This document shows, one piece after another, positions 1 to 64,000 of a DNA stretch of 64,000 bases. Positions within the stretch are counted from its first letter, which is position 1, and each line of letters begins with the position of its first letter. The position numbers were made by a program, and so were the translations under genes. The stretch spans positions 64,001-128,000 of the forward strand of contig CAVOXA010000014.1 of NCBI GenBank assembly GCA_963700285.1, written 5' to 3'. The notes under the pieces are model-generated. The model was not told the DNA's origin. It did not search any database and was given only the letters and a program-made list of their open reading frames with translations. Origin of the DNA: an uncultured Chloroflexia bacterium (lineage in GTDB: Bacteria > Chloroflexota > Anaerolineae > JAAYZQ01).

Positions 1-2
1 AC

Positions 3-704
3 CAGCCCAAGACCGTTGCGCCGCCGGACCTCATCGACGATCTGGAGGCTTATCTTCTGGGACTTGGGGCCAGCAGCGTGGGCTATACTCGGGTCCCGAA
101 GCGCTGGATCTTTCAGAACAAGGCCATCCTGCACACCTACGCCATTGTCTTGACCATGGAGATGGACAAGCCGCGCATCGAAAGCGCGCCCAGCCAGGAT
201 GGCCTGGAGGCCGTGCTGGAGATCTATCGGGATCTGGGCCGGATCGCGAACAAGGGGGCCGATTATCTGCGCCAGCGGGGCTATTCGGCCCATGCCGGGC
301 ATCCACTCATGGGCCTGGCCCTCTACCCGCCCCTGGCGCAAATGGCCGGGCTGGGCTGGTTGGGAGCCAACGGCATGATCGTCACCCCGGAACATGGCCC
401 GCGCGTGCGCCTGGCCGCGATATTCACCAGCATCGAGAATCTGCCCTTCAGCACCCGGAACGAGCACCAGTGGGTGGAGGACTATTGCGCCGCATGCCAG
501 ATCTGTGTCCGCAAATGCCCGGTGGAGGCCATCATGCCCGAGCCGCAGCGGCACGAAAACGGCCAGATCACCTATGTCAACAACGAGCGATGCTTTCCCT
601 ATTTCAGCGACTACTATGGCTGTTCGGTATGCATCGCGGTCTGCCCCTTTAGTCGCTCTACTTACCAGAGGCTGCAGCAACAGTTTGACAAGCCGGAAGG
701 ATAG
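3..704 (+). CDS. Reductive dehalogenase / epoxyqueuosine reductase (QueG)-like 2x[4Fe-4S] protein, 5'-truncated by the window edge
   Basis: Frame is open from position 3 (QPKTVAPPDLIDDLEAYLLGLGASSVGY...). Contains AGLGWLGANG...PEHGPRVRL and the Fe-S motifs CAACQICVRKCP and CFPYF-x6-CSVCIAVCP typical of RdhA/QueG C-terminal domains. Confidence 0.75.
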   Translation, partial: QPKTVAPPDLIDDLEAYLLGLGASSVGYTRVPKRWIFQNKAILHTYAIVLTMEMDKPRIESAPSQDGLEAVLEIYRDLGRIANKGADYLRQRGYSAHAGHPLMGLALYPPLAQMAGLGWLGANGMIVTPEHGPRVRLAAIFTSIENLPFSTRNEHQWVEDYCAACQICVRKCPVEAIMPEPQRHENGQITYVNNERCFPYFSDYYGCSVCIAVCPFSRSTYQRLQQQFDKPEG

Positions 705-1003
705 TGCATACAGGCCAGCTGCAGAGTCGGGGGTTGCAGGAAGTCCGGTTTGATCCGGAGAATTGGAATTCTGCGGAATCCACCGGGGTCAGAAGGCCAG
801 GCACCAAAGACGTGCCCTTCTCCGCTCAACTCGGCGTAACGCGCAATGTCAGATATTGGGATGTCGCGTGCTGGTGCCCGCTGATACCCGCGCTGTACGA
901 GTTCCAGGCAGAGTGGGCTTGGCCAGCAGGTGGATGGCCGGTGGTGTGTCCTCCGAGACAGTTGTTGTCTACAAGGCACTCGACTTTTGCGCGAGCGTGG
1001 TGA

Positions 1004-1681
1004 TTAGGTTAGGCCGTTCTCTGTGCCCCTGCTGCGCAGATTCAGGGCCAGAATGTAGACGCTGATGATCAGCACCCAACCCGGAAAGACCAACGTCACC
1101 CACAGGCTAAAGCTGATGCTCACCAATAGAACCAGTGCCAGCCCATAGGTCAGGAAAACCAGCCAACGCGGCATGGTATGGGTACGGACCCAGATAGTGC
1201 CCAGCGAGATCATGAACACACCCGCCATACGAATGGCATAGACATTGCTAATCTGCCACATGATCACCCGGCCGAAGGTGTACATGCCACTTTCGACAAG
1301 CTGAGCCGGTATGATGGCATAGGTGCTCAGCATGCTGCCGGCCACCGCCGCCGAGACAAACATCATGGCCAGGTACAGCAAGCCGCTGCCAAAGAAGACA
1401 CTCGAAAAGAAGCGGTCCTCATGCTCCCCGATACGGTCGCGGACCACGCCGATGAACCACAGAAAAGCAATGCCGGCAAAGGGCGCCAGGCTCAGGGCCA
1501 GGATAACCGTATTGGCCCGCTCCTTCAGCCACTCACCGCCGTCGGCCGGGTCAGCCGGGATGGAGATCCGCATGAGGCTGTAGGATATGCCGAGCAGCAA
1601 GGCGAAGAGTATGCCAGCTACGGCCGCGGCTCGGGGTGTCCTGAGTCGCCGGTCGGTCAAAAGAGGTACTTCATCGCTCAT
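1004..1681 (-). CDS. Conserved hypothetical integral membrane protein (about 6 TM segments)
   Basis: 225 aa ORF with regular hydrophobic segments; AGGAG SD-like sequence upstream. Confidence 0.7.
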   Translation of the reverse strand: MSDEVPLLTDRRLRTPRAAAVAGILFALLLGISYSLMRISIPADPADGGEWLKERANTVILALSLAPFAGIAFLWFIGVVRDRIGEHEDRFFSSVFFGSGLLYLAMMFVSAAVAGSMLSTYAIIPAQLVESGMYTFGRVIMWQISNVYAIRMAGVFMISLGTIWVRTHTMPRWLVFLTYGLALVLLVSISFSLWVTLVFPGWVLIISVYILALNLRSRGTENGLT

Positions 1682-1831
1682 CGCCCATCTCCTAATTGTG
1701 TCAAAACACAGATCTCTCCTCGGGTCAACCAGATCTTGCTGACAGCCGGTGCGTGGCTCCTGATGCCTCTACTGCCACACTGGAGCTCCAGGTAGGCCCC
1801 GGCTACACGGGCCAGCCCCATTAGGGTGGCA

Positions 1832-3645
1832 CTACGGTTGCGACGGTCGTACCCATTCGAGGTCACCCAGAAAGAGCGAGCCGCTCGGTGTCCTATCAAA
1901 CAGCAGCGCAATCTCGCCGATGTCGGCCAGATCGACCCCGTCGAAATCACTCAGCCTCCACCGGATGGTGGTCATGGGGACCGGGCCGGTGAACAATTCA
2001 CCGAAAAAGTCGTCTTCCTCCACCAATCCGGCGGGGAATGCCAGGGCCGGCTCGTCAGGCCGCGTTGGCACTGCGGCGGTATTGCCTGCGCGGTCGGTCA
2101 ACTGCAGGGTAAATGCCTGCGGGCTGGCCGCGGGGTTCAGCGGTGACAGCGGGTCTACAGCCGCGCGCAGGCTGAACGTCGTGTAACCGCTCAGGTCGCC
2201 CTCGCCCGCCGGCAGCGCAAAGCGCCACGCCCCACCCGGTTCGGCCCAGGAGACAACCGCCAGCGCCGGCTGGCCCGGTATCACCACGTTGACCCGGCGG
2301 CACGGCTCGCTTCCGGGCATCATGGCCGGGGTGTAGTGGCCTTCGGGGCAAAAGTGGGTCGTGATGCCCTCTTCTGTCACAGCGCCACCCACCAGGTTGG
2401 TCGCCAGTTCTTCCGCCGTCGCCGGCACCAGCAACGGCTGTCGGTCGACTGCGGCCGCCAGGGTTGCCACCCGTGCCGGCAGACCGTAAAGCTCGTCCGG
2501 CGCCGGGGCCTGGACGTCAAGGCCCAGGCGATCCGTTGCCTCACGCACGGTCTCTCGAGTCCTGGCTCCAGATCGTGGTCAGGAAATCGGCCGCATAGTC
2601 CACCAGAAAACCGCGCTGCACCCCTGGCTCCAGGATCGGCTCGCAGTCCGGCCGGCCCTGCACCGCGAAAGGGATCGTCCGGCAGGAGCTGGTTGAAGTA
2701 ATTGTGGTTGGCGCGCTCTAGCCAGGCCGACGTCGCCCATTGCGTCTGCTGTGGGGCCAGCCGTGCCGCTTCGTAGAAATGCTGCCCCTCCTGAGAAATG
2801 ACGTCACCGTCACAGGCGGGCAGAACGATGGCCATCGGTGCCGGGGAGCCGCCTGTGGGGTCGACCGCGGTCGCGGTCGAGGCGAGCAACAGCAGACCGC
2901 TTACAGGTCCATAGGGCCGGTTGGCCGTGGCGCCACCGTCATCGTCTAGCTGGCGCGCCACTCGCAGGCTCTCTTCGCCACCCTGCGAGTGGCCCACCAG
3001 GGCCAGGCGCCGCAGATCGGCCCGGCCCGCCAGATCCACGCCAAAGTCGTTGAGGCCGCCGGCTGCGGCTGTGGCCAGGGCTGCCCAGGTGCAGGTCGAC
3101 CAACTGCTGCAGCCGCTCGCCCGGCACCGGCTCGCCAAAGCCGAAGGTATTCTCGGCGTTGATGTTGAGCGACAGGGCCACATAGCCCCGCGCGGCCAGC
3201 TCACGCACCAGATACTCAAAGCCGCGGTAATTGGGCTGTTCCACTTCGGGGTCACACGGCCAGCGGTCCACGCCCATCTCGTCCACAGGACAGCCGGGGT
3301 GGTTGCCGTGCAAGATCACGACGACGGGGTAGGGCCCGCCTTCTCCGGACGGCACGGCGATGAGGCCGTTCAAGCGCACCGGCATGTTCCGGAAGTGGCT
3401 CTCCTCGGGGAAACGCTCCTGGACGATCGTCGCCTCGCCCAGGTTGTACTCGACCGCGGGGGGCAGGTCGACCGGACCTGCGGTGGCCGCGGCTCGACGG
3501 TCGGTGCAGAGGTAGGTGTCGCCATCGCCCCCTCGGTAGGGCGTGGTGGCATAGTCGACGGTGCCGGGGCTGGAACACACGCGCCCAACACCAGTACCAT
3601 CGTGATCAAGATCAGGAAACCGCTACCAAGCTTCTTTTCAACCAT
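1832..3645 (-). CDS. Secreted lipoprotein alpha/beta hydrolase (split by frameshifts)
   Basis: Pieces lie in successive frames: signal/lipobox (MVEKKLGSGFLILITMVLVLGAC), PVVVILHGNH, nucleophile elbow GHSQGG, CDGDV, ANHNYFN, and the C-terminal ORF 1832-2548. Confidence 0.7.
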
Positions 3646-3754
3646 TTCCTCCATCAATGGTTCAGGATGTCCTTTCTGCCGTCCGTGCGCCCGGTCGAGC
3701 CGGAACCGCACGGACGGCAGTGGACGGTTCGTAGAACCCGCAGACGCGGACTGC

Positions 3755-5586
3755 CTATGGCGCTCGCTTGGCGATGATGGCGATCTGGTCGTAGCAGATC
3801 GCATTTCCAGCGTGTCGCCGTCGATGCGGAAGGTGGCGGCCGTTTGCAAGGCTTCCAGGAACTCGGCCTCTTGTTCCATGACCCCCTCCGGTTCCGCGCA
3901 GAACAGGGACGTGCTGCCGGGTTGGTCGATCGTGATGTTGTTGCCGTTCACCTGATAGGACGCAAAGTAGTTGTTGCAGCCGGCGTTGCCGCTCATCTGG
4001 CCATCGGTGCCAAAATCGAGGGCGATGCCGCTGTCGACGAGCAACGTGACGAGCGCCCCGCGGCCGTTGTTGTAGTTGATCACCTCCCAGCGCGTTCCTG
4101 CCAGGGGATCGGGCACCGGCGATGGCACTACGGTCGGCGGCGGACCCGCCACGTTGATGGTCACCTCACGGAAGGTCGTCGAACCGTCGCCCAGCAGGAC
4201 GCGCATCTCGTAGGTCGTCGTGGTGAGTTGGGCAGACTTGCTCGCTACCCTGGCCGGTGCGGGGGAAACGATGGTATCGCTCACCCTGGGGATAGACCCA
4301 CACCGCCTGTACATGTTCCACCGACCAGCGGAGCGCCGTGCACTGGCCCTGCTCGATGTTCGTCCGATCGGCCCAGAACGAGATCTGCGCCGTGGGCGGC
4401 GCCGTGGGCGACGGTAGGGGCGTTGGCATCGCAGTAGGTGGCGGGAGCGGGGTTGGCGCCGCCGTGGGTGGCGGGGGAGGTGTTGCTGTAGACGGTGGTA
4501 CAGCCGTTGGCGGCGCTCGGTCGGAACGACAGCCGGCGGCGGCGCCTCGATCACCGGGACGTTTTCCACGTTCATGGCCAGCACAAGATCCGCCGATACC
4601 CAGCCGACGCCATCCGGCGCAGAGGGCAGGGAGACGGCCCACCAACGCCAGTCGGCGTCCCGGCCGACGATCTCGCCCTCGTCGCCGTCTCGGGCAAAGC
4701 CGATCACCGGATAGTCGACGCCCGGGCCTGCATGGATATTGACGCCCTGCGGCGCAGTCACGCGGGCCCAGGGTGCAGTGGGCAGCGGTGGAGGCTCTGG
4801 CAGATCCACGGCGGTCTTGCGTGTCATCATGACGGCGATCTGATCGGCGGCCGTGCGCATCTCCAGCATGTCGCCCTCGATGCGATAGGTCGCCGCGCTC
4901 TGGAGCGCAGCCAGGTACTCGCTCTCTTGCTCCATCACGCCGGGCGGGTCAGCGCAGAACATGAACGTCGTGGCAGCCCGGCCGATCTCGATGGCGTTGC
5001 CGTCGACCGAGTAGCTGGCAAAGTACTGGTTGCAGCCGGCATTGCCGCTCACCTCGCCCTCGCGCCAAAGTTGGCCGAGATCTCTGTGCCCAGGTGCAGG
5101 CCCACCACGGCCTCCCGGCCGTTGTTGTACGAGATCACGTCCCATGCCGAATCGGCCAGGTCCTGTGAAGCTGGCCACAAAGGTCGCCAGGTTCTCATTG
5201 CCGGCGCGCAGGATCAGTTCCTCTTCGCTTACGGTGAATCTCGTGGTCTCGGCGAGCGCGGCCATAAAGGCCGTGGCCTGGTCCATGACCGGCTCAGGAC
5301 AGGCCATCATGGTCAAAGCCCCGGGCTGGTCGAAGGTGAGCCTGTCGCCGCGCTGGGAAAAGGTGGTGCGGAATCGGTTACAGCCGTCCGACCCGGATGC
5401 GACACCGTCCGGGCCAAACTGAAGGGTTACGGTCGTGCCGGGCAGGGGCACATCGCCGCCAAGCGAGCTCAACACCCAGCTTGTGTCGACCAGTTCGGCG
5501 CTGGCATCCTGTCTGGGTATCAGTTGGCACGCCAGCAGCGCCAGCAACACAAACCCCAGCAGTCCAACTTTGGTGATGGTTCTCAT
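3755..5586 (-). CDS. META (HslJ-like) domain lipoprotein: 3 META domains, an SH3b domain and a Pro/Thr linker (split by frameshifts)
   Basis: Lipobox LALLAC; three G-x-x-GCN motifs (GSDGCN, GNAGCN, GNAGCN) each followed by T-x-x-x-C..VM(D/E)Q; SH3b-like VNIHAGPGVDYPVIG...GWVSADLV. Confidence 0.8.
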
Positions 5587-5722
5587 CGATTTGACTCCTT
5601 CCTTGGGGGCCTGCGGTCCGTGGCTTTCGCCTGGGACCGCCAGTCCCTGTCATGGACTATTGTTGCCATTGCCTATCTCCTTTCACTGTTCTTGCTCAAA
5701 ATGGCAAGAGTGCACTTTTCTC

Positions 5723-5981
5723 CTACGACTCGACCGGGACGTACTCGACCGATATCACGGGCAGGCACAGGCTGTAGAGCACGTCCAATACACCTGCCAG
5801 GGCCGCCTGATCCAGCAACCTGCCCTTCCAGCGTTGTCACCGGGCCTTGCTCCAGCGTAGCCGTTGTAGAGATTACCATTCCGCCCAGACGTGGGGACCA
5901 GCTTTCGTCCAGTTGTCCCTGGACCCGTATGCGATAGGTCGCTGGTTGGTGCAGACTGAGTCTTCGACCGCTACTTGTCAT
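5723..5981 (-). CDS. Small conserved hypothetical protein (YRIRVQGxLD...DQAAL family), one frameshift
   Basis: MTSSG..YRIRVQGQLDESWS..TTLEGQ continues after a frameshift near 5818 as LDQAALAGVLDVLYSLCLPVISVEYVPVES*; AAGGA SD upstream. Confidence 0.65.
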
Positions 5982-6093
5982 TCCTTTATCCCGTCGCAGT
6001 AACCAGGTTCAGAACGGACCTCCGGCGGCCTGGCTATGGACTCTGACATCCAGGCTGACACTGTGTGGATAGCCTGGGCCAATGCCGCCACCA

Positions 6094-6152
6094 ACTATAC
6101 TCCGTCGCGTCGGCGAACACAACCCCCAGAATGAAGTAGATTCTGAGTATCT
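6094..6152 (-). promoter_or_regulatory. Sigma70-like promoter with conserved upstream operator (copy A)
   Basis: Minus strand reads AGATACTcagAATCTACTtCATTcTGGGGg-TTGTGT-N17-TATAGT; aligns without gaps to 17066-17124. Confidence 0.7.
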
Positions 6153-6286
6153 TCGGGTAGACGGTGTGCGGATTGTCTGTGGCGAATGCAAGAGCTGGAT
6201 CCGCCCTGCTCTGCGCCAACGACTGGACAAAGCACCAGGAGCTTGGGGCATTGGCCAGAGTCGCGGGACTACCCAGCCCCATGCCC

Positions 6287-7728
6287 TCAATGCGATGTCT
6301 CCTCGAAATCCCGGGCCTGCACCTGCAGGTTGACGTTCTGGGTCGGAAAGGGTGACTCGATGCCGGCCTCGTCCAGGGCATGCTGCAGGGCGGTGTGGAC
6401 GCGATCGACAACGCGCCGTGTGTCGACGTACGACTCGATCCACCACCGCACGCGAAAGATCATTTCCGAATCCCCCATCTCGTTGTACAAGGCATCGACC
6501 GGCTTGTCGGGCAGCACCCCCTCCACTTGCTGGACAGCCTCGATGATGACCCGGCGCGCAGTCTCGATGTCGGTGCCATAGGCGATGCCCACGTGCGTCT
6601 CGATCCGGTAGCGGGGGTCGGGATAGGTGTAGTTGACCACCTGGTTGGCGCCGATGACCGAGTTGGGCACGATCACCATGCGGTTGTCGCGGGTGCGGAT
6701 CCGTGTCGTGCGCAGGCCGATGTCGGTCACGTCACCCCAGGTACCCACGCCCTGGATCTCGATGCGATCGCCGATACGGAAAGGCCGGTCGACGAGGATG
6801 ACAAAGCCGGAAATGGCATCGGCAATCGTGTCCCGCGCCGCCAGGGAGAAGGCCAGGCCGCCCAAGCCCAACGCCGTGGTCAGGGCGGTGATATTGATGC
6901 CAAAATGGGACAGCAGTACCGTCCCGCCAATGATGGCAACCACCACGCGCCCCACCCGGACCAAGAGGGTGATGACAGGGGCAAGCTCTTCCCGACGCCC
7001 GGTCTCCACTGCTCGCGCCGTATACCATCGATCGGCCAGGTCGAGTCGCCCGCCACAGGATGCGGAAGGCCAGGACCAGTATCAAGACAAAATAGATATC
7101 CAGCAGCAGGATTTTGAGTCCGGGCCTCAGAAAGCTCAGCCGGACCGTGGCGAAGCGGAGGACAAAGAGGACAACCAGCCAGCGCAGTCCGGGCCCTACC
7201 TGTTTCAAGAAGGCGTCGTCGAACTCGGTTTGGGTGCGGCGGACAAAGTATGGCAGAATCTTGAGAGCCAGCCAGGTACCCAGCAGATAGGCGGCCAGCA
7301 CAAAGAGCAGAGAGAGGCCCAGGTTGATCCACTCGGGTGCGCGTAGTCCGAGAAACTCGGTCCGGGCCAGCCCGATCTCAGCAGCCAGTTCTTCTACCCC
7401 ACTGACGATCAGTCCCGGCGTGGCGCTGGGAACTGGCGTCCGTGTCTGGACGATGCCCTCCAGTAGGGGGACGGCCGTCGGCTCCGGTTCGCCCCCCTCC
7501 TCTGTACCCTCGGACGTCGCACCCTCGGCCGGAATGCCGCCTGTGCCTTCCGGTGTGACCTCAGCGGCTTCCAGGCGCCGGGCTTGGCGTGGCCTGTGGG
7601 CTCTCTAACAGAAGCGTTGCCTCGGGCAGAGGCTGCGGCTCCGGCGTTTGAGCGAACACCGCTGCCGGGCTCGCAAACAGTAGCCCAATCAACAGGCCCA
7701 GGGCCAAGATCGATTTCTTATGCAGCAT
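6287..7728 (-). CDS. mscS: Small-conductance mechanosensitive channel family protein with N-terminal extension (split by frameshifts)
   Basis: GLGGLAFSLAARDTIADAISG..LVDRPFRIGDRI..GDVTDIGLRTTRIRTRDNRMVIVPNS; the upstream part starts MLHKKSILALGLLIG at 7728 in another frame. Confidence 0.8.
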
Positions 7729-7862
7729 CTGCTTCACACCTCGACAAATGATGCCGGATGGTGCAGCTCACCCGGAGAAGACCTTCCGCCACTCGCGACT
7801 CATTCCGAAAACCGATGTCCTTCACCTTACCCTCTGGGTTATCTTTGCGGCCAGAATCGCCC

Positions 7863-8651
7863 TCAAGGCGCGGGCACAGCGAACTGTCTCTGCAGCTCCC
7901 ACAATGCTTGCTGACTGACAGTAAGTGCGCCCCCTTGCGACCGGTCGAGGTCGGCGATCAGGATCAGAGCCGCAGCCAGCGCCAGCGCAAGGAGCACGAT
8001 GGCGATAGCGTTCCTACTGCCGTCCGCACTACTGACGAGACCCAAGAGAAAGAAGGTCAGCACAGTGGTGGCATACAACACCAGCCACAGGAGCGGTGAG
8101 AGACGCAGGGTTAGGATGGCTGCCAGCCGCTGGTTATGGGCATCGATCATATGTCTGACTGCATCACCGAAAGAGCGGACCGTCGCCGAGTCCGGACTCC
8201 GGCTGGCCTGGCTCTCGAGGATCGACCACAGTTCGCTGTGAATCTCTTCGGAACGACCCACGGCCTCTTCCAATGCCAGTTGCGCTGCATCCAGGGCAGC
8301 CAGGCGTAGATCGACGTACTCGCGCAAGAGATCACGCACCGCGGTCCGCTCTGGCTCCTCGAGGAAGCCAGCCTCGAGATAGCTCGATTCGATGGCATTG
8401 GCGTCGGTGATCACGAGTTGCCGGCGTGTATCATAATGATCGACAGCGATTCCGATCGAAAAGGCTAGCAAGAACCCCAGCAAGCCCAGCAAGCCGGCCA
8501 CAACTGCAGCGGTCACCGAGCCCTTTAGCGAAGAAGGATCACGGCGCTGGAGCCGAAGGCCGAGGCGGAAACCAATCTCGGTGACCAGTAGCACCAGACC
8601 TACCGTGAAGAGATAGATCACCCAGATCGGTATTCGATCGAGCATGGACAT
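7863..8651 (-). CDS. DUF4239 / bestrophin-like membrane protein
   Basis: LLGLLGFLLAFSIG..YDTRRQLVITDANAI..and DLDR..G.L.VSQQ motifs; 4 TM segments. Confidence 0.7.
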   Translation of the reverse strand: MSMLDRIPIWVIYLFTVGLVLLVTEIGFRLGLRLQRRDPSSLKGSVTAAVVAGLLGLLGFLLAFSIGIAVDHYDTRRQLVITDANAIESSYLEAGFLEEPERTAVRDLLREYVDLRLAALDAAQLALEEAVGRSEEIHSELWSILESQASRSPDSATVRSFGDAVRHMIDAHNQRLAAILTLRLSPLLWLVLYATTVLTFFLLGLVSSADGSRNAIAIVLLALALAAALILIADLDRSQGGALTVSQQALWELQRQFAVPAP

Positions 8652-8654
8652 CTC

Positions 8655-9539
8655 TTATACCTCGGAGGCTGGCGTTGGCTGTGCCTTTGAGCGTCTGCCC
8701 AGCTCACCAGCAGAGACCATCAAGACGGCGAGGCCCACCAAACCAAGCGCCAGGACCATCATAATCACGTCCGGATCCTCGGCAAAATTCGCGGCGGCAA
8801 CGACCAGGGCTGCTGCCAGATTGCGTTGGGCGGTACCCAAGCCCAGCACCGAGCGAGTGTGTGCCTCCTTGCCGCCCAGAAAGTAGCCAATGACAAACGC
8901 CCCCGCCAGGAATAACAGCGCGGCGATAAACCCGCCCGTACCGATGATGGCCAGCATGGCGCTCAGGTTCGCCAGCAGGCCCGCCACCAACAGCAGGACG
9001 AGGGCAAAGGTGGAGGCCTGCGCCATGTAGGGATAGAGCTGGTCGGCGGTTGGGGCGTAGCGCGCCTTCATGAATAGACCTAGCGCCAGCGGGATCAACA
9101 TCAGAACAATGAGCGAACGGGCGATAGCCCAGGGCTCGACCGTCACACCCCGGATCAGAAGCGGCAGCACGATGGGCATGTAGAGCACGGTTGTGACCAT
9201 CAACAGCACCATCAAGCCGACCGACAGGGCGATGTTGCCCCTGGCGGCCTGGGCCAGCTTGGGCAGAAAGGGCGCCCCGGCCGCGGTAGAGACCAGGATC
9301 AACCCGACACGCAAGCCATCGCCGAGCGGGATGATCCGGCCGATCAGATAGGCCAGAAGAGGCACCAGCACGAAATTCGCCAGCAAGGCCAGGAGCACCA
9401 GGCGAGCGTTACGCAATGGCGCTATGATCTGGGCAACGGTGAGACTCAGGCCCATGGCCAGCATGCCGGTCACCACAAAGACCAGCGTCGATAAATTCAT
9501 GATAGCCGTCAGAATTTCATCCATGTCCCCGGTTTTCAC
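8655..9539 (-). CDS. Bile acid:sodium symporter (BASS/SBF) family transporter
   Basis: MLAMGLSLT, LLANFVLVPLLA, AGAPFLPKLA, GTAQRNLAAALVVA; about 9-10 TM segments. Confidence 0.85.
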   Translation of the reverse strand: MKTGDMDEILTAIMNLSTLVFVVTGMLAMGLSLTVAQIIAPLRNARLVLLALLANFVLVPLLAYLIGRIIPLGDGLRVGLILVSTAAGAPFLPKLAQAARGNIALSVGLMVLLMVTTVLYMPIVLPLLIRGVTVEPWAIARSLIVLMLIPLALGLFMKARYAPTADQLYPYMAQASTFALVLLLVAGLLANLSAMLAIIGTGGFIAALLFLAGAFVIGYFLGGKEAHTRSVLGLGTAQRNLAAALVVAAANFAEDPDVIMMVLALGLVGLAVLMVSAGELGRRSKAQPTPASEV

Positions 9540-9573
9540 CCCTTCTGCTGAATAGCTGTCTCAATGGATGTCC

Positions 9574-10833
9574 TCACCTTGGCCCATTTCCAGCCTGGCG
9601 CGATGTGTCAAACACCACCTGGTCGTACCACCAGAGCCGCTCGAAAAAGGCGTTGGCGCCCTCCAGGGGCCTCTGGCGGCTGGCACCGGTCGTCGTGCAA
9701 CAGGTGATTTCCTCAATCGTGTGTTCACCGTCAATTGCGTCGTACCAACGTTTCTCCTGTGCGGTGACCGGCAGAAAGAGATCGGGATCGGTGTGGGCCT
9801 GGTTGATCAGTACCGCAGCGGTGCCAGGGGGCAGCCGCTTTTGGACGCTGATCGTCTCCGAGAGGCGGACGGGCAGATAGCGCTGCGAGTGGTCGCCGTC
9901 GAAACGGAGTGGCCGGTTGTCGCCCGGCCGGTCATCCCGGTAGGCAATCAGGCTGTGGCGTAGCATCGTTCCCCGGAACAGTTCGACCGCTGCGTACTGC
10001 TCCCGTGGCGGCAGCGCTGCCAACCGGGCGGAGTGCGGCGTTCCGGCCGGCGCGCCGCACCAGGGCAGATAGGGAGCCTGCCGAACCCAGCGCCCAAAGG
10101 CCAGGCCGCAGCGCTCGATGAGATCCAGAAGCTGCGGCACAGTGTAGGCGCGATCCTGGGGGTTGAGCAGCGCATCCGCCAGGGCATCCTTGCGCTGGAA
10201 ATCCGGCGACTCGCCTAACAAGCGCGCCAGCGGATGTCCGTGTGGTAGGGCCATGAGCGCCATCGCCAGATCCTGGATCTCTGCCTCGGTATGCCCGATC
10301 CCCAGCCGGCGGCAGTATTCCTGCAACATGTAGACGCCAGCCCGACCGTAGGCTGCGTAGACCATGAGGTGCATGGCGCCATCTGGCTCGAGGACCTCGC
10401 GCAAGGCGCGCAGCCCCTCCCCTGGATCGGGGAGGTGGTGCAGCACGCCCGTGCAGACGATCTTGTCAAAGCGGCGTCCCAGCTCGCCGACACGCTCAAG
10501 TGGCAGTTGATAGACCTCGAGATTGCTCAGATCATGTTTGCGTTTGAGCGCCTGTGTGTGGCGGACGCTGGTTGCACTCACGTCGATGCCAACCACCCGG
10601 GAGAGGGGCTGGCGCAGGGCATGTTTCGCCGCCTGAGATGTACCACAGCCAGCGACCAGAACCTCCAGGTTGGCGCGGTAGGCTTTGTCTGGCCAATGCA
10701 GGTGGTAGTCGGCACAGCGTCTGCCCTCGTCCTGCCAACGCCGGCGATACCCCTCGAGGTCGTCAACTGGCGGCGGATAAGGGTGCAGGTCGTAGAAGGC
10801 CCGCACGGCATCCAGAGTGATGTGGCTTCTCAT
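9574..10833 (-). CDS. Class I SAM-dependent methyltransferase
   Basis: VLVAGCGT motif I, GIDVS, FDKIVCTGVLHHLPDP; N-terminal YDLHPYP. Confidence 0.85.
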   Translation of the reverse strand: MRSHITLDAVRAFYDLHPYPPPVDDLEGYRRRWQDEGRRCADYHLHWPDKAYRANLEVLVAGCGTSQAAKHALRQPLSRVVGIDVSATSVRHTQALKRKHDLSNLEVYQLPLERVGELGRRFDKIVCTGVLHHLPDPGEGLRALREVLEPDGAMHLMVYAAYGRAGVYMLQEYCRRLGIGHTEAEIQDLAMALMALPHGHPLARLLGESPDFQRKDALADALLNPQDRAYTVPQLLDLIERCGLAFGRWVRQAPYLPWCGAPAGTPHSARLAALPPREQYAAVELFRGTMLRHSLIAYRDDRPGDNRPLRFDGDHSQRYLPVRLSETISVQKRLPPGTAAVLINQAHTDPDLFLPVTAQEKRWYDAIDGEHTIEEITCCTTTGASRQRPLEGANAFFERLWWYDQVVFDTSRQAGNGPR

Positions 10834-10932
10834 ACGACGATTTCCCCAGTCGCCTGTCGCCTATCGCACGAGCTGCGGGAACCGCAGGTGCAACGCACTA
10901 TGATGCGTTGCACCCGACAGCCACCCCGTCTG

Positions 10933-12472
10933 CTAGTCGATGTTCAAAGCCTGTTCCATCTTGGCCAGGATCTGATCGATGCCAAAGCTGGCCGGCTTCA
11001 TGCGCGGCGGGAATTCCTGGAATGTGTCCAGGAACTGGCGAACCAGAAACTGCGCGGCGTAGGTGATGTAGGCGTGGTCGATCAACCAATCGAAGTAGGT
11101 GTTGGAGGTCACGTCCGCCCGCTCAAAGGGATCGGTGCGCAGGTTAAAGATTTTGGGGACACGCAGGAAGACGAAAGGCTCCATCCATATGGCGGCGGTC
11201 CCTGCATGCGCTGCTCGGCAAAGACGATCTTCCAGTTGTCGTAGCGTAAGCGCAACCAGGTCGCCATCATCGGAAAAGTAGACAAAACCAGGTCGCGGTC
11301 CTTTCTCCTCCTCACCCGGTAAAGTAGGGCAGGAAGTTGTAGCCGTCGACGTGCACTTTGAACTCTTTATCGCCGGCCTGGTGCCCCGTTTTCAGCTTCT
11401 CGACAATCTCCGGCTCGCCGGCGGCGGCCAGCAGGGTGGGCAGCCAGTCCTGGTGGGCGATGATCTCGTTGGACACGGTGCCGGTCTCGATCTTGCCCGG
11501 CCAGCGAACCATGGCCGGGACACGGAAAGCGCCTTCCCAATTGGAGTTCTTTTCGTTGCGAAAGGGAGTCATGGCCGCGTCGGGCCAGGAGTTCATGTGC
11601 GGGCCGTTGTCGGTCGAGTACATGACGATGGTGTCCTCGGCGATGCCCAGCTCGTCCAACAGGTCCAGCATCTGGCCCACCTGCTTGTCGTGCTCGACCA
11701 TGGCGTCGTGATAGTAGGATTGCCAGCGGCCAGCCTGACCGAGGATTTCCTGCGGTGGATGCACCCGGAAGTGCATCCAGGTGGTGTTCAGCCAGACAAA
11801 GAAGGGCTGGTCATCCTCGTGAGACCGGGTGATAAAGTCCTTGGCGGCGGCGACAAATTCGGTGTCGCAGGTCTCCATGCGCTTCTTGGTCAGTGGCCCG
11901 GTGTCCTCAATCCTCTGTTTGCCAACGCGGCCCCAGCGTGAATGCTCAGTTGGATCGTCCTCTTCGGTTGCCCAGGAGTGGATAACGCCCCGCGGGCCAA
12001 ACATCTTTTTGAAGTTGGGAAAGTCCTCCTCCGGCGGATAGTCGACGTTCTCCGGCTCTTCTTCGGCGTTTAGGTGATAGAGGTTGCCAAAAAACTCGTC
12101 AAAGCCGTGGGCGGTGGGCAGGTACTTGTTCTTGTCGCCAAAGTGGTTCTTGCCAAACTGGCCGGTGGCGTAGCCCAGCGGCTTGAGTAGCTCGGCGATG
12201 GTGGCATCCTCCGCCTGCAGGCCGATGTCGGCGCCGGGCATGCCGACCTTGGTCAGGCCGGTGCGGTAGGGGCTCTGCCCGGTGATAAAGGCCGCCCGGC
12301 CAGCCGTACAGCTCTGCTGGCCGTACGAGTCGGTGAAGCGCATGCCTTCGTCGGCGATGCGGTCGATGTTGGGGGTGCGGTAGCCCATCAACCCGTCGCT
12401 GTAGCAGCTCAGGTTGGTGATGCCGATGTCGTCCCCCCAGATGATCAGGATGTTCGGTTTCTTCTCAGCCAT
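10933..12472 (-). CDS. Arylsulfatase (Cys-type, formylglycine-dependent), C-terminal part frameshifted
   Basis: KPNILIIWGDDIG, SCTAGRAAFITG, GKNHFG, STDNG, WEGAFRVP; the C-terminus (IFNLRTDPFERA..FQEFPPR) is in other frames between 11312 and 10933. Confidence 0.9.
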
Positions 12473-12548
12473 TTCTCCCTCACTCTTTTTCTAGTCTGTT
12501 GGGGCAGCCTCCCTGGATCTGCCCCGATATTCGCGGAATCGCCTGCCA

Positions 12549-12878
12549 TCACCAGCTCGCGCCGGCTTTGGCACGTGGTCGCGGGTGCTGCACATGTTTG
12601 GCGCGACCTCTCTGGCCATGCCCGGGTCGCTTCCAGCCATGGCATTGTCCGAATCTGAGCCCGCTGCCACAGGGACAGGGATCCTCAGGTCTGGATCTGG
12701 CGAGCTTGGTTTGCCAGTCAGCCTCCTTTCCAGCCATGACGGCCATGACATCTGAGGCCCGACGGCCCATGCGCATAAATGTGGCAATGATCTGAATCGG
12801 CTCGTTGGCCCACCGGCAAAAGGCCTGCCAACCGGCGCATAGGTAGTTCAGACCATCCTCGCCGTCCTGCAGTCCCGC
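12549..12878 (-). pseudogene. C-terminal remnant of an anaerobic sulfatase maturase (anSME/AslB radical SAM) with SEC-C motif
   Basis: Translation AGLQDGEDGLNYLCAGWQAFCRWANEPIQIIATFMRMGR...EDPCPCGSGLRFGQCHG. The radical SAM core (CxxxCxxC) is absent; the frame begins right after the upstream gene's TGA. Confidence 0.7.
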
Positions 12879-14285
12879 TCACTTCCCCAAAACTTTCACA
12901 ATATCGTCCGGTTTCCAGGTCTGATCGAAGAAGGGGGCCAGCGGCCCGTACAGGCGGATGTAGGTAAACCAGCCCTTACCGGGAACGGTTTTGACCCAGT
13001 TCTTTTCCCTTCCAGCAGGGGCTTCCGGGCCAAAGAAGACGTCGTAGGAACCGTCCTCGTTCTGTTCAGGCTCGTCAAAGCTATTGATGCTGGGCTTGGG
13101 CATACCGTTTTGCAGCAGCGAGCGCGTCTTGGGATCGTATAACGTCACCGACCAGAAGTTGTTGATGGGAATATTCGGTGGCAGATGCAGCTTGTAGGTT
13201 TGGCTGCCATCCAGGTAATCACCATGAGCATCCACATAGGCACCCAGATACTGCGACCCGGCGCCCACGGTCTTATTGACCATGGCTGGGGTAACGCAAA
13301 TGGCGGTGAAGTGGAAGAGCGTCCTGGCATCCAGGTTTCGGACGCCGTTCTTCAAGAACTCATGGCTGCCGCCCACAAACATATATTCCCAGTTGCGGTC
13401 AGGATACACCCTTGCTTCCGGCTCACGCGATTGATAGGCAATCGCCCGGGCCATGCCAAAACCCGTTTTGGCGGCGGTATCGAGAATCTTCCGCATGCGC
13501 TCATCCGGGTCAAACTGCTTGCCCTTCTCGATGTCAAGCGCTCTTAACAGCCCCAATTGTTCCGTGCTAAAGGCTTCGGTGGGTTCGTATTGGATCACCT
13601 TGTCGAGATTGACAAAATACTGGAAATCATTGGGGTGGATGGTATCTGCCGGTAAGCTCCCGGCATTGATAATATTGGGCTTTCTGGGGCCGTTTTTTAA
13701 CGGATAGACCGCACAATGATCGCCATACCATTTGATGGCCTGCTCACCCATGCCGCTGATTAGTTGGCTGGCACGCGCCATGACCCACACTCTATAGGTG
13801 CGCGAATGCGCGACAAAATACCCTTCCGGCACTTCGCCTTCATATTCTGGCGGCAGCAGCAGGTATTTGCCCCCTTGCCCTTTATCCGGGCCAACCATGC
13901 CAAAATCAATGATATACCGGAAATAGGCATCGTTGGCCATCCCCAAAACCTGAGGGGGGATTTCAACAACCGTGGGGCCATCTTTCTTGAGGTCAACATT
14001 ACAGGCAAAATAAACGCTTTCCGTATTGCCGGTCAAAACCAGCGGGGTGGCGGTCAGCAAATCGGCGGCCACAGCCAGGTCAGAACATTCCTTACACCCC
14101 CAGCCTTTTTCCTGCCCTTCAAGCAGGGAATACATCGACATCGCCGGCATAAAATCAAGGTAAGCCTGGCAGGCGCGCTGAAAATCGAGCGCATCGAACA
14201 GTTTCTGGGCGGTCTCTTGGGTGGGATACCCATCCAGCACAAATTCAAAATCGCCAATCGGTGTGGTTAGTTGTTCTACATTCAA
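12879..14285 (-). CDS. DUF1254/DUF1214 domain protein
   Basis: LTGNTESVY, GPTVVEIP, GPDKGQGGKYLLLPP, FWSVTLYD, NWVKTVPGKGWF.Y.RLYGP; TTG start with GAGGAG SD. Confidence 0.85.
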   Translation of the reverse strand: MNVEQLTTPIGDFEFVLDGYPTQETAQKLFDALDFQRACQAYLDFMPAMSMYSLLEGQEKGWGCKECSDLAVAADLLTATPLVLTGNTESVYFACNVDLKKDGPTVVEIPPQVLGMANDAYFRYIIDFGMVGPDKGQGGKYLLLPPEYEGEVPEGYFVAHSRTYRVWVMARASQLISGMGEQAIKWYGDHCAVYPLKNGPRKPNIINAGSLPADTIHPNDFQYFVNLDKVIQYEPTEAFSTEQLGLLRALDIEKGKQFDPDERMRKILDTAAKTGFGMARAIAYQSREPEARVYPDRNWEYMFVGGSHEFLKNGVRNLDARTLFHFTAICVTPAMVNKTVGAGSQYLGAYVDAHGDYLDGSQTYKLHLPPNIPINNFWSVTLYDPKTRSLLQNGMPKPSINSFDEPEQNEDGSYDVFFGPEAPAGREKNWVKTVPGKGWFTYIRLYGPLAPFFDQTWKPDDIVKVLGK

Positions 14286-14318
14286 AATACACTCTCCTCA
14301 TCTCGTTTTGATTCTCTT

Positions 14319-14354
14319 CTGGACAGGCAGACCTTCAAAGACCTGCCTGTCCAG
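14319..14354. terminator. Intergenic stem-loop
   Basis: 12-bp perfect inverted repeat CTGGACAGGCAG / CTGCCTGTCCAG between the arylsulfatase and DUF1254 genes. Confidence 0.5.
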
Positions 14355-14377
14355 GTTATCTTATTTGTGGTGCCAGT

Positions 14378-16732
14378 TTACTGCCTTGCCATGATGACGC
14401 GCATCTCGGCTTCGCTATCTTCGATCACATCTCCGCTGACGTCAAACGTCACGCTGTGGATCGTGCCGCTGAATTCGAAGGGCGGCTCGTAAAAAGGAGC
14501 GACCGGCGCGCCAGGATCCGCGCCGACGGTGATCCCTCCCGTCAGCCCCAGGCTGAAGGGCGTCGTGTGGGGGAAATCGGCCTGACCGACGAGCTTGCCG
14601 TCGATGTAGAGCTGCGCGCGGCCGGGAGTGCCCTTCCCGTTGGCAAAGTCCGGATTGCCGGTCACTTCGAACTCGAAGCGCAGTTCGTGCTGCCCGGCCG
14701 GGACCGGGACGGTGCTCTCCACGTGGAGGTAGTCGCGGGCGACGTAATTTTGGACATACTGCAGCTTGTTATGTTGTACATAGAAGGAATAACCGCCATC
14801 GACGCCTCCAAAGGAAACCAAGGCGCCTTGCGCACCGCCGGAGGGGATCTCCACATCCGCGGTGATGCTGTGCGTACGGTTGAGCAAGCGCGGGCCGGCG
14901 TTAAAGGGCACAGCCTGCGTGTGGGGGTAGAACGTATAGCGGGTGCGGTCCTTGGTGATCTGGGGCCGTTCGTCGGCCATGCGCAGCATGCCGCGGCCAT
15001 CCACCGGCAATACATGGTATTTGCCCGCTTCGACATACCAGGTAGCGATCATCTCGATCAGCTTGGCGCGGTTCCCTTCGGCGATGTTATGGTTTTCGGC
15101 AAAATCCTCTGCCACGTGGTAGAGTTCCCAGCCTTTGGCATCCAGCTCGGTCAATCTCTCGGCGGGGATGGGATCGCCAAAGCCGGTACCTGCTTCCGTG
15201 AAGGATGGTCCGGGCCAGGGGCAGACTGCCCGCCAGCCATTGTGATAGATGGAACGGTGCCCGAGCATTTCAAAGTACTGGGTGTGATGCTTGCCCTCCG
15301 CCTGGGCATCGTCAAGGGTGTGCGCAAAGCTGACCCCTTCAATCGGGGATTGGGCCACGCCCTTGATGCTGGCGGGTGGTTCGATCCCCAGAAGATCCAG
15401 CACGGTGGGCATCATATCGATGGCATGCGCATATTGGCTGCGTACTCCATCCCTGGTTTTCAAGCCCCTGGGAAAGTGCACAATGAAGGGATCGCTGATC
15501 CCACCACGGTAGGTCTCACGCTTCCAGCGGCGGAAGGGGGTGTTGCCCGCCCAGGTCCAGCCCCAGGGATAATGGTTGAAGGTGGTGGGATCGCCAAGCG
15601 CATCGATCTGTTCGAGGTTGGTCTGCAGATCTTCTTTGACGTTATTGAAGAACAGGTTTTCGTTGACTGAGCCGGTCGGTCCTCCCTCGGAGGAGGCCCC
15701 GTTGTCGGAGATCAACATGATCAGGGTGTTCTCGAACTCGCCGATCGATTTCAGAAAGTCAAAAAGCCGGCCCATGTGGAAATCGGTGTGTTCCAGGAAA
15801 CCGGCAAAGACCTCCATCATGTGGGCATACAGCCGTTTCTCGTCGGCCGAAAGCGTGTCCCATGGGGCGACATCGGGATCATGGCGGGAAAGCTCAGCAT
15901 CCGCAGGGACGAGGCCCATCTCTTTCTGGCGGGCAAAGGTCCGTTCGCGGAAGACATCCCAGCCCTCATCGAATTGTCCTTTGTACTTGTCGGACCATTC
16001 CTTGCGCACGTGATGGGGGGCATGCATGGCGCCGGGAGCAAAATACATGAAGAAGGGTTTATCAGGCGCCACCTGCTTGGCATCGGCGACGAAACTGATC
16101 GCTTTGTCCACCAGGTCCTCGGTGAGGTGGTAGCCCTCTTCGGGTGTCCTGGGAGGCTCCACCTGGTGGTTGTCAGAGACCAGCTCGGGGTAATACTGGT
16201 GGGTCTCGCCGCCCATGAAACCGTAGTAACGCTCGAAACCGCGTCCCAACGGCCAGCGGTCATACGGGCCGGCAGCCGATATCTGGTCGGCCGGCGTCAG
16301 GTGCCATTTGCCAACGGCATAGGTGTTGTATCCATTGGCCAGCAGGATTTCCGAGAGGAAACCATTCTCGAACGGGATATTGGCGTTGTACCCGGGGAAG
16401 CCGGTCGAGCCTTCGGTGATGCAGGCCATGGCGTTGGAGTGGTGGTTGCGCCCGGTCAGGATGCAGGAACGTGTGGGTGAGCATAAGGCCGTGGTATGCA
16501 TATTACTGAAGCGCACCCCGTTTTCTGCCAGGGCATCCATGTTGGGAGTCTTGATCGGGCTGCCGTAGCAGCCAAGTTGCCCAAAGCCGACGTCATCCAG
16601 GACAATGAAAAGGACGTTCGACGCCCCCTCTTTGGCGCGCTTTGGCTCCGGCCAAGCTGACTCAGAGGTGTCGAACGTGCGCCCGACAACGCCGTTGAAG
16701 GTGGTTCCAGGTTTGTATTCTTTAAGCGACAT
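14378..16732 (-). CDS. Arylsulfatase (AtsA-like, Cys-type) with C-terminal LamG-like domain
   Basis: NVLFIVLDDVG, LCSPTRSCILTG, GKWHL, SDNGAS, GGISDPFIVH; 784 aa, intact; AAGGAG SD. Confidence 0.92.
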   Translation of the reverse strand: MSLKEYKPGTTFNGVVGRTFDTSESAWPEPKRAKEGASNVLFIVLDDVGFGQLGCYGSPIKTPNMDALAENGVRFSNMHTTALCSPTRSCILTGRNHHSNAMACITEGSTGFPGYNANIPFENGFLSEILLANGYNTYAVGKWHLTPADQISAAGPYDRWPLGRGFERYYGFMGGETHQYYPELVSDNHQVEPPRTPEEGYHLTEDLVDKAISFVADAKQVAPDKPFFMYFAPGAMHAPHHVRKEWSDKYKGQFDEGWDVFRERTFARQKEMGLVPADAELSRHDPDVAPWDTLSADEKRLYAHMMEVFAGFLEHTDFHMGRLFDFLKSIGEFENTLIMLISDNGASSEGGPTGSVNENLFFNNVKEDLQTNLEQIDALGDPTTFNHYPWGWTWAGNTPFRRWKRETYRGGISDPFIVHFPRGLKTRDGVRSQYAHAIDMMPTVLDLLGIEPPASIKGVAQSPIEGVSFAHTLDDAQAEGKHHTQYFEMLGHRSIYHNGWRAVCPWPGPSFTEAGTGFGDPIPAERLTELDAKGWELYHVAEDFAENHNIAEGNRAKLIEMIATWYVEAGKYHVLPVDGRGMLRMADERPQITKDRTRYTFYPHTQAVPFNAGPRLLNRTHSITADVEIPSGGAQGALVSFGGVDGGYSFYVQHNKLQYVQNYVARDYLHVESTVPVPAGQHELRFEFEVTGNPDFANGKGTPGRAQLYIDGKLVGQADFPHTTPFSLGLTGGITVGADPGAPVAPFYEPPFEFSGTIHSVTFDVSGDVIEDSEAEMRVIMARQ

Positions 16733-17065
16733 AGGATTCTCTCCTTATGAAAGTTTACCCGGCTGCCTGTCCACCCAAGACCGGCAGCTGGACGTGAGAC
16801 CTCACGCGCAGGGATACAGCAAGTGTTCCATACTGCGCAAGACCAGAGTGCGGCCCGGTCACATGAAGCGGCTTGTTCACTGGTCAGTCCACCAGCTCCA
16901 CATCGGGCATCATGAACGTCCCTCGATATTGGCGACTCACCTTCCTTTCGTTCTGCTAGCTGTCTTGGGTTTCGTGTGACGTTTTGTCCTGCGCCTGAAC
17001 ACTCACGGCCAGCCAGGACGCGGCCGAACAGCCAATTGGACAGCTTGGCCTGATTCCTCCAACAA

Positions 17066-17124
17066 ATTATATTCGATTGTTTGAGGGAAGACAAACCCCA
17101 AAATGGAGTAGATTTGCAGTATCT
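17066..17124 (-). promoter_or_regulatory. Sigma70-like promoter with conserved upstream operator (copy B)
   Basis: Minus strand reads AGATACTgcaAATCTACTcCATTtTGGGGt-TTGTCT-N17-TATAAT, 25 bp after the LuxR gene stop and upstream of the arylsulfatase operon. Confidence 0.75.
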
Positions 17125-17149
17125 CGATGGAAAGAACGGGGAAAGGGCC

Positions 17150-19897
17150 CTATTCGGGGGGAAGAATACCCAACGCTCTGGCTTTGCGGACGGCCTGCCG
17201 CCGGCCGGCGACTTGCAGCTTGCCGTAGAGGTTACTGGTATGTTTTCTCACGGTATGGGGCGAGATGTGCAACGCCTGGGCGATTTCCTTGTCCGACAAT
17301 CGCCGGGCCAGCAGCTCGAGGATCTCTTGCTCGCGGTTCGTCAGAGACTCGACGATCTCCAGTTGGGCTGTTTGATCAAGCCGCTGCGCAGGTCGCCCCA
17401 GCGGTGAAGGGGCAAAGGCGGCCAGGATCCGCCCGATGTAGTTGGGCTCGCTCTCAAACTCTGCAAGCCGGGAAAGGAGGGGGACCATCGCCGGGCCAAG
17501 GTCCACGAAAACGCGGAGGTAGCCGCCGGGTTGTGCCAGCTCCAGCGACTGCCGCAACAGATCCAGCGCCTTTGGGCCGTCTCCCTGCGCGTCGCAAACC
17601 AGCGCCTGGAGGGCCAAGAGCTCGATGGTGTGGGGGGTGCTGTGTACGCCTCGCGCGATCTCTACGATTTCTTCCAGAATCTGGCTGGCCTGCTGCAGGC
17701 TGTCCCTCGTCCCCTGGGCGATCAGCACCCGGGCCAGCGTCACGCGCGGGACTTCGGGGAACAGCGTGCGGGCGGGCAAGTCTTCCAGGGTTACGCCCCG
17801 CGCCCAGCGTAGGGCCGCTGCCAGATCTCCTTGCAGCAAGGCCAGACGCGCCTGGAAGGCGCGCGCCTCTACCATCTGTACGGGTTGGCGAATCTCCAGG
17901 GCGAAGCCCAGGCTTTGCTCTGCCACCTGCGTGGCCGCCTCGGGGCGGCCCTGGGCCTGGTAGGTCAGGGCCAGGCCCAGCAGACACGCCTGGCTTGCTG
18001 CGGCGTTGGCCAGGTAGGGATGTTCCGTCACCGCCGAAAAGTGCGCCGCCGCCTCCGCCAGCCTGTTCTGCTGATAGCACGCTTGTCCCGAGATCAAGTG
18101 GGCCCAGGGCCTACTGAGCGCCAACGGTTTCTCCGGGGACAGCTTCAGGAGCCTTGACGCCATCTGTTCCTGCAGGCGCAAATCGCCGGACAGATAGTAG
18201 ATGACGACCAGGCCAAGCAGCATTCGCGCGGTGAAAAGGTCCTCCCTGGCCTCATCGCTGGCCAGCGCTTCTTCCAGGATGCGTATGCCCGTCTGCGCCT
18301 GGCCCGTCATCTGGTAGCCCCACGCCAAGTACTCGAGGAACATGCTCCGTACATAGACGAGCGCGGCCGGGAGGCGCTCCCTCGCCCGCTGGGCGCATTC
18401 CAGACATCGCCGTCCATCGCCACGCGCAAACCAGAGCGCGCTCCACAGAGTGTCGATCTCGCCACGCAGGATCTGACGCTCGGCTTCGGTTGTCGCTTCC
18501 GCATCACGAGAGATCAGTTCCTCGGCCGTTTGCAGAAGAGGAGGCATGGTTGCGTACTGCCAGCGCCACTGCTGGTGCCAGGCCCGCGCCAGCAGCAAGC
18601 CTGGGCGCTGGTGGACCACCTCCTGGGGCAACCTGTCCAACCAACGTACCAGGGCGTGCCAATCTTCTCGATTCAGCAAGGCGTGCCGATGCTGTTCGAC
18701 GAGCCGGGCCGCTCTCGGCGCATCGCCCGCGGCCAGGGCGTGGTGCATCGCCTCTTCGATCAGCCCTTCTGCGGCGAACCAGTCACTGGCCCGGACGTGG
18801 AGAGAGGCCACCACCTCCTCACTGCCTGACTCCGGAGCGCAGCTTGTGCTGCAATAGCTCCTGGAACAGGTGATGGTAACGGTACCAGGCTCCGTTCGTC
18901 GTCGAGAGGCACCAGAAAGAGGATGGCCTGCTCCATCCATTCCAGCGCTTCCCGAGTTCCACCGGCAGGCGCGCGGCCGTTCACGCTACAGATCGCGATC
19001 GAGCAGCGCGTCGAGAAGCGAGGCGCAGAAGCGCTCGAGGATCGAGGAGCGTAACAGGACCTCCTGGACAGCCTGGGGTTGGTGGGAGAGCACTTCGGTC
19101 AACAAATAGTCCGTCACGTGACGGTCACTGCCCGCCAGGTTTCTTGTCAGAGCAGTCAACTCACCGCCATCGCGCAGCGACAACGCCGCCAGCCGCAGGC
19201 CCACGATCCAGCCCTCGGTGCGTTGTTCCAGGATGGCTAGCGACTCAGCATCCACCTCGAGCCCCATGCACTGCCGAAAAAAGTCCCGGACTTCGTCCGG
19301 CGTGAGCTGCAGATCTCCGGAGCGTAGCTCCAGCATCTTCTGCCCGGCACGCAGGGCCGGAAGGGGCAATGAGGGATCGACACGCGTGATCAGGACCAGG
19401 CACAGGGTGCGGGGCACTGAGTCCACGAGTGTCTCGACGAACTGGTGCACGGGCGGGCTCTGGACACGGTGGTAATCGTCCAATACAAGAACGAATGCCT
19501 GAGGCACCTCGCCAAGTTCATTGACGAGCATGGTGGCCAGGTACGCCACCGGAGGCAATTGCGGTGCCTGGAGCAAGGCCCACGTCTCTGGACAGGCATC
19601 GGGGTACAGCGTGCGGATGGCAGCAATCAGGTAGCGAAGAAAGGTCGGCAGGTCGCTGTCCTCCTCGCGGAGAGACAGCCAGGCCGCCGGGCAGCCACAG
19701 GCCTCCAGCCATTGGCTGACCAGGGTCGTCTTGCCAAAACCGGCAGGCGCTGAGACCAGGACCAACCCGCGGTCCAGCCCGCGATTCAGCCGGCTCTCCA
19801 GCCGGGGCCGCCGGACCAATTGCGGAGGAATTCGCGGTCTGTGTAGCTTGGTCCGCAGTAGAAGAACAGGTTCGGTAGGTAGATCGGGTGTCCCCAC
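17150..19897 (-). CDS. MalT-like (STAND ATPase + TPR + LuxR HTH) transcriptional regulator, frameshifted at about 18850-18990
   Basis: TKLHRP, Walker A APAGFGKTT, LVLDDYH, TEGW; the conserved LFLVPLDD..WYRYHHLF is spread over three frames; C-terminal LTNREQEIL..SDKEIA..TVRKHTSNLYGKL. Confidence 0.9.
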
Positions 19898-20334
19898 TGC
19901 CTCGTGTCTCCTGAATGTCAGCGATCTCGCCCGAGGAGATTATACCATACCATTGATGTTTCATGCCAATACACGAGGGCGGGAGGGCAAATCCAAACTT
20001 CCTGTCATGAAGGATAATGCTGGAAGAACACCGGCAGGGTATTGGCTGGTAACCCAGAGAGGTGTGCCGAAGACCAGTTGGGGGTGACCGCCGCTCCGAG
20101 AGCAAGTCTCTCATTGCGAACTAGGTCAATTGTTGATCGGTTCTGTGGTCAACCGTAGGGAAGTATTGTTACAGGCAGTTCAGACCTGCCACGGGCTCTG
20201 ATGCGACGCCTGGCCTGATTGCATTCCGGGTTGTTTGCGGTGCATTGCCCGCTACCAGCTTATGGCTGGTGCCGGGCTCGTAGTTCTGGACCACCTCTGT
20301 CCAGTGCCACGCCCCCGATTCCTCACACCGGGCC

Positions 20335-20363
20335 TTGCTCTCTGTCTCCAAGGATGGTATAAT
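20335..20363 (+). promoter_or_regulatory. Sigma70-like promoter
   Basis: TTGCTC-N17-TATAAT with extended TG, upstream of the methyltransferase. Confidence 0.55.
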
Positions 20364-20423
20364 CACGGTAACCAAAGCCCCACTTGCCCGGCGATTCGCG
20401 TTGCCTGGAACAAGGAGTCTGGA

Positions 20424-21212
20424 ATGGATCACAGGGAGGTCGGTCGCTTCTGGAATGGCAATGCCGAGGTCTGGACCAGGCTCTCCAGGGCGGGCTATGA
20501 CACCTACCGCGATCACCTGAACACCCCCGCCTTCCTGGACCTACTGCCCGGCGTGTCCGGCCAACGCGGCCTGGACATCGGCTGCGGCGAGGGGTACAAT
20601 GCCAGGCTGCTGGCCCGGCAGGGAGCGCGGCTGGCGGCCATCGACGTGGCCAGCGTTTTTGTCAGCCATGCCCGCCAGGCCGAGGTCCAGGAGCCCCTGG
20701 GCATCGGCTACAACGTGGCTAGCGCCGTGGAGTCGCCCTTCCCCGACGGGACCTTTGATTTTGCCACTGCGTTCATGAGCCTCATGGACATCCCCGAGAC
20801 CGGCTCTGTCATCGCCGAGGCGTATCGCGTCCTGAAGCCCGGCGGCTTCCTCCAGTTCTCCATCAGCCACCCCTGCTTTGACACACCCCACCGCCGCAAT
20901 CTGCGCGATGATCGTGGCAGGACCTACGCCATCGAGGTCGGCGACTATTTCCAGAACCTGGAAGGCCACGTTAGCGAGTGGATTTTTAGTGCCGCGCCAG
21001 AGAAAGAGATCGCGGGGCTGCCCTTGTTCAAGACGCCGCGCTTCACCCGCACCCTGAGCCAGTGGCTGAATCTCCTCATCGATACCGGCTTCAGTCTCGA
21101 GCGGCTCGGCGAGCCACGGCCCAGCGATGCGCTTGTTCGGGAACATCCCAACCTGCAGGACGCCCAGGTTGTCGCCTATTTTCTGATCGTGCGAGCCAGA
21201 AAACCCGTTTGA
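20424..21212 (+). CDS. Class I SAM-dependent methyltransferase
   Basis: LDIGCGEG, FPDGTFDF, RVLKPGG, FSISHPCF; ATG at 20424 with AAGGAG SD. Confidence 0.88.
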   Translation: MDHREVGRFWNGNAEVWTRLSRAGYDTYRDHLNTPAFLDLLPGVSGQRGLDIGCGEGYNARLLARQGARLAAIDVASVFVSHARQAEVQEPLGIGYNVASAVESPFPDGTFDFATAFMSLMDIPETGSVIAEAYRVLKPGGFLQFSISHPCFDTPHRRNLRDDRGRTYAIEVGDYFQNLEGHVSEWIFSAAPEKEIAGLPLFKTPRFTRTLSQWLNLLIDTGFSLERLGEPRPSDALVREHPNLQDAQVVAYFLIVRARKPV

Positions 21213-21222
21213 GGAGAGCCCC

Positions 21223-22011
21223 ATGCAGCGAATCCGTCTGATCCATTGGAAAGCTGACGAGGCAGAGGAGAGGGCAGCCATGCTCCAGGGGTTTGGTTAT
21301 GCAGTCGACTCTGGACCACTCACCGCCGCGGGCCTGCGCGGCCTGCGTGCAGACCCGCCCGATGCCGTGGTCATCGACCTCAGCCGGGCGCCATCCCTGG
21401 GGCGGGACCTGGGCCTCAACCTGCGCAAGTACGCGGCAACCCGCCACGTCCCCCTTGTGTTCGCTGAGGGTGTCCCAGAGAAAGTGATCCGCATCCAGGA
21501 ACTCCTGCCAGACGCGGTCTATACAACCTGGGCTGAGATGCGCGATGCGCTGCAATCCGCTGTCGATAACCCGCCGGCCGATCCTGTCGCGCCAGCATCA
21601 ACCATGGCCGGCTACGCGGGTACCCCCCTGCCAAGAAAGCTGGGCATCAAGCCCGGCTCGGTGGTTGCTCTGGTCAGTGCCCCCAAGGGATTCGAAGAAA
21701 CCCTCGGCGACCTACCGGAAGATGTCACCCTGACCCAGAGTGCCAGGCCTGCGAGTGAGGTGACCCTGTGGTTCCCCGCTACTCTGGAAGATCTGAAGGC
21801 GCGTATCGAGGACATGGTCCCATGCGCCGAGAAGGGCGGGCTGTGGATCATCTGGCCCAAGAAGGCATCCGGCATCGTCTCCGACCTGTCGCAGACCGTC
21901 GTGCGTGAGACCGGCCTGGCCGCCGGTCTCGTTGACTTTAAGGTGGCGGCCATCGACGCCACCTGGTCCGGCCTTCGCTTCAGCCGGCGCAAGACCAGCT
22001 CCCTGGGCTGA
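21223..22011 (+). CDS. Atypical receiver-like domain fused to a DUF3052-like domain
   Basis: N-terminal PPDAVVIDLS..TRHVPLVF (receiver-like); C-terminal YAGTPLPRKLGIKPG..LWIIWPKKAS..GLVDFKVAAIDATWSGLRF. Confidence 0.7.
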   Translation: MQRIRLIHWKADEAEERAAMLQGFGYAVDSGPLTAAGLRGLRADPPDAVVIDLSRAPSLGRDLGLNLRKYAATRHVPLVFAEGVPEKVIRIQELLPDAVYTTWAEMRDALQSAVDNPPADPVAPASTMAGYAGTPLPRKLGIKPGSVVALVSAPKGFEETLGDLPEDVTLTQSARPASEVTLWFPATLEDLKARIEDMVPCAEKGGLWIIWPKKASGIVSDLSQTVVRETGLAAGLVDFKVAAIDATWSGLRFSRRKTSSLG

Positions 22012-22127
22012 GCTGGACCATCTATTCCACGCGGTCCAACACCCCCTGCGGCAGTCCATCGAATTCGGCCGGAACTGCGCGATGGCTAAGAGCCGATGCG
22101 CCTTGGCGTCGAGGCGCATAAGTTGCC

Positions 22128-22231
22128 GTAGGGGCGACGCATCCCTGCCGGCAATCAACTTCAGCGGCGATCTCGGGGCTGCTGGAAGCTGTTCAGCCAA
22201 CAGGTAGGTGAGTGGGATGCGTCGCCCCTAC
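22128..22231. repeat. GTAG-type REP/REPIN-like inverted repeat
   Basis: Perfect 18-bp arms GTAGGGGCGACGCATCCC (22128-22145) and GGGATGCGTCGCCCCTAC (22214-22231) around a 68-bp spacer. Confidence 0.7.
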
Positions 22232-22300
22232 CTGATATACCAGCGCCGCCAGCAAGCGCCTAACCCCCGCGCTGCACCGCATCTCCAACCACAGAAAACC

Positions 22301-22366
22301 TGGCCACCTGGCCGATATCAGATCCGCCAGATGGCCGATGCACTGGAGCGACACCTGCCATATAAT
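22301..22366 (+). promoter_or_regulatory. Tandem TGGCCRAT direct-repeat promoter, copy 1
   Basis: TGGCCGAT at 22309 and 22332; TATAAT at 22361 (29 bp after the start of the second repeat). Confidence 0.7.
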
Positions 22367-22532
22367 GGAGCCAGACAGCTTGGAAGCCTAGCGAGCACAC
22401 GGACAATACCTACGTCTGCCAAGCATTGTCTCTCCTTCCTTGACCCCGAAGGCACGGGGTCCAGGTCCACATCCGGACTTGGAGCGCCCGCTTTCGAGGT
22501 CTCTCTTTCACGGGCTCTGGCCTGCTGAAGAT

Positions 22533-22599
22533 TGGCCACTTGGCTAATCGCGAAATCCTCCATCTGGCCATTGCACCGATTGCCGTTCCATTGTATACT
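22533..22599 (+). promoter_or_regulatory. Tandem TGGCCRAT direct-repeat promoter, copy 2
   Basis: TGGCTAAT at 22541 and TGGCCATT at 22565; TATACT at 22594 (29 bp). Confidence 0.6.
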
Positions 22600-22617
22600 G
22601 ACCCTGACCCATTGTGC

Positions 22618-22651
22618 ATGGGTTGCCTGCCAGTGGCAGGCAACCCATTTT
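22618..22651 (+). terminator. Perfect inverted repeat with short T tract (terminator-like)
   Basis: ATGGGTTGCCTGCCA-G-TGGCAGGCAACCCAT followed by TTT. Confidence 0.55.
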
Positions 22652-22923
22652 GTAGCAGGGCGTATAAGGAGTAAGAGGCACAAAAGCACGGTATGGAAAT
22701 GTCAGGTTGCCGGGAGAGTCAGGTCCTCCAGAGTTCCGGGGACTGTGGTATCATTCGTACGTGATTACGCGGTGGGACAGGCTCGACTGCGGGAAATGCC
22801 CTGCAGCCCATGTTTTGGCGGTCACATCGGTGATGGTTTTCGCCAGGTGTGAGGTGGTTTTAACTCGCATCGGTGGCTCTGCAAGATATCGGCGGGTGAA
22901 AACCATCTTCTGGGGAGGTACTG

Positions 22924-24093
22924 ATGGTTGGTCGGCTGTTCAAGCGCAAGGGATCCGGAAACGGGTCTTCCAACGGGCAGGAGCTGAATGAAAACAAACA
23001 CCTCATCGAGCTACATGGCGTGGACAAGCTCTATGAGACAGCGGCCGGGCCATTTCCCGCGCTGAAGAACATCGACCTGCAGGTAGATGGCGGCGAGTTC
23101 ATCGCCATCATTGGCAAGTCGGGCAGCGGCAAGTCCACGCTGGTGAACATGATCACGGGCATCGACCGGCCCAGCGCAGGCACGGTTGTGATCGGCGACA
23201 CGGCCGTCCACACCCTGAGTGAGGGCCAGTTGGCCCAGTGGCGCGGCCGCACGGTGGGCATCATCTTTCAGTTCTTCCAGTTACTGCCCACACTGACGGT
23301 CATCGAGAACATCATGCTGCCCATGGACTTTTGCCACATGTACTCACCCTGGGAGCGCAAGGACCGCGCCATGGATCTCCTGGAGCAGATCGAGATGGCT
23401 GACCAGGCCAACAAGCTGCCCTCGGCAGTTTCGGGTGGCCAGCAACAGCGCGCGGCCATCGCCCGAGCGCTGGCCAACGACCCGCCCATCCTGCTGGCCG
23501 ACGAGCCCACAGGTAACCTCGACTCCAAGACAGCGGAATCGGTCTTCCGCCTCTTTGAAAAGCAGGTGGAGGGGGGAAAGACCATCGTCATGGTGACCCA
23601 CGACAGAGACCTGGCCAAGCGAGCCTCGAGAACCATCATGCTCTCCGATGGGGAGATCATCGAACAGTTCCTGGTCAACGCCTTCCCTTCCATGTCAGAA
23701 CAGCAGCTCATCTACGCTACGCGCAATCTGGAGCGGGAAGAGTATTCTCCCGGGTCGATCATCCTGGAGGAAGGCTGCCCACCGGACAAGTTCTATCTGA
23801 TCACCAGGGGCCAGATCGAGGTTCTGGCCCAGGCAAGGGACGGCGACATGATGACCATCGCCCGCATGGGACGCGGCCAGTACTTTGGTGAGGTCGAGTT
23901 GCTGGCCGGTGGCACCAACATCGCCACCATCCGCGCCGCGCCTGACACCGGCGCCCGGCTGGTCTCGCTGGACCGCGAGACCTTTGCAGGCTTGATGGCC
24001 GAATCAGAGCCCACGCGAGAAGCGCTAGCCGAGGTCGCCAGCGTGCGCCGCGCGGAGAATCTCAACGGTAGAAACGGACTGGACCATGCTTAG
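22924..24093 (+). CDS. MacB/LolD-type ABC ATPase fused to a C-terminal cyclic-nucleotide-binding domain
   Basis: [32 protein letters not shown]; then [29 protein letters not shown]...ATIRA..LDRETF. Confidence 0.9.
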
Positions 24094-26549
24094 CCCGCGC
24101 TGGCGCAAAGTTGTACGCGACTTGTGGGGCAACAAGACCCGCACCCTGCTGGTCGTGCTCTCCATCGGGGTTGGCGTCTTTGCCGTGGGCATGGTGGCCA
24201 GTACGCAGGTCATCTTTGGCCGCGAGCTGAACTCGAGCTGGGCGGCGGTGAATCCGGCCAGCGCCTCTCTCTTCACCGGGCCCTTCGACGACGAGATGCT
24301 CTACACGGTACGCAACATGCCCGAGGTGCAGGAAGCTGACGCGCGGCGCAGCTTTACGGTGCGCTTCAAGGCCGGCCCTCTGGCGCTGCACCAAGAGACA
24401 CAGTCAGGCAATGGCAAAGCGCAGGACCAGCAGGCGCCAGCACAACCTGAACAGCCTTCGGATCGCTGGCGCAGCCTTGAGCTCTTGTCCTACCCCGACT
24501 ATGACGACATCCGCATCTACCATATCACGTCGGAACAGGGAGAGTTCCCTCCGCCGGAGCAGCAGGTACTCATCGAACGGGCATCCCTGGACTGGATGGG
24601 TGTCGACGTCGGCGATCTGATCACCGTCGAGGCGCCCAACGGCAGGTTGCGCGAGCTGCGCATCGCCGGCATCATCCACGACAGCACGAAAATGGCGGCA
24701 GCCTGGGTGGGCCAGGCAACCGGCTACATCCACCCCAACTCCCTGGACTGGTTCGGTGTATCGCACAACTTTGACGAACTGAATTTCATCGTCGCCCAGG
24801 GCCAGGACGACGAGGCAGCACATAAACGAGGTCGCCCAACTGGTCCGGGACAAGGTCGAGCGCAGCGGCAGGACCGTCTACTTTACCTGGGTCCCGACGC
24901 CGGGCAAGCACCCGGCCGACGAAGTTGTCCAGCCCATCACCCTGCTGATGGGCGCCATGGGCATGCTGTCGCTGTTGGTAAGCGGCTTTCTCGTATTCAA
25001 CACACTCCAGGCCCTGTTGACCCAACAGGTACGGCAGATCGGCATTATGAAGGCCATCGGAGGCAGGGTGAGCCAGATCATGGGTGTCTACTATGCCATG
25101 GTCCTGCTCTACGGGCTGGTAGCCCTGGTCATCGCTGTGCCCCTGGGCGCACTGGCCGGCCACGCCATGACCGCCTATATGGCTGGCTTTATCAATTTTG
25201 ACATCGCCAGCGCAGAGATCCCGCCCCAGGTGCTTGCCCTGGAGATCGCCGTTGGGCTGGTCGTACCGGCCCTGGCCGCGATCTATCCCATCCTTTCTGG
25301 CGTGCGCACCAGTGCGGCCAAGGCCATGAGCGACTATGGGCTGAGCAGCGTTGAGTTTGGACAGGGTAGGCTTGACCGGCTTTTGGAGCGGGTGCGGGGC
25401 CTTTCCCGCCCGATGCTGCTGTCGCTCCGAAACACCTTCCGCAGAAAGGGACGGCTGGCCCTCACGCTTACGACCCTGGTTCTGGGCGGGGCCATCTTTA
25501 TCGCAGTATTCAGCGTGCGGGCTTCGTTGCTCACTACCCTCGATAGTTGGTTCGACCTGATCGACTATGACGTCTATGTCACTTTCAACCGGGGTTATCG
25601 CATCGATCAGCTCGAACGCGAGGCGCTGGAGGTGCCTGGTGTCACCAAAGCCGAGGCATGGCGTTTCACCTCAGCACGTCGCAAGCGGCCTGATAGTACC
25701 GAGGGCGAAACGATGGGCATCCGCGCTCCCAAGATGGACAGCGATCTAATCGTGCCCACCCTGGTGGAAGGGCGTTGGCTGCTGCCCGAGGACGAAAACG
25801 CCATCGTCCTCAACACCTTCATGCTCAAAGATGAGCCCGACATCAAGCTCGGGGACGAGGTGGAACTCACCATCGAGGGTGAGGACAGCAAATGGCGCGT
25901 TGTGGGCATCATGAAAGGCATGCCCTTTCCCATGGGCTATGTGAACTTTGACTACTTTGGCAGGCTGGTAGGCGGCGTTGGCCGGGCCGGGGTGGTGTTC
26001 GTGCAAAGTGAGGGACACGACGCGGCGTACCAGGATCGCCTGGAAAAGGCCCTGGAGCAGCACTTTGAGGGCATCGGCCTCAATGTCAACTCGACCATGA
26101 CCAGTACCAGGGAAAGCGGCCAGATTGAAACCCAGTTCAACGTGCTCGTTGTCTTTTTGCTGATCATGGCCATCCTGCTGGCCGTTGTAGGCGGTATTGG
26201 CCTGATGGGGACCATGAGCCTGAACGTGCTGGAACGGATCCGCGAGATCGGCGTCATGCGCGCCATCGGCGCCTCTGATGGCGCGGTACTGCAGGTCGTC
26301 ATCGTTGAGGGTGTCCTCATCGGCCTGCTGAGCTGGCTCATCTCGATCCTGGTCGCCTGGCCTCTGAGCAAGGTCCTCAGCGACGCAGTCGGATTTTCGA
26401 TCCTGCAGGCCGAGCTGAACTATACCTTCTCAGTCGGTGGGACCGTGACCTGGTTCATCATCGCCTTTGTGCTGTCCGCGCTGGCAAGCTTCTGGCCGGC
26501 ACGCAACGCCTCCAGAGTAACGGTACGCGAGGTATTGGCGTACGAATAG
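24086..26549 (+). CDS. MacB/FtsX-type ABC permease with two FtsX repeats (one frameshift at about 24815)
   Basis: [43 protein letters not shown]; the two ORFs join via [17 protein letters not shown] in the second frame. Confidence 0.88.
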
Positions 26550-26673
26550 TGTACAAAACCTTTACGTAACGTGAACTACAGTCAGCACTGTGGAATTCGT
26601 CTAGAATAACACCAGCTTCTTCGAAAGAAAGCAAGTACATTGTCTCGCACTCGTGACATTTGGGAGGTAGAGG

Positions 26674-28143
26674 ATGAAGAAGGTTGTAATCGCCATCGTA
26701 ATCATCGCGATCGTGGCTGGGGTGGGTTACCTACTGTTCAGCCGCCTGGGCCCGGGAGCAGCCGCCGAAACGGCGACACCGGAGGCGGCCTCTGAGCAAC
26801 TGGCCCCGATCAAGGCCAGCAGCGAAGTGGTATCCGACGCCGTTGTCGTCCCGGCGCAGTACGCCAGGCTGAGCCTGCCCACAGGCGGCATTGTGGCTGA
26901 AATACCGGTGGCAGAAGGCGATACCGTCGCGGAGGGCGACTTGCTCCTGAGGCTCGATGCCGCCCGGCAGGCCGCGGCAGTTGCCCAGGCAGAGGCCGGC
27001 TTGCTGCGCGCCCAGAACGCGCTGGCCGAGATCCAGGCTGGCGCGCGCCCGGAAGAGATAGCAGCAGCCCAGGCAGCCGTTGACGCCGCTCAATCCCAGC
27101 TCACACGCCTCGAGGAGGGCGCCCGGCCGGAGGAGATTGCGGCCGCCCAGGCCGCGGTCGATGCTGCCCAGGCACAGTTCTCCCGCCTGGAGGAAGGCGC
27201 CCGGCCGGAGGAGATTCGAGCTGCCGAGGCTGCTCTCGACGGCGCCCAGGCCTCCCTGCAGAAGGTACTGGAAGGCCCCAACGAGGAAGAGCTGGTGGCC
27301 GCCCGGGCCGAACTGGCCAACGCCGAAGCCGCGGTGGCCCAAGCCCAGGCAGCCTACGACCCGGTGAAATACGACCCACAGATCCAGGCTCGGCCCGAGT
27401 CGCTGCGACTGGAGCAGGCGACTAACGCCTACGAAGCGGCCAGGGCACGCCTGGCAGCTATCCAGAGTCGGGCCACCGCAGCGGACGTCGCTGCGGCCAG
27501 GTCGGGCATCGACCAAGCCCAGGCACAGTTGGAGGCATTGAAGGCACCAGCTCGAGCGGCCGACATGGACAGCGTGCTGGCTGGCATCAACCAGGCCCAA
27601 GCACAGCTCGAAGCGATGCTGGCACCCGCCCGGGCGGCCGATGTGGCCGCCGCCCAGGCCGAGATCCGCCGCGCGCAGGCCCAACTTGAACTGCTGGAAG
27701 CTGGCGCCCGGCCTGAGACCATTGCCGGCGTCGAGGCTGAAGTGGCTGCGGCCGGGGCCGCGTTGGCCCAGGCACAGGCAGCCCTGGCCGACATGGACCT
27801 CAGGGCGCCCTTTGCCGGCTCGGTGGCATCCCTGGACGCGAAGGTGGGCGAGCAGGTGGGACCGGGATCGCCCATCGCCACCCTGGCCGACCTGTCGACC
27901 TGGCAGATCGAGACAGATGATCTGACAGAGCTGAACATTGTCCGCGTCAAGGAAGGCGACGCCGCCACCATCACCTTTGATGCCATCCCAGACCTGGAGC
28001 TGCCCGGGACCGTCATTCGCATCAAGGAAATCGGCGAGAACAAGATGGGCGACATCACCTACACCGTGATCATCCAGCCCGACGAGTACGATGATCGCTT
28101 GCGCTGGAACATGACCGCCACCGTCATCATCGAGCCAGAGTAG
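26674..28143 (+). CDS. Efflux RND/HlyD-family periplasmic adaptor (membrane fusion protein) with an extended helical hairpin
   Basis: N-terminal TM anchor, lipoyl half motifs GIVAEIPVAEGDTV and LRAPFAGSV, repeated GARPEEI units. Confidence 0.88.
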   Translation: MKKVVIAIVIIAIVAGVGYLLFSRLGPGAAAETATPEAASEQLAPIKASSEVVSDAVVVPAQYARLSLPTGGIVAEIPVAEGDTVAEGDLLLRLDAARQAAAVAQAEAGLLRAQNALAEIQAGARPEEIAAAQAAVDAAQSQLTRLEEGARPEEIAAAQAAVDAAQAQFSRLEEGARPEEIRAAEAALDGAQASLQKVLEGPNEEELVAARAELANAEAAVAQAQAAYDPVKYDPQIQARPESLRLEQATNAYEAARARLAAIQSRATAADVAAARSGIDQAQAQLEALKAPARAADMDSVLAGINQAQAQLEAMLAPARAADVAAAQAEIRRAQAQLELLEAGARPETIAGVEAEVAAAGAALAQAQAALADMDLRAPFAGSVASLDAKVGEQVGPGSPIATLADLSTWQIETDDLTELNIVRVKEGDAATITFDAIPDLELPGTVIRIKEIGENKMGDITYTVIIQPDEYDDRLRWNMTATVIIEPE

Positions 28144-28434
28144 CAGCAGGGCAGAGAGACGGAGACTTGCTCGCCAGAACCTGCTCACGGGAACTGCCTG
28201 CCAGATCCTGCCCGCGGGAACCTGCTCACCGGAAAATGCTCACGCTGGACCACAGTCCAGCGTACATGGCGCCAAGGCGTGGACTGTGTGGTCCACGCGC
28301 AGCAGACAGTAGGTGCAGTGGGGCTCTTTCGCAAAGGCGATAGCTACCCGAGTGCCAGGCTTTGTCACAACTTGAGCACCTTGGTAGCCCCAAAGCAGTA
28401 ACAGTAGAAAGCAGTGAGGGAAAGGGAGAACAGC

Positions 28435-29838
28435 ATGAGAAACAGTAGACAGACAGCCGCAGGGTTCGTTGCACTGACCCTGTGGATCCTGATAGGCATC
28501 GCGCTGCCACTGGCAGCGCTGGCCAGCGGGTCGGGCCCTGCCGACGCGCAGGCGCCATCCCCTGACTGGCAGGTCATCAAGCCGGGACAGGAACATTGGT
28601 ACGGCTTTTACTATCCCGGCGACGGTTCCCCCATCGAGATCAGGTTACAGACCGAGCCGCCCGAGGGCGCCAGCTTCGGCCTCTTTACTCCCGACGGAAT
28701 CCGCCGCTGGAGCGATGGTGACCCGCTCGAGCCGGTCGGACGCGGGTCTCCCCTCCGCTCCGGGAGTGCTACCCAGATTTGGACCGGCAGCTTCTACGAC
28801 GAGGGCGCGTACTTTGTCGTCGTCGAACACGAAGGTCAGAAGCAAGCCCCCAGCTACTACCTCTTGGAGATCGAGGGCGACGGGGTCTCCCTTTCCATTC
28901 CATCGCCATCCACGGAGGTCACACCTGCGCCCAAGACGTCAACGCCTGGCAAGGCAACCATCAGCAAACCGGCCGGCAAGCTCGTCTTCCAGACTTCCAT
29001 GGGCGGAGACATCTATACCATCAACGTCAACGGAACCGGCCTGCAGCGCTTGGCGGATGGCATGGATCCCACCTGGTCGCCCGACGGCAGCCAGATCGCC
29101 TTCAATCGCTGGAGCGAGCCCCGTGGAGTGTGGCTGACCAATGCCGACGGCTCGTCAAAACACCGCATCTTTGACTGGAGCGAGCCACGCTGGACCTCCT
29201 GGTCACCCGACGGGCAGGAGGTGCTGTTCAGCCGGGTCACCGGCGGCCGACAGGACCCGAGGGAGTTCTGCTTCCGCGGCTTTTGCTTCACCTTCCCCGC
29301 CCACCCGCACTGGGTCATGAGCGTGGTGCGGCTGGCCGACGGCTACTTTTACGAGCCCCGGCCACCCGAATCCCTGACCAGCCGCGCGCCTGATTGGTCC
29401 CCGATGGGCGATCAGGTCATCTTTGCCGACGTCGAAGGGCTGCGAATACAGACCCTGGACGGAGAGGTCTCCTATCTCATCACCCACGACACCCGGGATA
29501 CCAGCCCGGCCTGGTCGCCAGACGGGCAGCGTGTGGCCTTTGTCAGGCGCCAGCACGACCACTGGGAAATCTATGTCGTCGACGCCGACGGCCGCAACTT
29601 GAAGCGGCTGACCGTTGCCCCCAAGAGGCCCGATGGCTCAATCGCCGACAGTGCCTCGCCCGCCTGGTCGCCTGACGGCCAGCACCTCGCTTTCCTGACC
29701 GACAGGACTGGAAAGTGGGAAATGTGGGTCATGCGCGCCAATGGTAGCCACCCCAGGCCCATGTTCGCCAAAGCGCTGGATGGCGTCCCGCTGGAGTACA
29801 GCCACCTCGGCGAGCGGGCCATCTCCTGGACCCGTTAG
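28435..29838 (+). CDS. Secreted TolB-like PD40/WD40 beta-propeller protein
   Basis: Signal peptide; repeated P-x-WSPDG motifs (PTWSPDG, SWSPDG, PDWSP, two PAWSPDG). Confidence 0.85.
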   Translation: MRNSRQTAAGFVALTLWILIGIALPLAALASGSGPADAQAPSPDWQVIKPGQEHWYGFYYPGDGSPIEIRLQTEPPEGASFGLFTPDGIRRWSDGDPLEPVGRGSPLRSGSATQIWTGSFYDEGAYFVVVEHEGQKQAPSYYLLEIEGDGVSLSIPSPSTEVTPAPKTSTPGKATISKPAGKLVFQTSMGGDIYTINVNGTGLQRLADGMDPTWSPDGSQIAFNRWSEPRGVWLTNADGSSKHRIFDWSEPRWTSWSPDGQEVLFSRVTGGRQDPREFCFRGFCFTFPAHPHWVMSVVRLADGYFYEPRPPESLTSRAPDWSPMGDQVIFADVEGLRIQTLDGEVSYLITHDTRDTSPAWSPDGQRVAFVRRQHDHWEIYVVDADGRNLKRLTVAPKRPDGSIADSASPAWSPDGQHLAFLTDRTGKWEMWVMRANGSHPRPMFAKALDGVPLEYSHLGERAISWTR

Positions 29839-29871
29839 GGTCCGCCCGGATAGGGATCCACCGCTAGTTCG

Positions 29872-29907
29872 AGACGCCCCAGTGGTATGCCACTGGGGCG
29901 TCTTTCT
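29872..29907 (+). terminator. Intrinsic terminator
   Basis: 14-bp stem AGACGCCCCAGTGG-TATG-CCACTGGGGCGTCT followed by TTCT, 33 bp after the PD40 gene stop. Confidence 0.75.
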
Positions 29908-29965
29908 GTACAAGCAGCCAATTTCAATAGCGTATCTTGTCAGGAACACAGTTGCGCACGAGGAG

Positions 29966-30060
29966 TGGATCCCCGCCATAGTCTACCCACGCGACGACGG
30001 GGGCAGGAATGACGGGCAGCGTGAGGGCAATGGTGTGTCATGCCCGCGAAGGCGGGCATC
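29966..30060. repeat. Degenerate dRS3-like palindromic extragenic repeat
   Basis: TGGATCCCCGCC...GGCAGGAATGAC and GTCATGCCCGCGAAGGCGGGCATC resemble the GTCATTCCCGCGxAGGCGGGAATCC repeat family. Confidence 0.45.
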
Positions 30061-30125
30061 ATTTCCGGCAAAAATGACAGCTGCGACTGCCAATCCGATT
30101 GCCCTGGCCTGTCTGACCGCCGACA

Positions 30126-30155
30126 TTGACAAACAAGGCTGACAGAGGGTAGAAT
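30126..30155 (+). promoter_or_regulatory. Sigma70-like promoter
   Basis: TTGACA-N18-TAGAAT upstream of the response regulator. Confidence 0.55.
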
Positions 30156-30206
30156 GGAACGGCATTTCGGTTTTTTTCTGTCGGGGTCGAGAAAGGAGCA
30201 GACCGC

Positions 30207-30923
30207 ATGAGCGCTGCCAACCCAATCCGCGTCATGATCGTCGACGACCATGGGATGGTTCGCCGGGGTTTGGGCACCATCCTCAAAGTCAGGGCCGACC
30301 TGGAACTCGTGAGCGAGGCCAGCAGCGGCGCCGAGGCGCTGGCCCTGTGCCAGCAATCCCAGCCCGACGTAATTCTCATGGATCTGGTGATGCCCGAGAT
30401 GGGAGGAGCAGAGGCCACCCGCCTTATCCGCGAGCAGTCCCCCGATACCCAGGTCATCGCCTTGACCAGTTTTCAGGAGAAAGAACTGGTCCGCGAGGCG
30501 CTCCAGGCCGGCGCCATCGGCTATCTGCTCAAGAATGTCTCGGCTGAAGACCTGGCCGCCGCCATCCGCGAGGCACACGCCGGTCGCTCCACCCTGGCTC
30601 CCGAGGCCATCCAGGCGCTGATACAGGCCGAACCCCAGGGCGCCGTCCAGGCCCGCGATCTTGCCGAAGCCTACGGACTGACACCCCGCGAGCGTGAGGT
30701 CCTGGCCCTGGTGGTTGAGGGCCTCAACAACCCAGAGATTGCCGAGCGCCTGGTAGTAAGTCGCTCCACGGCCAAGGCCCACGTCAGCAACATCCTATCC
30801 AAGCTGGGCGTTTCCAACCGCGCCGAAGCCATCGCCATCGCCCTGCAGCACAACCAACCAGCTGGCGCACCAGTCACGGGCAGGGCAGGGCCTGGGACAC
30901 ACACCTCCATGGATCACTACTAA
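30207..30923 (+). CDS. NarL/LuxR-family DNA-binding response regulator
   Basis: [21 protein letters not shown]; [30 protein letters not shown]; AAAGGAG SD. Confidence 0.95.
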
Positions 30924-30926
30924 GAC

Positions 30927-30992
30927 TGGCCACTAGGCCAATCTTTAATCCCCCAGATGGCCGATGCATCCGCGGGATTTCTGCGCTATACT
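30927..30992 (+). promoter_or_regulatory. Tandem TGGCCRAT direct-repeat promoter, copy 3
   Basis: AGGCCAAT at 30935 and TGGCCGAT at 30958; TATACT at 30987 (29 bp); lies directly after the response regulator stop. Confidence 0.75.
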
Positions 30993-31018
30993 GGCACCAA
31001 GACTTAATCGAGGTGCTT

Positions 31019-31414
31019 ATGCGCATTCTTCTCGCCGATGATCAGAAAAAGGTACGTTTTGCACTGCGCGTGCTGCTGGAACAGCAGCCGGGCATGGAGG
31101 TCGTGGGTGAAGCCGTGGATGTTCAAGGGCTTCTTGCCCAGATCGAGGCAAGCTCGCCCGACATAGTTCTTGTTGACTGGACGCTGCCCGGCCACACCGG
31201 CGGGCAGCTTTTGCAGTCGCTGCGCGAGGCGGATCCCGAACTGGCCATCATCGCCCTCAGTCCTCGCCTGGAAGCCCGAAAGTCGGCCCTCGATGCCGGC
31301 GCCAGCGCCTTTGTCTGCAAGTGTGATGCGCCAGACCGCCTCCTCTCTGCCATCGCCGGCCTAGAGACCGTACAGTGCCAGGGGCAGGCATCCGCAGAAT
31401 GCCCTTCCCAGTAG
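31019..31414 (+). CDS. Stand-alone response regulator receiver protein
   Basis: MRILLADD..PDIVLVDW..AGASAFVCK; no output domain; GAGGT SD. Confidence 0.88.
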   Translation: MRILLADDQKKVRFALRVLLEQQPGMEVVGEAVDVQGLLAQIEASSPDIVLVDWTLPGHTGGQLLQSLREADPELAIIALSPRLEARKSALDAGASAFVCKCDAPDRLLSAIAGLETVQCQGQASAECPSQ

Positions 31415-31464
31415 GGTTGTAGGCTGCCTGCACAAGTTTTCGCGAACCACTCGTTGTCCTGAGA

Positions 31465-31500
31465 AAGACCGGTCCAGTTTCGGAAAATTGGACCGGTCTT
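31465..31500. repeat. Palindrome / stem-loop (REP-like or terminator)
   Basis: AAGACCGGTCCA-GTTTCGGAAAAT-TGGACCGGTCTT; 12-bp perfect arms. Confidence 0.55.
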
Positions 31501-31651
31501 GTGCGACACAGAAGTCAGCTTGGCAGCCACCTGGCCCAATGTGACGCAGGTCAGGAGAATTCACCGAATCCTTGGGTCCCCTTTTTCCCGTGGTCTATCT
31601 CGCACAGAAGACGACAACAGCGTACAAGATCCAAACGAGGTCAGGTGTCGA

Positions 31652-31706
31652 TATGTTCGTAATCAAACACAGAAGAGTTGACAAACGTACAAATCTGTGT
31701 CATAAT
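31652..31706 (+). promoter_or_regulatory. Sigma70 promoter of the sugar cluster with an adjacent GlpR/DeoR-like operator
   Basis: TTGACA (31678)-N17-CATAAT (31701); imperfect palindrome TATGTTCGTAATCAAACAC just upstream of the -35. Confidence 0.7.
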
Positions 31707-31740
31707 GAGCTACCTTTCACAACTGGCAGCGAGGAGAGGC

Positions 31741-32532
31741 ATGAATAACGTCACTGTCGACCTCAAAGGAAAAGTCACCTTTATCACCGGCGCCGGGAGC
31801 GGTATCGGTCGTGGTCTAGCCCTACAGTTCGCCAGGGACGGCTCGGCAGTTGCCGTAACGGATCTGGACGGCGATGCGGCCGCTGCCGTCGCGACCGAGA
31901 TCCAGGCGGCGGGGGGCAAGAGCCTATCCCTCCCTGTGGACGTTGCAGACCACCAGGCAGTCGAATCTGCTTTGGACCAAACCCTCTCTTGTTTTGGCCA
32001 CATCGATATCCTATTTGCCAACGCTGGCATCCTCGGCCCTGTAGATCTTGCGGATACCACTGCGCGCGACTGGGATCGAGTGCTCGCCGTCAACCTCCAG
32101 GGTGTCATCCATGCCTGCCAGGCTGCGGCGCCGCCAATGATGGCCCGCCGACAGGGACGCATTCTGATCACATCCTCCGTAAACGCTGTGCGGGCTGGCG
32201 CCCACGTCATCCCCTACCGGGTGAGCAAGGCTGCCCTGCTTATGTACACCCGCTGCCTGTCCCTTGCCGTGGCGCCCTATGGCATTACAGTGAACGCGCT
32301 TTGCCCCAACGTCGTCCCGACGCCCATCCAGTTGAACTATGTCACTGAAAAGGTAGTTGAGCAAGGCATCTCCGCCGAAGACTATCTGTCGGACCGAGCC
32401 AAGCGCATTCCCATGCAGCAGCTGACCCAGGTTGAGGACGTCATCGCCCTGGCCCGGTTTCTGGTGTCTGATGGCGCACGGCTGATCACAGGACAGGCCA
32501 TTGGCCCCGATGGAGGGAGCATGGCGGAGTAG
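31741..32532 (+). CDS. SDR family NAD(P)-dependent oxidoreductase
   Basis: TGAGSGIG, NAG, catalytic YRVSK; AGGAG SD before ATG 31741. Confidence 0.92.
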   Translation: MNNVTVDLKGKVTFITGAGSGIGRGLALQFARDGSAVAVTDLDGDAAAAVATEIQAAGGKSLSLPVDVADHQAVESALDQTLSCFGHIDILFANAGILGPVDLADTTARDWDRVLAVNLQGVIHACQAAAPPMMARRQGRILITSSVNAVRAGAHVIPYRVSKAALLMYTRCLSLAVAPYGITVNALCPNVVPTPIQLNYVTEKVVEQGISAEDYLSDRAKRIPMQQLTQVEDVIALARFLVSDGARLITGQAIGPDGGSMAE

Positions 32533-32583
32533 CTATGAGTGAATTGGGTTCCGAAATACTCAACAATCGATGGAAGAAGAACC

Positions 32584-33708
32584 GTGAAGAGCTGTAGCCA
32601 CCGTGAGCGTGTCATCGCGGCTTTCAGCCATGAGGAACCGGACCGCATCCCGCTGGACCTGATGGGCAATGCCGGCGGGCTGGTGGATGCCACCTATTTC
32701 CGCTTGCGCGACCACCTCGGCCTGTCGCCCATTCCCCCCATCCGCTCGGGCAGCACGGTCAACTACTACGACGAGCGCATCCTCGAGCACCTCGACATTG
32801 ACTTTCGCCGCATCTTTCTCAATCGGAACCCGGGCGCCATCCAAGAGCACGACGATGGCACCTTTTGCGACGTGTGGGGCATGACCTACCAGAAGGCAGG
32901 CTTGTTTGTCAACGTCAATAGCAATCCACTTAACCGCATAACGACCGTTGACGAGATCGAAGCCCATGCCTGGCCCACAGCCGAAGAAATGTTTAACACC
33001 GACGGCCTAGCCGAAGATGCGAGGCAGCGGTACAACGAGACGGACCATGCCCTCGTCGCCCGCAATCCACTGACCTACGGTTTTCTCGACCGCTCCTGCC
33101 AGCTCATGGAGATGTCCGAGTTTATGATGGCCATGCTCCTCTACCCCGACGTGGCCCAGGCGATGATCGACCGCATCCTGGCCATTTACAAGGACGTGTA
33201 CACCTTGTTCCTCGACGCCGTGGGACCCTATGTGCAGATGGTAGAAATCGGTGACGACCTGGGCACCCAGGACAGCCTGCTCATCTCACCCAAGATGTAC
33301 CGCAAGTTCATCAAGCCGGCCCAGCAGGAGTTGTACGACTTGATCCACGAAAAGGCACCGGGAGCCGCCCTCTTTCACCATACCGACGGCGCCATGTTCC
33401 GCCTGCTGCCGGACCTGATCGAGGCCGGGGTGAACGTCCTGAACCCGGTCCAGACCTCGGCGGCCGGCATGGAGGCCCGCGGTCTCAAGGAGGCATTCGG
33501 AAATCAACTAGTCTTCCACGGCGCCATCGAGCATTTTGAGGGTGACATCGATCTGGAAACCGTGGTTGCCGAGGTCAAGGACCGCATCGATGCCCTGGCG
33601 CCCGGCGGTGGTTATGTTCTGGCGCCCTGCAATCACATGATCGACGTGCGTCCGGAAGTGGTTTTGGCCATTTATGAAACCGCCCGCGAGCACGGGCGGT
33701 ACCGCTAG
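32584..33708 (+). CDS. Uroporphyrinogen decarboxylase / MtaA-CmuA family protein (paralogue 1)
   Basis: RERV..EPDRIP, GDDLGTQ, HHTDG, LNPVQ, GGGYVLAPCNH; start uncertain (32539 or GTG 32584). Confidence 0.88.
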   Translation: MKSCSHRERVIAAFSHEEPDRIPLDLMGNAGGLVDATYFRLRDHLGLSPIPPIRSGSTVNYYDERILEHLDIDFRRIFLNRNPGAIQEHDDGTFCDVWGMTYQKAGLFVNVNSNPLNRITTVDEIEAHAWPTAEEMFNTDGLAEDARQRYNETDHALVARNPLTYGFLDRSCQLMEMSEFMMAMLLYPDVAQAMIDRILAIYKDVYTLFLDAVGPYVQMVEIGDDLGTQDSLLISPKMYRKFIKPAQQELYDLIHEKAPGAALFHHTDGAMFRLLPDLIEAGVNVLNPVQTSAAGMEARGLKEAFGNQLVFHGAIEHFEGDIDLETVVAEVKDRIDALAPGGGYVLAPCNHMIDVRPEVVLAIYETAREHGRYR

Positions 33709-33728
33709 CTATCAGCTCGGGAGAGACC

Positions 33729-34907
33729 ATGCCTACGTTCAGTCATCGAGAGCGAGTCATCGCCGCGCTCAACCACCAAGAGCCTGACCGGATACCGATC
33801 GATCTGATGGGCCACGCCACCATGCTCCTGGATGAAAGCTACCTGCAACTGCGTGATTACCTGGGCCTTTCGCCCATCCCGCCCATCCGCTCTGGCACCA
33901 GTGCCAACTATTACGACGAGCGTATTCTTGAACGCTTTGACATCGACTACAGGCGCCTATTCCTCAAGACCCGTCCCGAAGCGGCCATTGTGAACCACGC
34001 TGATGGCTCCTTCACCGATGTGTGGGGCATTCGCAGCCGAAAGGCGGGCCTGTACGTCAACGTCATCGAGTATCCCTTGACTGGGGCCACTACGGCGGCC
34101 GACCTCGGGACCTACGACTGGCCGGCACCGGAGCGCATGTTCTCAGCCGAGGGGCTGGCCGAAGAGGCGCAGCAGATGTATGAAGAGACAGACTATGCCC
34201 TGGTCGCCCGCAATCCCCTGAGTTTCGGCTTTCGCGAACGGGCCTGTATGTTGATGGAGATGTCGGATTTTATGGTCGCCCTGGCCCTCTACCCTGACAT
34301 GGCAGCGAGTATCATTGCCCACTTGCTCGAAATCTACAAGGGAGTCTATGGCATGTTCCTGGACGCCGTGGGCCCCTACGTCCACGTGGTAGAGGTAGGC
34401 GATGATCTGGGTTCCCAGGAAAGCTTGCTCATGTCGCCCAAGATGTGGCGAAAGTTCTTCAAGTCAGCCGAAAAACAGCTGTATGACCTAATCCACAAGA
34501 AAGCGCCCCAGGCAGCCCTGGTCCGTCACTCCGACGGCGCCTACTTTGCCCTGATCCCGGACCTCATCGAGATTGGCGTTGACGTACTGAACCCCATCCA
34601 GACATCGGCCACGGGCATGGGTGCTCAGCGTCTCAAGGATACCTTTGGCGACCAGCTGGCCTTTCACGGCGGCATGGAGTTCATTGAGGGCGACGTGGGC
34701 GTTGATGACGTCATCGCCGAAGTCAAGGAGCGGATTGACGTGCTGGCCCCTGGCGGCGGCTATATATTGGCCTCCTGCAATCACATGATCGATGTCAAAC
34801 CCGAGAATATCGTCGCCATGTTCGATATCGCGCGCGAGTACGGGCGATATGGATCTATAGCCGCCAGCAAGGACACGCGAACAGAAGTGGAGGGTGAGAA
34901 CGCATGA
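33729..34907 (+). CDS. UROD / MtaA-CmuA family protein (paralogue 2)
   Basis: RERV..EPDRIP, GDDLGSQ, RHSDG, LNPIQ, GGGYILASCNH. Confidence 0.88.
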   Translation: MPTFSHRERVIAALNHQEPDRIPIDLMGHATMLLDESYLQLRDYLGLSPIPPIRSGTSANYYDERILERFDIDYRRLFLKTRPEAAIVNHADGSFTDVWGIRSRKAGLYVNVIEYPLTGATTAADLGTYDWPAPERMFSAEGLAEEAQQMYEETDYALVARNPLSFGFRERACMLMEMSDFMVALALYPDMAASIIAHLLEIYKGVYGMFLDAVGPYVHVVEVGDDLGSQESLLMSPKMWRKFFKSAEKQLYDLIHKKAPQAALVRHSDGAYFALIPDLIEIGVDVLNPIQTSATGMGAQRLKDTFGDQLAFHGGMEFIEGDVGVDDVIAEVKERIDVLAPGGGYILASCNHMIDVKPENIVAMFDIAREYGRYGSIAASKDTRTEVEGENA

Positions 34908-36427
34908 CAGGTACTACCACTGCCAAACCCAGAGTCGGCCTGGTGAGCTTTACCGACGGCCGCGACAGTTTTTTTGACCAGCCTCGCGAGGATTACTTGC
35001 GGGAGAAGCACCGCGAACTGATCGAGTTCCTGGAGGCGGAAGGCTGCGAAGTAGTCAACCCCATGGCCAGCCTCCGCAGAAACACCACCGATTGGTTCGG
35101 CGTGCGCCGCTACGACGAGGCTGCCTACTGCGCCCGCCACATGGTATCCGAAGGCGCAGAGTGCATGATCCTCTGCTCGCACTTCTGGACGCCGCCGATG
35201 CTCATGATTGACGTGGTGCGCGAGGCCAGTGTGCCCACCCTGCTGTACACAGTCGATGATCCCAACCTGCCGGGCACGGTCAGCATTAGCGCCTGCGGCG
35301 CCAGTCTGCTCGAGTCCGGCGTCAACCGCCACGCCGTGCAGCATGAGCGAATGAAGGGCAACCCAGCGCTGATGTTGCCCTGGATCCGCGGCACCTCCGC
35401 CGTAGCCAAAATGCGCAAAAGCGCGGTGATGCTGTGGGGCGGTTCCTACGCGTTGCATATGGAGCACCTGCAGGACGACATCCCAGCCCTGAAGCGATTC
35501 ATGATCCGCGACGTACTAAACGAGGGCGAATACGCCCTCATCCGCCGCGCCGAGAAGATCATGACCGAGCAACCAGAGCGCATCGACCATTTTCTACGGT
35601 GGCTCAAGGATAACGGCGCCCGGGTCGTTTATGATGATGTCAGCGCCACGCCGCACAACGTTCGTATCCAGGTCGGCTACTATTTGGGCGCCCGCGACCG
35701 TTTGCAGGAACTGGAGGGCGAGAGGATCGTGGGAGTGTCGGTACGCTGCCAACCGACACTCTCAGAAGAGTATGGCGTCGTAGGCTGCACCCTGCCCGCC
35801 TTTTTGCCCTTTGGCGCCGATGACTTGGGGCCAAAGCCCATTGTCCCCACCGTGTGCGAGGGCGACGTGAAAGGGCTGCTGACATCGGTCCTGCTCAGCC
35901 AGATCCGGCCTGACGTTGGCCCCATCTTTGGCGACCTGAAGTACGTGGGCGAGGACTTTTTCGCCATCTCGAACTGCGGTGCTGCCTCGGTCTGGTGGGC
36001 GGGCAAGAGCAACGACCCGGCCACTTCGCTGCCCGAGGTGACGGTACAGGCCAACGTTGATGGCTTTACGGGCGCCGCAGTCGGCTACCTGGGCAAGGGC
36101 GGCCCGGTGACGACGGCCCGCCTGTGCCGCGTCAAAGGTCACTACTTCCTGCATATGGCCCTGGGCGAGAGCGTGCCCCTGGAGGGCGATGTCAAGGATA
36201 AGGTCCTGGGCTTCTTCGGTGAGATGTGGCCCAACGTCATGGTTCGCCTGGGCAGCGATCCCGACCTGCTATTCCGCGTCGCAGCCTCCAACCACCCGGT
36301 GGCCACCGACGGCGATCTGTCGCAAGAGATCGCCTACGCCTGCCGCCAGCTGGACATCCCCATTGTGCGCCTCGACTCAAACGACTCGATGCGCGAGTAC
36401 CTGGATAAGGTGGGGCAGATTCGCTGA
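34904..36427 (+). CDS. L-fucose/L-arabinose isomerase family protein
   Basis: VRCQPTL, PTVCEGDVKG, FGDL, SNCGA, VTTARLCR, ASNH. Confidence 0.8.
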   Translation: MTGTTTAKPRVGLVSFTDGRDSFFDQPREDYLREKHRELIEFLEAEGCEVVNPMASLRRNTTDWFGVRRYDEAAYCARHMVSEGAECMILCSHFWTPPMLMIDVVREASVPTLLYTVDDPNLPGTVSISACGASLLESGVNRHAVQHERMKGNPALMLPWIRGTSAVAKMRKSAVMLWGGSYALHMEHLQDDIPALKRFMIRDVLNEGEYALIRRAEKIMTEQPERIDHFLRWLKDNGARVVYDDVSATPHNVRIQVGYYLGARDRLQELEGERIVGVSVRCQPTLSEEYGVVGCTLPAFLPFGADDLGPKPIVPTVCEGDVKGLLTSVLLSQIRPDVGPIFGDLKYVGEDFFAISNCGAASVWWAGKSNDPATSLPEVTVQANVDGFTGAAVGYLGKGGPVTTARLCRVKGHYFLHMALGESVPLEGDVKDKVLGFFGEMWPNVMVRLGSDPDLLFRVAASNHPVATDGDLSQEIAYACRQLDIPIVRLDSNDSMREYLDKVGQIR

Positions 36428-37497
36428 TGACAACCTACCGCAACCACGCGTGCCGTCTAGCGGAATACAGCCTCAATGGCCAGCGCCTGCTCTTTCTGGA
36501 GAACGAGCTACTTCGCATCGGCGTCCTGGTGGACAAGGGGGCTGACATTCTTCAGTTCCTTTTCAAGCCGTCCGACACCGAGTTCATGCTGCACATGCCA
36601 GATGGCATCCGCCCTCCGGCGGTACAAAACAGAGCGTCGGCCTGGGGCTCATTCCTGGACTACTATCCAGGCGGCTGGCAGGAGATCTTGCCCAACGGCG
36701 GGCCGGCCTGCACCTACAAGGGCATCGAGTTCGGTCTGCACGGCGAGATTTCGACGATCCCGTGGGAGCTGCATATCGACCAGGATGACCCGAAAGAGGT
36801 CCTGATCACTCTGACCGGCCGCCCTTTCCGCACACCCTTCCGCCTCGAGCGCCAGATGGCCCTGCGCCAGGGCGAGGCGATCCTGACCATGCGCGAAGAG
36901 CTGACCAACACGGGTGGCGAGGTGATGGACCTTATGTGGGGCCACCACCCTGCTTTCGGCGCCCCCTTCCTGGGGCCCGACTGTATCGTCGACCTGCCAA
37001 CTCCCAAGGGCAAGACTTTGACCCTGGAAACCGTGCCAGGGGCGGCGGGCACTCGCTTGGCCGGTGGCAGCCGCCAGCCCTGGCCCCTGGCCAGCGAAGG
37101 GGATGGTGCCCCCATCGACTTCAGCCGGCCCGATCCCTGCGGCATGGGGCACGAGGACCTAGGCTACGTGGTAGACTTGCCCCAGGGCTGGTACGCCATC
37201 ACCAACCAGTCCAGCCAGGTCGGCTTTGCGCTGACCTGGCCCGTGGACATCCTGCCCTACCTGTGGGTTTGGCGTCAGTTCAACGCCAGCCAGGGCTATC
37301 CCTGGTACGGACGAGCCTATACCATGGCCCTCGAACCGTGGACCAGCTACCCATCGGGTGGACTTCTGGAGGCCATCAGCAATGGCTCCGCGGCGAGGCT
37401 CGAGGCGGGCCAGACCCTTCGAGCGACCCTGCGCGCAATCGCCTATCAAGGTTTGGAGCGCGTGAGCCAGGTAACTCCAGAAGGGCTTGTGACATGA
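36427..37497 (+). CDS. Aldose 1-epimerase-like / DUF4432 family protein
   Basis: YPGGWQEILPN, GLHGEIS, MWGHHPAFG, LPYLWVW, ALEPWTS. Confidence 0.85.
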   Translation: MTTYRNHACRLAEYSLNGQRLLFLENELLRIGVLVDKGADILQFLFKPSDTEFMLHMPDGIRPPAVQNRASAWGSFLDYYPGGWQEILPNGGPACTYKGIEFGLHGEISTIPWELHIDQDDPKEVLITLTGRPFRTPFRLERQMALRQGEAILTMREELTNTGGEVMDLMWGHHPAFGAPFLGPDCIVDLPTPKGKTLTLETVPGAAGTRLAGGSRQPWPLASEGDGAPIDFSRPDPCGMGHEDLGYVVDLPQGWYAITNQSSQVGFALTWPVDILPYLWVWRQFNASQGYPWYGRAYTMALEPWTSYPSGGLLEAISNGSAARLEAGQTLRATLRAIAYQGLERVSQVTPEGLVT

Positions 37498-39212
37498 CCT
37501 CGCGCTGGCAAGCCTACCGCCAAGCGGCCGATGCCATGCCTGAGCAGATGCTGGCCTGGCCCTACCATGGCGCTGGCCTGGAAAGATTAGGCGCCAACGG
37601 CCAGCCAGTACTTGAGCCAGTGCCGGCCTGCGGTCCAGAGGACCTGCTGGTTCGCGTCGACGCCCTGGGTCTGTGCAACTCGGACCTGAAAATGGTCCGC
37701 ATGGGCAGGGAGTATCCCCTATTCTTTGAACGCGACTTTGAACGGAACCCGGGGCGCTTGGGCCACGAGATGGCCGTCACGGTCGTAAAAGCTGGCGAGC
37801 GTTGGCGGGACATGTACCAGCGCGGCCAGCGGCTGGGCATGCAGCCCGATGTGTACCACGGCGGCAAGCGGCTGTGCCTGGGTGTGAACCTGTTGGGCGG
37901 AATGTCCCAGTATGTGACCCTCGGCCCCGAAGTGGTTGAAGGCGACCCCGAAAGCTATCTGTTTCCCGCGCCGCACGAGATGACTTATGTCGACTTGTCG
38001 TTACTGGAACCGTGGGCTTGTGTAGACGCGGCCTACCAACCCCTTCGTCGCCTGGAGCCGAAACCGGGCGGCGTGATGTGGATCAAGGGCCGTCCGGGCA
38101 GTGACCATGCTTTCACCATGAGCTGCCCTCTGACCTGCGCTCGCTTGGTGTTGAGCGACGTGCCCGAAAGCTTTGCGGCGTGGGCACGGACGCAGGCGGT
38201 CGAGATTTGGCAGCGCGACGGCGGCAGCGGCCGGGAGCTAGTCGAGGCTGCAACCGGTGGCGCCGGGTTTGACGACATCATTCTGCTCGATCCACACCAG
38301 GCGTCTATGGTCGAGGCAGCCGTGGAGGTGATGGTACCCTTTGGCTCCCTAAATCTCGTCACCAAACTGCCCCTGGACGGGCCGGTTCCGGTCGACATGG
38401 GTCGCCTGCACTATGAACACCTGGCCTTTGTCGGCTGCCCCGGTCCCGACATCGCACAGGCTTACGGAACCGCCCGCAACCGCTCGGAACTGCGCCCGGG
38501 CGGTGTCACCCTCATCGTAGGCGCCGGTGGCGCCATGGGCCGCATGCACCTTATCCGCACTTTGGAGATGGCAGAGGGGCCGCGGGCGGTCATTGTCACT
38601 AACCGAGGCACGTCCCGCCTGGCCAGCCTGGTCAGGGATTTCGGACCACTGGCCCAGGAGCGAGGCATCGAGCTGGTGGCCGTCAGTCCGACGTCCGAGC
38701 CGGGCCGCTTGGAACGGGAGATCGACCGTTTGAGCAGAGGCCGTGGCTGTGATGACGTCAATGTCATCGTGCCCAATGCCAGGGTCGTTGCCGAGGCGGT
38801 ACCCTACCTGGCTGACGACGGGCTGCTCATCGTCTTTGCCGGCGTCCGCGGTGGTCACAAAGTACCTCTGCCCCTGGATCGGATCGCCCTACATAGCGCC
38901 CAGTTCACCGGCACCAGCGGCTCGTCCATTGAGGACGCCAAGCGGGTGATGGAAAAAGCTCGGACGGGAGCGCTATCACCGTCTCGGGCCATGGCCGCCG
39001 TGGGTGGGCTGAAGGCCATTTCGAAGGGATTGCAGGCCATGATGGACGGGACCTACCCGGGCAAGATCGTCGTCTTTCCCAACCTCATCGACCTGCCCCT
39101 GCTGGGTTTGAGTGAACTGAAGACGGTACATCCTGAGGTCTATGCCCAATTGGGCCCTGGAAAAACATGGTCGGCGGCTGCCGAACAGGCCTTGTTTGAG
39201 GCATACCTATGA
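37494..39212 (+). CDS. Zn-dependent medium-chain alcohol/polyol dehydrogenase (SorE-like, enlarged, 572 aa)
   Basis: GLCNSD, LGHE, LLEPWACV, Rossmann GAGGAMG; ATG overlaps the upstream stop (ATGA). Confidence 0.8.
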   Translation: MTSRWQAYRQAADAMPEQMLAWPYHGAGLERLGANGQPVLEPVPACGPEDLLVRVDALGLCNSDLKMVRMGREYPLFFERDFERNPGRLGHEMAVTVVKAGERWRDMYQRGQRLGMQPDVYHGGKRLCLGVNLLGGMSQYVTLGPEVVEGDPESYLFPAPHEMTYVDLSLLEPWACVDAAYQPLRRLEPKPGGVMWIKGRPGSDHAFTMSCPLTCARLVLSDVPESFAAWARTQAVEIWQRDGGSGRELVEAATGGAGFDDIILLDPHQASMVEAAVEVMVPFGSLNLVTKLPLDGPVPVDMGRLHYEHLAFVGCPGPDIAQAYGTARNRSELRPGGVTLIVGAGGAMGRMHLIRTLEMAEGPRAVIVTNRGTSRLASLVRDFGPLAQERGIELVAVSPTSEPGRLEREIDRLSRGRGCDDVNVIVPNARVVAEAVPYLADDGLLIVFAGVRGGHKVPLPLDRIALHSAQFTGTSGSSIEDAKRVMEKARTGALSPSRAMAAVGGLKAISKGLQAMMDGTYPGKIVVFPNLIDLPLLGLSELKTVHPEVYAQLGPGKTWSAAAEQALFEAYL

Positions 39213-40363
39213 CCACCTTGATGACGCCCAAAGAGCGGATGCTGGCCGCTCTCAACCGGACCGAGCCCGACCGTGTGCCAACAGTCATGTGGGGCAGCTA
39301 CTATACCTTTAACGATGACACCTATTTTCGCCTGCTGGACCATCTGGGCCTGGGTGAGCCTGTGCCACCGTTTCGCCGCCAGCTGCCGCGCAATTCGAAC
39401 TATCTCGACGATCGCGTTCTCGACCGCCTGGAGACCGATGCCCGCTACATCTGGTCGGGCCTGACCGACTTGGGCGGTGCGCGCATGGATGGCGACGGCC
39501 GGGACGCCTGGGGGGTGCAGTGGGCGCGCCAGGGTCCCCACCTGGTAAGCGTCGACTATCCCCTGGCTGGCGCGGGTATGGAGGAGATCGAAAACTACGG
39601 CTGGCCCGACCCGGAGCGGCATCTGGACTATGAGCTGATGGCCGGGCGGCTGGACTATTTGCGGCGGCACTGTCCCGACCATGCCATCGGCGCTCGGGCG
39701 GCCAACTCCTACGGGCCCTTTGAGCAAGCCGCCCAGTTGCGGGGCCGTGTGGACTTTTACATGGACATTGCCGCCGAACCCGAATTGGCCCGGCTGCTGG
39801 TGGACAAATGCGCCGATGTCATCGTTCGCGCTCAGGAGCTGTACCTGGACGTCGTCAGCCAGTACGTCGACTTTTTCGAGATTCCCGGCGACGACTATGG
39901 GGCAAACCAGAACCTCATCATCTCGCCGCGATCCTTCCGCGACCTGATCAAGCCGGCGCTGGCTCGCATTGTGGCCTCGGTCAAGGCCTACCGCGCTGAC
40001 CTGCCGGTGGTCTTTCACACCGACGGCGCCATCGCCAGCATCGTGCCCGACCTGGCCGAGATTGGCATAGACGTCCTGAACCCGCTGGAGCCGCTACCCG
40101 CCACCGATTGGCCGGCCATCAAGACCGACTACGCAGACCGGCTGTGCTTTATGGGCGGGGTGGATGTCACCAAGGCAATGATCGGCAGCGTAGAGGATGT
40201 ACGGTCCGAGGTGAAGCGTTGCATCGAGGTCTTTGGTTCCGGCGGCGGCTACATCTTGACCTCGGCCAACCATTTGCAGCCCGACGTGCCACCGGAGAAT
40301 ATCGTGGCCATGTTTGAGGCTGCTCGCGAGTACGGGCGCTACTATCCCTTTGGTGTGGAATAG
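39209..40363 (+). CDS. UROD / MtaA-CmuA family protein (paralogue 3)
   Basis: MTPKERM..EPDRVP, GDDYG, FHTDG, LNPLE, GGGYILTSANHLQPDVP. Confidence 0.88.
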   Translation: MTTLMTPKERMLAALNRTEPDRVPTVMWGSYYTFNDDTYFRLLDHLGLGEPVPPFRRQLPRNSNYLDDRVLDRLETDARYIWSGLTDLGGARMDGDGRDAWGVQWARQGPHLVSVDYPLAGAGMEEIENYGWPDPERHLDYELMAGRLDYLRRHCPDHAIGARAANSYGPFEQAAQLRGRVDFYMDIAAEPELARLLVDKCADVIVRAQELYLDVVSQYVDFFEIPGDDYGANQNLIISPRSFRDLIKPALARIVASVKAYRADLPVVFHTDGAIASIVPDLAEIGIDVLNPLEPLPATDWPAIKTDYADRLCFMGGVDVTKAMIGSVEDVRSEVKRCIEVFGSGGGYILTSANHLQPDVPPENIVAMFEAAREYGRYYPFGVE

Positions 40364-40376
40364 GGGGGACACTGAC

Positions 40377-41924
40377 ATGGGTAAGGAGCATCTGATTGGC
40401 GTTGACCTGGGGACGAGTGTGGTCAAGACGACGCTGTTTGATCTAGACGGCAGGGCCCTGGCCGATGCCACCCGCGACACGACCCTTCACCAGCCGGGGC
40501 CTGGAATTGCCGAGCAGCGGGGCGATGATTTCTATGCTGCGGCGCTGGACACCATGCGCCAGGTAGTCAACAAAGCCGGCGTGGCGCCCGATGATGTAGC
40601 AGCCATCGCCTTCGATGGCCAAATGGGTGGGGCCATCGGCATCGACGAGCATTGGCAAGCGATCACACCCTGGTATGTTTCATCGTTGGATGTCCGCTAC
40701 CAGCCCTATTTGCAGCAGATGGTAGAGAGGGCAGGCAACCGGCTGGTCGAGCTAGCAGGCTCCATGCCGATCATGGGTCCGCGCATGCTGTGGTGGAAGC
40801 ACGAGCACCCTGACCTCTACAAGCGCATCCGCAAGGTACTGATCCTGGCCAACTATGTCGCTGGACGGTTGGCTGGCCTGGCGGTGGACGATGCCTTTGT
40901 CGATCCGTCCTACATACAGTGGATCGGCCTGAGCGACACCGCCCGGCACGCCTGGTCACCCGAGCTGCTGGACACCTTCGATCTGCCACTCGATAAGCTG
41001 CCGCGCATTGTGCCCGCCACCACCATAGTTGGCGGCCTGACGGCTGAGGCGGCGGAGGCCTGCGGCCTGGTGTCAGGTGTGCCCCTGGTGGCCGGTGCCG
41101 GAGATCAGGTGGCCAGTTGCCTGGGGGCTGGCCTGGTGGAAGCTGGCCAACTCATCGATGTAGCCGGCACCTTTTCGGTTCTGGCTACCTGCCTGGATCG
41201 CTATCTGGCTGATACCCGCTATGGCATGCTGCAGCCGCTGGCCAGCCCGCTGCCCGGCCTGTGGTACCCAATGATGTATATCGGCGGCGGCGGGCTGACC
41301 CATCGTTGGTACCGGGACGAGTTTGGCACCGCAGAAAAAGCCCTGGCAGAGGCCAGAGGATTCTCTGCCTACGAACTACTCGACGCCCAGGCTCAAGATC
41401 TGCCTGCAGGTTCAGAAGGACTGCTCTTTGTCCCTCACCTGGCAGGCCGCACCTGCCCCAATGATCCCAATGTGCGCGGTGCCTGGTTGGGCTTTACCTG
41501 GACCCATAAACCACCCCACTTCTACCGGGCAATCCTGGAGGCCATCGCCTACGACTATGCCGAGACGCTGGCCGTGGTGCGCGAGTACTATCCAGATGTG
41601 ACCTTCCAAGAAGTACGCGTCATCGGCGGAGGTGCTGGCAGCGACCTCTGGAGCCAGATCAAAGCCGACGTTTTGGGCCTGCCGTACGTGCGCCTACAGC
41701 GCGAGGATGTCGGGGCCTTGGGCTGCGCGGTCATGGCAGGCCACGCGGTGGGCATCTACCCCGACATGGCCGCCGCCGCAAGTCGCTTCGCACAGACAGT
41801 GGGCCGGGTGGAGCCCTGCCCTGAGCAGCACGACAAGTACCAGCCGTACGCAGCCGCCTATCGCGAGGCTTTTGACGAGCTGCGAGGCATGTACGAAAAA
41901 CTGGCCGTGCTCAGAGAGCAGTAG
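40377..41924 (+). CDS. FGGY family carbohydrate kinase (xylulokinase-like)
   Basis: IGVDLGTSVVK, AGAGDQ, LFVPHLAG, GGGAGSDLWSQIKADV. Confidence 0.92.
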   Translation: MGKEHLIGVDLGTSVVKTTLFDLDGRALADATRDTTLHQPGPGIAEQRGDDFYAAALDTMRQVVNKAGVAPDDVAAIAFDGQMGGAIGIDEHWQAITPWYVSSLDVRYQPYLQQMVERAGNRLVELAGSMPIMGPRMLWWKHEHPDLYKRIRKVLILANYVAGRLAGLAVDDAFVDPSYIQWIGLSDTARHAWSPELLDTFDLPLDKLPRIVPATTIVGGLTAEAAEACGLVSGVPLVAGAGDQVASCLGAGLVEAGQLIDVAGTFSVLATCLDRYLADTRYGMLQPLASPLPGLWYPMMYIGGGGLTHRWYRDEFGTAEKALAEARGFSAYELLDAQAQDLPAGSEGLLFVPHLAGRTCPNDPNVRGAWLGFTWTHKPPHFYRAILEAIAYDYAETLAVVREYYPDVTFQEVRVIGGGAGSDLWSQIKADVLGLPYVRLQREDVGALGCAVMAGHAVGIYPDMAAAASRFAQTVGRVEPCPEQHDKYQPYAAAYREAFDELRGMYEKLAVLREQ

Positions 41925-42066
41925 CAGCCTCCCGGCCCAAACTTGGCGCCAGGAAGCACTCGGAAAGGAGGAAGATGCTGACTAACAGACCGCAACGACT
42001 CTAAGCCGGCACCATTTTCAGACGAGCAGATAATCCGCAAGAAATAAAGAAGGAGGAAAGAAAAAG

Positions 42067-44973
42067 ATGAAAACAACCAAGCTCTTGCTACTGTGCAGCC
42101 TGGTGGTCGTGATCGCACTGGTCGTGGTCGCTTGCGGTGGCACCGAGGCGCCGAAAGAAGAAGTCAAGGTCGAGTCAACCAAGGCGCCGGCTCAGGAAGA
42201 AGCCAAGCCCACTGAAGCTCCCGCTCCGGCAGAGGACGCCGGCTACAAGATGGCGGGCATAACCTTCTACAGTGACTTTTTCATGCAGACCGTCATCGAC
42301 GGCATGAAACTGGCTGCTGACGAAAATGGCATCGAGTTCAGCAACCATGTCACCGAGTTCGATCTGGAGAAGGAAGCCCAGATCATCGACGACCTCATCA
42401 CCAAGGGTGTCGATGCCATCATCATCACCCCCATCTCTTCCGATGGCTCTATCGCCGCCCTCAAAAAGGCCAAGGAGGCCGGCGTCACCGTCGTCTGCTT
42501 TAACACCTGCGTCAACGAAGAAGGCATCGCTTCGGCCTTCCTCTACACCGACGGCATCGAGCACGGCGGCAAGACAGGCAAGGCCGTGGCCGAGTACGTC
42601 AAGAACGAGATGGGTGGCAGCGCCAAGCTGGGCATCCTCAACTGCGAGATCTATGAGCTCTGTGTCGAGCGCTTGGACGGCTTTATGGCCGAGCTGGAAG
42701 GCCTCGACATCGAGGTCGTCGACAACCAGCAGGGCTTTGTGGCCGACGAGGCTGTCACCGTCGCCGAGGACATGCTCCAGGCTCACCCCGACATCAATCT
42801 GATGTGGTCGGAAAATGAAGGCGGCACCGTCGGCATCGTCCAGGCAGTTAAATCGCTGGGCATGGACGGCGAACTGCCCGTCTTTGGCCTGGACATGAAC
42901 ATGCAGATGGCCCAGATGCTACAGTCTGACGACGGCATCCTCTTGGGCACCACCGGCCAGTCGCCCTACGACCTGGGCTACATGTCCCTCAACACGGCCA
43001 TTGATGTCCTGAACGGCAAGGAGGTCGAGCCCGTCACCTTCTCACCGGCCATCTACTTCGGCCGCGACACTCCTGAAAAGGTCCAGGAATTCATCGACAC
43101 CGAGGGCAAGATGTTCGCCACAGACGAGCCCGAGGCTGAGGCACCGTCCGAACCCGCAGGCGAAGGCTACAAGATGGCAGGCATCACCTTCTACAGTGAC
43201 TTTTTCATGCAGACCGTCATCGACGGCATGAAACTGGCTGCTGAGGAAAATGGCATCGAGTTCAGCAACCATGTCACCGAGTTCGATCTGGAGAAGGAAG
43301 CCCAGATCATCGACGACCTCATCACCAAGGGTGTCGATGCCATCATCATCACCCCCATCTCCTCCGATGGCTCCATCGCCGCCCTCAAAAAGGCCAAGGA
43401 GGCCGGTGTGACTGTCGTCTGCTTTAACACCTGCGTCAACGAAGAGGGCATCGCTTCAGCCTTCCTCTACACCGACGGCATCGAGCACGGCGGCAAGACA
43501 GGCAAGGCCGTGGCCGAGTACGTCAAGAACGAGATGGGCGGCAGCGCCAAGCTGGGCATCCTCAACTGCGAGATCTATGAGCTCTGCGTCGAGCGCCTGG
43601 ACGGCTTTATGGCCGAGCTGGAAGGCCTCGACATCGAGGTCGTGGACAACCAGCAGGGCTTTGTGGCCGACGAGGCTGTCACCGTCGCTGAGGACATGCT
43701 CTCGGCTCACCCCGACATCAATCTGATGTGGTCTGAGAACGAGGGCGGCACCGTCGGCATCGTCCAGGCCGTCAAGACCCTGGGCCTCGGGGATCAGGTT
43801 CCCGTCTTTGGCCTGGACATGAACATGCAGATGGCCCAGATGCTGCAGTCTGATGACGGCATCCTCTTGGGCACCACAGGCCAGTCGCCCTACGACTTGG
43901 GCTACATGTCCCTCAACACCGCTGTCGACGTCCTGAATGGCAAGGAAGTCGAGCCCGTCACCTTCTCACCGGCCATCTACTTTGGCCGAACCACTCCCGA
44001 GAAGGTCCAGGAATTCATCGACACTGAGGGCAAGATGTTCGCCACCGACGAGCCCGAGGCCGAAGCACCATCCGGTCCCCAGGGCGAGGGCTACAAGATG
44101 GCAGGCATCACCTTCTACAGTGACTTTTTCATGCAGACCGTCATCGACGGCATGAAACTGGCATCTGAGGAGAACGGCGTCGAGTTCAGCAACCACGTCA
44201 CCGAGTTCGATCTGGAGAAGGAAGCCCAGATCATCGACGACCTCATCACCAAGGGTGTCGATGCCATCATCATCACCCCTATCTCTTCCGATGGCTCCAC
44301 CGCTGCTCTGAAAAAGGCCAAGGAGGCCGGTGTCACCGTCGTCTGCTTTAACACCTGCGTCAACGAAGAAGGCATCGCTTCGGCCTTCCTCTACACCGAC
44401 GGCATCGAGCACGGCGGCAAGACAGGCAAGGCCGTGGCCGAGTACGTCAAGAACGAGATGGGTGGCAGCGCCAAGCTGGGCATCCTCAACTGCGAGATCT
44501 ATGAGCTCTGTGTCGAGCGCTTGGACGGCTTTATGGCCGAGCTGGAAGGCCTCGACATCGAGGTCGTCGACAACCAGCAGGGCTTTGTGGCCGACGAGGC
44601 TGTCACCGTCGCTGAGGACATGCTCTCGGCTCACCCCGACATCAATCTGATGTGGTCTGAGAACGAGGGCGGCACCGTCGGCATCGTCCAGGCCGTCAAG
44701 ACGCTGGGCCTCGCCGATCAGGTTCCCGTCTTTGGCCTGGACATGAACATGCAGATGGCCCAGATGCTGCAGTCTGATGACGGCATCCTCTTGGGCACCA
44801 CAGGCCAGTCGCCCTACGACCTGGGTTACATGTCCCTCAACACGGCCATTGACGTCCTGAACGGCAAGGAAGTAGAGCCCGTCACCTTCTCACCGGCCAT
44901 CTACTTCGGCCGCGACACTCCTGAAAAGGTCCAGGAATTCATCGACACCGAGGGCAAGATGTTCGCCAAGTAG
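42067..44973 (+). CDS. Sugar ABC transporter substrate-binding lipoprotein with three tandem near-identical binding domains
   Basis: Lipobox VVVAC; RbsB-like domain (LITKGVDAIIITP, VPVFGLD, GQSPYDLG) present three times. Confidence 0.92.
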   Translation: MKTTKLLLLCSLVVVIALVVVACGGTEAPKEEVKVESTKAPAQEEAKPTEAPAPAEDAGYKMAGITFYSDFFMQTVIDGMKLAADENGIEFSNHVTEFDLEKEAQIIDDLITKGVDAIIITPISSDGSIAALKKAKEAGVTVVCFNTCVNEEGIASAFLYTDGIEHGGKTGKAVAEYVKNEMGGSAKLGILNCEIYELCVERLDGFMAELEGLDIEVVDNQQGFVADEAVTVAEDMLQAHPDINLMWSENEGGTVGIVQAVKSLGMDGELPVFGLDMNMQMAQMLQSDDGILLGTTGQSPYDLGYMSLNTAIDVLNGKEVEPVTFSPAIYFGRDTPEKVQEFIDTEGKMFATDEPEAEAPSEPAGEGYKMAGITFYSDFFMQTVIDGMKLAAEENGIEFSNHVTEFDLEKEAQIIDDLITKGVDAIIITPISSDGSIAALKKAKEAGVTVVCFNTCVNEEGIASAFLYTDGIEHGGKTGKAVAEYVKNEMGGSAKLGILNCEIYELCVERLDGFMAELEGLDIEVVDNQQGFVADEAVTVAEDMLSAHPDINLMWSENEGGTVGIVQAVKTLGLGDQVPVFGLDMNMQMAQMLQSDDGILLGTTGQSPYDLGYMSLNTAVDVLNGKEVEPVTFSPAIYFGRTTPEKVQEFIDTEGKMFATDEPEAEAPSGPQGEGYKMAGITFYSDFFMQTVIDGMKLASEENGVEFSNHVTEFDLEKEAQIIDDLITKGVDAIIITPISSDGSTAALKKAKEAGVTVVCFNTCVNEEGIASAFLYTDGIEHGGKTGKAVAEYVKNEMGGSAKLGILNCEIYELCVERLDGFMAELEGLDIEVVDNQQGFVADEAVTVAEDMLSAHPDINLMWSENEGGTVGIVQAVKTLGLADQVPVFGLDMNMQMAQMLQSDDGILLGTTGQSPYDLGYMSLNTAIDVLNGKEVEPVTFSPAIYFGRDTPEKVQEFIDTEGKMFAK
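42241..44967 (+). repeat. Intragenic tandem repeat, 3 copies with 924-bp period
   Basis: GGCTACAAGATGGC recurs at 42241, 43165 and 44089; the units differ only at scattered positions. Confidence 0.95.
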
Positions 44974-44988
44974 GACTTGATGCACAGG

Positions 44989-45030
44989 CCTGGCAGGCCG
45001 GGGTCGCATCGGAACCTGCGGCCTGCCAGG
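44989..45030 (+). other. Intercistronic stem-loop after the binding-protein gene
   Basis: CCTGGCAGGCCG / CGGCCTGCCAGG 12-bp arms with no T tract. Confidence 0.55.
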
Positions 45031-45057
45031 TCTCCACTTGCTATGGAAGGAATGCCA

Positions 45058-46572
45058 ATGACGAGAATTCTGGACATGGACCATGTCACCAAGCGCTATC
45101 CCGGCGTGGTCGCCCTGGACAGCGTCAGCTTTGGCTGCGACGCCGGCGAGGTACGCGCTCTCCTGGGCAAGAACGGCGCCGGCAAGTCAACGCTGATCAA
45201 GGTTCTGAGCGGCGCCGTACGCCAGGACGAGGGCGAGATCCGCATTGACGGCAGTCCGGTGGAAATCGACGATCCGCGCGATGCCTTTGGCCTCGGCATC
45301 AGCACCGTCTACCAGGAAATGAGCCTGGTTCCAGGGCTGACGGTCGCTGAGAACATCTTCTTGGGGCGCTGGCCCAGAAAACGGCAGCTCGGCCTGCCGG
45401 TCATTGACCGCAAAAAGATCCTGGAGGCCGCCCAGGAGGCATTGGACCAGCTTAAGGTCACCTTGGATCTGAATGAGCTAGTCCTACGGCTCAACGTGGC
45501 CCAGCAGCAGTTGGTCGAGATTGCCAAGGCCATCTCCTTCAACCCGAGGGTCTTGGTCCTCGACGAGCCAACCAGCGCGCTGCCCGAGGAAGAGGTCGAA
45601 GTCCTGCATGGCGTCGTCCGGAATCTGGCGAGCCAGGGCATGGCCGTTATCTATGTCACCCACCGCCTGCAAGAGATCCCGCACGTGGCTGACAGCGTCA
45701 CCGTTCTGCGCGACGGAAAGCGCATCGGTACCATACCTGTCGAGGCAGCCACCCCAGAAAAAATCGCCAATATGATGATTGGCGCAGACTGGGAAAGGAC
45801 CGAGTGGCTTCGAAGCGGCGAACTGGGTGAGGTCAAACTTGAGGTGCACAACCTGATACGCGAGGACGAGCTGCACGACATTTCATTTGGGGTGAGGGCA
45901 GGCGAAGTTCTGGGCATTGCTGGGCTGCTGGGCTCGGGGCGTACCGAGCTTCTGCGGGCCATCTTTGGCCTCGACAAGCTGGACAGCGGCGAGATCTATG
46001 TCGACGGCAAGCTGGTCGCCAAACCTAGCCCCGCCCGCATGAAGAGACGGGGCGTTGCCCTGACACCCGAGGATCGCAAGACCGAGGGGCTGGTCATGAT
46101 CTTTTCGGTGATGCGCAACCTGACATTGGCTAGTCTGAACCGGATCAGCGATGGTGGCATCCTCCGTCACCGGCGCGAGCGCCAGCTGGCTCAGGGCATG
46201 GCTGATAGTATACAGGTCGTAACACCCAGCCTGGACGCAGAAGCGCGGACATTGAGTGGTGGCAATCAGCAGAAGGTGGTTGTCGGCAACTGGCTTAACA
46301 CCCAGCCTTCGGTGCTGATCATGGACGAGCCAACCCGCGGCATTGACATCCAGGCCAAGGAACAGATCTTTTCCCTGGTGCGCGACTTGGCCGAGGAGGG
46401 CATGGCTGTCATCTTTGTCTCCTCCGAACTCGAGGAGGTCATGGATGTGTCGGACCGCATCCTGGTCCTGAATCATGGCTACCTGACCGACGAAGTGAAT
46501 CCCGACGAGATTGACCTGGAAAACCTGTTCACCTTGGTAATGAAGGAGGATGTGACTCATGGTCCAAGCTAG
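45058..46572 (+). CDS. Sugar ABC transporter ATP-binding protein (CUT2, RbsA/MglA-like)
   Basis: GKNGAGKST, LVLDEPT, PEDRK, LSGGNQQK, MDEPTRGID, VSSELEE. Confidence 0.95.
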   Translation: MTRILDMDHVTKRYPGVVALDSVSFGCDAGEVRALLGKNGAGKSTLIKVLSGAVRQDEGEIRIDGSPVEIDDPRDAFGLGISTVYQEMSLVPGLTVAENIFLGRWPRKRQLGLPVIDRKKILEAAQEALDQLKVTLDLNELVLRLNVAQQQLVEIAKAISFNPRVLVLDEPTSALPEEEVEVLHGVVRNLASQGMAVIYVTHRLQEIPHVADSVTVLRDGKRIGTIPVEAATPEKIANMMIGADWERTEWLRSGELGEVKLEVHNLIREDELHDISFGVRAGEVLGIAGLLGSGRTELLRAIFGLDKLDSGEIYVDGKLVAKPSPARMKRRGVALTPEDRKTEGLVMIFSVMRNLTLASLNRISDGGILRHRRERQLAQGMADSIQVVTPSLDAEARTLSGGNQQKVVVGNWLNTQPSVLIMDEPTRGIDIQAKEQIFSLVRDLAEEGMAVIFVSSELEEVMDVSDRILVLNHGYLTDEVNPDEIDLENLFTLVMKEDVTHGPS

Positions 46573-47539
46573 CCTAGCAAAAGCCAGGAATCCGTGGTGG
46601 CGGGGGATACGACGCTATGCATCGCGCTCGGGGCTCCTCGTTGGCCTCATCGTCTTGTTCGTCTTGTTGGCGATCCTTGCCCCGAATTTCCTGACGGCGC
46701 GCAACCTCCTGAACGTGCTGCGGGCCATGGCCTTCACTGGCATGATCGCTTTTGGCATGACCTTTGTCATTATCTCGGGTGATATTGACGTGAGCGTTGG
46801 TTCTGCTGTGGCTTGGGCTTCCTCTCTGCTGGGTGTGTTGGCCATCACCCATGGCTGGCCCCTGTGGCTTGCGGTGCTCTTTGTCATAATCCAGGGCATG
46901 GTTATTCACATGATGGCGGCTGGCATCCGCATTGCGCTCAACGTACCTTCCTTTGTCGTCACCCTGGCCATGTTCATGAGTCTGCGCGGCGCGGCACGGC
47001 TTATCACCGGCGCCTGGTCGATCACACCTTTCCCCGAGTCGTTCAACTTCTGGGGGCAGGGCTACGTGTTCAAGGTCATTCCGGTCCCGGCAGTGTTCAT
47101 GCTGGCGACCTTTTTGATCTTTCTCTTTCTCAGCAAGCGTACCGTCTTTGGCCGGTCGGTCTACAGTGTCGGCGGCAATGAAGAGGCATCGCGTTTGTCC
47201 GGCATCCCCGTGCCCCGCACCCGGGTATTGATCTATGCCCTTGTCGGCCTGCTCTGTGCCGCGGCGGGCATTATCCTTTCGTCGCGCATCAGCGCCGGTT
47301 CGTCCAAGATCGCCTCTGGCCTGGAGTTCGAGGTCATCGCCGCTGTTATCATTGGCGGCACCAGCCTTTCCGGTGGCCAGGGCTCGATGATCGGAACCCT
47401 GCTCGGCGTGCTGTTCATCGGCCTGCTACAGAATGGCATGACACTCCTGGGTGTCGATCCCTTTGCCCAGGAAGTTGCCAGCGGTCTCATCATCCTCTTT
47501 GCCGTCCTCATCAGCGAGCTGCAAAAGCTGAGCCGCTGA
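46559..47539 (+). CDS. Sugar ABC transporter permease (RbsC-like)
   Basis: GMTFVIISGDIDVSVGS, GGNEEASRLSGI, EFEVIAAVIIGGTSL.GG.G. Confidence 0.95.
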   Translation: MVQASLAKARNPWWRGIRRYASRSGLLVGLIVLFVLLAILAPNFLTARNLLNVLRAMAFTGMIAFGMTFVIISGDIDVSVGSAVAWASSLLGVLAITHGWPLWLAVLFVIIQGMVIHMMAAGIRIALNVPSFVVTLAMFMSLRGAARLITGAWSITPFPESFNFWGQGYVFKVIPVPAVFMLATFLIFLFLSKRTVFGRSVYSVGGNEEASRLSGIPVPRTRVLIYALVGLLCAAAGIILSSRISAGSSKIASGLEFEVIAAVIIGGTSLSGGQGSMIGTLLGVLFIGLLQNGMTLLGVDPFAQEVASGLIILFAVLISELQKLSR

Positions 47540-47572
47540 AAGGAACCTTGTAGAGGGAGAAAGAGGCGCCCA

Positions 47573-48610
47573 GTGGCCCAACTCACATCTGAACAACGAA
47601 TTCACTGCGCCCTGCGTCGAGAAGAGCCCGACCGAGTGCCGCACTTTGAGTGGCTCATCGACCGCAAAGTTCGGGAGGCTATCTGCCCCGGCGTCCGCGA
47701 CAGCAACGAGTTCAACGTGCGCATGGGACTCGACGCTGTCCTCGGCCGCATCAAATATGGCAGCGAGCAGGTCGGGCCGGACCTCTGGCGCAGCGAGTGG
47801 GGCTATGTCTCCCAGATGACAGTCGAGGAGCACGGCATCGAAGTCGAGTCGCCCCTGAAGACCATGGACGACTTGGACCACTACACACCGCCCGATCCCA
47901 CTCTGCCCCAGCGTTACACCGAGATCGATGAACTGGTGGCAGCCTTTGCCGGGGACAAGGCCGTCATCGTACAGTTGCGCGACGTCTTTTCCCTGCCCCG
48001 CTACCTGCTGGGTATGGAGAACCTGCTGATGTCTCTCATCACGCAGCCCGATCTGGTTCGAGCCCTGGTCGACCTTTCGGTTGAGATCAACTTGCAGAGC
48101 GCCCGCGAGGTGGCCGCTCGTGGCGTCAAGATCGTCTACAGTGGCGATGACTATGCTTATACCAAAGGGCCGCTGATGTCACCCAGACACTTTCGCCAGT
48201 TCTTTTACCCGGGACTCAAGCGGCTGGTGGCCGGTTGCAAGGAACTGGGCTTGGTGTATATCAAGCACACCGATGGCGACCTGTGGCCCATCCTCGACAT
48301 GCTCGTCGACGCCGGTATCGACTGCCTGGATCCCATCGACCCCCTCGCCGGCATGGATATCACTGAGGTCAAGGCCAGGTATGGGGATCGGATCGCCATC
48401 AAAGGCAACGTGGACTGCGCACTGACGCTGACCTTCGGTACGCCTGAAGACGTTGCCGAGGAGACCAAAGAGGCTATGCGCAAGGGCATGCCAGGCGGAG
48501 GGTTTATCCTGTCCTCCAGCAACTCGATCGTCTCCGCCACCAAGCCCGAGAACTACCTGGCCATGCTCCAGACCTGGGAGCGTTGCCGCGACTATCCGAT
48601 GACTCTCTAG
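47573..48610 (+). CDS. UROD / MtaA-CmuA family protein (paralogue 4)
   Basis: EEPDRVP, GDDYA, KHTDG, LDPID, KGNVD, GGGFILSSSNS. Confidence 0.88.
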   Translation: MAQLTSEQRIHCALRREEPDRVPHFEWLIDRKVREAICPGVRDSNEFNVRMGLDAVLGRIKYGSEQVGPDLWRSEWGYVSQMTVEEHGIEVESPLKTMDDLDHYTPPDPTLPQRYTEIDELVAAFAGDKAVIVQLRDVFSLPRYLLGMENLLMSLITQPDLVRALVDLSVEINLQSAREVAARGVKIVYSGDDYAYTKGPLMSPRHFRQFFYPGLKRLVAGCKELGLVYIKHTDGDLWPILDMLVDAGIDCLDPIDPLAGMDITEVKARYGDRIAIKGNVDCALTLTFGTPEDVAEETKEAMRKGMPGGGFILSSSNSIVSATKPENYLAMLQTWERCRDYPMTL

Positions 48611-48653
48611 AAGAGAAACCAGGTACGGTATTCTTCTTCGAAAGGAACATGGA

Positions 48654-49706
48654 ATGACCAAGATCGCTATCGTTGGCGCCGGCCTGATGGGCACGGCTGT
48701 AGCTTGGCCCCTGTCGGACAACGGACACGAGGTGCGCCTCATCGGCACCCACCTCGACACCGAGATCATCGACAGCTGCCGCGCCGGAGGCTACCATCCG
48801 CGCCTCAAGCGCTACTTGCCGGCCAACGTCACGCCCTTCTACCTTGACAAGATCGAGGAGGCCCTGGATGGCGTCGAGATTGTTGTCAGTGGGGTCAATT
48901 CCCTGGGCGTGCACTGGATCGGGCAGACCCTTGGTCCCCTGCTGCAGCCGGGCCAGCTGGTCATCGCTGTCACTAAGGGTCTGGAGGCCACCGACGACGG
49001 CGAGCTGCTGATCCTGCCCGACGTGGTGGCGGCCGAGTTCCCCGAAAGTATCCGCGACCAGGTAACCATAGCCGCCATCGGCGGGCCGTGCATCGCCGGC
49101 GAGTTGGCCGGGCGCCGGCCCTCTCTGGTCGTCTTTGGCTCGCGCGACTCGGAAGACGTCGAACGACTCGCCGCTACTTTCCGTGCGAGCTACTATCACA
49201 TCTGGACGACCACCGACCTGCTTGGCCTGGAAATCTGCGCTGCCCTCAAGAATGCCTATACCCTGGGCGTAGGCCTGGTGGCCGGCATGTTGGAGCGCGA
49301 TGGCGGCGTGGATCAGGCAGATGCCTACATGCACAACCTGGCGGCTGGCGTCTTTGCCCAGGGCTGCACCGAGATCGACCGTGCCCTGCAGATCCTAGGC
49401 GGCAGCCGCCGTTTCGCGTACGGCCTGCCCGGGCCCGGAGATCTGTATGTGACCAGCATGGGCGGCCGGACCGTTCGTCTGGGGCGCTTACTGGGTCTGG
49501 GTCACTCCTACGCCGAAGCGCGGCAGATCATGGCTGGCGAGACCTTGGAGGCTGTCGAGATTGTGCGGTCCATGGGCAAAACGCTGCCTAGGATGCAGGC
49601 ACAGGGCAACATCAGCGCCGGGGATCTACCACTGCTCCGCGCCCTGGTCGACGTCGTCGTCCACGGCAAAGAGATCGACCTGCCGCTGGACGCCTTCTTT
49701 GGGTAG
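48654..49706 (+). CDS. NAD(P)H-dependent glycerol-3-phosphate dehydrogenase family protein (divergent GpsA-like)
   Basis: IVGAGLMG, VTKG, IGGPCIA.E, ALKNAY, GDLYVT..GRT. Confidence 0.8.
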   Translation: MTKIAIVGAGLMGTAVAWPLSDNGHEVRLIGTHLDTEIIDSCRAGGYHPRLKRYLPANVTPFYLDKIEEALDGVEIVVSGVNSLGVHWIGQTLGPLLQPGQLVIAVTKGLEATDDGELLILPDVVAAEFPESIRDQVTIAAIGGPCIAGELAGRRPSLVVFGSRDSEDVERLAATFRASYYHIWTTTDLLGLEICAALKNAYTLGVGLVAGMLERDGGVDQADAYMHNLAAGVFAQGCTEIDRALQILGGSRRFAYGLPGPGDLYVTSMGGRTVRLGRLLGLGHSYAEARQIMAGETLEAVEIVRSMGKTLPRMQAQGNISAGDLPLLRALVDVVVHGKEIDLPLDAFFG

Positions 49707-49762
49707 TCCAGCATAGCCGGGCACAGCCCGGCGAAACAAGCACTAGGAGATTGAGATAAGCC

Positions 49763-50836
49763 ATGACCGAAATCTTGACTGCTTCCGTTGTCGGCGGCGG
49801 TTGGGGCGGCACCCTGAATATGAGCGGCCTGGCCAACTCGGACCGGTTTGAGCTGGTCGCGGCGACTGATATCAAGCCCGAGGTCTGCCGGGTGTTGGAA
49901 GAACAGTACCCCGGTATCCGGACGTTCACCGACTACCAGGAGATGTTTGCGATTTGCCCGACCGATGTTGTGTGCGTCGCCACCTATGCCCCTAGTCACG
50001 AGGCCATCGCCATCGACGCCCTGGAATTGCCACTGAAGGGCATCTGTGTCGAAAAGCCCCTGGGCGCGTCTGTGGCTGAGGGACAGCGCATTCTAGAAGC
50101 CATCAAGGCCCGCAATCTGCCCATGGCTGTTCCCCATCCCCTGCTGGCCGAAGCGTTGCCCATGGAGATTATCGAGCGCGTCCAGCGCGGTGACATCGGT
50201 ACCCTGCGCCTGGTGGAGGTCGAGCAGAACAAATGGGACTTGCTCAACGCCGGCATCCACTGGCTGAACTTTTTTGTCCACCTGACTGCTTTCGAAGAGA
50301 TAGACTGGATCCTGGCCGCGCTCGACACCAAGGACCGCACCTACCGCGACAGCATGCAGGTGGAGACCTCGGGTGTGACCTATGTCCAGACCAGGAGCGG
50401 CGTCCGCTTTGTAATGCACACCGGCGACCAGGTGTTGGTGACCGAAGAGAGAGGCAGAGAGACCACTTCCCTCTTCCGTCTGGTGGGTACAGAAGGCGTC
50501 ATCACCTTCTTCGGCGTGCATCCTGTCTACAGGATCCTCAATGCCGAGAACCCAACGGGTACCGACATCCGTCCCGAACCTTTTTCCCAGACCGAGCACG
50601 AAATCCACCTGAACCACATGGCTGCTCAGATCGACAATGGGATACCGGACTATACCGTGGCCGATAGCTCTCTCACCGCTCTGGAATGCTGCGAGGCGGC
50701 ATTCCTCTCGCACCGCCACCGCTGCAAGGTCACCTTCCCGCTAAAGGCCTTCAGGCCACCCGCTGACAGCGACTGGGACCCCGGTGCCATCTATGGCGGC
50801 GAGGGTGGCGGTCTCGATGGACGGAGCCTGCTCTGA
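49763..50836 (+). CDS. Gfo/Idh/MocA family oxidoreductase
   Basis: VVGGGWGG, CVEKPL, LLNAGIH, LVGTEG. Confidence 0.88.
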   Translation: MTEILTASVVGGGWGGTLNMSGLANSDRFELVAATDIKPEVCRVLEEQYPGIRTFTDYQEMFAICPTDVVCVATYAPSHEAIAIDALELPLKGICVEKPLGASVAEGQRILEAIKARNLPMAVPHPLLAEALPMEIIERVQRGDIGTLRLVEVEQNKWDLLNAGIHWLNFFVHLTAFEEIDWILAALDTKDRTYRDSMQVETSGVTYVQTRSGVRFVMHTGDQVLVTEERGRETTSLFRLVGTEGVITFFGVHPVYRILNAENPTGTDIRPEPFSQTEHEIHLNHMAAQIDNGIPDYTVADSSLTALECCEAAFLSHRHRCKVTFPLKAFRPPADSDWDPGAIYGGEGGGLDGRSLL

Positions 50837-50899
50837 CCAGTCAGCCCGCTGCTCCAGAAACCGGCAGCATTCAAGCCAGGAAAGGGAGATTTGTGAACC

Positions 50900-51805
50900 A
50901 TGTCAGAATCGCCAACACGCGTCCAACCAGGCCAGATTGCGCCCTACGGTTCCTTGCCGGTGCCCCGGCTGACGCCCGAACTGTTGGGCCTGGTACGGAC
51001 GGGCAAGGTCTACAGCCTTGCTGTTGTATACCATGAAGGCATGCCCTTGCCCGGCGTGTTCGAGCCCTTTAGCCTCACACCCCGGGTCAGGCACGGAGAC
51101 CTGCGGGGCCTCGGTCCTGTGTCGGGCGCGGGAGAGACGATCAAGATGGCAGCCCATACCGGCACGCATATCGACGCCTTGTGTCACATCGGCGAATACC
51201 AGGATGCGGATGGCAACCCCGTGTCAGAGGGCGGCGAGGTACGAATCTATGCCGGGCCGGGCATGACAACTCCCGCCGCCGGCCATGTCAGTTGGCAGGG
51301 TCAGAACCTCAACGATATCGCTGAGATGCCGCCCGTTGTCGCCCGCGGGATCATGCTCGACGTACCCGGCTACCTTGGCATCGAGGTCCTGCCTGAGGGC
51401 TACACCATCAGCCGCGAGGATGTGGAGGGAACCCTGGTCAAACAGGGAATCGAGATGGCGCCCGGCACCGCCGTCCTGGTACGCACCGGCTACAGCCGCT
51501 ATTGGCCCAACAACAGTACGGTCTACCTGGATGCCGTGGCGGGCATCGGCCTGGAGGCCAACAAGATGCTGGTCGAGGGAGGGATGATCCTCATCGGCGC
51601 TGACAACTCGACCGTCGAGCCCTGGCCGCCATACGACCACGATGTCCATCGCTACAACCAGGTACACCACGGCATCAGCCACCTAGAGGTGATGTACCTC
51701 GATGAGTTGGCGGCCGATCAAGTCTACGAGTTTCTCCTGATCGTCACGCCGCTACGCATCCAGGGCGCCACCGGTTCGTGGGTGCATCCCATCGCCATTG
51801 CCTGA
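50900..51805 (+). CDS. Cyclase family (kynurenine formamidase-like) metal-dependent hydrolase
   Basis: HTGTHIDALCH, VLVRTG, IGADN..VE, PLRIQGATGS.V.PIAI. Confidence 0.88.
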   Translation: MSESPTRVQPGQIAPYGSLPVPRLTPELLGLVRTGKVYSLAVVYHEGMPLPGVFEPFSLTPRVRHGDLRGLGPVSGAGETIKMAAHTGTHIDALCHIGEYQDADGNPVSEGGEVRIYAGPGMTTPAAGHVSWQGQNLNDIAEMPPVVARGIMLDVPGYLGIEVLPEGYTISREDVEGTLVKQGIEMAPGTAVLVRTGYSRYWPNNSTVYLDAVAGIGLEANKMLVEGGMILIGADNSTVEPWPPYDHDVHRYNQVHHGISHLEVMYLDELAADQVYEFLLIVTPLRIQGATGSWVHPIAIA

Positions 51806-51882
51806 GCTTCGGCTCACAGGCAGGCGCCCTGAGGATGCCCGCGAGCAGCCCTGGTTGAAGCACATTGCCTTGGAGGAAATCC

Positions 51883-53043
51883 GTGCCCGATCTAACCCCT
51901 AGACAGAGGGTCCTTGCCGCCCTAGACCACCATCCCACCGACATGGTGCCTTTGGATTTGGGTGGCACCAAGACAACCAGTCTCAACATTCATGCCCAGG
52001 AAGCACTCTTGACCCACTTGGGCATGCATGAACCAACCCTGTGGGGTAGTTATCTCAGCCAACGCACCCACATGCCAGAGGCGCTGTCGCGCTTGCTCGG
52101 CTCGGACGTGCGGCGGGTGCAAGTCCCCCAGACTAGACTGCCCGAGGAATACACCAACCCGGTGCAGGTGGACCTGTGGGGCATCGAATGGACGCAGGAC
52201 CCCACCGGGCTCTTTCACGTCAGCCGGCCACCTCTGGCTGGAGCCGAGGGAGCAGAGAGCCTGAGGCGTTACGCTTGGCCCAGCCCAGAGAGCCTGGAAC
52301 CGGTGGACGAGCTGGCCGCGGCGGCCCGAGAACTCCGGGTCAAGACCGACTGTGCCGTCTGTCTCGATCTGCCCGACCTGGTGGTCCACACCTCTCAGAA
52401 TATGCGCGGCTATCAAGCCTGGTTGATGGACACAGCCACCAACGCGGTGTTCTTGGAGAGCTTGATGGACAAGATCGCCGATATCTATGTGGCCATGGTG
52501 ACGTACCTCCTGGCCGCCGTTGGCGATAGCATCGACCTGGTGATGGTCTGCGACGACATCGCCGTTCAGCGCGGCCCCCTGATACGGCCTGAGGTCTACC
52601 GCAGTCTCATCAAGCCTCGCCAGGCGCGCATCCTGGCCGCCATCCGGTCCAGCACGAAGGCCAAGATCGTCTTTCACACCTGTGGCTCGGTCTATTGGGC
52701 GCTGGGTGACCTGGTGGACCTCGGGATTGATGGCCTGAATCCTGTGCAGACGGCCGCCGCCGAGATGGATCCGGTGAGGCTCAAGCGCGAGGTTGGCGAC
52801 GAGATCTGCTTCTGGGGTGGCATCGACACCCAGCACATCCTGCCCTTTGGCAACCCAGAAGAGGTCCGCGCAGAAGTCCGGCGCATGATTGAGGCCCTGG
52901 CCGCCGATGGCACCGGGTATGTGCTCGGCCCGGTCCACATCGTACAGGCAGAGGTTCCGCCACAGAATATCCTGGCCATGGCCGAAGCAGGCCACCACTA
53001 CGGTGCACGCCAGATGAATCGCGGGCTCGCAGCTCACGGTTGA
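51883..53043 (+). CDS. UROD / MtaA-CmuA family protein (paralogue 5)
   Basis: LTPRQRV, CDDIA, FHTCG, LNPVQ, FWGGIDTQ, GYVLGPVHIVQ. Confidence 0.88.
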   Translation: MPDLTPRQRVLAALDHHPTDMVPLDLGGTKTTSLNIHAQEALLTHLGMHEPTLWGSYLSQRTHMPEALSRLLGSDVRRVQVPQTRLPEEYTNPVQVDLWGIEWTQDPTGLFHVSRPPLAGAEGAESLRRYAWPSPESLEPVDELAAAARELRVKTDCAVCLDLPDLVVHTSQNMRGYQAWLMDTATNAVFLESLMDKIADIYVAMVTYLLAAVGDSIDLVMVCDDIAVQRGPLIRPEVYRSLIKPRQARILAAIRSSTKAKIVFHTCGSVYWALGDLVDLGIDGLNPVQTAAAEMDPVRLKREVGDEICFWGGIDTQHILPFGNPEEVRAEVRRMIEALAADGTGYVLGPVHIVQAEVPPQNILAMAEAGHHYGARQMNRGLAAHG

Positions 53044-53074
53044 GAGCATTGACGTCGGAAAGGAGATCGGGACC

Positions 53075-54229
53075 ATGGCCAAGATGACATCGAGAGAGCG
53101 CGTGCTGGCCAGCCTAAACCACCAGGAGCCGGATCGGGTCCCTCTGGACATCGGCGGCGGTATCAGTACGAGCGTTGTGGTTGAGGGCTATGACCAGCTC
53201 AAAGACCACCTGGGCATACCGGGCGAGACACGGGAGATGAGCAAGGCCTTCCGCGTGGCCTGGGTGGATGAGGCGGTGAGGCGGCACCTGGGCGCCGACC
53301 TCTATCCTCTCCTGATCAGGCCTCCAGCCAATTGGACACCGCCGCCCAGCGAACCGGGGACCATGATCGACGATTGGGATGTCAAATGGAAGCGGACACC
53401 CTACGGCGACAATTGCTACTATTGGGAAATGGTCAGCCATCCTCTGGCTGAGGCCACCGTCGAGGACCTGGAAACCTTTCCCTGGCCCGACCCCTGGGAT
53501 CCCGGACTAACCGCTGGCCTGGAGGACGAGGTCAAGGCCCTTTACGAGGACACCGACTATGCCATCATGGCGGATGCCCGCTTCAAAAGCTTCTGGGAGC
53601 TGGGCTATATGCTGCGGGGCATCGAGCAGATGTACATGGACCTGCTCCTGAATCCCGAGTTCGTGACGGCTTTGATGGACAGACTACTGGCACTCAACAT
53701 TGTCGTCACCGGACGCTTTCTCGACATTGCCGGCCCTTACATCCAGGTCTTTCGCACCACCGACGATATGGCCACCCAGCAGCGGTTGATGATGAAGCCC
53801 GAAACCTACCGCCGCCTGCTCAAGCCCTACTATCGCAAGTATATCGACTTTGTCAAGTCCAAAACCGAGGCCAAGATCTTTTACCACAGCTGCGGCAACA
53901 TCGTCGACATCATCGATGACCTCGCCGAAATCGGCGTCGACGCCATCAACCCGGTCCAGGTCTCGGCCATGGCCGACACCGCAGGGCTCAAGGCTCGCTT
54001 TGGGCACAAAATGAGCTTCTGGGGCGCCATCGACTCACAGCGGGTACTGCCCTTTGGCAGCGTTGAGGATGTGGAAGCCGAAGTCCGGCGGAGAATCAGG
54101 GATCTGGCGCCCGGCGGCGGCTATGTGGTCGCCGGTGTACACACCATCCAACCCGACGTGCCGCCCCAGAACATCGTTGCCATGGCCGGGGCGGTACGCA
54201 AGTGGGGTACTTATCCACTGGCTGTTTGA
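53075..54229 (+). CDS. UROD / MtaA-CmuA family protein (paralogue 6)
   Basis: MTSRERV..EPDRVP, TDDMATQ, YHSCG, INPVQ, GGGYVVAGVHTIQPDVP. Confidence 0.88.
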   Translation: MAKMTSRERVLASLNHQEPDRVPLDIGGGISTSVVVEGYDQLKDHLGIPGETREMSKAFRVAWVDEAVRRHLGADLYPLLIRPPANWTPPPSEPGTMIDDWDVKWKRTPYGDNCYYWEMVSHPLAEATVEDLETFPWPDPWDPGLTAGLEDEVKALYEDTDYAIMADARFKSFWELGYMLRGIEQMYMDLLLNPEFVTALMDRLLALNIVVTGRFLDIAGPYIQVFRTTDDMATQQRLMMKPETYRRLLKPYYRKYIDFVKSKTEAKIFYHSCGNIVDIIDDLAEIGVDAINPVQVSAMADTAGLKARFGHKMSFWGAIDSQRVLPFGSVEDVEAEVRRRIRDLAPGGGYVVAGVHTIQPDVPPQNIVAMAGAVRKWGTYPLAV

Positions 54230-54376
54230 CATGCGGCGGAGCTCGGACCCTGAACAGAAGCATCGTCCAGCGGTATCGCGACACCATCTTCCAGAGCCGT
54301 TGGTTTCGACCGACCGGCCTTGCCCGATGCACCACTGCGAGTACAATAACAAGCGCCTCCAGCAGGGGAGAGATCC

Positions 54377-55222
54377 ATGAAACTGAAACGACATCAGCGC
54401 CAGGCCAGGATTCTTGAAAATCTGCGCCAGCGAGGCTATGTGGCGGTCGACGACTTGAGCCAGTCGTTGGACGTCTCGGCCATGACCATCCGCCGCGACT
54501 TGGACCAGCTCCAGGAGCTCGGTCTTGTCTCTCGCCACTATGGCGGCGCGACATTGCCAGCGGATCTGAATTCGGCTCTGGAGGGCAACCGTCACGCCAG
54601 CAGCCTGGAAATGCGCGAAGGGGCCAGCCTGGATCTGGAGCGGGGCAGCATCGAGTGGCCGTGGCGCATCCGCCAGAGCATCCATGCTGAAGAAAAGAAA
54701 AAGATCGGCAAGCGGGCTGCCGAGTTGGTACAAGACGAGCAAGTGATCGTCATTGACGCCGGAACGACGACCTACGAGCTAGCCAAGAACATCGCCGACA
54801 AGCACTTGACGGTCATCTGCAACTTTTTGCCGATCCTCTGCCTATTGTCCAGCCAGCGCAACATCAACCTCATCGGTGTTGGCGGCCACCTCGAGTGGGA
54901 CAACCAATGGTTCACCGGCTCAGAAGTAATTCCCACCCTACAAGCCATGAACGCCAACGTCGCCATCATGGCCACTTCCTGCCTGTCGCTCAGCAAGGGG
55001 CTGACCAATCGCCTACAGCCTGATTCCCAGATTAAGCGGGCGATGGTCGACATCGCTGAGAAGGTGATCCTAGTGGCGGACAGTTCAAAGATGCATCTGA
55101 GCACGCTGGCTTCGGTCGGTCCCGTTGAGCTGGTGGATACCTTTGTCACCGACCCCGGGCTCAAAAATGAGGATAGGCAAGCACTCGAGCAACGCGGCGT
55201 TGAGGTAATCATTGCCGAGTAG
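54377..55222 (+). CDS. DeoR/GlpR family transcriptional regulator
   Basis: VSAMTIRRDL..L.SRHYGGA, IDAGTTT, LVADSSK. Confidence 0.93.
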   Translation: MKLKRHQRQARILENLRQRGYVAVDDLSQSLDVSAMTIRRDLDQLQELGLVSRHYGGATLPADLNSALEGNRHASSLEMREGASLDLERGSIEWPWRIRQSIHAEEKKKIGKRAAELVQDEQVIVIDAGTTTYELAKNIADKHLTVICNFLPILCLLSSQRNINLIGVGGHLEWDNQWFTGSEVIPTLQAMNANVAIMATSCLSLSKGLTNRLQPDSQIKRAMVDIAEKVILVADSSKMHLSTLASVGPVELVDTFVTDPGLKNEDRQALEQRGVEVIIAE

Positions 55223-55286
55223 ACTGCCCACACACCCACTTTGCGAAGTGTGTTTAGCCCTCATGCACCCAAAGGAGAGAATCGAG

Positions 55287-56330
55287 ATGAACAGCCGAGA
55301 CCGCGTCAAGCGAGCCATCCACTTCCAAAAGCCCGATCAAGCGCCCATTTCTCACGCGGTTCTGCCCGCCGCCCAACTAAAGTACGGCCAGGCGCTGAAC
55401 GAAATCCTGGCCGAGTACCGCGAGGATTTCGGCTGGGACTATATGGAGGACCTGCCCGTCGAAAAGTTCCCAGCACTCTACAAGGAGGGCCGCCACAGCG
55501 ATGACTTTGGCACAGTGTGGCAGGTAGAGTGGATGGGCATCTGCGGCATTCCGGTCGAATGGCCCATTGCCGACCTGGACCGCTACGACGAATACCGGTG
55601 GCCGGCCGGCTTTACAGCCGGACCTCCTTCGGGCCGCCAATACAGCGGCCACATGTGCGGCTTTGACGAACGCTGGTACGCGCGCGGGGCATGGATCACG
55701 TTCTTTGAGCAGCTCCAGCAACTGCGCGGTATGGAAAACCTCATGATTGACATTGCCCAGGAATCGGCGGGCTTCTACCGGCTTCTGGATGACATGCTAG
55801 CCTTCAACCTACGCTGGATTGACAGATGGACGGTGCTCGAGTACGAAGGTCTGCACTTTGCCGACGACTGGGGCGCGCAGCGCCGCCTCTTGATCAAGCC
55901 AGACACCTGGCGGCGCGTATTCAAGCCGCGCTATGCCGAAATGTTCCGCAAGGTGCGTGAGGCCGGCATGGACGTCTGGTACCACAGCGATGGCCACATC
56001 AACGACATCTTGCCCGACCTGATTGAGATCGGTGTGGACGTCATCAACTGCCAGGTGCCCACTATCGGCCACGAATGGCTGGCCCAGAATGCCCGCGGCA
56101 AGGTCGCCTTCCGTACCGATATCGACCGGCAGCAAGTCATGCCCTTTGGCTCACCGGCGGAGGTCAAGGAAGAGGTGCAGCGCGTCTTTGAGGCCTGCGG
56201 CACGCCCGACGGCGGCATCGTCGCCTGCGGCGAGATCAGTCCCGAAGTACCACTGGCAAACATCCATGCCATGTACGAGGCCTTCAGGGAGTATGGGACG
56301 AAGGTAGAAGCTCTTGCCCGGGGAGCGTAG
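55287..56330 (+). CDS. UROD / MtaA-CmuA family protein (paralogue 7)
   Basis: MNSRDRV, LRGMENL, ADDWGAQ, YHSDG, DIDRQ, GGIVACGE; AAAGGAG SD. Confidence 0.88.
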   Translation: MNSRDRVKRAIHFQKPDQAPISHAVLPAAQLKYGQALNEILAEYREDFGWDYMEDLPVEKFPALYKEGRHSDDFGTVWQVEWMGICGIPVEWPIADLDRYDEYRWPAGFTAGPPSGRQYSGHMCGFDERWYARGAWITFFEQLQQLRGMENLMIDIAQESAGFYRLLDDMLAFNLRWIDRWTVLEYEGLHFADDWGAQRRLLIKPDTWRRVFKPRYAEMFRKVREAGMDVWYHSDGHINDILPDLIEIGVDVINCQVPTIGHEWLAQNARGKVAFRTDIDRQQVMPFGSPAEVKEEVQRVFEACGTPDGGIVACGEISPEVPLANIHAMYEAFREYGTKVEALARGA

Positions 56331-56446
56331 CTTCGTCGTCCAGACAGAGACCCAGGCAGGACGGCACTACCCCCACTTTGCAAAAGGCCCCCTTAATGCT
56401 ACAATGAGCCCTAGCAGGAACCGTCCAGGAGGCACGAGGCAGCCAC

Positions 56447-57709
56447 ATGGAGAGCATTCCGTCAGGTACCAGCGGAGCCAAACCCCTGCTGGGCAACATA
56501 CCCTTTCTCCGGCTGTGGGCTGCTCAGTTCACCTCGATTGCCGCTGTCTATGCCGTGACCCTGGCCGGAATCACCCTGGTCGAAGAGCTGACCCACTCCA
56601 CGGCGCTGAACGCCGTGACACTCGTGTCGGCCATCCTGCCCGCCTTCCTGGGTTCGCTGGTATCAGGCGCCGTGGTCGACCGCATGGGGCGGGTACGCGT
56701 GCTCATCGCCAGCCAGGTGGCCTGGGCCCTGTCCGCCCTGGCCTTCTGGGCCGCCACGGGGTTGCTGTCCCCGACCTGGGCCATCCTCGCCGTCTTTGTC
56801 ACCAACACCACCATGGCTCTCGTGACCCAGTTCGCCATGTCGGCCGAGTACGCACTGCTGCCCGACTATGTGGGCCCGGTTCAGCTTTTGCAGGCCAATA
56901 CCCTATTCCAGATCAGCCTGGTCGCCGGTGAGGGAGTGAGCATATTCCTACTGGCCCCGCTGCTGATCAAGGCCTCCGGTATCGCCGCTGTTGGCCTGGC
57001 CGCGGTTATCCTTTGCTTGCTGGCCCTGGCCCTTGTCGCCAAACTGCCCCGGGAGAAGACGCGGTCCCGCCAGTCTTCCGGAGAGGGCTGGGACTGGGTT
57101 GCCCTGGCCGCCGACCTGCGGGCTGGCTGGCGCGCCATCGCCCGGGACCGCGTACTGGGCCTGGTGACAATCCAGGCCACGGTGGCCGCCGCCCTGCTGC
57201 TCATCCTCATCGCGCTGCTGCCTGGGCTGGCTTCCCGGCAGTTGGGAGTCGGTGCCGAGAACGTGCCCTTTTTGTTGCTGCCCGGCGGCCTGGGCTTTGT
57301 CCTGGGGATGGTGGCCGTGAACGGGTGGGAGGGTCAGCTGAGCCGGCTGGCCTGGATAGGCTGGGGACTGGCCGGGCTGGGGCTGGGCATCGGCCTGCTA
57401 GCCGCCGCTAGTGGTACACCGCCGGTGCTGGGGCTGATGCTGGCCTCCTTTCTGGTCATGGGCTTTACCTTTGCCGTTGCCCTTATCCCGGCCCGTACCG
57501 TCTTTCAAGAACGCCCACCTGCCGAGGTGCGCGGCCGGGTCATATCTGCCCAGTTGGCCCTGGGCAACGCCGCAGCGGTACTGCCCCTGCTGCTGGGCGG
57601 CAGCCTGGCCGACCAGATCGGTATCCAGCCCGTGCTGGCCCTCATGGCCCTGGTGGCCCTGGCAGCCGGCGCTGGCGGATTGTGGTTTGCTCGGAGGCAG
57701 GGGCGCTAG
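56447..57709 (+). CDS. MFS transporter (DHA3-like)
   Basis: FLRLWAAQ, GAVVDRMGRVRVL, QERPPAEVRGRV; about 12 TM segments; extended -10 TGCTACAAT at 56397. Confidence 0.88.
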   Translation: MESIPSGTSGAKPLLGNIPFLRLWAAQFTSIAAVYAVTLAGITLVEELTHSTALNAVTLVSAILPAFLGSLVSGAVVDRMGRVRVLIASQVAWALSALAFWAATGLLSPTWAILAVFVTNTTMALVTQFAMSAEYALLPDYVGPVQLLQANTLFQISLVAGEGVSIFLLAPLLIKASGIAAVGLAAVILCLLALALVAKLPREKTRSRQSSGEGWDWVALAADLRAGWRAIARDRVLGLVTIQATVAAALLLILIALLPGLASRQLGVGAENVPFLLLPGGLGFVLGMVAVNGWEGQLSRLAWIGWGLAGLGLGIGLLAAASGTPPVLGLMLASFLVMGFTFAVALIPARTVFQERPPAEVRGRVISAQLALGNAAAVLPLLLGGSLADQIGIQPVLALMALVALAAGAGGLWFARRQGR

Positions 57710-57845
57710 ATGAGGGCATCTTGGCAGCTCGCATCGCCTCCGTGCCGAGATGCCCGGCGCTGAAGCGAGCAGAAACCGCCAGGTCTGTGACCTGGCTTGA
57801 GCAGAGCTACTGTCTGTTTTGTGAAAGGTCCCTGAGGAGGGAAGC

Positions 57846-58490
57846 ATGTCAAATCGTGAGCGCAGTACCTGGGTTTTTGGGGCCGGCTTGCTGGCAGCCG
57901 CGGCCTGGCCCGCCTACCTACTCACCATCCGGCGCTGGCACGCGCGTTGGGGGGCCACCGATGGTGAAGTACAGGCCGTAATGCCCGGCGACGACATCGT
58001 CGCCGGGCCCTGGGACGTCACAACCCGCGCCGTCACCATTGCCGCGGTGCCGGCGCAGGTCTGGCCCTGGCTGGCCCAGATGGGCTACCAGCGGGGCGGC
58101 ATGTACAGCTACGACTGGATCGACGAGGCCCTGGGCGTCCTGGACAGCCCCAGCGCAGACCAGGTACTGCCCGAATTCCAGGACCTGCAGCCCGGCGACG
58201 AGATCCCCATGGGCAACAGTCCCGGCTGGCCGGTGGCAGCCGTCGAGCCCAACCGGTCGCTAGTAATGGACATCCGGCATCCCGGCATCCACATCAGTTG
58301 GTCGTTTCTCCTGGAAGCCACCGATGAGGGGCACACGCGGCTGATCCTTAGGATGCGAATCAAGCTGCGCCCCCTGGTCCAGCTCGTATCGTTTTTTCCC
58401 GTTTCAGATTTTGGCCAGTTCCTGATGACGCGCCGGATGCTGCTGGGCATCAAGGAGCGAGCTGAGGCTCTTGCCACCGCCCTTGGCTAG
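57846..58490 (+). CDS. SRPBCC-like conserved protein
   Basis: RWGATDGE...MPGDD, TRAVTI, VWPWLAQMG..RGGMYSYD, MTRRMLLGIKERAE. Confidence 0.8.
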   Translation: MSNRERSTWVFGAGLLAAAAWPAYLLTIRRWHARWGATDGEVQAVMPGDDIVAGPWDVTTRAVTIAAVPAQVWPWLAQMGYQRGGMYSYDWIDEALGVLDSPSADQVLPEFQDLQPGDEIPMGNSPGWPVAAVEPNRSLVMDIRHPGIHISWSFLLEATDEGHTRLILRMRIKLRPLVQLVSFFPVSDFGQFLMTRRMLLGIKERAEALATALG

Positions 58491-58940
58491 TACCTTGATA
58501 CGGGCAACCTCCCGAGCTTTGGGTACGAGGGGCCTCACGTTGTTCCCGCCCCCACCGGGCAAGGGGATCCTTGCATGCCATAATAGCGCCCACGCAGGGC
58601 CCGTTCGTAGTACGCACTCGTAAACCTTGCACCAAACTTCCCACGCTGACCCCAGTTGCTGCCTATCCATAGCAGCGGGCGGGCAGGCCCTGTAGGTTGG
58701 CATGCATCTGGGGCCAGGCTCCGTCGCGTCCTGGTCCACGCTTCTTCGTCCGAGCACCGGAGCCAAGACTACAAAGAAACCGCGGCGGCCGCTCTGTGTT
58801 CAAAACCGACGTGGCCCAGTACATCGACTGGTCCGCGTCCAGCGGCACTGGCGGCTGACACCTCTAGATCACCAGGCTCAGCCTTCAGCATCAGCGACAA
58901 GCCTGGTGAGACCCTGCATCTGGCTGGCGGCCAGGCGCGT

Positions 58941-58969
58941 TTGACTCCCTTTCTCTCTGAGGCTATAAT
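58941..58969 (+). promoter_or_regulatory. Sigma70-like promoter
   Basis: TTGACT-N17-TATAAT upstream of the sulfatase-like gene. Confidence 0.7.
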
Positions 58970-59035
58970 CGCCTGCCGGGACCTGCCAAACTGGGACCAC
59001 GACATCGGCATGCACATTTCAGGAGTGTACAAACT

Positions 59036-61033
59036 GTGGATCGGAAAAAGGGCGAGCGCGACAAACGCCGCATGGAGCTGACGGCCATTACCATGGCCGC
59101 CGCCGTGGGCCTGGGTTGGGGCTTGGTCTTTGGCCTCCTCGATGCCCTGCCGGCTCTGCTGGAGGGCGATCCCCTGGCCGCCCTGGGCCGGCGCTTGCTG
59201 ACCGTGACCTACGTCGCCGTATTCTACGCCCTGGTTTTTGGCCTGGTACTGGCTCTGGCTGGTACGGTCGTGTGGGCTGCCCTATACTTCAGCCACCGCC
59301 GCGCCAATCTGTCCGACCTCTTTGCCCTATACATCGGCCTCGCCGTCGCCCTGTCGGCAGCGGCCTATGGCCTCCAGCACTACCAGGGGGGCTCTACCGT
59401 ACTGGTGATCATCCTGGCGGTGCTGGCCGGCGGTATCGCCGGCTGGCTTGCCCGTGCGGCAGCTGCCGCTACGATCGCGGACGCTCCCAGGCGAGGCGAA
59501 AGGCTACAGAGCGTTGTCATCTGGGTCTTTGTCGCCTGCTCCCTGATCTTGCTTGGGGCCGCTGTCTTTCACATTTCCATCCGCGACCTGGCCGCCTTCA
59601 ACCCCCGCGTCACCGACCAGCGGCCCACACCGGAACGCCCGAACATTGTACTTGTCTCTATCGATGCCCTGCGCGCCGACGGCCTGGGCATCTATGGCAA
59701 CAGCCCGGCCGTCAGCCCCAACATCGACGCCCTGGCCAAACGCGGCCTGGTCTTCCAGCAGGCCATCAGCCAGGCCAGCTCCACAGTGCCATCGATTGCC
59801 TCTTTCCTGACCTCACTGTATCCCACCGAACTGGGCATCATCACGGGCAGGAAATGGATCATCGACGACATGCGCGTTACTGTCGCCGAAGCGCTGCAGG
59901 CAGCGGGCTATCGCACCCAGGCCTTCGTCACCAACGGCCACCTGGTCCCAGCCAAGGGCTATGCCCAGGGCTTTGATGATTATGTGGCCCCGGAGCCGGG
60001 CCGCCCTTATGGCCTCGACCGGCTGCGAGCCGAGACATCAGTGATCGGCCTGGTCTGCCGCCAGGGAGGCCTCGTCTGCGACACATTTAGTGATGGGTAC
60101 ACCCTGTTCTTCGACCGGCTGCTGGTCATGCAGAACGGGGGCGGGCGGGTCAACGGTCTTGCCCGGCGCTTCATCCGCTTGCATCGCGACGAGCAGTTCT
60201 TCCTCTGGCTCCACTATATGGAGCCCCACGCCCCCTACGATCCCCAGCGACCCTTCGGCGGCATTCCCGGCTCTGTCAGCCCAGAGCGTGAGGATTTCCT
60301 GCGGGCCTGGACGCCCGCCAACAAGACCACGCCCATGGTTGCGCGCCCCGACGACCTGGCCGCTGTCCGTGCCCTGTACGGCGGCGAGGTCCTGGACGTA
60401 GACCACTGGATCGCTGCCATCTGGCAGGAGATCGAGGCCCAGGGGCTGGACGGCAGCACGTTCCTGGTCATCACCGCCGACCATGGTGAGGAATTCAACG
60501 AACATGGCGGCTTTGGCCACGGCCATACCGTCTACCAAGAATTGGATTGGGTACCTTTGATCTTTGTCGGGCCTCAGGTGGCAGAGCCGGGCAGCCTCGT
60601 GGAAAGACCGGTCCCGATGCTCGATCTGGCCCCCACCCTCATCGACATAGCGGGCGCGCCGTCGCCCGATCTGGCTCACGGGCAGAGCCTGCTGCCAATT
60701 CTTCAGGGCCAGGAACTGCCGCCCGTTGCCATCTACACCGAGTCACCTGCCCGCCGTTCCTCGTACGACCATAAGGCCCTGCGCCAGGGGGACTATAAGC
60801 TGGTCTACAACGCCAAGCTCGACCAGGCCGAATTGTACAACCTGCGGAACGATCCCGGCGAGCAGCACGACCTCTCGTCCGCGGAACCGCAGCGGGCCGC
60901 CGCCATGCGCGACCAACTCCGCGCCTGGACAGCCAGCACCATGGAGACCTGGGCTTCACTTCCTCACGCGCGCGGCGAGGCCGATGAAATGGACGCGGCC
61001 ATGGAAGAAGCCCTGCGCCAGATCGGCTACTGA
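59036..61033 (+). CDS. Membrane-anchored sulfatase-like hydrolase/transferase (alkaline phosphatase superfamily)
   Basis: About 5 N-terminal TM segments, then PNIVLVSIDALRAD, STVPSIASFLTSLYP, HYMEPHAPY, TADHGEEF..GHGH, LYNLRNDPGE. Confidence 0.88.
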   Translation: MDRKKGERDKRRMELTAITMAAAVGLGWGLVFGLLDALPALLEGDPLAALGRRLLTVTYVAVFYALVFGLVLALAGTVVWAALYFSHRRANLSDLFALYIGLAVALSAAAYGLQHYQGGSTVLVIILAVLAGGIAGWLARAAAAATIADAPRRGERLQSVVIWVFVACSLILLGAAVFHISIRDLAAFNPRVTDQRPTPERPNIVLVSIDALRADGLGIYGNSPAVSPNIDALAKRGLVFQQAISQASSTVPSIASFLTSLYPTELGIITGRKWIIDDMRVTVAEALQAAGYRTQAFVTNGHLVPAKGYAQGFDDYVAPEPGRPYGLDRLRAETSVIGLVCRQGGLVCDTFSDGYTLFFDRLLVMQNGGGRVNGLARRFIRLHRDEQFFLWLHYMEPHAPYDPQRPFGGIPGSVSPEREDFLRAWTPANKTTPMVARPDDLAAVRALYGGEVLDVDHWIAAIWQEIEAQGLDGSTFLVITADHGEEFNEHGGFGHGHTVYQELDWVPLIFVGPQVAEPGSLVERPVPMLDLAPTLIDIAGAPSPDLAHGQSLLPILQGQELPPVAIYTESPARRSSYDHKALRQGDYKLVYNAKLDQAELYNLRNDPGEQHDLSSAEPQRAAAMRDQLRAWTASTMETWASLPHARGEADEMDAAMEEALRQIGY

Positions 61034-61043
61034 GGTCCAACCC

Positions 61044-62010
61044 ATGGAACGGCCAGCCGCCGCCACCATCCCTGACAGCGCCATGTCTCCACAGTTCCGG
61101 CCCCATCTGGACCGGACTGATCGTTGGGCTGGCCTGGGGTCTTCTGGCTGCCTTCCAGGATGGCCTGCCCCTGCTGCTCTAGGGCTCGATCCTGACCTAC
61201 TTGGGCCTCCGGCTTCTGAACTACGGCTACGATCCCACGATCAGCCCCACTATCAATGCCCTGGCCCAGCGTGGCATCCGCTTCGACCAGGCTTTCGCCC
61301 AAGCTCCCTGGACCGAGCCTTCGTTGGCCTCCTTGCTCAGGTCCCTCTATCCCAGCCAACTGGGCATCTCCTGCCAGGCCGTCATCAAGTTACCAACCCC
61401 ACCTGGATGAGCAGCGGGTTACCCCGGCCGAGGCGCTGCGCGACGCCGGGTATCACGCCGCCGCCTACCTGACCTGCCCCTGGCTGACGGCCGAGTTGGG
61501 TTTTGACCAGGGCTTTGGGACCTTCGAGACCACACGCGCCGAGGAACCCTTTGACCTGGGTCCCACCCGCGGCCGGGCGCTGGGCTGGCTCCTGGGCTGC
61601 CCGGAGAATTCGGCAGCCTGCAGCCCTACAACCTCGAGCCGCTTTTCCGTCCTCTGCCCGAGGGATCCCTGGCCAGTTCAGAAGCGATACTCAAAGGGAT
61701 AGGCTACTGGCGTCTGGGCGATGCCTTTGCTCCCCGGGAGATTCTGATGCCTCGGGACGTTGAAAGCCTCACCGCACTCTACAATGACGAGGTCCACCAC
61801 CAGGACTGGCTGGGAGGGACTGTAGGCCAGCTTGCGCTCTATGACCTGGAGGCTGACCCGACCGAACAAGAAGATGTGGTAATCGAACAGCCCCAGGTCC
61901 TAGAGTCAACGAGCAGCGACCTTCTGGGCTGGCTTGATCATGCACATGGATCCCTTCGGGACCTTCCGCGTTTCGCTCCACCAACCGAGTGCACCGACGC
62001 AGTGTGGTAA
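61044..62010 (+). pseudogene. Decayed paralogue of the upstream sulfatase-like gene
   Basis: Fragments in several frames (SPTINALAQRGIRF..APWTEPSLASLL.SLYP; VTPAEALRDAGY..GFDQGF; LYNDEV; LYDLEADPTEQ) with large internal deletions, including the DHGE region. Confidence 0.75.
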
Positions 62011-62026
62011 CGCCAGCCCCAAAGAC

Positions 62027-62092
62027 TAGCCACGTGGCCAATGCGAAATCCCCCAGATGGCCAATGTGACAGTACGCGTCATGCGTTATACT
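62027..62092 (+). promoter_or_regulatory. Tandem TGGCCRAT direct-repeat promoter, copy 4
   Basis: TGGCCAAT at 62035 and 62058; TATACT at 62087 (29 bp). Confidence 0.75.
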
Positions 62093-62217
62093 AACCTGTA
62101 GAGGTCCAGTACAGATTTGGTCCCCGTACCTCTGGTGCGCGAGCAAACGGCAGTCATTCGCCGAGTACTGACGCACCAGGAGCGAGGGGCGGGCCAGGTC
62201 GGGAAGATGGGGGAGAC

Positions 62218-63624
62218 ATGAAGGGCATCTTTGCCAGGCTACTGCTGGCAGTGACCGCGTTCTTGCTGGTCTGCACCGCCTCCGGTTGTTCCCTGCTCCC
62301 AGACCCCGGCAGAGAGGCAGCCCACTCCACGACCTCGCCGACCAAAGAGATTCAGACCTCTGCCGCCCGCCCCTCCGTCCAACCCAAGCCCTCCGACTCG
62401 ACAGCGTCCCCCGCTCCGTCGACTCGCCCGGCCACAACCCTGCAATCTAGTTCAGGCGGGACAGCATCGCCCGCCGCTGCACTGGCCGCCAGCCTCCAGG
62501 GTCTAGACATCGACCAGTTTTTCGAGGCATCGTGGCGGGGAAGCGCCACGAACCAAGCGCCAGAGCAGGTCGGATTGTGGCCGGCCAGGTCTTGGCCTGT
62601 CTCCACGCCAGAGGAGCAGGGCATGAACTCGGAGTTGCTGGCCGGCATGCTGAACGCCATCCACCAAGAAGACCGGGGCATTGACGCCGTCGTCGTCGTT
62701 CGCCACGGCCACCTGGTCCTCGATGCCACCGTCGCGCCCTTTGGTCCCGGAGAGAAGCACATCATCCACTCCTGCACAAAGAGCCTCGTCTCTGCCCTCA
62801 TCGGCATCGCCATGGACCAAGGCTACATCCAGGGCGTGGACCAGCCGGTCCTGGATCTACTGCCGGGCAGAACCGTGGCCAACCTGGATGCGCGTAAGAA
62901 GGCCATGACCCTCGAGCACCTGCTGACCATGACCACCGGTCTGGATTGCCAGGATTCATACCTGTATCGCTGGCGCGGCCTGAACGAGCTGCGGGCCAGC
63001 GACGACTGGGTCCAGCACCTGCTCGACCTGCCCATGGTCGCGGAACCGGGGACCGTCTTTGAGTACTGCAACGGCGCCTCCTTCCTCCTCTCGGCTATCA
63101 TCCAGGAGGCGACAGGCATGAGCGCCGCCGAATACGCCCGAGAGAACCTATTCGGCCCCCTGAACATCTCCGACCTTGACTGGCCGTCCAACCCGCAGGG
63201 CATCTCTATCGGCTGGGGCGAGCTATTCATGAGGCCTCACGACCTGGCCAAGATCGGGTACCTGTTTCTCCATGATGGCCAGTGGGCAGGTGAGCAACTC
63301 GTACCCGCTTCCTGGGTGGCGGCTTCGACGGCGAAACACGTTCCCGCTACACTTCAGGGGGGCTATGGCTACCAATGGTGGATCGACGACAGCGGCAGCT
63401 ACTACATGGCCCTGGGATACGCGGGACAGTTTGTGTTCGTGCTGCCAGAGTTGGACCTGGTCGTCGTGTTTGTCAGCGATCTGGACGACAAAGATTTCTA
63501 CGTCCCACAGGAGCTGTTGCACAGCTACATCCAGCCCTCGGTCCAGTCGTCCGCTCTGCTGCCGGCCAATGCCCAGGGCGTGGATCTGCTTCAGGCCCGG
63601 ATTAAGGCCCTGGCCGCGCCATGA
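62218..63624 (+). CDS. Serine hydrolase, beta-lactamase class C-like (6-aminohexanoate-dimer hydrolase-like) lipoprotein
   Basis: Lipobox TASGC, Ser/Thr/Pro linker, SxxK (SCTK), LLTMTTG, YxN (YCN), GYGYQWW, ALGYAGQ. Confidence 0.88.
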   Translation: MKGIFARLLLAVTAFLLVCTASGCSLLPDPGREAAHSTTSPTKEIQTSAARPSVQPKPSDSTASPAPSTRPATTLQSSSGGTASPAAALAASLQGLDIDQFFEASWRGSATNQAPEQVGLWPARSWPVSTPEEQGMNSELLAGMLNAIHQEDRGIDAVVVVRHGHLVLDATVAPFGPGEKHIIHSCTKSLVSALIGIAMDQGYIQGVDQPVLDLLPGRTVANLDARKKAMTLEHLLTMTTGLDCQDSYLYRWRGLNELRASDDWVQHLLDLPMVAEPGTVFEYCNGASFLLSAIIQEATGMSAAEYARENLFGPLNISDLDWPSNPQGISIGWGELFMRPHDLAKIGYLFLHDGQWAGEQLVPASWVAASTAKHVPATLQGGYGYQWWIDDSGSYYMALGYAGQFVFVLPELDLVVVFVSDLDDKDFYVPQELLHSYIQPSVQSSALLPANAQGVDLLQARIKALAAP

Positions 63625-63637
63625 AGGTTCAAGACCC

Positions 63638-64000
63638 ATGAAGGGCAACCTGCGGAGCAAGATCATTGCCTGGTCTTTCGTTCCTACAGCCATCATCTTT
63701 CTGGCAGTGGCGCTGGTCACCGTCTACGCTTACCAGCGGGTCACCGAGAACCTGGTCATCGAGCGCGACAGGGAGCTTACTCGACTGTCGGCCCAGCTCC
63801 TGGCCAACGACCTGGCCACCTACACCGATCCTCGGGCAGGCTTCGATCTACGGATCTTTGACGGGGTCGTCGTCATGGACGAGGATGGCGACATACTGGC
63901 CGCCGAGCCCCAGCAATATGACCGCTTGCGGGCAAGCTGGCTCAGAGACTTCTCCCGGGAGCGGATTCTCAGCTTGGACGAACCGGTATACTCTGATATC
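63638..64000 (+). CDS. Membrane sensor protein N-terminus (TM + Cache-like domain; probably a histidine kinase), runs off the window
   Basis: MKGNLRSKIIAWSFVPTAIIFLAVALVTVYAYQRVTENLVIERDRELTRL...FDGVVVMDEDGDILAAEP; open to the window end. No kinase motifs are visible. Confidence 0.55.
   Translation, partial: MKGNLRSKIIAWSFVPTAIIFLAVALVTVYAYQRVTENLVIERDRELTRLSAQLLANDLATYTDPRAGFDLRIFDGVVVMDEDGDILAAEPQQYDRLRASWLRDFSRERILSLDEPVYSDI

Follow-up and report, generated by a model that had tools for sequence, protein, structure and literature searches.

Seven UroD-superfamily paralogues in a sugar catabolism cluster of an uncultured Chloroflexia bacterium: candidate corrinoid-dependent demethylases for methylated sugars

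A co-oriented cluster of sugar uptake and catabolism genes

The window, a 64,000-nucleotide stretch of an uncultured Chloroflexia genome, contains a run of 19 genes on the same (+) strand, from an SDR oxidoreductase gene (start 31741) to the last of seven UroD-superfamily paralogues (end 56330). At five of the 18 junctions the adjacent genes share 1–14 bp, while the widest gaps measure 142 and 147 bp, in keeping with a sequence-only reading of this DNA that had described 19 co-oriented, tightly packed genes behind one strong promoter. A sigma-70-type promoter with a TG extension, TTGACA-17-TG-CATAAT, was found at 31678..31706 (+) and matches 11 of 12 consensus positions; a TTGACA box is also visible 5′ of the orthologous SDR gene in most core loci. 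The promoter search covered 31400-32000 only, with one match v 0.2 expected in shuffles, so a single transcript for all 19 genes is presumed from the layout. Immediately 5′ of the −35 box lies an imperfect palindrome (31654..31669, +), a possible operator; a palindrome-like element also precedes the SDR gene in L031, L033, L034 and L159. We take the palindrome to resemble DeoR/GlpR operators; a DeoR-family regulator is encoded at 54377..55222 (+, Pfam).

Four of the sugar genes form a conserved core. The SDR (31741..32532, +; PF13561) has orthologues at 48–66%, and the sorbitol-6-phosphate dehydrogenase family was absent from its best 25 profile matches. The L-fucose/D-arabinose-isomerase-like protein (34904..36427, +; Pfam and profile match; orthologues 74–77%) matches L-fucose/D-arabinose isomerase structures with E 8e-32. 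Its C-E-G-D, F-G-D and S-N-H align to A-T-E-N-D, F-A-D and A-N-H of 1fui, with Glu319, Asp344 and His464 in register with the isomerase motifs, whose Glu, Asp and His are presumably the metal ligands. The long MDR zinc dehydrogenase (37494..39212, +; Pfam) has distant relatives (32–40%) that adjoin sorbitol-6-phosphate dehydrogenase, and its predicted role, judged from sequence, is likely that of a ketose-phosphate/polyol-phosphate oxidoreductase. The fourth is an FGGY carbohydrate kinase (40377..41924, +; Pfam; orthologues 57–72%). A DUF4432 protein (36427..37497, +; Pfam; orthologues 67–74%), which we take to be mutarotase-like, is present in part of the related operons.

Import is represented by a CUT2 sugar-binding lipoprotein (42067..44973, +), whose three tandem binding domains are 96–98% identical, an ABC ATPase (45058..46572, +) and an ABC permease (46559..47539, +), the last two identified as CUT2 by Pfam and family profiles. 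Further along lie a GpsA-like NAD(P) oxidoreductase (48654..49706, +), a Gfo/Idh/MocA oxidoreductase (49763..50836, +; Pfam) and a cyclase-family metallo-hydrolase (50900..51805, +; Pfam). The GpsA-like protein scored under every GpsA cut-off; its gene was not kept in related operons, and a close relative was found in one of 300 other genomes. The gene families named in the sequence-only reading were thus recovered by Pfam, and its fucose/arabinose-type isomerase by the structure-profile match, except that its "aldose epimerase" is the DUF4432 protein.

Seven paralogues with a UroD-type barrel and a distinct putative metal site

All seven genes that had been read as UROD-fold pass the PF01208 cut-off (46.6–118.9 bits v 23.9). 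They share 26–63% pairwise identity, and all begin their site motifs with DD. U1 (32584..33708, +; DD / H-T-D / N-P-V-Q / C-N-H) is the type conserved in related operons, with genomic orthologues of up to 72% identity, and U2 (33729..34907, +) is its tandem duplicate, 63% identical. U3 (39209..40363, +; DD / H-T-D / N-P-L-E / A-N-H) has a best relative of 39% among the fetched loci, and U4 (47573..48610, +; DD / H-T-D / D-P-I-D / S-N-S) belongs to a divergent branch, with a TIGR01463 score of 102 bits v a cut-off of 235. The remaining three are U5 (51883..53043, +; DD / H-T-C / N-P-V-Q / V-H-I), U6 (53075..54229, +; DD / H-S-C / N-P-V-Q / V-H-T) and U7 (55287..56330, +; DD / H-S-D / N-C-Q-V / C-G-E). 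The putative metal-site motif is His-x-Asp in five paralogues and His-x-Cys in two, U5 and U6. The last Cys of MtaA was in register in none of the seven, which have Asn, His or Glu in that column, a register that is unsure by one because the invariant Cys of U1 and U2 lies one residue earlier.

The predicted structure of U1 (pLDDT 91.5) had MtaA as its best Foldseek match (E 1e-14, TM 0.65). Against 4ay7 it gave a TM of 0.65–0.66, Z of 25.0 and rmsd of 3.6 over 312 residues, and against UroD a Z of 26.0. In the model, the U1 invariants D224/D225, H266/D268, N287/Q290 and C349/N350 each follow a barrel strand. The seven paralogues are predicted to share a UroD-type TIM barrel, as modelled for U1.

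Three named identities were rejected. The paralogues are not HemE: their best TIGR01464 score was 29.8 bits v a cut-off of 302.95, and none of the seven carries the R-x-A-G-R signature, as had been noted from the sequence; no HemE above cut-off was found anywhere in the host genome. For MtaA/CmuA, TIGR01463 scores were 31.0–102.3 bits v 235.4, and the His-Cys-Cys site is not kept. For MetE, PF01717 matched none of the seven at E 0.001, and the MetE fold match reached only Z 14–15. The paralogues have no near match among characterised O-demethylases, and that to CdmB was weak (E 7e-4 over 80 positions).

Conserved sugar linkage and corrinoid partners encoded elsewhere

The left half of the cluster (SDR, one UroD-like gene, fucose-isomerase-like gene, MDR, FGGY kinase and sugar ABC) recurs in nine other genomes. 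Sugar genes are linked to 23 of 29 close relatives, so the conserved sugar linkage predicted from the sequence was found; no sugar marker lay within 5 kb of 6/29 close and 33/49 distant relatives, some of them on short contigs. Within the host genome, 13 of 34 other loci of the family are sugar-linked v 6.3% of background genes. In the orthologous operons the 32584 type is represented by a single gene, accompanied in some of them by a second, different one. The sugar core also occurs with no UroD-like gene (L159, L161, L163, L165 and L208), so the UroD-like gene looks like an add-on; if it is an optional front-end, a core that runs on its own is what one would expect. Neither the right half nor the full set of seven occurred a second time among the loci fetched, and four of the seven paralogues had no relative above 42% there. 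The suggestion that the seven form one conserved pathway is therefore not upheld.

It is highly improbable, in our judgement, that the seven accumulated here as the family expanded across the genome and have no functional tie to the surrounding sugar genes. The host genome does have 52 PF01208 matches, and the right half and four paralogues lacked conserved context among the fetched loci. Against this, U1 has the same flanking genes, SDR on one side and isomerase or MDR on the other, in the nine other genomes, which span two phyla, overlapping stop/start codons join U2 and U3 to the sugar core, and all seven frames are intact with their site residues conserved.

As the sequence-only reading had stated, the window yielded no match to a B12-binding, RACo or heme-pathway family, judged by the coordinates of genome-wide matches and by Pfam scans covering 24 and 19 of its ORFs. 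The whole-genome search for B12-binding proteins and activators that it proposed yielded 13 stand-alone corrinoid proteins and RACo activators at two loci, both on other contigs; on the cluster's own contig the nearest corrinoid genes are about 300 kb off. The host also has ACS, CODH, FTHFS and CdhD, homocysteine methyltransferase domains and a Wood-Ljungdahl cluster, whose RACo and methyl-folate transferase genes are split over several frames in the assembly. One host operon, which recurs in a congeneric genome, runs regulator-SIS-UroD-like-corrinoid protein-FGGY-sugar ABC. Host family genes lie near a corrinoid gene in 4/54 cases v 12/41 for the MttB family; because the other 29 of 41 MttB genes also lack a neighbouring corrinoid gene, the orphan state is usual in this genome.

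RACo tracked the subfamily in two genome samples, each drawn from one of two classes of related genomes with the negatives smaller on average: it was present in 128/129 carriers v 26/72 non-carriers in the first, and in 58/60 v 14/101 in the second (44/46 v 14/101 for genomes lacking ACS). It was also present in 29 of 32 distinct genomes picked as carriers of U1 relatives. Corrinoid genes lie within 7 of 78 related loci, and near only 3/29 close relatives. L068 and L069 hold complete sets, with corrinoid protein, RACo, methyl-folate transferase and MTHFR alongside SDR and isomerase genes; in L037 a split methionine synthase and GH38 stand beside the relative. In the tree, relatives with corrinoid neighbours fall inside the U1/U2 branch.

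The paralogues are thus probably corrinoid-dependent. It is improbable that they are cobalamin-independent metal enzymes of sugar metabolism, such as decarboxylases or lyases of oxidised sugars, with the corrinoid link reflecting a shared anaerobic lifestyle. That account fits a cluster with no partner and the 71/78 related loci with no corrinoid gene, a fold equally near UroD decarboxylase (Z 26.0) and MtaA (Z 25.0), the three oxidoreductases alongside, and U6 orthologues (65–71%) located in other sugar-acid-type operons and beside 2-oxoacid dehydrogenase subunits and lactonases. However, a U6-like gene occurred in just 1/47 and 2/89 RACo-negative genomes of the two samples, the association held where ACS is absent, and L068 and L069 place relatives beside a full corrinoid set. 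The sugar core works with no UroD-like gene, and most of the host's MttB genes are orphans too. Of the two branches left by the sequence-only reading, demethylases served by a corrinoid protein encoded elsewhere gain support from the genome partners, the tracking of RACo in two classes and the corrinoid operons of relatives, and the cobalamin-independent branch loses ground.

Proposed pathway and comparison with known systems

Our best explanation, which we hold to be fairly probable, is that the seven UroD-fold proteins would demethylate methylated sugars in a corrinoid-dependent way and so supply an ordinary isomerase-kinase-reductase route. The gene content, fold, active-site residues, genome partners and conserved linkage are established; the methylated-sugar substrate is what we infer from them. 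The ABC importer would bring in a monosaccharide, an O-methylated sugar or polyol. Its ether oxygen would be bound by a metal held on His and Asp or Cys, with the invariant Asp-Asp and the C-terminal Asn/His near, and Co(I) of a corrinoid protein from another locus of the genome would accept the methyl group, U1 being a likely methyltransferase I by prediction. RACo would re-reduce oxidised cobalt. The methyl group would next be taken up by homocysteine, or by tetrahydrofolate on the way to the Wood-Ljungdahl enzymes. Once freed, the sugar would be converted from aldose to ketose by the fucose-isomerase-like enzyme, then enter sugar-phosphate metabolism through the FGGY kinase, the SorE-like MDR and the SDR; demethylation could precede or follow isomerisation or phosphorylation. 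The ancestral add-on to the sugar core would be U1, together with its duplicate U2, and U3–U7 would be later local additions that let the cluster handle more methylated substrates. The genes found next to relatives hint at substrates of the mannose type among the hexoses. A point against the explanation is that a sugar ether, being unactivated, makes a harder leaving group than an aryl ether does. A point in its favour is that in O-methyltransferases of the superfamily, Cys is swapped for carboxylates or non-ligands (PMC10418091).

The contexts of the family are highly varied, including amino sugars, sulfatases, 2-oxoacid dehydrogenases and RuBisCO-like proteins, and this variety may be more than O-methyl sugars alone explain. 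Some RuBisCO-like proteins act on methylthio-sugar phosphates, and such proteins adjoin U6 relatives of 46–48% identity. It is possible, if rather unlikely, that the paralogues are corrinoid-dependent and move another group (the N-methyl of an amino sugar, the S-methyl of a methylthio-sugar, a methyl ester or released methanol, or a larger alkyl), or that some are acceptors (methyltransferase II). All the corrinoid evidence fits equally well, and His-x-Cys is kept in U5 and U6. Genes for amino sugars, aminotransferases and amidohydrolases surround other family members in the host, and one of the cluster's own products is a cyclase-family hydrolase. Published accounts have the superfamily span S-, Se-, O- and halide transferases (PMC10418091, PMC13222342). 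Yet neither a deaminase nor an aminotransferase belongs to the conserved core, which combines an importer for neutral monosaccharides with an aldose isomerase and a kinase, and in five of the seven the site is rich in carboxylates and is not His-Cys-Cys.

If O-demethylation of sugars is the role, it would bear on a described problem. Methylated sugars of plant, algal and microbial glycans are reported to resist breakdown (PMC6292453), and a 2025 paper states that methyl-galactose demethylation in anaerobes "has not been elucidated yet" (PMC12316285). In the portions of the literature that our searches returned, no enzyme for oxygen-free methyl removal from sugars was described; the described one is an oxygen-dependent P450. 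There is an even chance, we estimate, that the missing oxygen-free sugar demethylase is this large, misannotated UroD branch (DD / His-x-Asp or Cys / N-P-x-Q), that anaerobes add its genes to ordinary sugar operons, dozens being served by one shared corrinoid and activator pool, and that the seven enzymes of the present cluster form a panel covering one sugar class in its various methylated states. U1 alone matched 3,610 clusters at E 1e-40 among 8,000 scored. Thousands of genes named uroporphyrinogen decarboxylase would then gain a function, and in sediments, digesters and soils glycan methyl groups would feed acetogenesis and methionine synthesis directly. The conserved U1 operon is a defined first target that makes the question testable, with one binding protein, one enzyme and one candidate corrinoid partner.

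Among known systems, HemE shares its fold with U1 (Z 26.0), and relatives carry its database name, but the paralogues score ≤30 bits v 303 and lack R-x-A-G-R. MtaA/MtbA/MtsA and CmuA (TIGR01463; PDB 4ay7) are the best profile and Foldseek match, with His at the same strand end, whereas identity is 15–18%, scores are 31–102 bits v 235, His-Cys-Cys is absent and the context here is not methanogenic. The L-sorbose route pairs an MDR with a polyol-phosphate SDR, as this cluster does; it differs in that import here is by ABC and kinase, with an aldose isomerase in addition. The SDRs beside distant relatives of the MDR score 353 and 333 v a sorbitol-6-phosphate dehydrogenase cut-off of 307. We take the L-sorbose enzymes to be those named SorE/SorD.

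The CYP236A P450 removes the O-methyl group from 6-O-methyl-D-galactose (PMC6292453), like the role proposed here, but it requires oxygen, releases formaldehyde and has an unrelated fold. Type 1 mlp clusters (Kountz and Balskus, PMC10418091) have several co-oriented UroD-fold methyltransferase-like genes in an anaerobe, as here with seven. Unlike this cluster, they include genes for a corrinoid protein and RACE, their enzymes retain the His-Cys-Cys site, and they are linked with methyl-Se/S metabolism. The aryl O-demethylases OdmB, VdmB, MtvB and MtoB and the haloalkane transferase CdmB are reported as members of the UroD superfamily (PMC13222342), and their three-part scheme, of corrinoid protein, methyltransferase II and RACE, is the one proposed here. 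They act on aromatic ethers or haloalkanes with partners normally in the same cluster, in contrast to the sugar import and catabolism neighbours here, and the paralogues are far from them in sequence (CdmB, E 7e-4, 80 positions). O-demethylases too can be without the His-Cys-Cys site (PMC10418091), and CdmBC is described as served by an activator encoded away from its cluster (PMC13222342). The three-component O-demethylase set is matched here at genome level, since corrinoid protein, activator and methyl acceptor transferase are all present, with one RACo and the methyl-folate transferase gene split.

Layout and identity of the seven paralogues

The 19 genes of the sugar cluster all lie on the + strand, from the start of the SDR gene at 31741 to the end of the last paralogue at 56330, with overlaps at 5 of the 18 junctions and a widest gap of 147 bp. 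The sequence-only reading had described them as co-oriented, tightly packed and partly overlapping behind a strong promoter, and both points held; a near-consensus promoter was found at 31678-31706 (range scanned, 31400-32000). All seven genes it had assigned to the UROD/MtaA fold passed the PF01208 cut-off, namely U1 (32584), U2 (33729), U3 (39209), U4 (47573), U5 (51883), U6 (53075) and U7 (55287). U1 and U2 form a tandem pair, and pairwise identity among the seven is 26-63%. The importer, isomerase, kinase, oxidoreductases, hydrolase and regulator that it had placed between them were likewise recognised by family (SDR, fucose isomerase, DUF4432, MDR, FGGY, CUT2 ABC, GpsA-like, Gfo/Idh/MocA, cyclase and DeoR).

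The sugar-binding protein (42067-44973) has three tandem domains that are 96-98% identical to each other. Its orthologues in related loci (L028-L054) have one, two or three domains, with intragenic copies 92-98% alike; copies of one gene mostly resemble each other more than they do copies from other genomes, a pattern suggestive of repeated duplication or homogenisation. An inverted repeat of 16 bp with a 4-nt loop (31465-31500) follows the response-regulator gene and could be a terminator or operator, and a MalT-like regulator (17150-19819) is split over several frames, perhaps by assembly error.

In HMM searches, the seven proteins scored at most 30 bits for HemE (cut-off 303) and 31-102 bits for MtaA/CmuA (cut-off 235), and we rejected both identities. 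The R-x-A-G-R signature of HemE was found in none of the seven, as had been claimed; no HemE above cut-off was found anywhere in G000, the window's own genome. Membership of MetE and of the type 1 mlp cluster was also tested and rejected.

A narrow U1 profile retrieved no solved relative, while a wider profile did match solved relatives. The structure model of U1, built from 55 sequences, was confident (pLDDT 91.5) and about equally close to MtaA and UroD (Foldseek E 1e-14 and 1e-12; Z 25.0 and 26.0), superposing with an rmsd of 3.3-3.6 over 312-318 residues at 12-18% identity. Residues that do not vary across the U1 family (D224/D225, H266/D268, N287/Q290 and C349/N350) each come just after a barrel strand in the model and so probably line the active site. 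At the H-I-C-G column of MtaA, five of the seven paralogues have His-x-Asp and two have His-x-Cys, and the last Cys of the P-G-C-G column is replaced by Asn, His or Glu. His-Cys-Cys is described as the mark of S/Se transferases, with carboxylates or non-ligands standing in for Cys in O-methyltransferases (PMC10418091); by that rule, the residues aligned here would fit an oxygen-linked substrate. Zinc is reported to be absent from CdmB and from a Moorella O-demethylase (PMC13222342).

Conservation of a sugar operon around U1

Searching species genomes with the U1 alignment confirmed at least 587 loci, of which 78 were kept. Among these 78, a sugar gene lay within 5 kb of 23 of the 29 loci at least 53% identical to U1 (corrinoid gene in the locus, 3/29) and of 16 of the 49 more distant loci (corrinoid gene in the locus, 4/49), with genes called by our own script and markers chosen by Pfam scans of cluster representatives, so that the marker list derives from the loci counted. 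As controls, a sugar marker lay near 13 of the 34 other UroD-like loci of G000 and 3 of its 21 loci of the methyltransferase family MttB, against 232 of 3,708 background genes. A lack of conserved linkage to sugar genes had been named as grounds for abandoning the sugar reading, and these counts show the linkage to be conserved. We regard it as very improbable that the paralogues have no functional tie to the sugar genes.

The U1-type operon recurs in at least nine loci (L028, L030, L031, L033, L034, L046, L052, L054 and the spirochaete locus L036), each combining U1 with five or more orthologues of SDR, isomerase, DUF4432, MDR, FGGY and ABC parts, and in the same gene order as the window except in L036. 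Each has one U1-type gene, and four add a second gene of the His-x-Cys...Cys type. Most relatives bear the label Anaerolineae, Caldilineae or Chloroflexota, a pointer to the group of the host. Metagenomes scanned with the MDR sequence alone gave no match; with the MDR alignment they gave 58 loci, of which the best 54 were mapped, the other 4 being weak. Among those 54, SDR directly adjoins MDR without a UroD-like gene in four contigs (L161, L163, L165 and L208), and L159, also without one, has SDR, isomerase, GH38, a second importer, MDR, FGGY and ABC genes. Thus the core appears to be a sugar route by itself, to which U1 is an optional addition.

The seven-gene set itself seems local, as far as searched, since relatives of U3, U4, U5 and U7 above 42% identity were absent among the loci fetched and the U6 orthologues (65-71%) share their operons with 2-oxoacid dehydrogenase subunits, SDR and lactonase. 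For the GpsA-like gene, a close relative turned up in 1 of 300 other genomes, away from sugar genes, and the wide isomerase-profile search returned a large family of 1,852 clusters and no context.

A 430-residue DUF455/ferritin-like protein, in no Pfam family, lies between SDR and U1 in four core operons (L028:8670-9959, L029, L030:8719-10014 and L046:8644-9924); speculatively, it could be a di-iron, oxygen-using counterpart. In core loci (L030:5957-7453, L031:7118-8848 and others), the divergent regulator is of DeoR type and carries an inserted domain of periplasmic-binding type, unlike the plain DeoR of the window. At L045:4496-11170, a U1 relative occurs with PfkB, ribulose-phosphate epimerase, hexulose-6-phosphate synthase and hexuloisomerase, all above their cut-offs, a possible tie to one-carbon handling. 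In several genomes (L145-L150 and L152), UroD-like pairs alternate with UPF0261 beside a RuBisCO-like protein, an aldolase and a metallo-beta-lactamase-fold protein. Genes for class II aldolase, long MDR and sorbitol-6-phosphate dehydrogenase form a trio, often with GH130 after it, that occurs without UroD-like genes in about 30 metagenome contigs (within L168-L209).

Candidate corrinoid partners and probable corrinoid dependence

The G000 assembly (7.05 Mb, 89% complete, 6.5% contamination) has 52 PF01208 matches, so the cluster belongs to a genome-wide expansion. The sequence-only reading had offered a corrinoid protein encoded elsewhere as one of two options, and a whole-genome search found all three kinds of partner sought, B12-binding, activator and methyl-folate proteins. 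Of 16 profile matches to corrinoid proteins, 13 are stand-alone proteins of 150-240 residues, and the activator RACo occurs at two loci, as a 548-residue frame adjoining MttB and corrinoid genes and in the Wood-Ljungdahl cluster. Pterin-binding domains (that of the Wood-Ljungdahl cluster is split), homocysteine methyltransferase domains, ACS, CODH, FTHFS and CdhD are also encoded. In the Wood-Ljungdahl cluster (G000:C22:26200-29000), RACo falls into four frames and the methyl-folate transferase is split, perhaps through assembly errors.

A corrinoid gene lies within 4 kb of 4 of the 54 UroD-family genes of G000 versus 12 of its 41 MttB-like genes; orphan methyltransferases are common in this genome, and the UroD-like ones are orphan more often than the MttB-like. 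A dedicated corrinoid-protein clade for UroD-like enzymes did not emerge: three UroD-linked proteins group together (100/99) and the rest mix with MttB-linked ones. The best place to look for a cognate partner is L011 (G000:C10:1090500-1099750), with sugar regulator, SIS isomerase, a UroD-like gene 42% identical to U6, corrinoid protein, FGGY kinase and a sugar ABC importer of CUT1 type, in that order; the operon is kept in the same-genus genome G001 (L217). Two GroEL-like looking frames lie downstream of it. Elsewhere on that contig (L001 and L002, G000:C10:440000-460000), seven further UroD-like genes occur among NanE, NanA-type aldolases, N-acylglucosamine epimerase and a BNR-repeat protein, a sialic-acid-type cluster in which a corrinoid gene is absent.

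Relatives in other genomes do adjoin such partners. In L068 and L069, a U1 relative (35-36%) lies among SDR, fucose-isomerase-like, corrinoid protein, RACo, methyl-folate transferase (above cut-off in L068) and MTHFR genes; L037 (63% to U1) has a corrinoid protein, homocysteine methyltransferase, MetH reactivation domain and GH38; and in L050 and L056 a corrinoid protein accompanies GH32/PfkB or FGGY/mannitol-1-phosphate dehydrogenase. A 168-protein tree scatters the corrinoid-adjoining relatives across the branch of U1-U3, U5 and U6, several of them inside the U1/U2 group. Methionine synthase is split into corrinoid protein, homocysteine methyltransferase and reactivation domain, and a folate domain does not adjoin these, at L037:1016-9580, beside three UroD-like genes and GH38, and at G070:C33:15737-17712.

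RACo was found in 29 of the 32 distinct genomes behind 33 U1-relative loci, and in one of the three genomes lacking it a corrinoid domain adjoins homocysteine methyltransferase and reactivation domains. RACo was present in 128 of 129 genomes with a U6-like match versus 26 of 72 without in the host's class (201 genomes), and in 58 of 60 versus 14 of 101 in the class of genome G049 (161 genomes), or 44 of 46 versus 14 of 101 once 14 ACS genomes were removed, in samples where the genomes are kin and not independent, the U6 query also matches other family members, and negatives tend to be smaller. As the association persists without the ACS genomes, it is not accounted for by the Wood-Ljungdahl pathway. 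From these neighbourhoods and co-occurrences, proteins of the U1-U7 type are likely to be corrinoid-dependent, and a cobalamin-free enzyme acting on sugars is improbable.

Proposed working and comparison with known systems

As corrinoid-dependent demethylases, the paralogues would work as follows. The importer would take up a neutral monosaccharide or polyol, methylated and unmethylated; a UroD-like enzyme would activate the methyl ether, and Co(I) of a shared corrinoid protein, held reduced by RACo, would remove the methyl and pass it to tetrahydrofolate and the Wood-Ljungdahl enzymes or to homocysteine. Corrinoid methyl transfer of this general scheme is summarised in PMC9768040. The sugar would then pass through isomerase, kinase, MDR and SDR.

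The single isomerase sequence matched no solved relative, while a wider profile did, with site residues in register with 1fui. No solved relative of the binding domain, kinase, SDR or MDR names a substrate: the binding domain is distant from ribose-type binding proteins (best E 2e-23), the kinase falls short of the family cut-offs in its matches to AI-2 and xylulose kinases, and matches were generic for SDR and weak for MDR. Distant MDR relatives adjoin sorbitol-6-phosphate dehydrogenases (both of the two tested pass the cut-off), which points to a putative step from ketose-phosphate to polyol-phosphate. The neighbourhoods of relatives repeatedly include GH38 mannosidases, cellobiose-2-epimerase-like proteins, mannitol-1-phosphate dehydrogenase and GH130, a hint that the substrates may be mannose-type hexoses. 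We consider an O-methyl sugar or polyol the probable methyl donor. Another donor group, or transfer in the other direction, would suit the RuBisCO-like proteins adjoining U6 relatives and the amino-sugar contexts of family genes, and we hold it to be unlikely.

Sugar demethylation is described in the literature for a P450 enzyme (PMC6292453), and a 2025 paper refers to the anaerobic mechanism as still to be discovered (PMC12316285). The literature searched, mostly main texts of non-subscription papers, yielded no account of a sugar demethylase that depends on a corrinoid; the supplementary networks and trees of PMC10418091 and PMC13222342 may already place the UroD-like branch. The locus contributes a defined operon that is conserved around U1, naturally occurring forms of that operon with and without the UroD-like gene, and a test of RACo co-occurrence that extends beyond Wood-Ljungdahl genomes. 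The proposed working would resemble that of the aryl O-demethylases OdmB, VdmB, MtvB and MtoB, a likeness in mode rather than an established membership of their branch.
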